DNA from: Nemertoderma westbladi | Lineage: Eukaryota > Animalia > Xenacoelomorpha | DNA length: 64,000 nucleotides | Reading direction: 5' to 3' | NCBI GenBank assembly: GCA_032718475.1 | Contig: JAUCBJ010000022.1 | Span: 1 to 64,000, forward strand | In this document: positions 1 to 64,000 of the stretch, piece after piece | How positions within the stretch are numbered: position 1 is the stretch's first letter | Layout of the letters: the number at the start of each line of letters is the position of its first letter | Translations under genes and position numbers: made by a program | The notes under the pieces: model-generated | What the model saw: only the letters and a program-made list of their open reading frames with translations | What the model was told of the DNA's origin: nothing | Databases searched by the model: none

Positions 1-3000
1 ATCTGTTTGCCCTTACACGCACTTTTCCGTATCTGTTTGCCCTTACCCGCACTCACCTGTGATTGTGAATCTGTTTGCCCTTACCCGCACTCACCTGTGA
101 TTGTGTATCTGTTTGCCCTTACCCGCACTCACCTGTGATTGTGTATCTGTTTGCTCTTACACGCACTTTTCCGTATCTGTTTGCTCTTACCCGCACTCAC
201 CTGTGATTGTGTATCTGTTTGCTCTTACCCGCACTCACCTGTGATTCCGTATCTGTTTGCTCTTACCCGCACTCACCTGTGATTGTGTATCTGTTTGCTC
301 TTACACGCACTTTTCCGTATCTGTTTGCTCTTACCCGCACTCACCTGTGATTGTGTATCTGTTTGCTCTTACACGCACTTTTCCGTATCTGTTTGCCCTT
401 ACCCGCACTCACCTGTGATTGTGAATCTGTTTGCCCTTACACGCACTTTTCCGTATCTGTTTGCTCTTACCCGCACTCACCTGTGATTGTGTATCTGTTT
501 GCTCTTACACGCACTTTTCCGTATCTGTTTGCTCTTACCCGCACTCACCTGTGATTGTGTATCTGTTTGCTCTTACACGCACTTTTCCGTATCTGTTTGC
601 TCTTACCCGCACTCACCTGTGATTGTGTATCTGTTTGCTCTTACACGCACTTTTCCGTATCTGTTTGCTCTTACCCGCACTCACCTGTGATTGTGTATCT
701 GTTTGCCCTTACCCGCACTCACCTGTGATTGTGAATCTGTTTGCCCTTACACGCACTTTTCCGTATCTGTTTGCCCTTACCCGCACTCACCTGTGATTGT
801 GAATCTGTTTGCTCTTACACGCACTTTTCCGTATCTGTTTGCTCTTACCCGCACTCACCTGTGATTGTGTATCTGTTTGCTCTTACCCGCACTCACCTGT
901 GATTGTGTATCTGTTTGCTCTTACCCGCACTCACCTGTGATTGTGTATCTGTTTGCTCTTACACGCACTTTTCCGTATCTGTTTGCTCTTACCCGCACTC
1001 ACCTGTGATTGTGTATCTGTTTGCCCTTACACGCACTTTTCCGTATCTGTTTGCTCTTACCCGCACTCACCTGTGATTGTGTATCTGTTTGCTCTTACCC
1101 GCACTCACCTGTGATTGTGTATCTGTTTGCTCTTACCCGCACTCACCTGTGATTGTGTATCTGTTTGCTCTTACACGCACTTTTCCGTATCTGTTTGCTC
1201 TTACCCGCACTCACCTGTGATTGTGAATCTGTTTGCCCTTACACGCACTTTTCCGTATCTGTTTGCTCTTACCCGCACTCACCTGTGATTGTGTATCTGT
1301 TTGCTCTTACCCGCACTCACCTGTGATTGTGTATCTGTTTGCCCTTACCCGCACTCACCTGTGATTGTGTATCTGTTTGCCCTTACACGCACTTTTCCGT
1401 ATCTGTTTGCCCTTACACGCACTTTTCCGTATCTGTTTGCTCTTACCCGCACTCACCTGTGATTGTGTATCTGTTTGCCCTTACCCGCACTCACCTGTGA
1501 TTGCGTATCTGTTTGCCCTTACCCGCACTCACCTGTGATTGTGAATCTGTTTGCCCTTACACGCACTTTTCCGTATCTGTTTGCTCTTACCCGCACTCAC
1601 CTGTGATTGTGTATCTGTTTGCTCTTACACGCACTTTTCCGTATCTGTTTGCCCTTACACGCACTTTTCCGTATCTGTTTGCTCTTACCCGCACTCACCT
1701 GTGATTGTGTATCTGTTTGCTCTTACACGCACTTTTCCGTATCTGTTTGCTCTTACCCGCACTCACCTGTGATTGTGTATCTGTTTGCTCTTACACGCAC
1801 TTTTCCGTATCTGTTTGCTCTTACCCGCACTCACCTGTGATTGTGTATCTGTTTGCTCTTACCCGCACTCACCTGTGATTGTGTATCTGTTTGCTCTTAC
1901 CCGCACTCACCTGTGATTGTGTATCTGTTTGCCCTTACACGCACTTTTCCGTATCTGTTTGCCCTTACACGCACTTTTCCGTATCTGTTTGCTCTTACCC
2001 GCACTCACCTGTGATTGCGTATCTGTTTGCCTTACCCGCACTCACCTGTGATTGGTATCTGTTTGCCTTACACGCACTCATCTGTGCTTGCGTATCTGTT
2101 TGCTCTTACCCGCACTCACCTGTGATTGTGTATCTGTTTGCTCTTACACGCACTTTTCCGTATCTGTTTGCCCTTACACGCACTTTTCCGTATCTGTTTG
2201 CTCTTACCCGCACTCACCTGTGATTGTGTATCTGTTTGCCCTTACACGCACTTTTCCGTATCTGTTTGCTCTTACCCGCACTCACCTGTGATTGTGTATC
2301 TGTTTGCTCTTACACGCACTTTTCCGTATCTGTTTGCTCTTACCCGCACTCACCTGTGATTGTGTATCTGTTTGCTCTTACCCGCACTCACCTGTGATTG
2401 TGTATCTGTTTGCTCTTACACGCACTTTTCCGTATCTGTTTGCTCTTACCCGCACTCACCTGTGATTGTGTATCTGTTTGCTCTTACCCGCACTCACCTG
2501 TGATTGTGTATCTGTTTGCTCTTACACGCACTTTTCCGTATCTGTTTGCCCTTACACGCACTTTTCCGTATCTGTTTGCTCTTACCCGCACTCACCTGTG
2601 ATTGTGTATCTGTTTGCTCTTACACGCACTTTTCCGTATCTGTTTGCTCTTACCCGCACTCACCTGTGATTGTGTATCTGTTTGCTCTTACACGCACTTT
2701 TCCGTATCTGTTTGCCCTTACACGCACTTTTCCGTATCTGTTTGCTCTTACCCGCACTCACCTGTGATTGTGTATCTGTTTGCTCTTACACGCACTTTTC
2801 CGTATCTGTTTGCCCTTACACGCACTTTTCCGTATCTGTTTGCTCTTACCCGCACTCACCTGTGATTGTGTATCTGTTTGCTCTTACACGCACTTTTCCG
2901 TATCTGTTTGCTCTTACCCGCACTCACCTGTGATTGTGTATCTGTTTGCCCTTACACGCACTTTTCCGTATCTGTTTGCTCTTACCCGCACTCACCTGTG

Positions 3001-6000
3001 ATTGTGTATCTGTTTGCTCTTACACGCACTTTTCCGTATCTGTTTGCCCTTACACGCACTTTTCCGTATCTGTTTGCTCTTACCCGCACTCACCTGTGAT
3101 TGTGTATCTGTTTGCTCTTACACGCACTTTTCCGTATCTGTTTGCTCTTACCCGCACTCACCTGTGATTGTGTATCTGTTTGCTCTTACACGCACTTTTC
3201 CGTATCTGTTTGCCCTTACACGCACTTTTCCGTATCTGTTTGCTCTTACCCGCACTCACCTGTGATTGTGTATCTGTTTGCTCTTACACGCACTTTTCCG
3301 TATCTGTTTGCTCTTACCCGCACTCACCTGTGATTGTGTATCTGTTTGCTCTTACACGCACTTTTCCGTATCTGTTTGCTCTTACCCGCACTCACCTGTG
3401 ATTGTGTATCTGTTTGCCCTTACCCGCACTCACCTGTGATTGTGTATCTGTTTGCCCTTACCCGCACTCACCTGTGATTGTGAATCTGTTTGCTCTTACA
3501 CGCACTTTTCCGTATCTGTTTGCTCTTACCCGCACTCACCTGTGATTGTGTATCTGTTTGCTCTTACACGCACTTTTCCGTATCTGTTTGCTCTTACCCG
3601 CACTCACCTGTGATTGTGTATCTGTTTGCCCTTACCCGCACTCACCTGTGATTGTGTATCTGTTTGCCCTTACCCGCACTCACCTGTGATTGTGAATCTG
3701 TTTGCTCTTACACGCACTTTTCCGTATCTGTTTGCTCTTACCCGCACTCACCTGTGATTGTGTATCTGTTTGCTCTTACACGCACTTTTCCGTATCTGTT
3801 TGCTCTTACCCGCACTCACCTGTGATTGTGTATCTGTTTGCCCTTACCCGCACTCACCTGTGATTGTGTATCTGTTTGCTCTTACACGCACTTTTCCGTA
3901 TCTGTTTGCCCTTACCCGCACTCACCTGTGATTGTGTATCTGTTTGCTCTTACACGCACTTTTCCGTATCTGTTTGCTCTTACCCGCACTCACCTGTGAT
4001 TGTGTATCTGTTTGCTCTTACCCGCACTCACCTGTGATTGCGTATCTGTTTGCTCTTACCCGCACTCACCTGTGATTGTGTATCTGTTTGCTCTTACCCG
4101 CACTCACCTGTGATTGTGAATCTGTTTGCCCTTACACGCACTTTTCCGTATCTGTTTGCTCTTACCCGCACTCACCTGTGATTGTGTATCTGTTTGCCCT
4201 TACACGCACTCACCTGTGATTGTGTATCTGTTTGCCCTTACCCGCACTCACCTGTGATTGTGAATCTGTTTGCTCTTACCCGCACTCACCTGTGATTGTG
4301 AATCTGTTTGCCCTTACCCGCACTCACATGTGATTGTGTATCTGTTTGCCCTTACCCGCACTCACCTGTGATTGTGAATCTGTTTGCTCTTACACGCACT
4401 TTTCCGTATCTGTTTGCTCTTACCCGCACTCACCTGTGATTGCGTATCTGTTTGCCCTTACCCGCACTCACCTGTGATTGTGAATCTGTTTGCTCTTACC
4501 CGCACTCACCTGTGATTGTGAATCTGTTTGCCCTTACCCGCACTCACATGTGATTGTGTATCTGTTTGCTCTTACCCGCACTCACCTGTGATTGTGAATC
4601 TGTTTGCTCTTACACGCACTTTTCCGTATCTGTTTGCTCTTACCCGCACTCACCTGTGATTGTGTATCTGTTTGCCCTTACACGCACTCACCTGTGATTG
4701 TGTATCTGTTTGCCCTTACCCGCACTCACCTGTGATTGTGAATCTGTTTGCTCTTACCCGCACTCACCTGTGATTGTGAATCTGTTTGCCCTTACCCGCA
4801 CTCACATGTGATTGTGTATCTGTTTGCTCTTACCCGCACTCACCTGTGATTGTGAATCTGTTTGCTCTTACACGCACTTTTCCGTATCTGTTTGCTCTTA
4901 CCCGCACTCACCTGTGATTGTGTATCTGTTTGCCCTTACACGCACTCACCTGTGATTGTGTATCTGTTTGCCCTTACCCGCACTCACCTGTGATTGTGAA
5001 TCTGTTTGCTCTTACCCGCACTCACCTGTGATTGTGAATCTGTTTGCCCTTACCCGCACTCACATGTGATTGTGTATCTGTTTGCTCTTACCCGCACTCA
5101 CCTGTGATTGTGAATCTGTTTGCTCTTACACGCACTTTTCCGTATCTGTTTGCTCTTACCCGCACTCACCTGTGATTGCGTATCTGTTTGCTCTTACCCG
5201 CACTCACCTGTGATTGTGTATCTGTTTGCTCTTACCCGCACTCACCTGTGATTGTGAATCTGTTTGCCCTTACCCGCACTCACCTGTGATTGTGAATCTG
5301 TTTGCCCTTACACGCACTCACCTGTGATTGTGTATCTGTTTGCTCTTACCCGCACTCACCTGTGATTGTGTATCTGTTTGCTCTTACACGCACTTTTCCG
5401 TATCTGTTTGCTCTTACCCGCACTCACCTGTGATTGTGAATCTGTTTGCCCTTACCCGCACTCACATGTGATTGTGTATCTGTTTGCTCTTACACGCACT
5501 TTTCCGTATCTGTTTGCTCTTACCCGCACTCACCTGTGATTGTGAATCTGTTTGCCCTTACCCGCACTCACCTGTGATTGCGTATCTGTTTGCTCTTACC
5601 CGCACTCACCTGTGATTGTGTATCTGTTTGCTCTTACCCGCACTCACCTGTGATTGTGTATCTGTTTGCTCTTACCCGCACTCACCTGTGATTGTGAATC
5701 TGTTTGCCCTTACCCGCACTCACCTGTGATTGTGTATCTGTTTGCTCTTACCCGCACTCACCTGTGATTGTGAATCTGTTTGCCCTTACCCGCACTCACC
5801 TGTGATTGTGAATCTGTTTGCCCTTACCCGCACTCACCTGTGATTGTGAATCTGTTTGCCCTTACCCGCACTCACCTGTGATTGTGAATCTGTTTGCCCT
5901 TACACGCACTTTTCCGTATCTGTTTGCTCTTACCCGCACTCACCTGTGATTGTGTATCTGTTTGCCCTTACACGCACTCACCTGTGATTGTGTATCTGTT

Positions 6001-9000
6001 TGCCCTTACCCGCACTCACCTGTGATTGTGAATCTGTTTGCTCTTACCCGCACTCACCTGTGATTGTGAATCTGTTTGCCCTTACCCGCACTCACCTGTG
6101 ATTGTGTATCTGTTTGCCCTTACCCGCACTCACATGTGATTGTGTATCTGTTTGCTCTTACACGCACTTTTCCGTATCTGTTTGCTCTTACCCGCACTCA
6201 CCTGTGATTGTGTATCTGTTTGCTCTTACCCGCACTCACATGTGATTGTGTATCTGTTTGCTCTTACACGCACTTTTCCGTATCTGTTTGCTCTTACCCG
6301 CACTCACCTGTGATTGTGTATCTGTTTGCTCTTACACGCACTTTTCCGTATCTGTTTGCTCTTACCCGCACTCACCTGTGATTGTGTATCTGTTTGCTCT
6401 TACACGCACTTTTCCGTATCTGTTTGCTCTTACCCGCACTCACCTGTGATTGCGTATCTGTTTGCTCTTACCCGCACTCACCTGTGATTGTGTATCTGTT
6501 TGCTCTTACCCGCACTCACATGTGATTGTGTATCTGTTTGCTCTTACACGCACTTTTCCGTATCTGTTTGCTCTTACCCGCACTCACCTGTGATTGTGTA
6601 TCTGTTTGCTCTTACACGCACTTTTCCGTATCTGTTTGCCCTTACACGCACTCACCTGTGATTGCGTATCTGTTTGCCCTTACACGCACTTTTCCGTATC
6701 TGTTTGCTCTTACCCGCACTCACCTGTGATTGTGTATCTGTTTGCCCTTACACGCACTCACCTGTGATTGTGTATCTGTTTGCCCTTACCCGCACTCACC
6801 TGTGATTGTGAATCTGTTTGCTCTTACCCGCACTCACCTGTGATTGTGAATCTGTTTGCCCTTACCCGCACTCACATGTGATTGTGTATCTGTTTGCCCT
6901 TACACGCACTTTTCCGTATCTGTTTGCTCTTACCCGCACTCACCTGTGATTGTGTATCTGTTTGCCCTTACACGCACTCACCTGTGATTGTGTATCTGTT
7001 TGCCCTTACCCGCACTCACCTGTGATTGTGAATCTGTTTGCTCTTACCCGCACTCACCTGTGATTGTGAATCTGTTTGCTCTTACCCGCACTCACCTGTG
7101 ATTGTGTATCTGTTTGCTCTTACACGCACTTTTCCGTATCTGTTTGCTCTTACCCGCACTCACCTGTGATTGCGTATCTGTTTGCTCTTACCCGCACTCA
7201 CCTGTGATTGTGTATCTGTTTGCTCTTACCCGCACTCACCTGTGATTGTGAATCTGTTTGCCCTTACACGCACTTTTCCGTATCTGTTTGCTCTTACCCG
7301 CACTCACCTGTGATTGTGTATCTGTTTGCCCTTACACGCACTCACCTGTGATTGTGTATCTGTTTGCCCTTACCCGCACTCACCTGTGATTGTGAATCTG
7401 TTTGCTCTTACCCGCACTCACCTGTGATTGTGAATCTGTTTGCCCTTACCCGCACTCACCTGTGATTGTGTATCTGTTTGCCCTTACCCGCACTCACATG
7501 TGATTGTGTATCTGTTTGCTCTTACACGCACTTTTCCGTATCTCTTTGCCCTTACCCGCACTCACCTGTGATTGCGTATCTGTTTGCTCTTACCCGCACT
7601 CACCTGTGATTGTGTATCTGTTTGCCCTTACCCGCACTCACCTGTGATTGTGTATCTGTTTGCTCTTACCCGCACTCACCTGTGATTGTGTATCTGTTTG
7701 CTCTTACACGCACTTTTCCGTATCTGTTTGCCCTTACCCGCACTCACCTGTGATTGTGTATCTGTTTGCTCTTACCCGCACTCACCTGTGATTGTGTATC
7801 TGTTTGCTCTTACACGCACTTTTCCGTATCTGTTTGCTCTTACCCGCACTCACCTGTGATTGCGTATCTGTTTGCCCTTACCCGCACTCACCTGTGATTG
7901 CGTATCTGTTTGCCCTTACCCGCACTCACCTGTGATTGCGTATCTGTTTGCCCTTACCCGCACTCACCTGTGATTGCGTATCTGTTTGCCCTTACCCGCA
8001 CTCACCTGTGATTGCGTATCTGTTTGCCCTTACCCGCACTCACCTGTGATTGTGTATCTGTTTGCTCTTACACGCACTTTTCCGTATCTGTTTGCTCTTA
8101 CCCGCACTCACCTGTGATTGTGTATCTGTTTGCTCTTACCCGCACTCACCTGTGATTGTGTATCTGTTTGCTCTTACACGCACTTTTCCGTATCTGTTTG
8201 CCCTTACACGCACTCACCTGTGATTGTGTATCTGTTTGCCCTTACCCGCACTCACCTGTGATTGTGAATCTGTTTGCTCTTACCCGCACTCACCTGTGAT
8301 TGTGTATCTGTTTGCCCTTACCCGCACTCACCTGTGATTGCGTATCTGTTTGCTCTTACACGCACTTTTCCGTATCTGTTTGCTCTTACCCGCACTCACC
8401 TGTGATTGTGTATCTGTTTGCCCTTACCCGCACTCACCTGTGATTGCGTATCTGTTTGCTCTTACACGCACTTTTCCGTATCTGTTTGCTCTTACCCGCA
8501 CTCACCTGTGATTGTGTATCTGTTTGCTCTTACCCGCACTCACCTGTGATTGTGTATCTGTTTGCTCTTACACGCACTTTTCCGTATCTGTTTGCTCTTA
8601 CCCGCACTCACCTGTGATTGTCTATCTGTTTGCCCTTACCCGCACTCACCTGTGATTGCGTATCTGTTTGCCCTTACCCGCACTCACCTGTGATTGTGAA
8701 TCTGTTTGCCCTTACACGCACTTTTCCGTATCTGTTTGCCCTTACCCGCACTCACCTGTGATTGTGTATCTGTTTGCTCTTACCCGCACTCACCTGTGAT
8801 TGTGTATCTGTTTGCTCTTACCCGCACTCACCTGTGATTGTGTATCTGTTTGCTCTTACCCGCACTCACCTGTGATTGTGTATCTGTTTGCTCTTACCCG
8901 CACTCACCTGTGATTGTGTATCTGTTTGCTCTTACCCGCACTCACCTGTGATTGTGTATCTGTTTGCTCTTACCCGCACTCACCTGTGATTGTGTATCTG

Positions 9001-12000
9001 TTTGCTCTTACCCGCACTCACCTGTGATTGTGTATCTGTTTGCTCTTACACGCACTTTTCCGTATCTGTTTGCTCTTACCCGCACTCACCTGTGATTGTC
9101 TATCTGTTTGCCCTTACCCGCACTCACCTGTGATTGCGTATCTGTTTGCCCTTACCCGCACTCACCTGTGATTGCGTATCTGTTTGCCCTTACCCGCACT
9201 CACCTGTGATTGTGAATCTGTTTGCCCTTACACGCACTTTTCCGTATCTGTTTGCCCTTACCCGCACTCACCTGTGATTGTGTATCTGTTTGCCCTTACC
9301 CGCACTCACCTGTGATTGTGAATCTGTTTGCCCTTACACGCACTTTTCCGTATCTGTTTGCCCTTACCCGCACTCACCTGTGATTGTGTATCTGTTTGCT
9401 CTTACCCGCACTCACCTGTGATTGTCTATCTGTTTGCCCTTACCCGCACTCACCTGTGATTGCGTATCTGTTTGCCCTTACCCGCACTCACCTGTGATTG
9501 CGTATCTGTTTGCCCTTACCCGCACTCACCTGTGATTGTGAATCTGTTTGCCCTTACACGCACTTTTCCGTATCTGTTTGCCCTTACCCGCACTCACCTG
9601 TGATTGTGTATCTGTTTGCTCTTACCCGCACTCACCTGTGATTGTGTATCTGTTTGCTCTTACCCGCACTCACCTGTGATTGTGTATCTGTTTGCTCTTA
9701 CCCGCACTCACCTGTGATTGTGTATCTGTTTGCTCTTACCCGCACTCACCTGTGATTGTGTATCTGTTTGCTCTTACCCGCACTCACCTGTGATTGTGTA
9801 TCTGTTTGCTCTTACCCGCACTCACCTGTGATTGTGTATCTGTTTGCTCTTACCCGCACTCACCTGTGATTGTGTATCTGTTTGCTCTTACACGCACTTT
9901 TCCGTATCTGTTTGCTCTTACCCGCACTCACCTGTGATTGTCTATCTGTTTGCCCTTACCCGCACTCACCTGTGATTGCGTATCTGTTTGCCCTTACCCG
10001 CACTCACCTGTGATTGTGAATCTGTTTGCCCTTACACGCACTTTTCCGTATCTGTTTGCCCTTACCCGCACTCACCTGTGATTGTGTATCTGTTTGCTCT
10101 TACCCGCACTCACCTGTGATTGTGTATCTGTTTGCTCTTACCCGCACTCACCTGTGATTGTGTATCTGTTTGCTCTTACCCGCACTCACCTGTGATTGTG
10201 TATCTGTTTGCTCTTACCCGCACTCACCTGTGATTGTGTATCTGTTTGCTCTTACCCGCACTCACCTGTGATTGTGTATCTGTTTGCTCTTACCCGCACT
10301 CACCTGTGATTGTGTATCTGTTTGCTCTTACACGCACTTTTCCGTATCTGTTTGCTCTTACCCGCACTCACCTGTGATTGTCTATCTGTTTGCCCTTACC
10401 CGCACTCACCTGTGATTGCGTATCTGTTTGCCCTTACCCGCACTCACCTGTGATTGTGAATCTGTTTGCCCTTACACGCACTTTTCCGTATCTGTTTGCC
10501 CTTACCCGCACTCACCTGTGATTGTGTATCTGTTTGCTCTTACACGCACTTTTCCGTATCTGTTTGCCCTTACCCGCACTCACCTGTGATTGTGTATCTG
10601 TTTGCTCTTACCCGCACTCACCTGTGATTGTGTATCTGTTTGCTCTTACCCGCACTCACCTGTGATTGTGAATCTGTTTGCTCTTACCCGCACTCACCTG
10701 TGATTGTGTATCTGTTTGCTCTTACCCGCACTCACCTGTGATTGTGTATCTGTTTGCTCTTACACGCACTTTTCCGTATCTGTTTGCCCTTACCCGCACT
10801 CACCTGTGATTGTGTATCTGTTTGCTCTTACCCGCACTCACCTGTGATTGTGTATCTGTTTGCTCTTACCCGCACTCACCTGTGATTGTGTATCTGTTTG
10901 CTCTTACACGCACTTTTCCGTATCTGTTTGCTCTTACCCGCACTCACCTGTGATTGTGTATCTGTTTGCTCTTACCCGCACTCACCTGTGATTGTGTATC
11001 TGTTTGCTCTTACACGCACTCACCTGTGATTGTGTATCTGTTTGCCCTTACCCGCACTCACCTGTGATTGCGTATCTGTTTGCTCTTACCCGCACTCACC
11101 TGTGATTGTGTATCTGTTTGCTCTTACACGCACTTTTCCGTATCTGTTTGCCCTTACACGCACTCACCTGTGATTGTGTATCTGTTTGCCCTTACCCGCA
11201 CTCACCTGTGATTGTGAATCTGTTTGCTCTTACCCGCACTCACCTGTGATTGTGTATCTGTTTGCCCTTACCCGCACTCACCTGTGATTGCGTATCTGTT
11301 TGCTCTTACACGCACTTTTCCGTATCTGTTTGCTCTTACCCGCACTCACCTGTGATTGTGTATCTGTTTGCTCTTACCCGCACTCACCTGTGATTGTGTA
11401 TCTGTTTGCTCTTACCCGCACTCACCTGTGATTGTGTATCTGTTTGCCCTTACCCGCACTCACCTGTGATTGTGAATCTGTTTGCTCTTACCCGCACTCA
11501 CCTGTGATTGTGTATCTGTTTGCCCTTACCCGCACTCACCTGTGATTGTGAATCTGTTTGCTCTTACCCGCACTCACCTGTGATTGTGTATCTGTTTGCC
11601 CTTACCCGCACTCACCTGTGATTGCGTATCTGTTTGCTCTTACACGCACTTTTCCGTATCTGTTTGCTCTTACCCGCACTCACCTGTGATTGTGTATCTG
11701 TTTGCTCTTACCCGCACTCACCTGTGATTGTGTATCTGTTTGCTCTTACCCGCACTCACCTGTGATTGCGTATCTGTTTGCCCTTACCCGCACTCACCTG
11801 TGATTGTGAATCTGTTTGCCCTTACACGCACTTTTCCGTATCTGTTTGCTCTTACCCGCACTCACCTGTGATTGTGTATCTGTTTGCTCTTACCCGCACT
11901 CACCTGTGATTGTGTATCTGTTTGCTCTTACCCGCACTCACCTGTGATTGTGTATCTGTTTGCCCTTACCCGCACTCACCTGTGATTGTGTATCTGTTTG

Positions 12001-15000
12001 CTCTTACCCGCACTCACCTGTGATTGTGTATCTGTTTGCCCTTACCCGCACTCACCTGTGATTGTGAATCTGTTTGCCCTTACCCGCACTCACCTGTGAT
12101 TGTGAATCTGTTTGCCCTTACACGCACTTTTCCGTATCTGTTTGCCCTTACCCGCACTCACCTGTGATTGTGAATCTGTTTGCTCTTACCCGCACTCACC
12201 TGTGATTGTGTATCTGTTTGCTCTTACCCGCACTCACCTGTGATTGTGTATCTGTTTGCTCTTACACGCACTTTTCCGTATCTGTTTGCCCTTACACGCA
12301 CTCACCTGTGATTGCGTATCTGTTTGCTCTTACACGCACTTTTCCGTATCTGTTTGCTCTTACCCGCACTCACCTGTGATTGTGTATCTGTTTGCTCTTA
12401 CCCGCACTCACCTGTGATTGTGTATCTGTTTGCTCTTACCCGCACTCACCTGTGATTGTGAATCTGTTTGCCCTTACACGCACTTTTCCGTATCTGTTTG
12501 CCCTTACACGCACTCACCTGTGATTGCGTATCTGTTTGCTCTTACACGCACTTTTCCGTATCTGTTTGCCCTTACCCGCACTCACCTGTGATTGCGTATC
12601 TGTTTGCTCTTACACGCACTTTTCCGTATCTGTTTGCTCTTACCCGCACTCACCTGTGATTGTGTATCTGTTTGCTCTTACCCGCACTCACCTGTGATTG
12701 TGTATCTGTTTGCCCTTACCCGCACTCACCTGTGATTGCGTATCTGTTTGCCCTTACCCGCACTCACCTGTGATTGTGTATCTGTTTGCTCTTACACGCA
12801 CTTTTCCGTATCTGTTTGCTCTTACCCGCACTCACCTGTGATTGCGTATCTGTTTGCCCTTACCCGCACTCACCTGTGATTGCGTATCTGTTTGCCCTTA
12901 CCCGCACTCACCTGTGATTGCGTATCTGTTTGCCCTTACACGCACTTTTCCGTATCTGTTTGCTCTTACCCGCACTCACCTGTGATTGTGTATCTGTTTG
13001 CTCTTACCCGCACTCACCTGTGATTGTGTATCTGTTTGCCCTTACCCGCACTCACCTGTGATTGCGTATCTGTTTGCCCTTACCCGCACTCACCTGTGAT
13101 TGCGTATCTGTTTGCCCTTACCCGCACTCACCTGTGATTGCGTATCTGTTTGCCCTTACCCGCACTCACCTGTGATTGCGTATCTGTTTGCCCTTACCCG
13201 CACTCACCTGTGATTGCGTATCTGTTTGCCCTTACACGCACTTTTCCGTATCTGTTTGCTCTTACCCGCACTCACCTGTGATTGCGTATCTGTTTGCCCT
13301 TACCCGCACTCACCTGTGATTGCGTATCTGTTTGCCCTTACACGCACTTTTCCGTATCTGTTTGCTCTTACCCGCACTCACATGTGATTGTGAATCTGTT
13401 TGCTCTTACCCGCACTCACCTGTGATTGTGTATCTGTTTGCCCTTACCCGCACTCACCTGTGATTGTGTATCTGTTTGCCCTTACCCGCACTCACCTGTG
13501 ATTGTGTATCTGTTTGCTCTTACCCGCACTCACCTGTGATTGTGAATCTGTTTGCCCTTACACGCACTTTTCCGTATCTGTTTGCTCTTACCCGCACTTT
13601 TCCGTATCTGTTTGCCCTTACACGCACTTTTCCGTATCTGTTTGCTCTTACCCGCACTCACCTGTGATTGCGTATCTGTTTGCCCTTACCCGCACTCACC
13701 TGTGATTGTGTATCTGTTTGCCCTTACACGCACTTTTCCGTATCTGTTTGCTCTTACCCGCACTTTTCCGTATCTGTTTGCCCTTACACGCACTTTTCCG
13801 TATCTGTTTGCTCTTACCCGCACTCACCTGTGATTGCGTATCTGTTTGCCCTTACCCGCACTCACCTGTGATTGCGTATCTGTTTGCCCTTACCCGCACT
13901 CACATGTGATTGTGAATCTGTTTGCTCTTACCCGCACTCACCTGTGATTGCGTATCTGTTTGCTCTTACCCGCACTCACCTGTGATTGCGTATCTGTTTG
14001 CCCTTACCCGCACTCACCTGTGATTGCGTATCTGTTTGCCCTTACCCGCACTCACATGTGATTGTGAATCTGTTTGCCCTTACACGCACTTTTCCGTATC
14101 TGTTTGCTCTTACCCGCACTCACCTGTGATTGTGTATCTGTTTGCTCTTACCCGCACTCACCTGTGATTGTGTATCTGTTTGCCCTTACCCGCACTCACC
14201 TGTGATTGCGTATCTGTTTGCCCTTACCCGCACTCACATGTGATTGTGAATCTGTTTGCCCTTACACGCACTTTTCCGTATCTGTTTGCTCTTACCCGCA
14301 CTCACATGTGATTGTGAATCTGTTTGCCCTTACACGCACTTTTCCGTATCTGTTTGCTCTTACCCGCACTCACCTGTGATTGCGTATCTGTTTGCTCTTA
14401 CCCGCACTCACCTGTGATTGCGTATCTGTTTGCCCTTACCCGCACTCACCTGTGATTGCGTATCTGTTTGCCCTTACCCGCACTCACATGTGATTGTGAA
14501 TCTGTTTGCCCTTACACGCACTTTTCCGTATCTGTTTGCTCTTACCCGCACTCACCTGTGATTGTGTATCTGTTTGCTCTTACCCGCACTCACCTGTGAT
14601 TGTGTATCTGTTTGCCCTTACCCGCACTCACCTGTGATTGCGTATCTGTTTGCCCTTACCCGCACTCACATGTGATTGTGAATCTGTTTGCCCTTACACG
14701 CACTTTTCCGTATCTGTTTGCTCTTACCCGCACTCACCTGTGATTGTGTATCTGTTTGCCCTTACCCGCACTCACCTGTGATTGTGTATCTGTTTGCTCT
14801 TACCCGCACTCACCTGTGATTGTGTATCTGTTTGCTCTTACACGCACTTTTCCGTATCTGTTTGCTCTTACCCGCACTCACCTGTGATTGTGAATCTGTT
14901 TGCCCTTACACGCACTTTTCCGTATCTGTTTGCCCTTACCCGCACTCACCTGTGATTGCGTATCTGTTTGCCCTTACCCGCACTCACCTGTGATTGCGTA

Positions 15001-18000
15001 TCTGTTTGCCCTTACACGCACTTTTCCGTATCTGTTTGCTCTTACCCGCACTCACCTGTGATTGTGTATCTGTTTGCCCTTACCCGCACTCACCTGTGAT
15101 TGTGTATCTGTTTGCCCTTACCCGCACTCACCTGTGATTGTGTATCTGTTTGCCCTTACCCGCACTCACCTGTGATTGTGAATCTGTTTGCCCTTACACG
15201 CACTCACCTGTGATTGTGAATCTGTTTGCCCTTACCCGCACTCACCTGTGATTGTGTATCTGTTTGCCCTTACCCGCACTCACCTGTGATTGTGAATCTG
15301 TTTGCCCTTACCCGCACTCACCTGTGATTGTGAATCTGTTTGCCCTTACCCGCACTCACCTGTGATTGCGTATCTGTTTGCCCTTACACGCACTTTTCCG
15401 TATCTGTTTGCCCTTACCCGCACTCACCTGTGATTGTGAATCTGTTTGCCCTTACCCGCACTCACCTGTGATTGTGTATCTGTTTGCCCTTACCCGCACT
15501 CACCTGTGATTGTGAATCTGTTTGCCCTTACACGCACTTTTCCGTATCTGTTTGCTCTTACCCGCACTCACCTGTGATTGCGTATCTGTTTGCCCTTACC
15601 CGCACTCACCTGTGATTGCGTATCTGTTTGCCCTTACCCGCACTCACCTGTGATTGCGTATCTGTTTGCCCTTACCCGCACTCACCTGTGATTGTGAATC
15701 TGTTTGCCCTTACACGCACTTTTCCGTATCTGTTTGCTCTTACCCGCACTCACCTGTGATTGTGAATCTGTTTGCCCTTACACGCACTTTTCCGTATCTG
15801 TTTGCTCTTACCCGCACTCACCTGTGATTGTGTATCTGTTTGCTCTTACCCGCACTCACCTGTGATTGTGAATCTGTTTGCCCTTACACGCACTTTTCCG
15901 TATCTGTTTGCTCTTACCCGCACTCACCTGTGATTGTGTATCTGTTTGCCCTTACCCGCACTCACCTGTGATTGTGTATCTGTTTGCCCTTACCCGCACT
16001 CACCTGTGATTGTGAATCTGTTTGCCCTTACACGCACTTTTCCGTATCTGTTTGCCCTTACCCGCACTCACCTGTGATTGTGAATCTGTTTGCCCTTACC
16101 CGCACTCACCTGTGATTGTGTATCTGTTTGCCCTTACCCGCACTCACCTGTGATTGTGAATCTGTTTGCCCTTACACTTTTCCGTATCTGTTTGCCCTTA
16201 CCCGCACTCACCTGTGATTGTGTATCTGTTTGCTCTTACCCGCACTCACCTGTGATTGTGTATCTGTTTGCCCTTACCCGCACTCACCTGTGATTGTGAA
16301 TCTGTTTGCCCTTACACGCACTTTTCCGTATCTGTTTGCCCTTACCCGCACTCACCTGTGATTGTGTATCTGTTTGCTCTTACCCGCACTCACCTGTGAT
16401 TGTGTATCTGTTTGCCCTTACCCGCACTCACCTGTGATTGTGTATCTGTTTGCCCTTACCCGCACTCACCTGTGATTGTGAATCTGTTTGCCCTTACACG
16501 CACTTTTCCGTATCTGTTTGCCCTTACCCGCACTCACCTGTGATTGTGTATCTGTTTGCTCTTACCCGCACTCACCTGTGATTGTGTATCTGTTTGCCCT
16601 TACCCGCACTCACCTGTGATTGTGAATCTGTTTGCCCTTACACGCACTTTTCCGTATCTGTTTGCCCTTACCCGCACTCACCTGTGATTGTGTATCTGTT
16701 TGCTCTTACCCGCACTCACCTGTGATTGTGTATCTGTTTGCCCTTACCCGCACTCACCTGTGATTGTGAATCTGTTTGCCCTTACACGCACTTTTCCGTA
16801 TCTGTTTGCTCTTACCCGCACTCACCTGTGATTGTGTATCTGTTTGCCCTTACCCGCACTCACCTGTGATTGTGTATCTGTTTGCCCTTACCCGCACTCA
16901 CCTGTGATTGTGAATCTGTTTGCCCTTACACGCACTTTTCCGTATCTGTTTGCCCTTACACGCACTTTTCCGTATCTGTTTGCCCTTACCCGCACTCACC
17001 CGTGATTGTGAATCTGTTTGCTCTTACCCGCACTCACCTGTGATTGTGTATCTGTTTGCCCTTACCCGCACTCACCTGTGATTGTGTATCTGTTTGCTCT
17101 TACCCGCACTCACCTGTGATTGCGTATCTGTTTGCCCTTACCCGCACTCACCTGTGATTGTGAATCTGTTTGCCCTTACACGCACTCACCTGTGATTGTG
17201 AATCTGTTTGCCCTTACACGCACTTTTCCGTATCTGTTTGCTCTTACCCGCACTCACCTGTGATTGTGTATCTGTTTGCCCTTACCCGCACTCACCTGTG
17301 ATTGTGTATCTGTTTGCTCTTACCCGCACTCACCTGTGATTGTGTATCTGTTTGCCCTTACCCGCACTCACCTGTGATTGTGTATCTGTTTGCCCTTACC
17401 CGCACTCACCTGTGATTGTGTATCTGTTTGCTCTTACCCGCACTCACCTGTGATTGTGTATCTGTTTGCTCTTACCCGCACTCACCTGTGATTGTGTATC
17501 TGTTTGACCTTACCCGCACTCACCTGTGATTGCGTATCTGTTTGCCCTTACCCGCACTCACCTGTGATTGTGTATCTGTTTGCTCTTACCCGCACTCACC
17601 TGTGATTGTGAATCTGTTTGCCCTTACACGCACTTTTCCGTATCTGTTTGCCCTTACCCGCACTCACCTGTGATTGTGAATCTGTTTGCCCTTACACGCA
17701 CTTTTCCGTATCTGTTTGCCCTTACCCGCACTCACCTGTGATTGTGAATCTGTTTGCCCTTACACGCACTTTTCCGTATCTGTTTGCTCTTACCCGCACT
17801 CACCTGTGATTGTGTATCTGTTTGCTCTTACCCGCACTCACCTGTGATTGTGTATCTGTTTGCCCTTACCCGCACTCACCTGTGATTGTGTATCTGTTTG
17901 CTCTTACCCGCACTCACCTGTGATTGTGTATCTGTTTGACCTTACCCGCACTCACCTGTGATTGTGAATCTGTTTGCCCTTACACGCACTTTTCCGTATC

Positions 18001-21000
18001 TGTTTGCTCTTACCCGCACTCACCTGTGATTGCGTATCTGTTTGACCTTACCCGCACTCACCTGTGATTGTGAATCTGTTTGCCCTTACACGCACTTTTC
18101 CGTATCTGTTTGCCCTTACCCGCACTCACCTGTGATTGTGTATCTGTTTGACCTTACCCGCACTCACCTGTGATTGTGAATCTGTTTGCCCTTACACGCA
18201 CTTTTCCGTATCTGTTTGCCCTTACCCGCACTCACCTGTGATTGTGTATCTGTTTGCCCTTACCCGCACTCACCTGTGATTGCGTATCTGTTTGCTCTTA
18301 CCCGCACTCACCTGTGATTGCGTATCTGTTTGCTCTTACCCGCACTCACCTGTGATTGCGTATCTGTTTGCCCTTACACGCACTTTTCCGTATCTGTTTG
18401 CTCTTACCCGCACTCACCTGTGATTGTGTATCTGTTTGCCCTTACCCGCACTCACCTGTGATTGCGTATCTGTTTGCCCTTACACGCACTTTTCCGTATC
18501 TGTTTGCTCTTACCCGCACTCACCTGTGATTGTGTATCTGTTTGCCCTTACCCGCACTCACCTGTGATTGTGTATCTGTTTGCTCTTACCCGCACTCACC
18601 TGTGATTGTGTATCTGTTTGACCTTACCCGCACTCACCTGTGATTGTGAATCTGTTTGCCCTTACACGCACTTTTCCGTATCTGTTTGCTCTTACCCGCA
18701 CTCACCTGTGATTGTGTATCTGTTTGACCTTACCCGCACTCACCTGTGATTGCGTATCTGTTTGCCCTTACCCGCACTCACCTGTGATTGTGTATCTGTT
18801 TGCTCTTACCCGCACTCACCTGTGATTGTGAATCTGTTTGCCCTTACCCGCACTCACCTGTGATTGTGTATCTGTTTGCCCTTACCCGCACTCACCTGTG
18901 ATTGTGTATCTGTTTGCCCTTACACGCACTTTTCCGTATCTGTTTGCTCTTACCCGCACTCACCTGTGATTGCGTATCTGTTTGCCCTTACACGCACTTT
19001 TCCGTATCTGTTTGCTCTTACCCGCACTCACCTGTGATTGTGTATCTGTTTGCCCTTACCCGCACTCACCTGTGATTGTGTATCTGTTTGCCCTTACCCG
19101 CACTCACCTGTGATTGTGTATCTGTTTGCTCTTACCCGCACTCACCTGTGATTGTGTATCTGTTTGCTCTTACCCGCACTCACCTGTGATTGTGAATCTG
19201 TTTGCCCTTACCCGCACTCACCTGTGATTGTGTATCTGTTTGCCCTTACCCGCACTCACCTGTGATTGTGTATCTGTTTGCCCTTACACGCACTTTTCCG
19301 TATCTGTTTGCTCTTACCCGCACTCACCTGTGATTGTGTATCTGTTTGCCCTTACCCGCACTCACCTGTGATTGTGTATCTGTTTGCCCTTACCCGCACT
19401 CACCTGTGATTGTGTATCTGTTTGCTCTTACCCGCACTCACCTGTGATTGTGTATCTGTTTGCTCTTACCCGCACTCACCTGTGATTGTGAATCTGTTTG
19501 CCCTTACCCGCACTCACCTGTGATTGTGTATCTGTTTGCCCTTACCCGCACTCACCTGTGATTGTGTATCTGTTTGCCCTTACACGCACTTTTCCGTATC
19601 TGTTTGCTCTTACCCGCACTCACCTGTGATTGTGTATCTGTTTGCCCTTACCCGCACTCACCTGTGATTGCGTATCTGTTTGCCCTTACCCGCACTCACC
19701 TGTGATTGTGTATCTGTTTGCTCTTACCCGCACTCACCTGTGATTGTGAATCTGTTTGCCCTTACCCGCACTCACCTGTGATTGTGTATCTGTTTGCCCT
19801 TACCCGCACTCACCTGTGATTGTGTATCTGTTTGCCCTTACACGCACTTTTCCGTATCTGTTTGCTCTTACCCGCACTCACCTGTGATTGCGTATCTGTT
19901 TGCCCTTACACGCACTTTTCCGTATCTGTTTGCTCTTACCCGCACTCACCTGTGATTGTGTATCTGTTTGCCCTTACCCGCACTCACCTGTGATTGTGTA
20001 TCTGTTTGCCCTTACACGCACTTTTCCGTATCTGTTTGCTCTTACCCGCACTCACCTGTGATTGCGTATCTGTTTGCCCTTACACGCACTTTTCCGTATC
20101 TGTTTGCTCTTACCCGCACTCACCTGTGATTGTGTATCTGTTTGCCCTTACACGCACTTTTCCGTATCTGTTTGCTCTTACCCGCACTCACCTGTGATTG
20201 TGTATCTGTTTGCCCTTACCCGCACTCACCTGTGATTGCGTATCTGTTTGCCCTTACACGCACTCACCTGTGATTGCGTATCTGTTTGCCCTTACACGCA
20301 CTTTTCCGTATCTGTTTGCTCTTACCCGCACTCACCTGTGATTGTGTATCTGTTTGCCCTTACCCGCACTCACCTGTGATTGTGTATCTGTTTGCCCTTA
20401 CACGCACTTTTCCGTATCTGTTTGCCCTTACCCGCACTCACCTGTGATTGTGTATCTGTTTGCCCTTACCCGCACTCACCTGTGATTGTGTATCTGTTTG
20501 CCCTTACACGCACTTTTCCGTATCTGTTTGCTCTTACCCGCACTCACCTGTGATTGTGTATCTGTTTGCCCTTACCCGCACTCACCTGTGATTGTGTATC
20601 TGTTTGCTCTTACCCGCACTCACCTGTGATTGTGTATCTGTTTGCCCTTACCCGCACTCACCTGTGATTGTGTATCTGTTTGCTCTTACCCGCACTCACC
20701 TGTGATTGTGAATCTGTTTGCCCTTACCCGCACTCACCTGTGATTGTGAATCTGTTTGCCCTTACACGCACTTTTCCGTATCTGTTTGCTCTTACCCGCA
20801 CTCACCTGTGATTGTGAATCTGTTTGCCCTTACACGCACTTTTCCGTATCTGTTTGCTCTTACCCGCACTCACCTGTGATTGTGAATCTGTTTGCCCTTA
20901 CACGCACTTTTCCGTATCTGTTTGCTCTTACCCGCACTCACCTGTGATTGTGAATCTGTTTGCCCTTACACGCACTTTTCCGTATCTGTTTGCTCTTACC

Positions 21001-24000
21001 CGCACTCACCTGTGATTGTGAATCTGTTTGCCCTTACACGCACTTTTCCGTATCTGTTTGCTCTTACCCGCACTCACCTGTGATTGTCTATCTGTTTGCC
21101 CTTACCCGCACTCACCTGTGATTGTGTATCTGTTTGCTCTTACCCGCACTCACCTGTGATTGTGAATCTGTTTGCCCTTACCCGCACTCACCCGTGATTG
21201 TGTATCTGTTTGCCCTTACCCGCACTCACCTGTGATTGTGAATCTGTTTGCCCTTACACGCACTTTTCCGTATCTGTTTGCTCTTACCCGCACTCACCTG
21301 TGATTGTGTATCTGTTTGCCCTTACACGCACTTTTCCGTATCTGTTTGCCCTTACACGCACTTTTCCGTATCTGTTTGCTCTTACCCGCACTCACCTGTG
21401 ATTGTGAATCTGTTTGCCCTTACACGCACTTTTCCGTATCTGTTTGCTCTTACCCGCACTCACCTGTGATTGTGTATCTGTTTGCCCTTACCCGCACTCA
21501 CCTGTGATTGTGAATCTGTTTGCCCTTACACGCACTTTTCCGTATCTGTTTGCTCTTACCCGCACTCACCTGTGATTGTGTATCTGTTTGCCCTTACACG
21601 CACTTTTCCGTATCTGTTTGCTCTTACCCGCACTCACCTGTGATTGTGTATCTGTTTGCCCTTACCCGCACTCACCTGTGATTGTGAATCTGTTTGCCCT
21701 TACACGCACTTTTCCGTATCTGTTTGCTCTTACCCGCACTCACCTGTGATTGTGTATCTGTTTGCCCTTACCCGCACTCACCTGTGATTGTGAATCTGTT
21801 TGCTCTTACACGCACTTTTCCGTATCTGTTTGCCCTTACCCGCACTCACCTGTGATTGTGTATCTGTTTGCTCTTACACGCACTTTTCCGTATCTGTTTG
21901 CCCTTACACGCACTTTTCCGTATCTGTTTGCCCTTACCCGCACTCACCTGTGATTGTGTATCTGTTTGCTCTTACACGCACTTTTCCGTATCTGTTTGCT
22001 CTTACCCGCACTCACCTGTGATTGCGTATCTGTTTGCTCTTACACGCACTTTTCCGTATCTGTTTGCTCTTACCCGCACTCACCTGTGATTGTGAATCTG
22101 TTTGCCCTTACACGCACTTTTCCGTATCTGTTTGCTCTTACCCGCACTCACCTGTGATTGTGTATCTGTTTGCCCTTACACGCACTTTTCCGTATCTGTT
22201 TGCTCTTACCCGCACTCACCTGTGATTGTGTATCTGTTTGCCCTTACCCGCACTCACCTGTGATTGTGAATCTGTTTGCCCTTACACGCACTTTTCCGTA
22301 TCTGTTTGCTCTTACCCGCACTCACCTGTGATTGTGTATCTGTTTGCCCTTACCCGCACTCACCTGTGATTGTGAATCTGTTTGCCCTTACACGCACTTT
22401 TCCGTATCTGTTTGCTCTTACCCGCACTCACCTGTGATTGTGAATCTGTTTGCCCTTACACGCACTTTTCCGTATCTGTTTGCCCTTACCCGCACTCACC
22501 TGTGATTGTGAATCTGTTTGCCCTTACACGCACTTTTCCGTATCTGTTTGCTCTTACCCGCACTCACCTGTGATTGTGAATCTGTTTGCCCTTACACGCA
22601 CTTTTCCGTATCTGTTTGCCCTTACCCGCACTCACCTGTGATTGTGAATCTGTTTGCCCTTACACGCACTTTTCCGTATCTGTTTGCTCTTACCCGCACT
22701 CACCTGTGATTGTGTATCTGTTTGCTCTTACACGCACTTTTCCGTATCTGTTTGCTCTTACCCGCACTCACCTGTGATTGTGTATCTGTTTGCCCTTACC
22801 CGCACTCACCTGTGATTGTGTATCTGTTTGCTCTTACCCGCACTCACCTGTGATTGTGAATCTGTTTGCCCTTACACGCACTTTTCCGTATCTGTTTGCT
22901 CTTACCCGCACTCACCTGTGATTGTGAATCTGTTTGCCCTTACACGCACTTTTCCGTATCTGTTTGCCCTTACCCGCACTCACCTGTGATTGTGAATCTG
23001 TTTGCCCTTACACGCACTTTTCCGTATCTGTTTGCTCTTACCCGCACTCACCTGTGATTGTGAATCTGTTTGCCCTTACACGCACTTTTCCGTATCTGTT
23101 TGCTCTTACCCGCACTCACCTGTGATTGTGTATCTGTTTGCCCTTACCCGCACTCACCTGTGATTGTGTATCTGTTTGCTCTTACCCGCACTCACCTGTG
23201 ATTGTGAATCTGTTTGCCCTTACACGCACTTTTCCGTATCTGTTTGCTCTTACCCGCACTCACCTGTGATTGTGAATCTGTTTGCCCTTACCCGCACTCA
23301 CCTGTGATTGTGAATCTGTTTGCCCTTACACGCACTTTTCCGTATCTGTTTGCTCTTACCCGCACTCACCTGTGATTGTGTATCTGTTTGCCCTTACACG
23401 CACTTTTCCGTATCTGTTTGCCCTTACCCGCACTCACCTGTGATTGTGAATCTGTTTGCCCTTACACGCACTTTTCCGTATCTGTTTGCTCTTACCCGCA
23501 CTCACCTGTGATTGTGAATCTGTTTGCCCTTACACGCACTTTTCCGTATCTGTTTGCTCTTACCCGCACTCACCTGTGATTGTGTATCTGTTTGCCCTTA
23601 CCCGCACTCACCTGTGATTGTGTATCTGTTTGCTCTTACCCGCACTCACCTGTGATTGTGAATCTGTTTGCCCTTACACGCACTTTTCCGTATCTGTTTG
23701 CTCTTACCCGCACTCACCTGTGATTGTGAATCTGTTTGCCCTTACACGCACTTTTCCGTATCTGTTTGCCCTTACACGCACTTTTCCGTATCTGTTTGCT
23801 CTTACCCGCACTCACCTGTGATTGCGTATCTGTTTGCTCTTACCCGCACTCACCTGTGATTGTGAATCTGTTTGCCCTTACACGCACTTTTCCGTATCTG
23901 TTTGCTCTTACCCGCACTCACCTGTGATTGTGTATCTGTTTGCCCTTACCCGCACTCACCTGTGATTGTGTATCTGTTTGCTCTTACCCGCACTCACCTG

Positions 24001-27000
24001 TGATTGTGAATCTGTTTGCCCTTACACGCACTTTTCCGTATCTGTTTGCTCTTACCCGCACTCACCTGTGATTGTGTATCTGTTTGCCCTTACCCGCACT
24101 CACCTGTGATTGTGTATCTGTTTGCTCTTACCCGCACTCACCTGTGATTGTGTATCTGTTTGCTCTTACCCGCACTCACCTGTGATTGTGTATCTGTTTG
24201 CCCTTACACGCACTTTTCCGTATCTGTTTGCTCTTACCCGCACTCACCTGTGATTGTGTATCTGTTTGCCCTTACCCGCACTCACCTGTGATTGTGTATC
24301 TGTTTGCTCTTACCCGCACTCACCTGTGATTGTGAATCTGTTTGCCCTTACACGCACTTTTCCGTATCTGTTTGCTCTTACCCGCACTCACCTGTGATTG
24401 TGTATCTGTTTGCTCTTACCCGCACTCACCTGTGATTGTGAATCTGTTTGCTCTTACCCGCACTCACCTGTGATTGTGAATCTGTTTGCCCTTACACGCA
24501 CTTTTCCGTATCTGTTTGCTCTTACCCGCACTCACCTGTGATTGCGTATCTGTTTGCTCTTACCCGCACTCACCTGTGATTGTGAATCTGTTTGCCCTTA
24601 CACGCACTTTTCCGTATCTGTTTGCTCTTACCCGCACTCACCTGTGATTGTGTATCTGTTTGCCCTTACCCGCACTCACCTGTGATTGTGTATCTGTTTG
24701 CTCTTACCCGCACTCACCTGTGATTGTGAATCTGTTTGCCCTTACACGCACTTTTCCGTATCTGTTTGCTCTTACCCGCACTCACCTGTGATTGTGTATC
24801 TGTTTGCCCTTACCCGCACTCACCTGTGATTGTGTATCTGTTTGCTCTTACCCGCACTCACCTGTGATTGTGTATCTGTTTGCTCTTACCCGCACTCACC
24901 TGTGATTGTGTATCTGTTTGCCCTTACACGCACTTTTCCGTATCTGTTTGCTCTTACCCGCACTCACCTGTGATTGTGTATCTGTTTGCCCTTACCCGCA
25001 CTCACCTGTGATTGTGTATCTGTTTGCTCTTACCCGCACTCACCTGTGATTGTGAATCTGTTTGCCCTTACACGCACTTTTCCGTATCTGTTTGCTCTTA
25101 CCCGCACTCACCTGTGATTGTGTATCTGTTTGCTCTTACCCGCACTCACCTGTGATTGTGTATCTGTTTGCCCTTACCCGCACTCACCTGTGATTGTGTA
25201 TCTGTTTGCTCTTACCCGCACTCACCTGTGATTGTGTATCTGTTTGCCCTTACACGCACTTTTCCGTATCTGTTTGCCCTTACACGCACTTTTCCGTATC
25301 TGTTTGCTCTTACCCGCACTCACCTGTGATTGTGTATCTGTTTGCCCTTACCCGCACTCACCTGTGATTGTGTATCTGTTTGCTCTTACCCGCACTCACC
25401 TGTGATTGTGTATCTGTTTGCTCTTACCCGCACTCACCTGTGATTGTGTATCTGTTTGCTCTTACCCGCACTCACCTGTGATTGTGTATCTGTTTGCCCT
25501 TACACGCACTTTTCCGTATCTGTTTGCCCTTACACGCACTTTTCCGTATCTGTTTGCTCTTACCCGCACTCACCTGTGATTGTGTATCTGTTTGCCCTTA
25601 CCCGCACTCACCTGTGATTGTGTATCTGTTTGCTCTTACCCGCACTCACCTGTGATTGTGTATCTGTTTGCCCTTACACGCACTTTTCCGTATCTGTTTG
25701 CTCTTACCCGCACTCACCTGTGATTGTGAATCTGTTTGCCCTTACACGCACTTTTCCGTATCTGTTTGCTCTTACCCGCACTCACCTGTGATTGTGTATC
25801 TGTTTGCTCTTACCCGCACTCACCTGTGATTGTGTATCTGTTTGCCCTTACACGCACTTTTCCGTATCTGTTTGCCCTTACACGCACTTTTCCGTATCTG
25901 TTTGCTCTTACCCGCACTCACCTGTGATTGCGTATCTGTTTGCTCTTACCCGCACTCACCTGTGATTGTGAATCTGTTTGCCCTTACCCGCACTCACCTG
26001 TGATTGTGTATCTGTTTGCTCTTACCCGCACTCACCTGTGATTGTGAATCTGTTTGCCCTTACACGCACTTTTCCGTATCTGTTTGCTCTTACACGCACT
26101 TTTCCGTATCTGTTTGCTCTTACCCGCACTCACCTGTGATTGCGTATCTGTTTGCTCTTACCCGCACTCACCTGTGATTGTGAATCTGTTTGCCCTTACC
26201 CGCACTCACCTGTGATTGTGTATCTGTTTGCTCTTACCCGCACTCACCTGTGATTGTGAATCTGTTTGCCCTTACACGCACTTTTCCGTATCTGTTTGCT
26301 CTTACCCGCACTCACCTGTGATTGTGTATCTGTTTGCCCTTACCCGCACTCACCTGTGATTGTGAATCTGTTTGCCCTTACACGCACTTTTCCGTATCTG
26401 TTTGCTCTTACCCGCACTCACCTGTGATTGCGTATCTGTTTGCTCTTACCCGCACTCACCTGTGATTGTGAATCTGTTTGCCCTTACACGCACTTTTCCG
26501 TATCTGTTTGCTCTTACCCGCACTCACCTGTGATTGTGTATCTGTTTGCCCTTACCCGCACTCACCTGTGATTGTGTATCTGTTTGCTCTTACCCGCACT
26601 CACCTGTGATTGTGAATCTGTTTGCCCTTACACGCACTTTTCCGTATCTGTTTGCTCTTACCCGCACTCACCTGTGATTGTGTATCTGTTTGCCCTTACC
26701 CGCACTCACCTGTGATTGTGTATCTGTTTGCTCTTACCCGCACTCACCTGTGATTGTGTATCTGTTTGCTCTTACCCGCACTCACCTGTGATTGTGTATC
26801 TGTTTGCTCTTACCCGCACTCACCTGTGATTGTGTATCTGTTTGCTCTTACCCGCACTCACCTGTGATTGTGTATCTGTTTGCCCTTACACGCACTTTTC
26901 CGTATCTGTTTGCCCTTACACGCACTTTTCCGTATCTGTTTGCTCTTACCCGCACTCACCTGTGATTGTGTATCTGTTTGCCCTTACCCGCACTCACCTG

Positions 27001-30000
27001 TGATTGTGTATCTGTTTGCTCTTACCCGCACTCACCTGTGATTGTGTATCTGTTTGCTCTTACCCGCACTCACCTGTGATTGTGTATCTGTTTGCTCTTA
27101 CCCGCACTCACCTGTGATTGTGTATCTGTTTGCCCTTACACGCACTTTTCCGTATCTGTTTGCCCTTACACGCACTTTTCCGTATCTGTTTGCTCTTACC
27201 CGCACTCACCTGTGATTGTGTATCTGTTTGCCCTTACCCGCACTCACCTGTGATTGTGTATCTGTTTGCTCTTACCCGCACTCACCTGTGATTGTGTATC
27301 TGTTTGCTCTTACCCGCACTCACCTGTGATTGTGTATCTGTTTGCTCTTACCCGCACTCACCTGTGATTGTGTATCTGTTTGCCCTTACACGCACTTTTC
27401 CGTATCTGTTTGCCCTTACACGCACTTTTCCGTATCTGTTTGCTCTTACCCGCACTCACCTGTGATTGTGTATCTGTTTGCTCTTACACGCACTTTTCCG
27501 TATCTGTTTGCTCTTACCCGCACTCACCTGTGATTGTGTATCTGTTTGCCCTTACCCGCACTCACCTGTGATTGTGTATCTGTTTGCTCTTACCCGCACT
27601 CACCTGTGATTGTGTATCTGTTTGCTCTTACCCGCACTCACCTGTGATTGTGTATCTGTTTGCTCTTACCCGCACTCACCTGTGATTGTGAATCTGTTTG
27701 CCCTTACACGCACTTTTCCGTATCTGTTTGCTCTTACCCGCACTCACCTGTGATTGTGTATCTGTTTGACCTTACCCGCACTCACCTGTGATTGTGTATC
27801 TGTTTGCTCTTACCCGCACTCACCTGTGATTGTGTATCTGTTTGCCCTTACACGCACTTTTCCGTATCTGTTTGCTCTTACCCGCACTCACCTGTGATTG
27901 TGTATCTGTTTGCTCTTACCCGCACTCACCTGTGATTGTGTATCTGTTTGCTCTTACCCGCACTCACCTGTGATTGTGTATCTGTTTGCCCTTACACGCA
28001 CTTTTCCGTATCTGTTTGCCCTTACACGCACTTTTCCGTATCTGTTTGCTCTTACCCGCACTCACCTGTGATTGTGTATCTGTTTGCCCTTACCCGCACT
28101 CACCTGTGATTGTGTATCTGTTTGCTCTTACCCGCACTCACCTGTGATTGTGTATCTGTTTGCCCTTACACGCACTTTTCCGTATCTGTTTGCTCTTACC
28201 CGCACTCACCTGTGATTGTGTATCTGTTTGCTCTTACCCGCACTCACCTGTGATTGTGTATCTGTTTGCCCTTACCCGCACTCACCTGTGATTGTGTATC
28301 TGTTTGCTCTTACCCGCACTCACCTGTGATTGTGAATCTGTTTGCCCTTACACGCACTTTTCCGTATCTGTTTGCTCTTACCCGCACTCACCTGTGATTG
28401 TGAATCTGTTTGCCCTTACCCGCACTCACCTGTGATTGTGTATCTGTTTGCTCTTACCCGCACTCACCTGTGATTGTGAATCTGTTTGCCCTTACACGCA
28501 CTTTTCCGTATCTGTTTGCTCTTACCCGCACTCACCTGTGATTGTGTATCTGTTTGCCCTTACCCGCACTCACCTGTGATTGTGTATCTGTTTGCTCTTA
28601 CCCGCACTCACCTGTGATTGTGAATCTGTTTGCCCTTACACGCACTTTTCCGTATCTGTTTGCCCTTACACGCACTTTTCCGTATCTGTTTGCTCTTACC
28701 CGCACTCACCTGTGATTGTGTATCTGTTTGCCCTTACCCGCACTCACCTGTGATTGTGTATCTGTTTGCTCTTACCCGCACTCACCTGTGATTGTGTATC
28801 TGTTTGCCCTTACCCGCACTCACCTGTGATTGTGTATCTGTTTGCTCTTACCCGCACTCACCTGTGATTGTGTATCTGTTTGCCCTTACCCGCACTCACC
28901 TGTGATTGTGTATCTGTTTGCTCTTACCCGCACTCACCTGTGATTGTGTATCTGTTTGACCTTACCCGCACTCACCTGTGATTGCGTATCTGTTTGCCCT
29001 TACCCGCACTCACCTGTGATTGTGAATCTGTTTGCCCTTACACGCACTTTTCCGTATCTGTTTGCCCTTACCCGCACTCACCTGTGATTGTGAATCTGTT
29101 TGCCCTTACACGCACTTTTCCGTATCTGTTTGCCCTTACCCGCACTCACCTGTGATTGCGTATCTGTTTGCCCTTACCCGCACTCACCTGTGATTGCGTA
29201 TCTGTTTGCCCTTACCCGCACTCACCTGTGATTGCGTATCTGTTTGCCCTTACCCGCACTCACCTGTGATTGTGAATCTGTTTGCCCTTACACGCACTTT
29301 TCCGTATCTGTTTGCTCTTACCCGCACTCACCTGTGATTGCGTATCTGTTTGCCCTTACCCGCACTCACCTGTGATTGTGAATCTGTTTGCCCTTACCCG
29401 CACTCACCTGTGATTGTGAATCTGTTTGCCCTTACACGCACTCACCTGTGATTGTGTATCTGTTTGCTCTTACCCGCACTCACCTGTGATTGCGTATCTG
29501 TTTGCCCTTACCCGCACTCACCTGTGATTGCGTATCTGTTTGCCCTTACCCGCACTCACCTGTGATTGCGTATCTGTTTGCCCTTACCCGCACTCACCTG
29601 TGAATGTGAATCTGTTTGCCCTTACACGCACTCACCTGTGATTGTGTATCTGTTTGCTCTTACCCGCACTCACCTGTGATTGCGTATCTGTTTGCCCTTA
29701 CCCGCACTCACCTGTGATTGTGTATCTGTTTGCCCTTACCCGCACTCACCTGTGATTGTGAATCTGTTTGCCCTTACCCGCACTCACCTGTGATTGCGTA
29801 TCTGTTTGCCCTTACCCGCACTCACCTGTGATTGCGTATCTGTTTGCCCTTACCCGCACTCACCTGTGATTGCGTATCTGTTTGCCCTTACCCGCACTCA
29901 CCTGTGATTGTGAATCTGTTTGCCCTTACCCGCACTCACCTGTGATTGCGTATCTGTTTGCCCTTACCCGCACTCACCTGTGATTGCGTATCTGTTTGCC

Positions 30001-33000
30001 CTTACCCGCACTCACCTGTGATTGTGAATCTGTTTGCCCTTACACGCACTCACCTGTGATTGTGTATCTGTTTGCTCTTACCCGCACTCACCTGTGATTG
30101 CGTATCTGTTTGCCCTTACCCGCACTCACCTGTGATTGTGAATCTGTTTGCCCTTACCCGCACTCACCTGTGATTGTGAATCTGTTTGCCCTTACACGCA
30201 CTCACCTGTGATTGCGTATCTGTTTGCTCTTACCCGCACTCACCTGTGATTGCGTATCTGTTTGCCCTTACCCGCACTCACCTGTGATTGCGTATCTGTT
30301 TGCCCTTACACGCACTTTTCCGTATCTGTTTGCTCTTACCCGCACTCACCTGTGATTGTGTATCTGTTTGCCCTTACCCGCACTCACCTGTGATTGTGTA
30401 TCTGTTTGCCCTTACCCGCACTCACCTGTGATCGCGTATCTGTTTGACCTTACCCGCACTCACCTGTGATTGTGTATCTGTTTGCCCTTACCCGCACTCA
30501 CCTGTGATTGCGTATCTGTTTGCCCTTACCCGCACTCACCTGTGATTGCGTATCTGTTTGCCCTTACACGCACTTTTCCGTATCTGTTTGCTCTTACCCG
30601 CACTCACCTGTGATTGTGTATCTGTTTGCCCTTACCCGCACTCACCTGTGATTGTGTATCTGTTTGCCCTTACCCGCACTCACCTGTGTTCCGTATCTGT
30701 TTGCCCTTACCCGCACTCACCTGTGATTGCGTATCTGTTTGCCCTTACCCGCACTCACCTGTGATTGCGTATCTGTTTGCCCTTACACGCACTTTTCCGT
30801 ATCTGTTTGCTCTTACCCGCACTCACCTGTGATTGTGTATCTGTTTGCCCTTACCCGCACTCACCTGTGATTGTGTATCTGTTTGCCCTTACCCGCACTC
30901 ACCTGTGATTCGTGAATCTGTTTGCCCTTACCCGCACTCACCTGTGATTGCGTATCTGTTTGCTCTTACCCGCACTCACCTGTGATGTGTATCTGTTTGA
31001 CCTTACCCGCACTCACATGTGATTGTGTATCTGTTTGCCCTTACCCGCACTCACCTGTGATTGCGTTTGCCCTTACCCGCACTCACCCGTGATTGCGTAT
31101 CTGTTTGCCCTTACCCGCACTCACCTGTGATTGTGTATCTGTTTGCCCTTACCCGCACTCACATGTGATTGCGTATCTGTTTGCCCTTACCCGCACTCAC
31201 CTGTGATTGTGTATCTGTTTGCCCTTACCCGCACTCACCTGTGATTGCGTTTGCCCTTACCCGCACTCACCCGTGATTGCGTATCTGTTTGCCCTTACCC
31301 GCACTCACCTGTGATTGCGTATCTGTTTGCCCTTACCCGCACTCACCTGTGATTGTGAATCTGTTTGCCCTTACACGCACTTTTCCGTATCTGTTTGCCC
31401 TTACCCGCACTCACCTGTGATTGTGAATCTGTTTGCCCTTACACGCACTTTTCCGTATCTGTTTGCTCTTACCCGCACTCACCTGTGATTGTGTATCTGT
31501 TTGACCTTACCCGCACTCACCTGTGATTGCGTATCTGTTTGCCCTTACCCGCACTCACCTGTGATTGCGTATCTGTTTGCCCTTACCCGCACTCACCTGT
31601 GATTGCGTATCTGTTTGCCCTTACCCGCACTCACCTGTGATTGTGAATCTGTTTGCCCTTACCCGCACTCACCTGTGATTGTGAATCTGTTTGCCCTTAC
31701 ACGCACTTTTCCGTATCTGTTTGCTCTTACCCGCACTCACCTGTGATTGCGTATCTGTTTGCCCTTACCCGCACTCACCTGTGATTGCGTATCTGTTTGC
31801 CCTTACCCGCACTCACCTGTGATTGCGTATCTGTTTGCCCTTACCCGCACTCACCTGTGATTGTCTATCTGTTTGCCCTTACCCGCACTCACCTGTGATT
31901 GTGTATCTGTTTGCTCTTACCCGCACTCACCTGTGATTGTGTATCTGTTTGACCTTACCCGCACTCACCTGTGATTGCGTATCTGTTTGCCCTTACCCGC
32001 ACTCACCTGTGATTGCGTATCTGTTTGCCCTTACCCGCACTCACCTGTGATTGCGTATCTGTTTGCCCTTACCCGCACTCACCTGTGATTGCGTATCTGT
32101 TTGCCCTTACACGCACTTTTCCGTATCTGTTTGCCCTTACCCGCACTCACCTGTGATTGTCGTATCTGTTTGCCCTTACCCGCACTCACCTGTGATTGCG
32201 TATCTGTTTGCCCTTACCCGCACTCACCTGTGATTGCGTATCTGTTTGCCCTTACCCGCACTCACCTGTGATTGCGTATCTGTTTGCCCTTACCCGCACT
32301 CACCTGTGATTGCGTATCTGTTTGCCCTTACACGCACTTTTCCGTATCTGTTTGCTCTTACCCGCACTCACCTGTGATTGCGTATCTGTTTGCCCTTACC
32401 CGCACTCACCTGTGATTGTGTATCTGTTTGCCCTTACCCGCACTCACCTGTGATTGCGTATCTGTTTGCCCTTACCCGCACTCACCTGTGATTGCGTATC
32501 TGTTTGCCCTTACCCGCACTCACCTGTGATTGTGTATCTGTTTGCCCTTACCCGCACTCACCTGTGATTGTGTATCTGTTTGCCCTTACCCGCACTCACC
32601 TGTGATTGCGTATCTGTTTGCCCTTACCCGCACTCACCTGTGATTGCGTATCTGTTTGCCCTTACCCGCACTCACCTGTGATTGCGTATCTGTTTGCCCT
32701 TACACGCACTTTTCCGTATCTGTTTGCCCTTACCCGCACTCACCTGTGATTGTGTATCTGTTTGCCCTTACACGCACTCACCTGTGATTGCGTATCTGTT
32801 TGCCCTTACCCGCACTCACCTGTGATTGCGTATCTGTTTGCCCTTACCCGCACTCACCTGTGATTGCGTATCTGTTTGCCCTTACCCGCACTCACCTGTG
32901 ATTGTGAATCTGTTTGCCCTTACACGCACTTTTCCGTATCTGTTTGCTCTTACCCGCACTCACCTGTGATTGTGTATCTGTTTGCCCTTACCCGCACTCA

Positions 33001-36000
33001 CCTGTGATTGCGTATCTGTTTGCCCTTACCCGCACTCACCTGTGATTGCGTATCTGTTTGCCCTTACCCGCACTCACCTGTGATTGTGAATCTGTTTGCC
33101 CTTACACGCACTTTTCCGTATCTGTTTGCTCTTACCCGCACTCACCTGTGATTGCGTATCTGTTTGCCCTTACCCGCACTCACCTGTGATTGCGTATCTG
33201 TTTGCCCTTACCCGCACTCACCTGTGATTGCGTATCTGTTTGCCCTTACCCGCACTCACCTGTGATTGTGAATCTGTTTGCCCTTACCCGCACTCACCTG
33301 TGATTGTGAATCTGTTTGCCCTTACCCGCACTCACCTGTGATTGCGTATCTGTTTGCCCTTACACGCACTTTTCCGTATCTGTTTGCCCTTACCCGCACT
33401 CACCTGTGATTGTGTATCTGTTTGCCCTTACCCGCACTCACCTGTGATTGTGTATCTGTTTGCCCTTACCCGCACTCACCTGTGATTGCGTATCTGTTTG
33501 CCCTTACCCGCACTCACCTGTGATTGCGTATCTGTTTGCCCTTACCCGCACTCACCTGTGATTGCGTATCTGTTTGCCCTTACCCGCACTCACCTGTGAT
33601 TGCGTATCTGTTTGCCCTTACCCGCACTCACCTGTGATTGCGTATCTGTTTGCCCTTACCCGCACTCACCTGTGATTGCGTATCTGTTTGCCCTTACCCG
33701 CACTCACCTGTGATTGCGTATCTGTTTGCCCTTACCCGCACTCACCTGTGATTGTGTATCTGTTTGCCCTTACCCGCACTCACCTGTGATTGCGTATCTG
33801 TTTGCCCTTACCCGCACTCACCTGTGATTGTGAATCTGTTTGCCCTTACACGCACTTTTCCGTATCTGTTTGCTCTTACCCGCACTCACCTGTGATTGCG
33901 TATCTGTTTGCCCTTACCCGCACTCACCTGTGATTGCGTATCTGTTTGCCCTTACCCGCACTCACCTGTGATTGGATCTGTTTGCCCTTACCCGCACTCA
34001 CCTGTGATTGCGTATCTGTTTGCCCTTACCCGCACTCACCTGTGATTGTGTATCTGTTTGCCCTTACACGCACTTTTCCGTATCTGTTTGCTCTTACCCG
34101 CACTCACCTGTGATTGCGTATCTGTTTGCCCTTACCCGCACTCACCTGTGATTGCGTATCTGTTTGCCCTTACACGCACTTTTCCGTATCTGTTTGCTCT
34201 TACCCGCACTCACCTGTGATTGTGTATCTGTTTGCCCTTACACGCACTTTTCCGTATCTGTTTGCTCTTACCCGCACTCACCTGTGATTGCGTATCTGTT
34301 TGCCCTTACCCGCACTCACCTGTGATTGCGTATCTGTTTGCCCTTACCCGCACTCACCTGTGATTGTGAATCTGTTTGCCCTTACACGCACTTTTCCGTA
34401 TCTGTTTGCCCTTACCCGCACTCACCTGTGATTGCGTATCTGTTTGCCCTTACCCGCACTCACCTGTGATTGCGTATCTGTTTGCCCTTACCCGCACTCA
34501 CCTGTGATTGTGTATCTGTTTGCCCTTACCCGCACTCACCTGTGATTGTGTATCTGTTTGCCCTTACCCGCACTCACCTGTGATTGCGTATCTGTTTGCC
34601 CTTACCCGCACTCACCTGTGATTGTGAATCTGTTTGCCCTTACACGCACTTTTCCGTATCTGTTTGCTCTTACCCGCACTCACCTGTGATTGTGTATCTG
34701 TTTGCCCTTACCCGCACTCACCTGTGATTGTGTATCTGTTTGCCCTTACCCGCACTCACCTGTGATTGCGTATCTGTTTGCCCTTACCCGCACTCACCTG
34801 TGATTGCGTATCTGTTTGCCCTTACCCGCACTCACCTGTGATTGTGTATCTGTTTGCTCTTACCCGCACTCACCGTGATTGTGTATCTGTTTGCCCTTAC
34901 CCGCACTCACCTGTGATTGTGTATCTGTTTGCCCTTACCCGCACTCACCTGTGATTGTGAATCTGTTTGCCCTTACCCGCACTCACCTGTGATTGTGAAT
35001 CTGTTTGCCCTTACACGCACTTTTCCGTATCTGTTTGCTCTTACCCGCACTCACCTGTGATTGTGTATCTGTTTGCCCTTACCCGCACTCACCTGTGATT
35101 GTGTATCTGTTTGCCCTTACCCGCACTCACCTGTGATTGTGAATCTGTTTGCCCTTACCCGCACTCACCTGTGATTGTGAATCTGTTTGCCCTTACACGC
35201 ACTTTTCCGTATCTGTTTGCTCTTACCCGCACTCACCTGTGATTGTGTATCTGTTTGCCCTTACCCGCACTCACCTGTGATTGTGTATCTGTTTGCCCTT
35301 ACCCGCACTCACCTGTGATTGTGTATCTGTTTGCCCTTACCCGCACTCACCTGTGATTGTGAATCTGTTTGCCCTTACCCGCACTCACCTGTGATTGTGA
35401 ATCTGTTTGCCCTTACACGCACTTTTCCGTATCTGTTTGCTCTTACCCGCACTCACCTGTGATTGTGTATCTGTTTGCCCTTACCCGCACTCACCTGTGA
35501 TTGTGTATCTGTTTGCCCTTACACGCACTTTTCCGTATCTGTTTGCTCTTACCCGCACTCACCTGTGATTGTGTATCTGTTTGCCCTTACCCGCACTCAC
35601 CTGTGATTGTGTATCTGTTTGCCCTTACCCGCACTCACCTGTGATTGCGTATCTGTTTGCCCTTACCCGCACTCACCTGTGATTGTGAATCTGTTTGCCC
35701 TTACCCGCACTCACCTGTGATTGTGAATCTGTTTGCCCTTACCCGCACTCACCTGTGATTGTGAATCTGTTTGCCCTTACACGCACTTTTCCGTATCTGT
35801 TTGCTCTTACCCGCACTCACCTGTGATTGTGTATCTGTTTGCCCTTACCCGCACTCACCTGTGATTGTGTATCTGTTTGCCCTTACCCGCACTCACCTGT
35901 GATTGCGTATCTGTTTGCCCTTACCCGCACTCACCTGTGATTGTGAATCTGTTTGCCCTTACCCGCACTCACCTGTGATTGTGTATCTGTTTGCCCTTAC

Positions 36001-39000
36001 CCGCACTCACCTGTGATTGCGTATCTGTTTGCCCTTACCCGCACTCACCTGTGATTGTGAATCTGTTTGCCCTTACACGCACTTTTCCGTATCTGTTTGC
36101 TCTTACCCGCACTCACCTGTGATTGTGTATCTGTTTGCCCTTACCCGCACTCACCTGTGATTGTGTATCTGTTTGCCCTTACCCGCACTCACCTGTGATT
36201 GTGAATCTGTTTGCCCTTACCCGCACTCACCTGTGATTGTGTATCTGTTTGCCCTTACCCGCACTCACCTGTGATTGTGAATCTGTTTGCCCTTACACGC
36301 ACTCACCTGTGATTGTGAATCTGTTTGCCCTTACACGCACTTTTCCGTATCTGTTTGCTCTTACCCGCACTCACCTGTGATTGTGTATCTGTTTGCCCTT
36401 ACCCGCACTCACCTGTGATTGTGAATCTGTTTGCCCTTACCCGCACTCACCTGTGATTGTGTATCTGTTTGCCCTTACCCGCACTCACCTGTGATTGCGT
36501 ATCTGTTTGCCCTTACCCGCACTCACCTGTGATTGTGAATCTGTTTGCCCTTACACGCACTTTTCCGTATCTGTTTGCTCTTACCCGCACTCACCTGTGA
36601 TTGTGTATCTGTTTGCCCTTACCCGCACTCACCTGTGATTGTGTATCTGTTTGCTCTTACCCGCACTCACCTGTGATTGTGTATCTGTTTGCCCTTACCC
36701 GCACTCACCTGTGATTGTGTATCTGTTTGCCCTTACCCGCACTCACCTGTGATTGTGAATCTGTTTGCCCTTACACGCACTTTTCCGTATCTGTTTGCCC
36801 TTACCCGCACTCACCTGTGATCGCGTATCTGTTTGCCCTTACCCGCACTCACCTGTGATTGTGTATCTGTTTGCCCTTACCCCGCACTCACCTGTGATTG
36901 TGTATCTGTTTGCTCTTACCCGCACTCACCTGTGATTGTGTATCTGTTTGCCCTTACCCGCACTCACCTGTGATTGTGAATCTGTTTGCCCTTACACGCT
37001 CTCACCTGTGATTGCGTATCTGTTTGCCCTTACACGCACTTTTCCGTATCTGTTTGCTCCTTACCCGCACTCACCTGTGATTGTGTATCTGTTTGCCCTT
37101 ACCCGCACTCACCTGTGATTGTGTATCTGTTTGCCTCTTACCCGCACTCACCTGTGTACTCTGTGTATCTGTTTGCCCTTACCCGCACTCACCTGTGATT
37201 GTGTATCTGTTTGCCCTTACCCCGCACTCACCTGTGATTGTGAATCTGTTTGCCCTTACCCGCACTCACCTGTGATTGTGTATCTGTTTGCCCTTACCCG
37301 CACTCACCTGTGATTGTGAATCTGTTTGCCCTTACACGCACTTTTCCGTATCTGTTTGCTCTTACCCGCACTCACCTGTGATTGTGTATCTGTTTGCCCT
37401 TACCCGCACTCACATGTGATTGTGTATCTGTTTGCTCTTACCCGCACTCACATGTGATTGTGTATCTGTTTGCCCTTACCCGCACTCACCTGTGATTGTG
37501 TATCTGTTTGCCCTTACACGCACTCACATGTGATTGTGTATCTGTTTGCCCTTACACGCACTTTTCCGTATCTGTTTGCTCTTACCCGCACTCACCTGTG
37601 ATTGTGTATCTGTTTGCCCTTACCCGCACTCACCTGTGATTGTGTATCTGTTTGCTCTTACCCGCACTCACCTGTGATTGCGTATCTGTTTGCCCTTACA
37701 CGCACTTTTCCGTATCTGTTTGCTCTTACCCGCACTCACCTGTGATTGTGTATCTGTTTGCCCTTACCCGCACTCACCTGTGATTGTGTATCTGTTTGCC
37801 CTTACCCGCACTCACCTGTGATTGTGTATCTGTTTGCCCTTACCCGCACTCACCTGTGATTGCGTATCTGTTTGCCCTTACACGCACTCACCTGTGATTG
37901 CGTATCTGTTTGCCCTTACACGCACTCACCTGTGATTGTGTATCTGTTTGCCCTTACCCGCACTCACCTGTGATTGCGTATCTGTTTGCCCTTACACGCT
38001 CTCACCTGTGATTGTGTATCTGTTTGCCCTTACCGCTCTCACCTGTGATTGTGTATCTGTTTGCCCTTACACGCACTTTTCCGTATCTGTTTGCCTTACC
38101 CGCACTCACCTGTGATTGTGAATCTGTTTGCCCTTACACGCTCTCACCTGTGATTGCGTATCTGTTTGCCCTTACACGCACTTTTCCGTATCTGTTTGCT
38201 CTTACCCGCACTCACCTGTGATTGTGTATCTGTTTGCCCTTACCCGCACTCACCTGTGATTGCGTATCTGTTTGCCCTTACACGCACTTTTCCGTATCTG
38301 TTTGCTCTTACCCGCACTCACCTGTGATTGTGTATCTGTTTGCCCTTACCCGCACTCACCTGTGATTGTGTATCTGTTTGCCCTTACCCGCACTCACCTG
38401 TGATTGTGAATCTGTTTGCCCTTACACGCTCTCACCTGTGATTGCGTATCTGTTTGCCCTTACACGCTCTCACCTGTGATTGCGTATCTGTTTGCCCTTA
38501 CACGCTCTCACCTGTGATTGCGTATCTGTTTGCCCTTACACGCTCTCACCTGTGATTGCGTATCTGTTTGCCCTTACACGCTCTCACCTGTGATTGCGTA
38601 TCTGTTTGCCCTTACACGCACTTTTCCGTATCTGTTTGCTCTTACCCGCACTCACCTGTGATTGTGTATCTGTTTGCCCTTACCCGCACTCACCTGTGAT
38701 TGTGTATCTGTTTGCCCTTACCCGCACTCACCTGTGATTGTGAATCTGTTTGCCCTTACACGCTCTCACCTGTGATTGCGTATCTGTTTGCCCTTACACG
38801 CTCTCACCTGTGATTGCGTATCTGTTTGCCCTTACACGCTCTCACCTGTGATTGCGTATCTGTTTGCCCTTACACGCACTTTTCCGTATCTGTTTGCTCT
38901 TACCCGCACTCACCTGTGATTGCGTATCTGTTTGCCCTTACACGCTCTCACCTGTGATTGCGTATCTGTTTGCCCTTACACGCACTTTTCCGTATCTGTT

Positions 39001-42000
39001 TGCTCTTACCCGCACTCACCTGTGATTGTGAATCTGTTTGCCCTTACACGCTCTCACCTGTGATTGCGTATCTGTTTGCCCTTACACGCACTTTTCCGTA
39101 TCTGTTTGCTCTTACCCGCACTCACCTGTGATTGTGTATCTGTTTGCCCTTACCCGCACTCACCTGTGATTGCGTATCTGTTTGCCCTTACCCGCACTCA
39201 CCTGTGATTGCGTATCTGTTTGCCCTTACACGCACTTTTCCGTATCTGTTTGCTCTTACCCGCACTCACCTGTGATTGTGTATCTGTTTGCCCTTACCCG
39301 CACTCACCTGTGATTGTGAATCTGTTTGCCCTTACACGCACTTTTCCGTATCTGTTTGCCCTTACCCGCACTCACCTGTGATTGCGTATCTGTTTGCCCT
39401 TACCCGCACTCACCTGTGATTGTGAATCTGTTTGCCCTTACACGCACTTTTCCGTATCTGTTTGCCCTTACCCGCACTCACCTGTGATTGTGTATCTGTT
39501 TGCCCTTACCCGCACTCACCTGTGATTGCGTATCTGTTTGCCCTTACCCGCACTCACCTGTGATTGTGAATCTGTTTGCCCTTACACGCACTTTTCCGTA
39601 TCTGTTTGCTCTTACCCGCACTCACCTGTGATTGTGTATCTGTTTGCCCTTACCCGCACTCACCTGTGATTGTGAATCTGTTTGCCCTTACACGCACTTT
39701 TCCGTATCTGTTTGCCCTTACACGCACTCACCTGTGATTGCGTATCTGTTTGCCCTTACCCGCACTCACCTGTGATTGCGTATCTGTTTGCCCTTACACG
39801 CACTTTTCCGTATCTGTTTGCTCTTACCCGCACTCACCTGTGATTGTGTATCTGTTTGCCCTTACCCGCACTCACCTGTGATTGTGAATCTGTTTGCCCT
39901 TACACGCACTTTTCCGTATCTGTTTGCCCTTACCCGCACTCACCTGTGATTGCGTATCTGTTTGCCCTTACCCGCACTCACCTGTGATTGTGAATCTGTT
40001 TGCCCTTACACGCACTTTTCCGTATCTGTTTGCCCTTACACGCACTCACCTGTGATTGCGTATCTGTTTGCCCTTACCCGCACTCACCTGTGATTGCGTA
40101 TCTGTTTGCCCTTACACGCACTTTTCCGTATCTGTTTGCTCTTACCCGCACTCACCTGTGATTGTGTATCTGTTTGCCCTTACCCGCACTCACCTGTGAT
40201 TGCGTATCTGTTTGCCCTTACCCGCACTCACCTGTGATTGCGTATCTGTTTGCCCTTACCCGCACTCACCTGTGATTGTGAATCTGTTTGCCCTTACCCG
40301 CACTCACCTGTGATTGCGTATCTGTTTGCCCTTACCCGCACTCACCTGTGATTGCGTATCTGTTTGCCCTTACCCGCACTCACCTGTGATTGTGAATCTG
40401 TTTGCCCTTACCCGCACTCACCTGTGATTGTGAATCTGTTTGCCCTTACACGCACTTTTCCGTATCTGTTTGCCCTTACCCGCACTCACCTGTGATTGCG
40501 TATCTGTTTGCCCTTACCCGCACTCACCTGTGATTGCGTATCTGTTTGCCCTTACACGCACTTTTCCGTATCTGTTTGCCCTTACCCGCACTCACCTGTG
40601 ATTGCGTATCTGTTTGCCCTTACACGCACTCACCTGTGATTGCGTATCTGTTTGCCCTTACCCGCACTCACCTGTGATTGCGTATCTGTTTGCCCTTACC
40701 CGCACTCACCTGTGATTGTGAATCTGTTTGCCCTTACCCGCACTCACCTGTGATTGTGAATCTGTTTGCCCTTACACGCACTTTTCCGTATCTGTTTGCC
40801 CTTACCCGCACTCACCTGTGATTGCGTATCTGTTTGCCCTTACCCGCACTCACCTGTGATTGCGTATCTGTTTGCCCTTACACGCACTTTTCCGTATCTG
40901 TTTGCCCTTACCCGCACTCACCTGTGATTGCGTATCTGTTTGCCCTTACACGCACTCACCTGTGATTGCGTATCTGTTTGCCCTTACCCGCACTCACCTG
41001 TGATTGCGTATCTGTTTGCCCTTACCCGCACTCACCTGTGATTGTGAATCTGTTTGCCCTTACCCGCACTCACCTGTGATTGTGAATCTGTTTGCCCTTA
41101 CACGCACTTTTCCGTATCTGTTTGCCCTTACCCGCACTCACCTGTGATTGCGTATCTGTTTGCCCTTACCCGCACTCACCTGTGATTGTGAATCTGTTTG
41201 CCCTTACACGCACTTTTCCGTATCTGTTTGCCCTTACCCGCACTCACCTGTGATTGCGTATCTGTTTGCCCTTACCCGCACTCACCTGTGATTGCGTATC
41301 TGTTTGCCCTTACCCGCACTCACCTGTGATTGCGTATCTGTTTGCCCTTACACGCACTTTTCCGTATCTGTTTGCTCTTACCCGCACTCACCTGTGATTG
41401 CGTATCTGTTTGCCCTTACCCGCACTCACCTGTGATTGCGTATCTGTTTGCCCTTACCCGCACTCACCTGTGATTGCGTATCTGTTTGCCCTTACCCGCA
41501 CTCACCTGTGATTGCGTATCTGTTTGCCCTTACCCGCACTCACCTGTGATTGCGTATCTGTTTGCCCTTACCCGCACTCACCTGTGATTGTGAATCTGTT
41601 TGCCCTTACACGCACTTTTCCGTATCTGTTTGCTCTTACCCGCACTCACCTGTGATTGCGTATCTGTTTGCCCTTACCCGCACTCACCTGTGATTGCGTA
41701 TCTGTTTGCCCTTACACGCACTTTTCCGTATCTGTTTGCTCTTACCCGCACTCACCTGTGATTGTGTATCTGTTTGCCCTTACACGCACTTTTCCGTATC
41801 TGTTTGCTCTTACCCGCACTCACCTGTGATTGTGAATCTGTTTGCTCTTACCCGCACTCACCTGTGATTGCGTATCTGTTTGCCCTTACCCGCACTCACC
41901 TGTGATTGCGTATCTGTTTGCCCTTACCCGCACTCACCTGTGATTGCGTATCTGTTTGCCCTTACCCGCACTCACCTGTGATTGCGTATCTGTTTGCCCT

Positions 42001-45000
42001 TACCCGCACTCACCTGTGATTGCGTATCTGTTTGCCCTTACCCGCACTCACCTGTGATTGTGAATCTGTTTGCCCTTACACGCACTTTTCCGTATCTGTT
42101 TGCTCTTACCCGCACTCACCTGTGATTGCGTATCTGTTTGCCCTTACCCGCACTCACCTGTGATTGCGTATCTGTTTGCCCTTACACGCACTTTTCCGTA
42201 TCTGTTTGCTCTTACCCGCACTCACCTGTGATTGTGTATCTGTTTGCCCTTACACGCACTTTTCCGTATCTGTTTGCTCTTACCCGCACTCACCTGTGAT
42301 TGTGAATCTGTTTGCCCTTACACGCACTTTTCCGTATCTGTTTGCTCTTACCCGCACTCACCTGTGATTGTGTATCTGTTTGCTCTTACACGCACTTTTC
42401 CGTATCTGTTTGCTCTTACCCGCACTCACCTGTGATTGCGTATCTGTTTGCCCTTACCCGCACTCACCTGTGATTGCGTATCTGTTTGCCCTTACCCGCA
42501 CTCACCTGTGATTGCGTATCTGTTTGCCCTTACCCGCACTCACCTGTGATTGCGTATCTGTTTGCCCTTACCCGCACTCACCTGTGATTGCGTATCTGTT
42601 TGCCCTTACCCGCACTCACCTGTGATTGTGTATCTGTTTGCTCTTACCCGCACTCACCTGTGATTGTGTATCTGTTTGCTCTTACACGCACTTTTCCGTA
42701 TCTGTTTGCCCTTACACGCACTTTTCCGTATCTGTTTGCTCTTACCCGCACTCACCTGTGATTGCGTATCTGTTTGCCCTTACCCGCACTCACCTGTGAT
42801 TGTGTATCTGTTTGCTCTTACACGCACTTTTCCGTATCTGTTTGCCCTTACACGCACTTTTCCGTATCTGTTTGCTCTTACCCGCACTCACCTGTGATTG
42901 CGTATCTGTTTGCCCTTACCCGCACTCACCTGTGATTGTGTATCTGTTTGCTCTTACCCGCACTCACCTGTGATTGCGTATCTGTTTGCCCTTACCCGCA
43001 CTCACCTGTGATTGCGTATCTGTTTGCCCTTACCCGCACTCACCTGTGATTGTGAATCTGTTTGCCCTTACACGCACTTTTCCGTATCTGTTTGCTCTTA
43101 CCCGCACTCACCTGTGATTGTGTATCTGTTTGCCCTTACCCGCACTCACCTGTGATTGTGTATCTGTTTGCTCTTACCCGCACTCACCTGTGATTGCGTA
43201 TCTGTTTGCCCTTACCCGCACTCACATGTGATTGTGTATCTGTTTGCCCTTACCCGCACTCACCTGTGATTGTGTATCTGTTTGCTCTTACCCGCACTCA
43301 CCTGTGATTGCGTATCTGTTTGCCCTTACCCGCACTCACATGTGATTGTGTATCTGTTTGCCCTTACCCGCACTCACCTGTGATTGCGTATCTGTTTGCC
43401 CTTACCCGCACTCACCTGTGATTGTGTATCTGTTTGCTCTTACCCGCACTCACCTGTGATTGTGTATCTGTTTGACCTTACCCGCACTCACATGTGATTG
43501 TGTATCTGTTTGCCCTTATCCGCACTCACCTGTGATTGCGTATCTGTTTGCCCATACCCTCACTCACCTGTGATTGCGTTTGCCCTTACCCGCACTCACC
43601 CGTGATTGTGAATCAGTTTGCCCTTACCCGCACTCACCTGTGATTGCGTATCTGTTTGCCCTTACCCGCACTCACCTGTGATTGTGTATCTGTTTGCTCT
43701 TACCCGCACTCACCTGTGATTGTGTATCTGTTTGACCTTACCCGCACTCACATGTGATTGTGTATCTGTTTGCCCTTATCCGCACTCACCTGTGATTGTG
43801 TATCTGTTTGCTCTTACCCGCACTCACCTGTGATTGTGTATCTGTTTGACCTTACCCGCACTCACATGTGATTGTGTATCTGTTTGCCCTTATCCGCACT
43901 CACCTGTGATTGCGTATCTGTTTGCCCATACCCTCACTCACCTGTGATTGCGTTTGCCCTTACCCGCACTCACCCGTGATTGTGAATCTGTTTGCCCTTA
44001 CCCGCACTCACCTGTGATTGCGTATCTGTTTGCCCTTACCCGCACTCACCTGTGATTGTGAATCTGTTTGCCCTTACACGCACTCACCTGTGATTGCGTT
44101 TGCCCTTACCCGCACTCACCTGTGATTGCGTATCTGTTTGCCCTTACCCGCACTCACCTGTGATTGCGTTTGCCCTTACCCGCACTCACCCGTGATTGTG
44201 AATCTGTTTGCCCTTACCCGCACTCACCTGTGATTGCGTATCTGTTTGCCCTTACCCGCACTCACCTGTGATTGTGAATCTGTTTGCCCTTACACGCACT
44301 CACCTGTGATTGCGTTTGCCCTTACCCGCACTCACCTGTGATTGCGTATCTGTTTGCCCTTACCCGCACTCACCTGTGATTGTGTATCTGTTTGCTCTTA
44401 CCCGCACTCACATGTGATTGTGTATCTGTTTGCCCTTACCCGCACTCACCCGTGATTGTGAATCTGTTTGCCCTTACCCGCACTCACCTGTGATTGCGTA
44501 TCTGTTTGCCCTTACCCGCACTCACCTGTGATTGTGAATCTGTTTGCCCTTACACGCACTCACCTGTGATTGCGTTTGCCCTTACCCGCACTCACCTGTG
44601 ATTGCGTATCTGTTTGCCCTTACCCGCACTCACCTGTGATTGCGTATCTGTTTGCCCTTACCCGCACTCACCTGTGATTGTGAATCTGTTTGCCCTTACA
44701 CGCACTCACCTGTGATTGCGTTTGCCCTTACCCGCACTCACCTGTGATTGCGTATCTGTTTGCCCTTACCCGCACTCACCTGTGATTGTGAATCTGTTTG
44801 CCCTTACACGCACTCACCTGTGATTGCGTTTGCCCTTACCCGCACTCACCTGTGATTGCGTATCTGTTTGCCCTTACCCGCACTCACCTGTGATTGTGAA
44901 TCTGTTTGCCCTTACCCGCACTCACCTGTGATTGCGTATCTGTTTGCCCTTACCCGCACTCACCTGTGATTGTCTATCTGTTTGCCCTTACCCGCACTCA

Positions 45001-48000
45001 CCTGTGATTGCGTTTGCCCTTACCCGCACTCACCCGTGATTGCGTTTGCCCTTACCCGCACTCACCTGTGATTGTGTATCTGTTTGCTCTTACCCGCACT
45101 CACATGTGATTGCGTATCTGTTTGCCCTTACCCGCACTCACCTGTGATTGTGTATCTGTTTGCCCTTATCCGCACTCACCTGTGATTGCGTTTGCCCTTA
45201 CCCGCACTCACCTGTGATTGCGTATCTGTTTGCCCTTACCCGCACTCACCTGTGATTGTCTATCTGTTTGCCCTTACCCGCACTCACCTGTGATTGCGTT
45301 TGCCCTTACCCGCACTCACCTGTGATTGCGTATCTGTTTGCCCTTACCCGCACTCACCTGTGATTGTCTATCTGTTTGCCCTTATCCGCACTCACCTGTG
45401 ATTGCGTTTGCCCTTACCCGCACTCACCTGTGATTGCGTATCTGTTTGCCCTTACCCGCACTCACCTGTGATTGTCTATCTGTTTGCCCTTATCCGCACT
45501 CACCTGTGATTGCGTTTGCCCTTACCCGCACTCACCTGTGATTGCGTATCTGTTTGCCCTTACCCGCACTCACCTGTGATTGTCTATCTGTTTGCCCTTA
45601 CCCGCACTCACCTGTGATTGCGTTTGCCCTTACCCGCACTCACCCGTGATTGCGTTTGCCCTTACCCGCACTCACCTGTGATTGTGTATCTGTTTGCCCT
45701 TACCCGCACTCACCTGTGATTGTGTATCTGTTTGCCCTTACCCGCACTCACCTGTGATTGTGTATCTGTTTGCTCTTACCCGCACTCACATGTGATTGCG
45801 TATCGGTTTGCCCTTACCCGCACTCACCTGTGATTGCGTTTGCCCTTACCCGCACTCACCCGTGATTGCGTATCGGTTTGCCCTTACCCGCACTCACCTG
45901 TGATTGCGTTTGCCCTTACCCGCACTCACCCGTGATTGCGTTTGCCCTTACCCGCACTCACCCGTGATTGTGTATCTGTTTGCCCTTACCCGCACTCACC
46001 TGTGATTGCGTATCTGTTTGCTCTTACCCGCACTCACCCGTGATTGTGAATCTGTTTGCCCTTAACCGCACTCACCTGTGATTGTGTATCTGTTTGCTCT
46101 TACCCGCACTCACATGTGATTGCGTATCGGTTTGCCCTTACCCGCACTCACCTGTGATTGCGTTTGCCCTTACCCGCACTCACCCGCGATTGTGAATCTG
46201 TTTGCCCTTACCCGCACTCACCTGTGATTGCGTATCTGTTTGCCCTTACCCGCACTCACCTGTGATTGTGTATCTGTTTGCCCTTACCCGCACTCACCTG
46301 TGATTGCGTATCTGTTTGCCCTTACCCGCACTCACCTGTGATTGCGTTTGCCCTTACCCGCACTCACCCGTGATTGCGTTTGCCCTTACCCGCACTCACC
46401 CGTGATTGTGTATCTGTTTGCCCTTACCCGCACTCACCTGTGATTGCGTATCTGTTTGCTCTTACCCGCACTCACCCGTGATTGTGAATCTGTTTGCCCT
46501 TAACCGCACTCACCTGTGATTGTGTATCTGTTTGCTCTTACCCGCACTCACCTGTGATTGCGTATCTGTTTGCCCTTACCCGCACTCACCTGTGATTGCG
46601 TATCTGTTTGCCCTTACCCGCACTCACCTGTGATTGCGTATCTGTTTGCCCTTACCCGCACTCACCTGTGATTGCGTATCTGTTTGCCCTTACCCGCACT
46701 CACCCGTGATTGTGTATCTGTTTGCCCTTACCCGCACTCACCTGTGATTGCGTATCTGTTTGCTCTTACCCGCACTCACCCGTGATTGTGAATCTGTTTG
46801 CCCTTAACCGCACTCACCTGTGATTGTGTATCTGTTTGCTCTTACCCGCACTCACCTGTGATTGCGTATCTGTTTGCCCTTACCCGCACTCACCTGTGAT
46901 TGCGTATCTGTTTGCCCTTACCCGCACTCACCTGTGATTGCGTTTGCCCTTACCCGCACTCACCTGTGATTGCGTTTGCCCTTACCCGCACTCACCCGTG
47001 ATTGCGTTTGCCCTTACCCGCACTCACCCGTGATTGTGTATCTGTTTGCCCTTACCCGCACTCACCTGTGATTGCGTATCTGTTTGCCCTTACCCGCACT
47101 CACCTGTGATTGCGTATCTGTTTGCCCTTACCCGCACTCACCTGTGATTGCGTATCTGTTTGCTCTTACCCGCACTCACCCGTGATTGTGAATCTGTTTG
47201 CCCTTAACCGCACTCACCTGTGATTGTGTATCTGTTTGCTCTTACCCGCACTCACATGTGATTGCGTATCGGTTTGCCCTTACCCGCACTCACCTGTGAT
47301 TGCGTTTGCCCTTACCCGCACTCACCTGTGATTGTGTATCTGTTTGCTCTTACCCGCACTCACATGTGATTGCGTATCGGTTTGCCCTTACCCGCACTCA
47401 CATGTGATTGCGTATCTGTTTGCCCATACCCTCACTCACCTGTGATTGTCTATCTGTTTGCCCTTACCCGCACTCACCTGTGATTGCGTATCTGTTTGCC
47501 CATACCCTCACTCACCTGTGATTGTCTATCTGTTTGCCCTTACCCGCACTCACCTGTGATTGCGTATCTGTTTGCCCTTACCCGCACTCACCTGTGATTG
47601 CGTATCTGTTTGCCCTTATCCGCACTCACCTGTGATTGCGTATCTGTTTGCCCTTATCCGCACTCACCTGTGATTGCGTATCTGTTTGCCCATACCCGCA
47701 CTCACCTGTGATTGCGTATCTGTTTGCCCTTATCCGCACTCACCTGTGATTGCGTATCTGTTTGCCCATACCCGCACTCACCTGTGATTGCGTTTGCCCT
47801 TACCCGCACTCACCCGTGATTGTGAATCTGTTTGCCCTTACCCGCACTCACCTGTGATTGCGTATCTGTTTGCCCTTACCCGCACTCACCTGTGATTGCG
47901 TATCTGTTTGCCCTTATCCGCACTCACCTGTGATTGCGTATCTGTTTGCCCATACCCTCACTCACCTGTGATTGCGTTTGCCCTTACCCGCACTCACCCG

Positions 48001-51000
48001 TGATTGTGAATCTGTTTGCCCTTACCCGCACTCACCTGTGATTGCGTATCTGTTTGCCCTTATCCGCACTCACCTGTGATTGCGTATCTGTTTGCCCATA
48101 CCCGCACTCACCTGTGATTGCGTTTGCCCTTACCCGCACTCACCCGTGATTGTGAATCTGTTTGCCCTTACCCGCACTCACCTGTGATTGCGTATCTGTT
48201 TGCCCTTACCCGCACTCACCTGTGATTGCGTATCTGTTTGCCCTTATCCGCACTCACCTGTGATTGCGTATCTGTTTGCCCATACCCTCACTCACCTGTG
48301 ATTGCGTTTGCCCTTACCCGCACTCACCCGTGATTGTGAATCTGTTTGCCCTTACCCGCACTCACCTGTGATTGTGTATCTGTTTGCTCTTACCCGCACT
48401 CACCTGTGATTGCGTATCTGTTTGCCCTTACCCGCACTCACCTGTGATTGCGTTTGCCCTTACCCGCACTCACCCGTGATTGTGAATCTGTTTGCCCTTA
48501 CCCGCACTCACCTGTGATTGCGTATCTGTTTGCCCATACCCTCACTCACCTGTGATTGCGTTTGCCCTTACCCGCACTCACCCGTGATTGTGAATCTGTT
48601 TGCCCTTACCCGCACTCACCTGTGATTGCGTATCTGTTTGCCCTTATCCGCACTCACCTGTGATTGCGTATCTGTTTGCCCATACCCTCACTCACCTGTG
48701 ATTGCGTTTGCCCTTACCCGCACTCACCCGTGATTGTGAATCTGTTTGCCCTTACCCGTAATCACCTGTGATTGCGTATCTGTTTGCCCTTACACGCACA
48801 TTTGCGTATCTGTTTGCCCTTACCCGCACTCACCTGTGATTGTCTATCTGTTTGCCCTTACCCGTAATCACCTGTGATTGCGTATCTGTTTGCCCTTACC
48901 CGCACTCACCTGTGATTGCGTATCTGTTTGCCCTTATCCGCACTCACCTGTGATTGCGTATCTGTTTGCCCATACCCTCACTCACCTGTGATTGCGTTTG
49001 CCCTTACCCGCACTCACCCGTGATTGTGAATCTGTTTGCCCTTACCCGCACTCACCCGTGATTGTGAATCTGTTTGCCCTTACCCGCACTCACCTGTGAT
49101 TGCGTATCTGTTTGCCCTTACACACACTCACCTGTGATTGCGTTTGCCCTTACCCGCACTCACCCGTGATTGTGAATCTGTTTGCCCTTACCCGCACTCA
49201 CCTGTGATTGTGTATCTGTTTGCCCTTACCCGCACTCACCTGTGATTGCGTTTGCCCTTACCCGCACTCACCCGTGATTGTGAATCTGTTTGCCCTTACC
49301 CGCACTCACCTGTGATTGCGTATCTGTTTGCCCATACCCTCACTCACCTGTGATTGCGTTTGCCCTTACCCGCACTCACCCGTGATTGTGAATCTGTTTG
49401 CCCTTACCCGCACTCACCTGTGATTGCGTATCTGTTTGCCCTTACCCGCACTCACCTGTGATTGTGTATCTGTTTGCTCTTACCCGCACTCACCTGTGAT
49501 TGCGTATCTGTTTGCCCTTATCCGCACTCACCTGTGATTGCGTATCTGTTTGCCCTTACCCGCACTCACCTGTGATTGTGTATCTGTTTGCCCTTACCCG
49601 CACTCACCTGTGATTGCGTATCTGTTTGCCCTTACCCGCACTCACCTGTGATTGTGAATCTGTTTGCTCTTACCCGCACTCACCTGTGATTGTGAATCTG
49701 TTTGCCCTTATCCGCACTCACCTGTGATTGCGTATCTGTTTGCCCTTACCCGCACTCACCTGTGATTGTGTATCTGTTTGCCCTTACCCGCACTCACCTG
49801 TGATTGTGTATCTGTTTGCCCTTACCCGCACTCACCTGTGATTGTCTATCTGTTTGCCCTTACCCGTAATCACCTGTGATTGCGTATCTGTTTGCCCTTA
49901 CCCGCACTCACCTGTGATTGCGTATCTGTTTGCCCTTACCCGCACTCACCTGTGATTGCGTATCTGTTTGCCCTTATCCGCACTCACCTGTGATTGCGTA
50001 TCTGTTTGCCCTTACCCGCACTCACCTGTGATTGTGTATCTGTTTGCCCTTACCCGCACTCACCTGTGATTGCGTATCTGTTTGCCCTTACACGCACTCA
50101 CCTGTGATTGCGTATCTGTTTGCCCTTACCCGCACTCACCTGTGATTGTGTATCTGTTTGCTCTTACCCGCACTCACCTGTGATTGTGAATCTGTTTGCC
50201 CTTATCCGCACTCACCTGTGATTGCGTATCTGTTTGCCCTTACCCGCACTCACCTGTGATTGTGTATCTGTTTGCCCTTACCCGCACTCACCTGTGATTG
50301 TGTATCTGTTTGCCCTTACCCGCACTCACCTGTGATTGCGTATCTGTTTGCCCTTACACGCACTCACCTGTGATTGTGTATCTGTTTGCCCATACCCGCA
50401 CTCACCTGTGATTGTCTATCTGTTTGCCCTTACCCGCACTCACCTGTGATTGCGTATCTGTTTGCCCTTATCCGCACTCACCTGTGATTGCGTATCTGTT
50501 TGCCCTTATCCGCACTCACCTGTGATTGCGTATCTGTTTGCCCTTACCCGCACTCACCTGTGATTGCGTATCTGTTTGCCCTTATCCGCACTCACCTGTG
50601 ATTGCGTATCTGTTTGCCCATACCCTCACTCACCTGTGATTGTCTATCTGTTTGCCCTTACCCGTAATCACCTGTGATTGCGTATCTGTTTGCCCTTACC
50701 CGCACTCACCTGTGATTGCGTATCTGTTTGCCCTTATCCGCACTCACCTGTGATTGCGTATCTGTTTGCCCATACCCTCACTCACCTGTGATTGCGTTTG
50801 CCCTTACCCGCACTCACCCGTGATTGTGAATCTGTTTGCCCTTACCCGCACTCACCTGTGATTGTGTATCTGTTTGCTCTTACCCGCACTCACCTGTGAT
50901 TGCGTATCTGTTTGCCCTTATCCGCACTCACCTGTGATTGCGTATCTGTTTGCCCTTATCCGCACTCACCTGTGATTGCGTATCTGTTTGCCCTTACCCG

Positions 51001-52279
51001 CACTCACCTGTGATTGCGTATCTGTTTGCCCTTATCCGCACTCACCTGTGATTGCGTATCTGTTTGCCCATACCCTCACTCACCTGTGATTGCGTTTGCC
51101 CTTACCCGCACTCACCCGTGATTGTGAATCTGTTTGCCCTTACCCGCACTCACCTGTGATTGCGTATCTGTTTGCCCTTACACGCACATTTGCGTATCTG
51201 TTTGCCCTTACCCGCACTCACCTGTGATTGTCTATCTGTTTGCCCTTACCCGTAATCACCTGTGATTGCGTATCTGTTTGCCCTTACCCGCACTCACCCG
51301 TGATTGTGAATCTGTTTGCCCTTACCCGCACTCACCTGTGATTGCGTATCTGTTTGCCCTTACCCGCACTCACCTGTGATTGTGTATCTGTTTGCTCTTA
51401 CCCGCACTCACATGTGATTGTGTATCTGTTTGCCCTTACCCGCACTCACATGTGATTGCGTATCGGTTTGCCCTTACCCGCACTCACCTGTGATTGCGTT
51501 TGCCCTTACCCGCACTCACCCGTGATTGTGAATCTGTTTGCCCTTACCGCACTCACCCGTGATTGTGAATCTGTTTGCCCTTACACGCACTCACCTGTGA
51601 TTGCGTATCTGTTTGCCCTTACCCGCACTCACCTGTGATTGTCTATCTGTTTGCCCTTACCCGCACTCACCTGTGATTGTGTATCTGTTTGCCCTTACCG
51701 CACTCACCCGTGATTGTGAATCTGTTTGCCCTTACACGCACTCACCTGTGATTGCGTATCTGTTTGCCCTTACCCGCACTCACCTGTGATTGTCTATCTG
51801 TTTGCCCTTACCCGCACTCACCTGTGATTGTGTATCTGTTTGCCCTTACCCGCACTCACCCGTGATTGTGAATCTGTTTGCCCTTACCGCACTCACCCGT
51901 GATTGTGAATCTGTTTGCCCTTACACGCACTCACCTGTGATTGCGTATCTGTTTGCCCTTACACGCACTTTTCCGTATCTGTTTGCCCTTACCCGCACTC
52001 ACCTGTGATTGTCTATCTGTTTGCCCTTACCCGCACTCACCTGTGATTGTGTATCTGTTTGCTCTTACCCGCACTCACATGTGATTGCGTATCGGTTTGC
52101 CCTTACCCGCACTCACCTGTGATTGCGTTTGCCCTTACCCGCACTCACCCGTGATTGTGAATCTGTTTGCCCTTACCCGTAATCACCTGTGATTGCGTAT
52201 CTGTTTGCCCTTACCCGTAATCACCTGTGATTGCGTATCTGTTTGCCCTTACCCGCACTCACCTGTGATTGCGTATCTG
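1..52279. repeat. Tandem minisatellite/satellite array: 38-bp monomer ATCTGTTTGC(C/T)CTTACCCGCACTCACCTGTGATTG(C/T)G(T/A), with interspersed 30-bp and 32-bp variants; continues beyond the window start
   Basis: Directly visible head-to-tail repeats with no unique spacers. The 30-mer is ATCTGTTTGCCCTTACACGCACTTTTCCGT. The 32-mer lacks ATCTGT. The last monomer ends ...GATTGCGTATCTG at 52279, followed by unique sequence. About 1,400 monomers, estimated from length divided by mean unit size, not counted. Confidence 0.99.
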
Positions 52280-52349
52280 GGTCATTTCCACACTGATTAG
52301 CTTTCGTCTTTGCCTCACCAGATGCGATAGCTGCATGAACGTACGGAGC
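52263..52349 (-). CDS. FAM53: Predicted coding exon 4 of FAM53-like gene (87 nt, phase 0-0; APYVHAAIASGEAKTKANQCGNDPDTQSQ); its last 17 nt are part of the first satellite monomer
   Basis: Minus strand: branch-like CTGAC (52401-52397), about 45 nt of AG-free pyrimidine tract, TAG acceptor (52352-52350). Then 29 open codons in the phase left by exon 3 and a perfect CAG|GTGAGT donor (GT at 52262-52261). No protein homology recognised for this peptide. Confidence 0.65.
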
Positions 52350-52401
52350 CTAGCAGAAGAAATAACGAATAAGAGGCGAGGAATAACGAAATCAAGGTCA
52401 G
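52350..52401 (-). promoter_or_regulatory. 3' splice site (branch point, polypyrimidine tract, TAG) of predicted exon 4
   Basis: Minus strand reads CTGACCTTGATTTCGTTATTCCTCGCCTCTTATTCGTTATTTCTTCTGCTAG, with no AG before the terminal one. Confidence 0.65.
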
Positions 52402-53022
52402 TTTATGTAGCTGATTTGATTACTGGATCCAAATTCGTCAAACACAAAATGTGGATCTATTACATAGATTTTATCGCCAATATGAAGAATGTTGGGATTT
52501 CACTTTTCGGTTGAAATTATATTTAAATTAAACATATGAATGACTTCTTATTTTATTTCTCCTTATTAGTGTTTTATATACCGAATATTTATATCTTATA
52601 ACCTGTACTACAGTGAATATATTAACTTGTTTACTGTTTTGGTTAGATCCTTTCATTCTGTAACCTAATATTCTTCAAATGGGGGTACATTAGGGCCCTT
52701 GTCCATCAATTATTGCCCTATACGTACATATCGACACAACTTATATATAGCTATAAAAATGAACGAAGGGAGGTAAACTACAAAGTGAAATATAATATAA
52801 TACTAAAGTCTGGTATACTTAGGCCATTCGAGATGCTACTATTGTAAATTATAAAATACAACAAAATTACACCCTTTATTTGGTAGAAGGTTAGAAAACA
52901 TTGTATTTTATTGCCGCTCACACTTCCAAAACTAAAATATTGATTGAGAAAGATGAAAGCACAAACGTGCCATAAACCCTATACCGGGTGCAGTACCTAT
53001 TTATTTATATAGGCATACTAAC

Positions 53023-53618
53023 ATCCTTCATCTTGCATAAGTCTAGGAATGGTCTCCGTCGCTTCAGTCCTAGTTTCCTATGCTGACACTGTCCGAGGGA
53101 GGGTTGGCTACGACAACGAGGTTTCCCGCCGTTCGGCATCCGCTTACCGGTTGCCACACGAACCGGGCCGGGCGCCAACCCGGGACTGAACCGACTCAAC
53201 TCGATAGCACCGAGGCCCTCCGTGAGACTGATGGACCGGAAGTCGCACGGACTGTCGTCACTTCCGGGGGGGCTGACCAGCCAGGCGAACTGCTCCACGC
53301 TGGCGGGTCTCCACGGCGACGGCTGCGGTGTCGGCGACGACTCGCCGCTCCAGGCGCCGCCGCAGCGCGGCGACGCGGAGCTCGCGGGTCGGATCGGGAC
53401 CGGAGCGAATATCCGACGCACCTCATCCTCGGCGGCCACCGATAACTCGTCCTCGAGACTCCGACAGTGGCGTTTCGCAAGCGGCACGGATCGCTCGCCC
53501 GCGTCTATACGGTAGACCGAACGGGATTGGTACTTTCGTAACCCGGGCGATGGGCAGAACGCGGATACGGAGGGAGTTGCATTTGAACTGATCCGTGACC
53601 ACGGAGTCTCTGGTGAGG
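53023..53618 (-). CDS. FAM53: FAM53-family protein, large coding exon 3 (596 nt, phase 1-0)
   Basis: GC-rich open frame with KRHCRSL, RPASSAS, RCRSQP and LGLKRRRPFLDLCKM. These match hallmark motifs of vertebrate FAM53A/B (KRHCRSLS, RPSSAS, RCRSQP, KRRR..RPSLD..KM; recalled, not searched). Acceptor TTTGTTTCACAG at 53619; donor GAT|GTTAGT at 53022, right after KMKD. Confidence 0.92.
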
Positions 53619-54904
53619 CTGTGAAACAAACGGAATGAAATCGTTTACTCGACTACAGATGTTCATTCTGAGTAAAATAAAGTCAGACTGTGTGTGTGTA
53701 CCGGTACTAGCGTATATATGTATATAATATCATCGCTGGAACCATTCATAAATATTACATACAAATTGTTTAGTTAAATTTACAGAATAAAGCGGCACAA
53801 ATTCCCATAAAGAACAGAAAAGCGAAACCTAATATCTCCGTCAGCGTCGATAAAAAAAAGAAACCCAAAACAAACAAGTTCTGTAGTTTCTTAGTGTATC
53901 TGTACGTACATACAGTAATTTGCAATTTAGTTGTTGATAAAGGGAAAGGACGGTTGTTCGAAATTACGATACGGTCCTTCAATCATACTTACCGGTACAT
54001 TTTATTGGTCACTTAGAAAAACGTCCTTCATCTAAACGCCAATAAACTTGGTCATTATGACAACAGCGACCTGGGCAAGGAACTATTTACTGAGAAAACA
54101 AACGTTCCCTTCTTTAGGCTGGTTTGTTTTATTATATCGAGAACTGTCATATACAGTCACTCAAACATACTAACAACAAGCACAAGCATACAAATTGTTC
54201 CCTATAAGAAATTATTTAATAAATCTACCTAATAAACAATTTAATTGAAGGGATATAACCGCATTCTATTCCGTTACTCCCTGAATTATGGGATCTGTTG
54301 TAGGAATACTATAAGGGTAAGGAAGTACCGCAGGGCAAGGCGTAATGGTATGCAATCAGACGCAATCACCTGGACAAATACGGGGGGGAGGGGGGTCATC
54401 GGTCTCCAGGGTAAAAAATGAACGCAAATAACAGCTGATTACTTTCAAAAATAAATCTGCAACCTGTTCTATTGACTTTCCTTTATTGTTTTAATGTTTT
54501 GGTTATAATAACAACGTGCCACTGAAAGCTGCTCCTTTCCCATAATTAATAACTTAACATTGAGACGATATATAAATTCGCCGAGATGATATTGTTTATT
54601 AATAAATATGATTGTTGAAATACATAAATAAAAATCACAATTCCTAAATTGTTTTATCTAGTTTATAAATATTTCTAAAACTATAAATTTGAAATGTTTG
54701 AAAAGGTTTTTTTACTTTACAATGGGAAATTGAAACATTTACAATAAAAATGTGACATTAGCAACAAAACTCAAGCCCTCCAAAACTGTAATAAACAAAC
54801 TAATAAACACATTAAAGAAATGATATATAAATCAGTATTGCGGTTCACTTAAATATGAACAACCCCTTCCTTGGCAAAAATTATATTAATAAATAAATAC
54901 TTAC

Positions 54905-54965
54905 CCGAAGGCGTCACATTCAATTCTTGGGAAAGTTGATTGTTATTATTAGCTGCATCAGCAAA
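54905..54965 (-). CDS. FAM53: FAM53-family protein, coding exon 2 (61 nt, phase 0-1; FADAANNNNQLSQELNVTPS)
   Basis: Acceptor ATATTTTCTTTTCAG and donor CGG|GTAAGT. The 61-nt length joins phase-0 exon 1 to phase-1 exon 3 exactly, with no stop. Confidence 0.85.
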
Positions 54966-55349
54966 CTGAAAAGAAAATATATTTTATTTAATGAACACAA
55001 TAGCCTATAAAACTACACTAATTGCGTAACATAACTTGTATAGCTGTAAGTGTGGGATGTCAGGATGTAGGCCTAGTGGAAGTGGGTGAATATGTTTTGT
55101 TTACATATACTCATTACTTATATATATACAACATCATACAATTTAACAACACAACGTTAGGTTAGGCGTATTCAAAATTGAAACTATCTTATATGAGAAT
55201 TCAGAGTTGAAATCGGAACGAATTATAATTAAAATAAAAGCGACCATTTAAGTTAGGCCTATGTTAGGTAGTATAGGTACCCGTCTGTCAGTGTGTTGGT
55301 ACCGGTATAAATTTGTGTTTATGTAGACTAATAGATAAAAGTAACTCAC

Positions 55350-55433
55350 TTGATTTGCTATTCGACCGCTAATAATTGACGCCCCATCTTGAATGCGTTG
55401 GTTCTGTAGTTTCTCTGTTATAATTGATACCAT
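55350..55433 (-). CDS. FAM53: FAM53-family protein, first coding exon (MVSIITEKLQNQRIQDGASIISGRIANQ)
   Basis: N-terminus resembles the FAM53A start MVTLITEKLQSQSL (recalled). Ends at a CAA|GTGAGT donor in phase 0. Candidate upstream acceptors near 55472 and 55549 suggest a 5'UTR intron. Confidence 0.9.
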
Positions 55434-55962
55434 TTCATTATTATAACATTGTAATATATAACCTGTGATAAAATAATTGCAACTCCGACCAGGCGTGAAC
55501 CTGTTTCTTTGAGTAATATTTACATCGTAGTCGTTGATCCCGTCATCACTGTATTATAATTACAAATAAAACAAATAAAATGTAAATACGCAAGGTACAT
55601 CACAAAGACATAAAGAATTCAGCTGTTTTCTGTTTAGAAGTTATCTTGTTAGGAGTACCACGCTGTAAGCTATTATACTGTTATATACTGCTATACGACA
55701 TATGGTTGTATAACCAGATCACTGTCAGCTGTATCAGTGTATGGGTCTGCACCTAGCCTCTAGGCCTACTGTTCAGAGCTAGTAGCATATGTAGAGAGAG
55801 AGAGATGGCCATAATTCTTTGATTCATGATAATATGCCTGCCTGCCTATTGCATGTATTGCCAACTTACGGACTAAGATCTGTACCGGTACTGGTAGATG
55901 GATAGTTAGATTTATTTATGCATTATGAAAAAACAATAACAAATACATCAAACAACGGAACA

Positions 55963-56978
55963 TGAATGAATGAATGAATAATTCGTTTAATTTCCTGTAC
56001 ATAATGGAGGAATGTAAATAGGAAAATTACCGTTAATCACAAACACAGATTACATAAAACTTTATAATTACAGAAATAACACGTTAAAATTACTTTAAAA
56101 AGTATGATAAAATCCCCCCCCAGCCCCCCCCCCCCCCCCCCCGGTAGCTAAAAATTGAATAATTCCAGTAAAAATAAATAAAACTTTAAACCGTATATGT
56201 CACTTGTTAGCTGAGATTAGCAACTTAATAAAAATTAAAATCAGGCTAAGTAAAATAATAAATAAATAAATAAAAATTGAAAATACGTTGACAATTGAAC
56301 GATAAGCCTACAAACTAGATAAATAAAATAAAATTAAAATTAAAAATAACGTGCCAATATTTAAGAATTGTAGATAAAACTATAGGGGCCTACATAAATA
56401 AAATATCATTGCATGAAAATCGGTATCTCATTGTTTATTAGATATCTAATAGTACTTGGACCGAAAGAGTTATGAAACATCTTGGTCCGTGTATCAGGCA
56501 TTCTGTAATTATTGCGAGTTGCGGTGGAGTTTGATCGGCAACCAATAATGAAAGCGTGTAGAGGATGACTCGGCGTGTCTACAATCTTCTTTACCATGTT
56601 GGTGAACTGTTTGGAAAACGCATCGTTTATAATGTTCATGTAAACTTGTTTTTCAATTAGAGTGTTTTGCAAACAGCGACAGTGGCCTCTTTAACTTCTT
56701 TTTGAGATTCTTTGGAATGAGGGGGACCCACGCAACCGCACAGTACATATATTGTGGTACAATGTAAGTTTCAAAGATAAATATTTTTGTATCTTTATTT
56801 GCAAACCGGATGAAGAAACTGAATTGGCGAACTATGTAATTTACCCTTTTTATAAGTTTAAATATAAGAGTTTTCCATGATAGATTATTTGCAATCCATA
56901 TTCCAAGATGTTTCACTTCGGACGGACGCGGAACCTCGTCACCATCTATGTGGATTATTTCTTCTGCGATATCTAGAA
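55963..56978 (-). mobile_element. 5'-truncated, frameshifted LINE fragment (CR1/L2-group-like): C-terminal ORF2, 3'UTR and (ATTC)n tail
   Basis: VKHLGIWIANNLSW and YIVPQYMYCAVAW in one frame; HPLH and RTKMFHNSF..STIRYL in a second frame (shift near 56650-56700); stop at 56406. ATTAAA followed by (ATTC)4 on the minus strand at about 55990-55963. Confidence 0.8.
56114..56142. repeat. Poly-C/poly-G tract (C8 AG C19)
   Basis: Directly visible, inside the LINE 3'UTR region. Confidence 0.9.
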
Positions 56979-57624
56979 CCCTGTATGGAATCCATCCAAA
57001 AAGTGCGCCGGATAGCGCGCCGACCTGCCGACCAATTTTTATGCGCGCCGCGCCGCTCTTATGCCATTTCGAAGAAAAACCCCGCGCCAACTAAATTTTT
57101 AAGCACGCCGATGCAATTTCGAAGAAACCCCGCGCCAACTAAATTTTTAAGCGCGCCACACATTGAAACAATTTTGAAGAGCGCCACGCCAATGCAAATT
57201 CAATTTTGAGGGAGTGTAACCAATCTGTCAGTCTGTCAATGTCAGTCAGTAGGATCAGTACTGATGTACCAGTCCCTGCCAGCCTGCTGCGCTGCCCTTT
57301 ATCTGTATACAACAGTAGCCTAACCACTGAACCATACAACAGAAAAAGAAAGGCGAGCGTAGCGAGCCGAAATTTTTAAACAGCTAATGCTATTTTTAAG
57401 GCACTTATCCATAATTGTTAAACCTGTTTAAACTAACAAATCGGCGCCGGTTTTTATTTTTGGGAGCGCCAAAGCTGAAAGCCGGCGCGCTTTACAATTT
57501 TCAAGCGCGCCACGCACCAAAGTCGGCGCGCTTTACGATTTTCGAGCGCGCCACGCATTGGCGCGCTTTTATTGCAAAGTGCGCCGGATTATTCCGGCGC
57601 AAAGTGTATGGATTCCAGTCTGGG
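56979..57624. mobile_element. MITE-like non-autonomous DNA element with imperfect terminal inverted repeats (CCC...GGG) and GCGC(G)CC subterminal repeats
   Basis: Left end CCCTGTATGGAATCCATCCAAAAAGTGCGCCGGA versus reverse complement of right end CCCAGACTGGAATCCATACACTTTGCGCCGGA. Many GCGCC/GCGCGCC motifs at both ends and an internal duplication of about 49 bp (57063-57157). No TSD seen. Confidence 0.7.
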
Positions 57625-57945
57625 CTGCAATGAACAGATGAAGAATGAAACAAATTCGAAACGGGCAAGGTCGGATTGCCTGATTGCTTGCTACGTAGTT
57701 TTACAGTAGATAGCTCACTTGAACAAATTTAAAATTAAAAATAAGGTAGGCCTAGGCCTACAATTCTGCAATTAATTGATATCATACTGTCTGTGTCTGA
57801 CTGTCATAAGATGATAAGCCAGTAAGCCTGTAGGCCTAAGCAGATAAGAACAAAACCAACAGAACGAGGCAGCAGGGTGGAATTAATACGACTGTACGAG
57901 GCTGTACAGAAGTTAAGCACACTAGACTGCTAGACAGTCGGTGAG

Positions 57946-58225
57946 AAGTCAAAAATTGGACTTGAGTCCAAAATTGGACTTCGACTCCAGTTCAAGTCCA
58001 AAATTGGACTTCTGTGAGTCCAATATTGGACTTCAAATCAGCCAATTGTTCCAGGGCCTTGGTTAATTGGATCGGGCGGGATTTTTTTTTTTAATCGAAA
58101 ATATATCAAAAAATAAGAGTTTTGAACAGGGGGACCTGAAATTCACCAGGGGGAACTTTTTTTATAAGGCTTAGAATTTTACAAAAGTCCAATATTGGAC
58201 TTTAAGTCCAATTTTGGACGCGACA
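57946..58225. repeat. Cluster of six 18-bp palindromes (AAGTCCAATATTGGACTT-like), probably a small non-autonomous transposon
   Basis: Copies start at 57946, 57964, 57994, 58016, 58185 and 58204, flanking a core of about 150 bp. Confidence 0.75.
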
Positions 58226-58915
58226 TTGAGATTCAAACTTAAATGTACATGAAGCATAACAGATGAGAGACAGCCAGACAGCTATTAAGTTATGGAAAGT
58301 TACCTTTGCAGCTCTGTATGTACTGACTGATGTATCTTCAGTGTACTGTACTTAGAATATAATGGTACATTCTAGCATTCTAGGTACTTTGTAATTTACT
58401 CTTTAGCATATTGTTTAGTTTACATTCATGTTATGTCTAACCTTCGCCTTACAGCCTAGTACCCAGGACTTTAGAGTCTTTAGGACTAGATTAGATTATG
58501 CTCCAAGAAATATTTAATTACAAATTATATTTGGTGAAAACTGGTAGCAATGCCAGGTTTGCCAACTGCAGCTGCTGCTAAGGCTAACTACAGTACACAG
58601 TACAAGCTACGATTTCGTCTAAGCCTATAGGCAGATCCAGATAGGAGCCCTATCAGAAAGAAATACTACAACATTGATGCTACCACCACCATCTCTTCAA
58701 ATTTTTCCATACAACAGGAAGGGTATTTTAAAACGGCTGGATAATGAAAGGGGATTAACTGATTAACGGGTTGGTGTGAGCGTTTTTGCTTTAATCGCTC
58801 TGATTCTGTCAGTTATGCGTGATTTAATCTTAATGACCGAAAAACATTGTGATAACATAATAGTAATAACAGGAATGTTTATTGAAGAATGTTAGAATTT
58901 AATATCATCAAAATA

Positions 58916-59289
58916 TGTTCGGTAAAAAGATACACTTCGGATTCCCTAATAACAGAATGAATTTCATCGCGGTTGTTAGTTGATTAAATAGGTTGAGATA
59001 CGAAGGGACAGGGAAGTTGTAAAGAAGAGCTGTCATAGGTCAATGTGTCTTATTGTCATTGTATGCGGTATTAGAGCTGGTGATAATTGGCGAGAGTTGA
59101 ATAGTGAATGTAGCAATTAGATTACCCGGCCAAGAATGTATAGTAGTAGATATCAGCTGATATTATAAACATTATATTATATTGAATGCTAGCGGTTGGA
59201 TTTTGTGGGCTAATATGCTCGAGCTGACTTGTTACAAGCATTGTACGAAATAAGGGGTATTTTTTACTGGTCATGTACAATCTGTAACA
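58916..59289 (-). repeat. Putative 3' LTR (TGTTACAG...CCGAACA), preceded by polypurine tract AAGGGGGGAC at 59299-59290
   Basis: PPT then TGTT at 59289 is clear. The AACA end at 58916 is only a candidate; an AATAAA near 58880 could mean the LTR extends further. The partner LTR is not in the window. Confidence 0.6.
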
Positions 59290-60051
59290 GTCCCCCCTTG
59301 AGATATTGCGAAGCCAAAATCTCAAAAAAATTTTATTTTATTTTTTTTTTGTGGGGGAAGGGCGCTAGTAGACTGTTTGCCCGTGTCTACTTTCCTTTTT
59401 TATTTGCAACCCTTTTCTTTTACTTTATTTTACCGAATAGCATTCATTTGAGATAAGGGTCTTTTATTATTAATTTGTTTTTAATTTTAAATTTTATTAT
59501 TTGTCTATTTATTTATTTTATTTTAATATCGATTATTATAGAGATTGTATAGTACAGTATAACATACGGTAGCTAGTATATAGTATATAGCATAGACTAG
59601 AGTGACGATTTTAGATTATTTCGTTCTGTCTCTGTGGTCGAAACTAGTCTTGTCAATATAGTCTGATAATAATGTTTGAGAGAAATGTTAAATGAGTTAG
59701 ATGTTAGTGAGTGTTAGTGAGAAATCGTATTGCACAAACTATAATACTAAATATATAAATGCAATAAACATTGAACTACATACAAACAGTACATATAATA
59801 CTATATATAAAATGCACAACATAGAGAAATATATTATTGTAAAAGTCCCTTCACCGTCATTTATGGTTCATATGAATAATTAATGTTCTTTATTATCTTC
59901 TAGTGGTTGCCCTTTATGTGGTTGTCCGTTGTCTCATCTGAGGTACGGTACATGCCTCTGATTGCATCTACATTGCTGAGGGTTTCCAAGAGTACTGTAT
60001 GAATGTCGTACACCCCCTGAAAATAATTAAGGTAATATAATGTAAACATTT

Positions 60052-63000
60052 CTATTTTTCAATGGATATAACGTCAGATTCTAATAAGCAAAGCTTATCT
60101 ACATGACGCTTATAAACCCCTGCTGGAGTTTTTACTGAAGCATGGCGGACAATTCCGTCGGCATCTGGGAACACTTGGATGATACGTCCCCATTGCCACT
60201 GTGATCTAGGCTGATGATCGTCATAGATCAGTACTGCGTTGTCTACCCGCAGGTTATCACGTTCACGGTTCCATTTGTTTCTGGTTTGTAAAGTCACTAC
60301 GTACTCCCTGAGCCACCTCTCCCAATAGTTAGTGGCTATTAGCTGGGATTGACGCCAAGTACGAGTAGAATAAGAGTCACTATCGTAAACTGGCCCTATG
60401 TGTACGTTGTAGGCAGGACGTTGTAGAAGGAAGTGGTTAGGTGTGAGTGGTTCCTCACCTGTGATGTCGTTATTTACGATGCTAAGCGGCCGACTGTTCA
60501 TTATTGATTCCACCTCTGTTATACTTGTGAGTAATGTGTCATCGGTTACTAAATTTTTATTAATTATGGCTAGAGTGGTTCTTTTAGCTATCTGTATTAA
60601 CCTTTCATGTACTCCACCCGTGTGGGGCGCTAGTGGTGTCAAGAAGTGCCATTCAGTCCCATTCGGCCTTGAGAATTCAACTAACTCATCTTCCCAGGTT
60701 TGTAAGTTACTTCTAAGTTCTGACTCGGCCCCGATAAAGTTTGAGCCGTTATCAGAGTCGACCCTCTTTGGGGGGCCCCGTCGGGATATAAACCGACGAT
60801 ACACGTTGATGAATGCGTCAGCTGATGCATTCATTGCGATGTCAAGATGAACTGCTCTGCAGTTTTGGCATGTGAATAATATTCCGTATCTTTTATTAGT
60901 GGTACTGCGACCTCTTAAAGTGTATAGGGGTCCCCACATATCCACTGTGGAATAAGTGAATGGGGGCTCGTATGGCGTTAGTCTCGATGCTGGTAATGGT
61001 GACATTAATTGCTCCATTCTCCTTGATTTGATCCAGCGGCAGATGAAGCATTTTCCAGTCATGGCTTTAGTTATTGCTTGTACGCTAAGTATCCAATATT
61101 TTTCTCTAAGCTTACATACAACGTGTGAGTATCCTGCGTGACCTAATTTTGTATGTACGTCCCATATCAACGCCCGTGTTATTGAATGTTTCTTTGGTAG
61201 TATAATTGGGTATGCGGCGTCATATGATATGGGCGCCTTACTGATACGACTACCTACTCTGATTAATCCGTCATTACCTAGGTGGGGGCTAAGCTTTGCA
61301 ATTGGGCTATTTCTAGGCACTGGGGAATTATTAGATAGGCATTTATATTCTTCTTTGAATGTTTGCGTTTGTGTAAAGAACAGAAGCCTTTTGCCGGATT
61401 TTTCTAGCTCCTGAGCACTTACCACTATGTTTTTTAACATGATCGGATCGATAGAGTACTTACATAACCTTATCAACCAGGCGAATAATATTCTTACCTT
61501 ATTCCAGGATGAATTCCTGTCTATAATTTTAGTGATAGCTTCTATTGTGCTGTCGTTCATGTCTGATTCACAACTGTCCTTAAATCTTACCTTTTTGGTG
61601 TGAAGTTCTTCCAGAATACTATACCAGAAATCCTCTGTCCCCTCCGTGACGTCATCAGAGACTTCACTATCGTTATCGACCTCTGATATTTCGCCCGTAT
61701 ATTGAATTTTCACATCAGGATCATCTCTAATGGCGTCGGTCCATTCTGATTTGTTTTGGATTCCGGGCCATTGGGATTCGTCTTGAGAAAGGAAAGTGGG
61801 CCCATACCACCATTGACGACGATCCTTCAACCCTTTAGCAATGAGTCCCCTGCTAATGTCGTCGGCTGGATTTAGTTCACCTTGAATGAAAAGCCATTGG
61901 TTACATTCGGATTGTTCTAGAATATGATTTACTCTGTTAGTTACATACCTTTTAAACTCTTTGTCCTCATTGTTTATGTATCCTAGAACTACTTTGGAGT
62001 CAGACCAAAATGTTGACTTTTCGATTTTAAGGTTGAGTTCTTCCTTGAGAGTTCGGCCAACGTCAGCGACTATTACTGCCGCCTGCAACTCCCGTCTGGG
62101 CGTTGACAACCCGCTAGAAACTGAGGAAATTTTAACCTTGGAAAATAAATATGATATTGTTATATGGCCATCCATTTCAACTCTAAGATATGAAATGCAA
62201 CCGCATGCTACTTCGGAGGCGTCGCAAAAGTGATGTAATTGGTACTTTATATTTTCTAATGCCTGAGTAAAGCTATGGTACACTCTGGGTATCTGTATGA
62301 CCGACAGTTCGGCAATCTGTTGAGACCATTTGGTCCATTTTTTGATGTATTCCTGTGGTATTGGTTCGTCCCAACCAATACCGGAATGCCATATATCTCG
62401 TACAATTAATCTTCCCTTCACTACAAAGGGGGATAAAAAGTTCAGAGGGTCAAATATCGAGTTTACAACGCTTATGCATCCTCGCTTAGTTAGAGGGGCG
62501 TCCTTTTTCTGGAAATTAAAGTTAAAATTATCCAATTGGGTGTCCCAAATGACACCCAACACTCTTGTGGCTGGGAGGTTGTCCAGGTCTAAGTTTATGT
62601 ATTGTTTACCTAAGTGTGAGACATTCAATGCCTCTAAAAACTTTCTAGAATTAGACATGAATTTGTGTAATCTAAACCCACCTTTGGAAAGGCAAGCAAT
62701 GAGTTGTGGAGCCAGGTCTATTGCTTCTGGAACTGTATCTAAGGATTCACAGATATCATCTACATAAAATGATGTTAGTACACTGTTTATTACATTTTCA
62801 TCAAATTCGTCTGCATTATCCAACCCGGTTCTCCTTAGAGTGTGTGTGGCAATGCACGACGAATCTGTAGCACCAATTATATGTACAAGCATTTTGTAAG
62901 TTTCTATTTGGTTACTACCTATTGGCTTCTATAAAAATCTTAAGCTGTCGCTATCCTCATCGGTGACTTTCACCTGATGATACATGCCTTCTATGTCTGC

Positions 63001-63999
63001 TATGAAGGCAATGCTTCCCTTGCGGAAGCGCAATAGAATTCCTATAATTTTATTTGTCAAGTTAGGACCCTGTAAGAGGCAGTCATTAAGACATTCCCCC
63101 TTGTATCTGGCGGCGGCATCTTTTACAATGCGTATTGTGCCAGGTTTTGCTGCGCGCTCCACATAATGGTGCGGCAAGTAGTACGTTTGATTACTTACAT
63201 GTTGTTGCTCACTTAAATCTAGCTTTCTCGCGTAGCCTTTAGTTTCATATTCCTTTATCATATTATCATAAAGCAGATATTTATCCGGTTTACCTGTTAA
63301 TCTCTTTAATAACCCTTGTAACCTTACCTTAGCTAAGGGATAATTATTATGCAATACTGGTGGGCGCAATTTCCAGAGCATTCCTACGCAATAATGCCCA
63401 TTTATGAAACTAGTAGTGTCTTGTAGTATTTTTAGCGCCTTTTTGTCGTTCCTTGACATACTAAGTTCCTCATCCTTTAATTCTGAAGTATAAGTACTCT
63501 TCTCTGCTTGGCCATATTGCTCTAGTCCTAGGGATTGTAAAATTAGTGCGTTTGTCCCTTGTTGGAATTCCATATCTTCTTGAATGAAGTAATTATTACT
63601 CATTATTGGGTCTTCTTCCTGGTTTACTGGTCCAACGACACACCATCCAAATCGTGTTCGGATAGCTATGGGTGCTTCCGGGTCATCGACCTCTAGGATC
63701 TTGTCGTTTCTATGTACTTGAGGGTAATTCTGCCCAATTAGAATAGTAACCTGCGGTACATCTATATCGGGGTTTTCTAGTAGTGGGGTTAGATTCTGTA
63801 GATGTGGCCAGTTGTTTAAATTTAATTTAGTGTGGTCGTTACGATACTTATGGGTGTACTGGGAAACTACGTAAACATGTTTCATGTCTAAGAAGAATCC
63901 ACGTTTGGTCTGCATTTTGCCATCTACAGGGGTTACCTGGAATGATAGTTTACCAACTTGAACTAACTTACAGGGGTCGAATACCGTCTTGGCCTTTAT
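60052..63999 (-). pseudogene. pol: BEL/Pao pol polyprotein (RT, RNase H, integrase) interrupted by one in-frame TAG at 62931-62929
   Basis: RT: LNDCLLQGPNL, ADIEGMYHQV, LRFL*, GATDS, FYVDD. RNase H: FCDAS, PRRELQAA, WSDS, NPAD. Integrase: H..GH..C..C, VDMWGP, SDNGSNF, GGVHERLI. The two listed ORFs share one frame, which is open to the window edge. Confidence 0.92.
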
Positions 64000-64000
64000 T

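Follow-up and report, generated by a model that had tools for sequence, protein, structure and literature searches.

Results

A host gene and a tandem array at its exon/intron junction

The window analysed here, the whole 64,000-nt stretch of DNA, carries on its minus strand four exons of a host gene and, from the last of these to the window's left edge, a tandem array whose first unit straddles that exon's junction with the following intron (Table 1). The preliminary description had reported a tandem array of exon/intron junctions, more than 52 kb long and spanning 1-52349. The array and its presence from position 1 were confirmed, but it ends at 52279, since 52349-52263 is exon 4. Decomposed unit by unit, 1-52279 consists of 1,446 tandem units of 72 types, mostly 38 bp long (1,085 of 38 nt, 300 of 30 nt, 43 of 32 nt and 18 of other lengths), and TRF run on the window returned a period of 38 over 29-52279, with 1,445 copies and 85% matches. 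The 1,446 units are a lower bound, as the array is open at position 1 and its far end lies outside the window. No unit is longer than 42 nt, so a foreign island is absent. The amplified unit had been read as 17 nt of exon plus 21 nt of intron, and this is what unit 1 (52279-52242) contains.

Table 1. Features of the host gene and the array, in window coordinates
Feature	Position	Strand	Evidence or remark
Tandem array of 1,446 units or more (38 bp, with deletion variants of 30 and 32 bp), local higher-order blocks	1..52279	-	TRF and decomposition
Units 2-4, none with a perfect donor: two GTGATT variants, one CGG/GT variant	52128..52241	-	Decomposition
Unit 1, comprising the final 17 nt of exon 4 and the first 21 nt of the intron	52242..52279	-	Authentic donor 52263/52262; inner donor-like site at +10
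Exon 4, 87 nt (29 codons), in phase 0 at either end	52263..52349	-	Spliced at both ends in run X4
Single-base difference adjoining the array, haplotype tag	52280..52280		G in the window, T in X2, X3 and X4; Pro versus Thr codon
Exon 3, 596 nt, with two weak matches to Pfam FAM53 in collinear order	53023..53618	-	X4 joints
Exon 2, 61 nt	54905..54965	-	X4 joints 54965/55350 and 53618/54905
First exon in the spliced X4 contig, which reaches 55629; start codon probably at 55433	55350..55629	-	X4 contig

The array is dense in splice donors: CAGGTGAGT (perfect CAG/GTGAGT) occurs in 1,041 of the 1,446 units, or 39.8 times per 2 kb, and another donor-like site lies 10 nt beyond it in most units (CGG/GTAAGG or GTAAGA, 1,040 sites). 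The main donor is missing from 300 units, the 30-mers, which make up 21% of the total. Across the 52 kb there is neither AATAAA nor ATTAAA, and the longest pyrimidine run is 3, which leaves the array without a pyrimidine tract and rules out a recursive-splicing or acceptor role. A coding array was likewise ruled out by stops in all six frames, the longest open stretch being 114 codons. Canonical G-quadruplex motifs number 0 with loops of up to 7 and 303 only when loops of up to 30 are allowed. A scan of 50000-64000 against Rfam gave 0 matches.

Splicing at the first donor

Our search for public runs found no RNA run among the six listed, and runs X1-X4 were compared with the window. Although X4 is catalogued as 'DNA?', we treated it as cDNA, since three GT-AG introns are removed in its contigs and the end of a minor contig looks like a template-switch adapter. 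All four exons are joined in the spliced X4 contigs, and the exit from exon 4 falls precisely on the first donor, 52263. Three CT..AC introns, 53023->52349 among them, are spliced out in contig 26 (978 nt, depth 398), and a 643-nt contig (depth 422) matches 52263-52340 and then continues with 565 nt that are foreign beyond the donor. The two junctions that the preliminary description had proposed to look for, 53023->52349 and 52263 to a downstream exon, are thus both present in X4. The further exon it had placed outside the window is supported as well: the first 30 letters past 52263 differ from the unit and, read by hand, form ten sense codons in phase, and a 14-mer from the sequence beyond 52263 is absent from the window. 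Exon 4 is open for the 29 codons proposed and continues the frame of the exon that ends at 53023, and an internal donor near 52318, named as a possible competitor, is unused in the major X4 contig. These contigs have no cover at 52190-52262, a gap to which we give no weight; contig assembly also drops rare forms, and degraded products would stay hidden.

The exit at 52263 bears on whether the intron could have arisen by tandem duplication of a coding AG/GT segment (the Rogers model), with everything from the first to the last copy spliced out. The unit does hold CAG/GT, and its second half is open for seven codons past exon 4. The X4 match, however, stops at 52263 and gives way to unrelated sequence, not to the unit's second half, and pyrimidine runs in the array never exceed 3. 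The sampled transcript already contradicts this origin, to which we give next to no credence.

Identity of the host gene

The preliminary description had called the gene FAM53-like, and FAM53 identity is plausible from exon 3 and the parts scanned: the Pfam profile PF15242 does match weakly and collinearly (profile positions 105-126 and 263-302), but every match falls under the curated cut-off of 27 bits. Exon 3 as a whole scored 13.9 bits (E=0.049), and two parts scored 17.5 and 12.6 bits (E=0.0038 and 0.12). No Pfam family other than FAM53 came up for exon 3 or for the final 48 residues, whereas the middle part matched 3 families, FAM53 included. Searches for protein homologues of exon 3 returned 0 of 268 candidates, 0 of 1,319 and 0 of 3; phmmer against 1.84 billion representatives gave 0 at E<=0.001, and the ESM Atlas gave no usable match. 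These empty searches carry no weight on the FAM53 question.

Probable growth of the array

Unit types drift along the array, and their diversity is highest, with private variants, at the exon end. The GTGATT variant is confined to units 2-95 (7 of 7), and the donor-less 30-mers rise from 2% of the first 150 units to 45% of the last block. The longest repeated block holds 18 units, against a mean of 6.75 and a maximum of 9 in 40 block shuffles. Of the 21 distinct substitutions in 38-mers, 4 fall at the nine donor positions (5.0 expected), and the donor positions are conserved no better than the rest of the unit. Runs of three consecutive units that all lack a perfect donor, as units 2-4 do, make up 14 of the 1,444 three-unit windows, a count made post hoc. 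In a second individual (S2, below) unit 2 agrees with the window across the GTGATT letters and carries an extra change at -1.

Array length appears to differ between individuals

X1 is possibly the source run of the assembly, and X2 and X3 are two runs of one other individual, S2. In X1, 23 contigs matched, with unit contigs at depths of 750-8,143 and single-copy flank at 12.6-14.2. Only 4 contigs matched in X2, one of them a unit contig at depth 101.9 against 9.5-27, and 6 in X3, with unit contigs at 50-116 against 7-29. On this basis we put the commonest unit at an estimated 4-10 copies or so in S2 and at hundreds in X1, contig depth not being a copy number and the contrast resting on one other individual. 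At a tolerance of 4 mismatches, 42,436 of the 52,249 array 31-mers can be placed on the reference used for run matching, so a long array in S2 would have been expected to show. The gap in array length between individuals seems to reach two or more orders of magnitude. Given the low S2 depth and the absence of unit 14-mers from 52280-64000, a species-wide satellite or transposon repeat is not supported, in keeping with what had been proposed.

At 52280 X4 carries T, and in exon 3 it has four variants; these are common to the short-array sample S2 and absent from the window, and on these grounds the X4 transcript likely reports a short allele and not the window's giant one. The X1 flank contig ends one base before this tagging site.

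We also considered whether a satellite from elsewhere had been joined in assembly to a short local minisatellite. The array's far end is outside the window and no spanning read was seen. On the other side, the depth of X1 words accounts for the windowed copies, at 1.0-1.3 fold of the window's word counts for 6 of the 7 listed unit contigs (the seventh, of depth 750, fits poorly at 0.3-0.6 fold); unit types drift smoothly away from the exon, with the unit-2 variant recurring in the first 95 units only; and S2 has the unit attached to exon 4 with few copies overall. Such an error is most improbable.

The preliminary description had further proposed that the array was selected as a U1 sponge or scaffold, a shield against premature polyadenylation, or a switch acting through donor choice and NMD. 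The 1,041 perfect donors do lie on the transcribed strand, and the chicken LL2R RNA offers a precedent (bioRxiv 10.64898/2026.03.19.712899). Yet few copies are estimated in S2, no canonical poly(A) signal occurs in the array for it to shield, the donor is not preferentially conserved and units without the main donor have spread; none of these selected roles, the U1 sponge included, is supported. A selected role of any of these kinds also loses support from the known class of arrays in which, in the cases those sources describe, the first donor wins (PMC1557585, PMC3087553). We regard a selected device as very unlikely.

Relation to known arrays

The closest relatives are donor-spanning minisatellites. 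Human F7 intron 7 carries a 37-bp VNTR, and further cases are described for 6-16, CBS intron 13, LMNB2 and PDGF, the published arrays treated there holding 5-25 donors (PMC1557585; for CBS intron 13 repeat nomenclature, PMC2630376). According to the same account, first-donor choice in F7 was unchanged with 1-12 repeats, next donors were used in CBS and 6-16, and F7 pseudo-sites with exactly the perfect 9-mer found here competed in minigenes against a weaker first site (PMC1557585). As in these cases, unit 1 spans the exon/intron boundary, the intron copies repeat the donor and allele lengths appear to vary; the published arrays use the most upstream donor, which here is the one used in X4, whose haplotype resembles the short one. 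Our array differs in size, with at least 1,446 units over more than 52 kb, and in carrying donors of perfect consensus, which in F7 is the only situation where pseudo-sites competed.

Amphioxus 'mirage' minisatellites, in Adh3 and the globins BflGb6 and BflGb9, are likewise invertebrate tandem duplications of exon/intron boundaries, length-unstable, with a homogenised interior and divergent edges that escape homogenisation, and are reported not to disturb splicing; the globin haplotypes described hold 3-6 units (PMC3087553), whereas the present array has two to three orders of magnitude more, reaching satellite scale with higher-order blocks. The chicken LL2R repeat also yields a long array that, on the transcribed strand, has many donors but few acceptors and poly(A) signals; its predicted donors exceed 5 per 2 kb (a density obtained by a different method from our 39.8), and its RNA gathers spliceosomal snRNAs (bioRxiv 10.64898/2026.03.19.712899). 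LL2R, however, is a stand-alone 446-bp repeat of about 160 kb with a retrotransposon promoter and imaged condensates (same source), while the array here is intronic, derived from the host's own junction, apparently not fixed and known from DNA sequence.

The satellites in the introns of Drosophila Y genes are simple repeats and, to our knowledge, are not derived from a splice junction. What they share with the present case is a satellite-sized array within an intron of a protein-coding gene, the Y introns being gigantic, up to megabases (PMC6508621, PMC11207136).

The array is therefore an extreme variant of the donor-spanning minisatellite or 'mirage' class, which is itself already known: it has a boundary-spanning unit, head-to-tail intron copies, an apparently variable copy number and distinct edge units, and it exceeds the usual size (a few to a few tens, 3-25 units in the sources cited). 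A literature search that covered subscription journals thinly found no donor-spanning array of such size; what is unusual is the scale together with the length contrast between individuals.

Discussion

The most probable explanation, in our judgement, is a splice-donor minisatellite, apparently short in another individual, that has undergone runaway, unselected expansion and is tolerated through splicing at the first donor. A 38-bp piece across the exon 4/intron 4 junction is repeated at least 1,446 times, unit 1 being that junction and the point where the X4 contig exits. Growth would have proceeded outward by block duplication (unequal exchange or slippage), as suggested by the drift in unit types and by the recurrence of blocks as long as 18 units. 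Donor 1 would be chosen as the sole donor with an acceptor 87 nt upstream and the first to emerge, a choice suggested by the F7 minigene work, as far as that source describes it, and by exon definition, and the remainder would be removed as intron. Slips to later donors are predicted to add a frameshift or the unit-2 stop, their products being degraded, and selection against such slips may have weakened the donors of units 2-4, which is suggestive only. Several points count against the explanation: the only splicing seen, in X4, likely comes from a short allele, splicing of the giant allele being inferred; perfect pseudo-sites competed in F7 and next donors were used in CBS and 6-16 in the work described (PMC1557585); the length contrast comes from contig depths in one other individual; contigs miss rare forms and degraded products; and one of the X1 unit contigs fits the window counts poorly.

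A less likely, though serious, possibility is that the giant allele is harmful, with about 40 perfect donors per 2 kb loading U1 snRNP, slowing or stalling transcription or leaking downstream to a stop, and with lowered output or a splicing-factor focus as by-product. [quoted passage not shown] The run of imperfect donors in units 2-4 also points this way, and the end of the X1 flank contig before 52280 is a weak hint of a second, covering haplotype. In the F7 constructs described, however, first-donor choice stayed constant with 1-12 repeats (PMC1557585), edge escape from homogenisation of the kind described for mirages can explain units 2-4 without selection (PMC3087553), and the inner +10 donor is intact in the window.

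Tolerated, unselected expansion thus remains our preferred explanation. Donor-spanning arrays are usually harmless, and here the class is stretched from tens to more than 1,000 donors of perfect consensus. It is rather doubtful, but worth stating, that a giant allele segregates whose nascent RNA, more than 52 kb with over 1,000 perfect U1 sites, either throttles the gene or gathers splicing factors into a focus specific to that allele, short alleles serving as a built-in control; if true, a wild animal would here carry a repeat-expansion allele made of splice sites. Provided that carriers can be typed, the locus would allow a direct test of first-donor choice at any dose of competing sites and of whether donor density alone gathers U1 on nascent RNA, and would show how a minisatellite becomes a satellite inside an active gene, the giant and short alleles together forming a useful natural experiment.

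Structure of the array

In one individual, amplification has turned a real, used splice junction into an array of satellite size. Window bases 1-52,279 form a single tandem array (period 38, 1,445 copies, 85% matches), which on the minus strand was decomposed into 1,446 units of 72 types, a lower bound because the array reaches past the window's left edge. Since no unit exceeds 42 nt, the array is free of foreign interruption. The sequence CAG/GTGAGT, fitting the donor consensus at 9/9 positions, is present in 1,041 units, second donor-like sites (CGG/GTAAGG or GTAAGA) occur 1,040 times, 10 nt behind the main donor, and all six reading frames through the array are closed. Unit 1, the first counted outward from exon 4, overlaps unique sequence exactly as the preliminary description had it.

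Coordinates of the features discussed
Feature	Position	Strand	Unit lengths
Exon 1, coding part	55433-55350	minus	
Exon 2	54965-54905	minus	
Exon 3	53618-53023	minus	
Exon 4	52349-52263	minus	
Array units		minus	38 nt: 1,085; 30 nt: 300; 32 nt: 43; others: 18
Unit 1	52279-52242	minus	
Interspersed repeats, introns 2 and 3	54415-54590; 52590-52820		
Two short frames	56406-57090	minus	
GC-rich short repeats	57061-57557		
Short direct and inverted repeats	57947-58046; about 58190-58220		
BEL/Pao-type pol region	60052-64000	minus	

Host gene and neighbouring elements

Joined, the four exons give 276 open codons. Exon 3 gave a weak match to Pfam FAM53 (E=0.049, 13.9 bits); its last 48 residues matched the profile end (E=0.0038) and an earlier part profile positions 105-126 (E=0.12, one of three weak families there), the two partial matches standing in the correct order. 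Since every match scores below the Pfam cut-off of 27 bits, and protein homologue searches and the Atlas yielded no homologue, the gene is only plausibly FAM53-like.

Upstream of the gene and on the same strand lies the pol region of a BEL/Pao-type LTR retroelement (Pfam Peptidase_A17, E=3.8e-44; DUF5641; integrase), in two in-line frames with one stop between them, near 62930, and continuing past the window's right edge. Two short frames resemble a decayed LINE reverse transcriptase tail, had no Pfam match at E≤0.001, and are adjoined by GC-rich short repeats; short direct and inverted repeats of 18-22 bp also lie upstream. The interspersed repeats in introns 2 and 3, possibly MITE-like, are of very high copy number, their summed depth reaching about 90,000, and were found in all sequencing runs analysed.

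Transcript evidence for the junction

Six runs were found under one species label, none recorded as RNA, and four (X1-X4) were analysed. One of these, X4, behaves as cDNA: a 978-nt contig (depth 398) skips three GT-AG introns of the gene model (54966-55349, 53619-54904 and 52350-53022), and a second (643 nt, depth 422) aligns with 52340-52263, beyond which its remaining 565 letters are absent from the window. The first 30 of these differ from the repeat unit and by hand translation read SSNVWSVVAR, in phase with exon 4; a 14-mer from them does not occur in the window. Both junctions proposed in the preliminary description, 53023 to 52349 and 52263 to a downstream exon, are therefore present, and the internal site it flagged near 52318 was passed over in the second contig. 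The contigs thus show that exon 4 is included, that the first donor is used and that a further exon lies beyond; they represent one sample, in which rare or degraded forms would not show.

Intron gain by AG/GT duplication was also considered; it predicts an mRNA continuing with the unit's second half and is contradicted by the X4 contig, which runs on into other sequence. The exon 3 donor (53023/53022) is weak (GAT/GTTAGT, 6/9) and is used nonetheless in the major X4 contig; read-through past it reaches a stop within a few codons.

Against the window, X4 shares T at 52280 and four exon 3 variants with S2, an individual that appears to carry a short array. The X4 transcript is therefore likely to come from a short-type haplotype, and would then report splicing of a short array, not of the giant allele. 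The X1 flank contig stops at 52281, one base before this tagging site, which faintly suggests heterozygosity of the source individual at this position.

Array length between individuals

X1 is flagged as a possible source run, hence not independent of the window. It gave 23 contigs in the interval 52190-52470; depths were 750-8,143 for the seven unit contigs listed and 12.6-14.2 for the flank. For six of the seven, depth over flank was 1.0-1.3 times the best-fitting window word count, so the array copies exist in the reads; the whole array would measure roughly 52-68 kb were it present on both haplotypes, and about twice that on a single one.

X2 and X3, two libraries of S2, gave four contigs (unit depth 101.9, flank 9.5-27) and six contigs (unit depths 50-116, flank 7-29), respectively. 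From these depths the commonest unit would be present about 4-10 times, or at 1-4% of its count in the window. Contig depth does not amount to a copy number and these estimates are rough, the weight resting on a contrast of at least two orders of magnitude in two libraries. Of the array 31-mers, 81% were close enough to the mapping reference to be captured. Since a single S2 contig spans the intron, exon 4 and units 1 and 2, a short array at the junction is shared between individuals, unlike the giant size. The pyrimidine tract ahead of exon 4 (52359-52391) has many positions at which the window and both S2 runs disagree, and the contigs of the two runs also differ from each other there.

Growth of the array and selection on donors

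The longest repeated block comprised 18 units (mean 6.75, maximum 9 in 40 block shuffles), unit-type diversity was higher next to the exon (3.95 bits) than on the far side (2.28 bits), and a GTGATT variant was confined to units 2-95, a pattern expected from block duplication spreading outward from the junction. Purines make up 69% of the sense strand, whose GC skew is 0.29, and R-loop-driven instability in the transcribed intron is a possible driver of growth.

The preliminary description had proposed a U1 sponge or scaffold. The 38-nt units show 21 distinct substitutions, of which 4 lie in the nine donor positions (5.0 expected). A 30-nt deletion variant that lacks the main donor accounts for 300 of the 1,446 units; its share is 2% among the first 150 units and reaches 45% in the last block, an increase that is not monotonic. 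Neither fits a device maintained for U1 binding, and we regard a selected U1 function as very improbable. The functional idea has a single precedent, the chicken LL2R repeat RNA, described in a preprint (bioRxiv 10.64898/2026.03.19.712899). The array here has 39.8 perfect donors per 2 kb against >5 predicted for LL2R, by differing methods, and LL2R is backed by imaging, whereas our array is known from sequence and read contigs.

Near the exon the sign may even be reversed. The perfect donor is missing from all of units 2-4. Three consecutive units lacking it occur in 14 of all 1,444 three-unit windows, in 2 of 147 local ones and in 5 of 1,143 when 30-mers are left out, and S2 is additionally altered at position -1 of unit 2 and at unit 1's inner GT. 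Transcripts spliced from units 5, 7 or 8 would carry the stop of unit 2, and those spliced from unit 2 or from the inner site would be frameshifted. Selection against later donors in units 2-4 is only suggested, because the test was made post hoc, edge units of minisatellites are known to escape homogenisation (PMC3087553) and the window keeps an intact inner donor in unit 1.

Comparison with known systems

Judged by its testable features, the array belongs to a known class, within which its size is extreme. Minisatellites of human F7, 6-16, CBS, LMNB2 and PDGF have a boundary-spanning first unit and 5-25 donors, of which the most upstream is used, by itself or together with the two that follow; in F7 minigenes donor choice was unchanged across 1-12 repeats, and perfect 9-mer pseudo-sites competed with the weaker authentic site (PMC1557585). 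Amphioxus 'mirages' represent the invertebrate form (PMC3087553). No donor array of comparable size was found in a search covering few subscription journals.

Choice of the first donor would allow the gene to tolerate the array, which we consider the most likely reading and a reasonably probable one; that the giant allele carries an incidental cost or forms a focus is a lesser, though appreciable, prospect. The main value of the locus is as a natural experiment.
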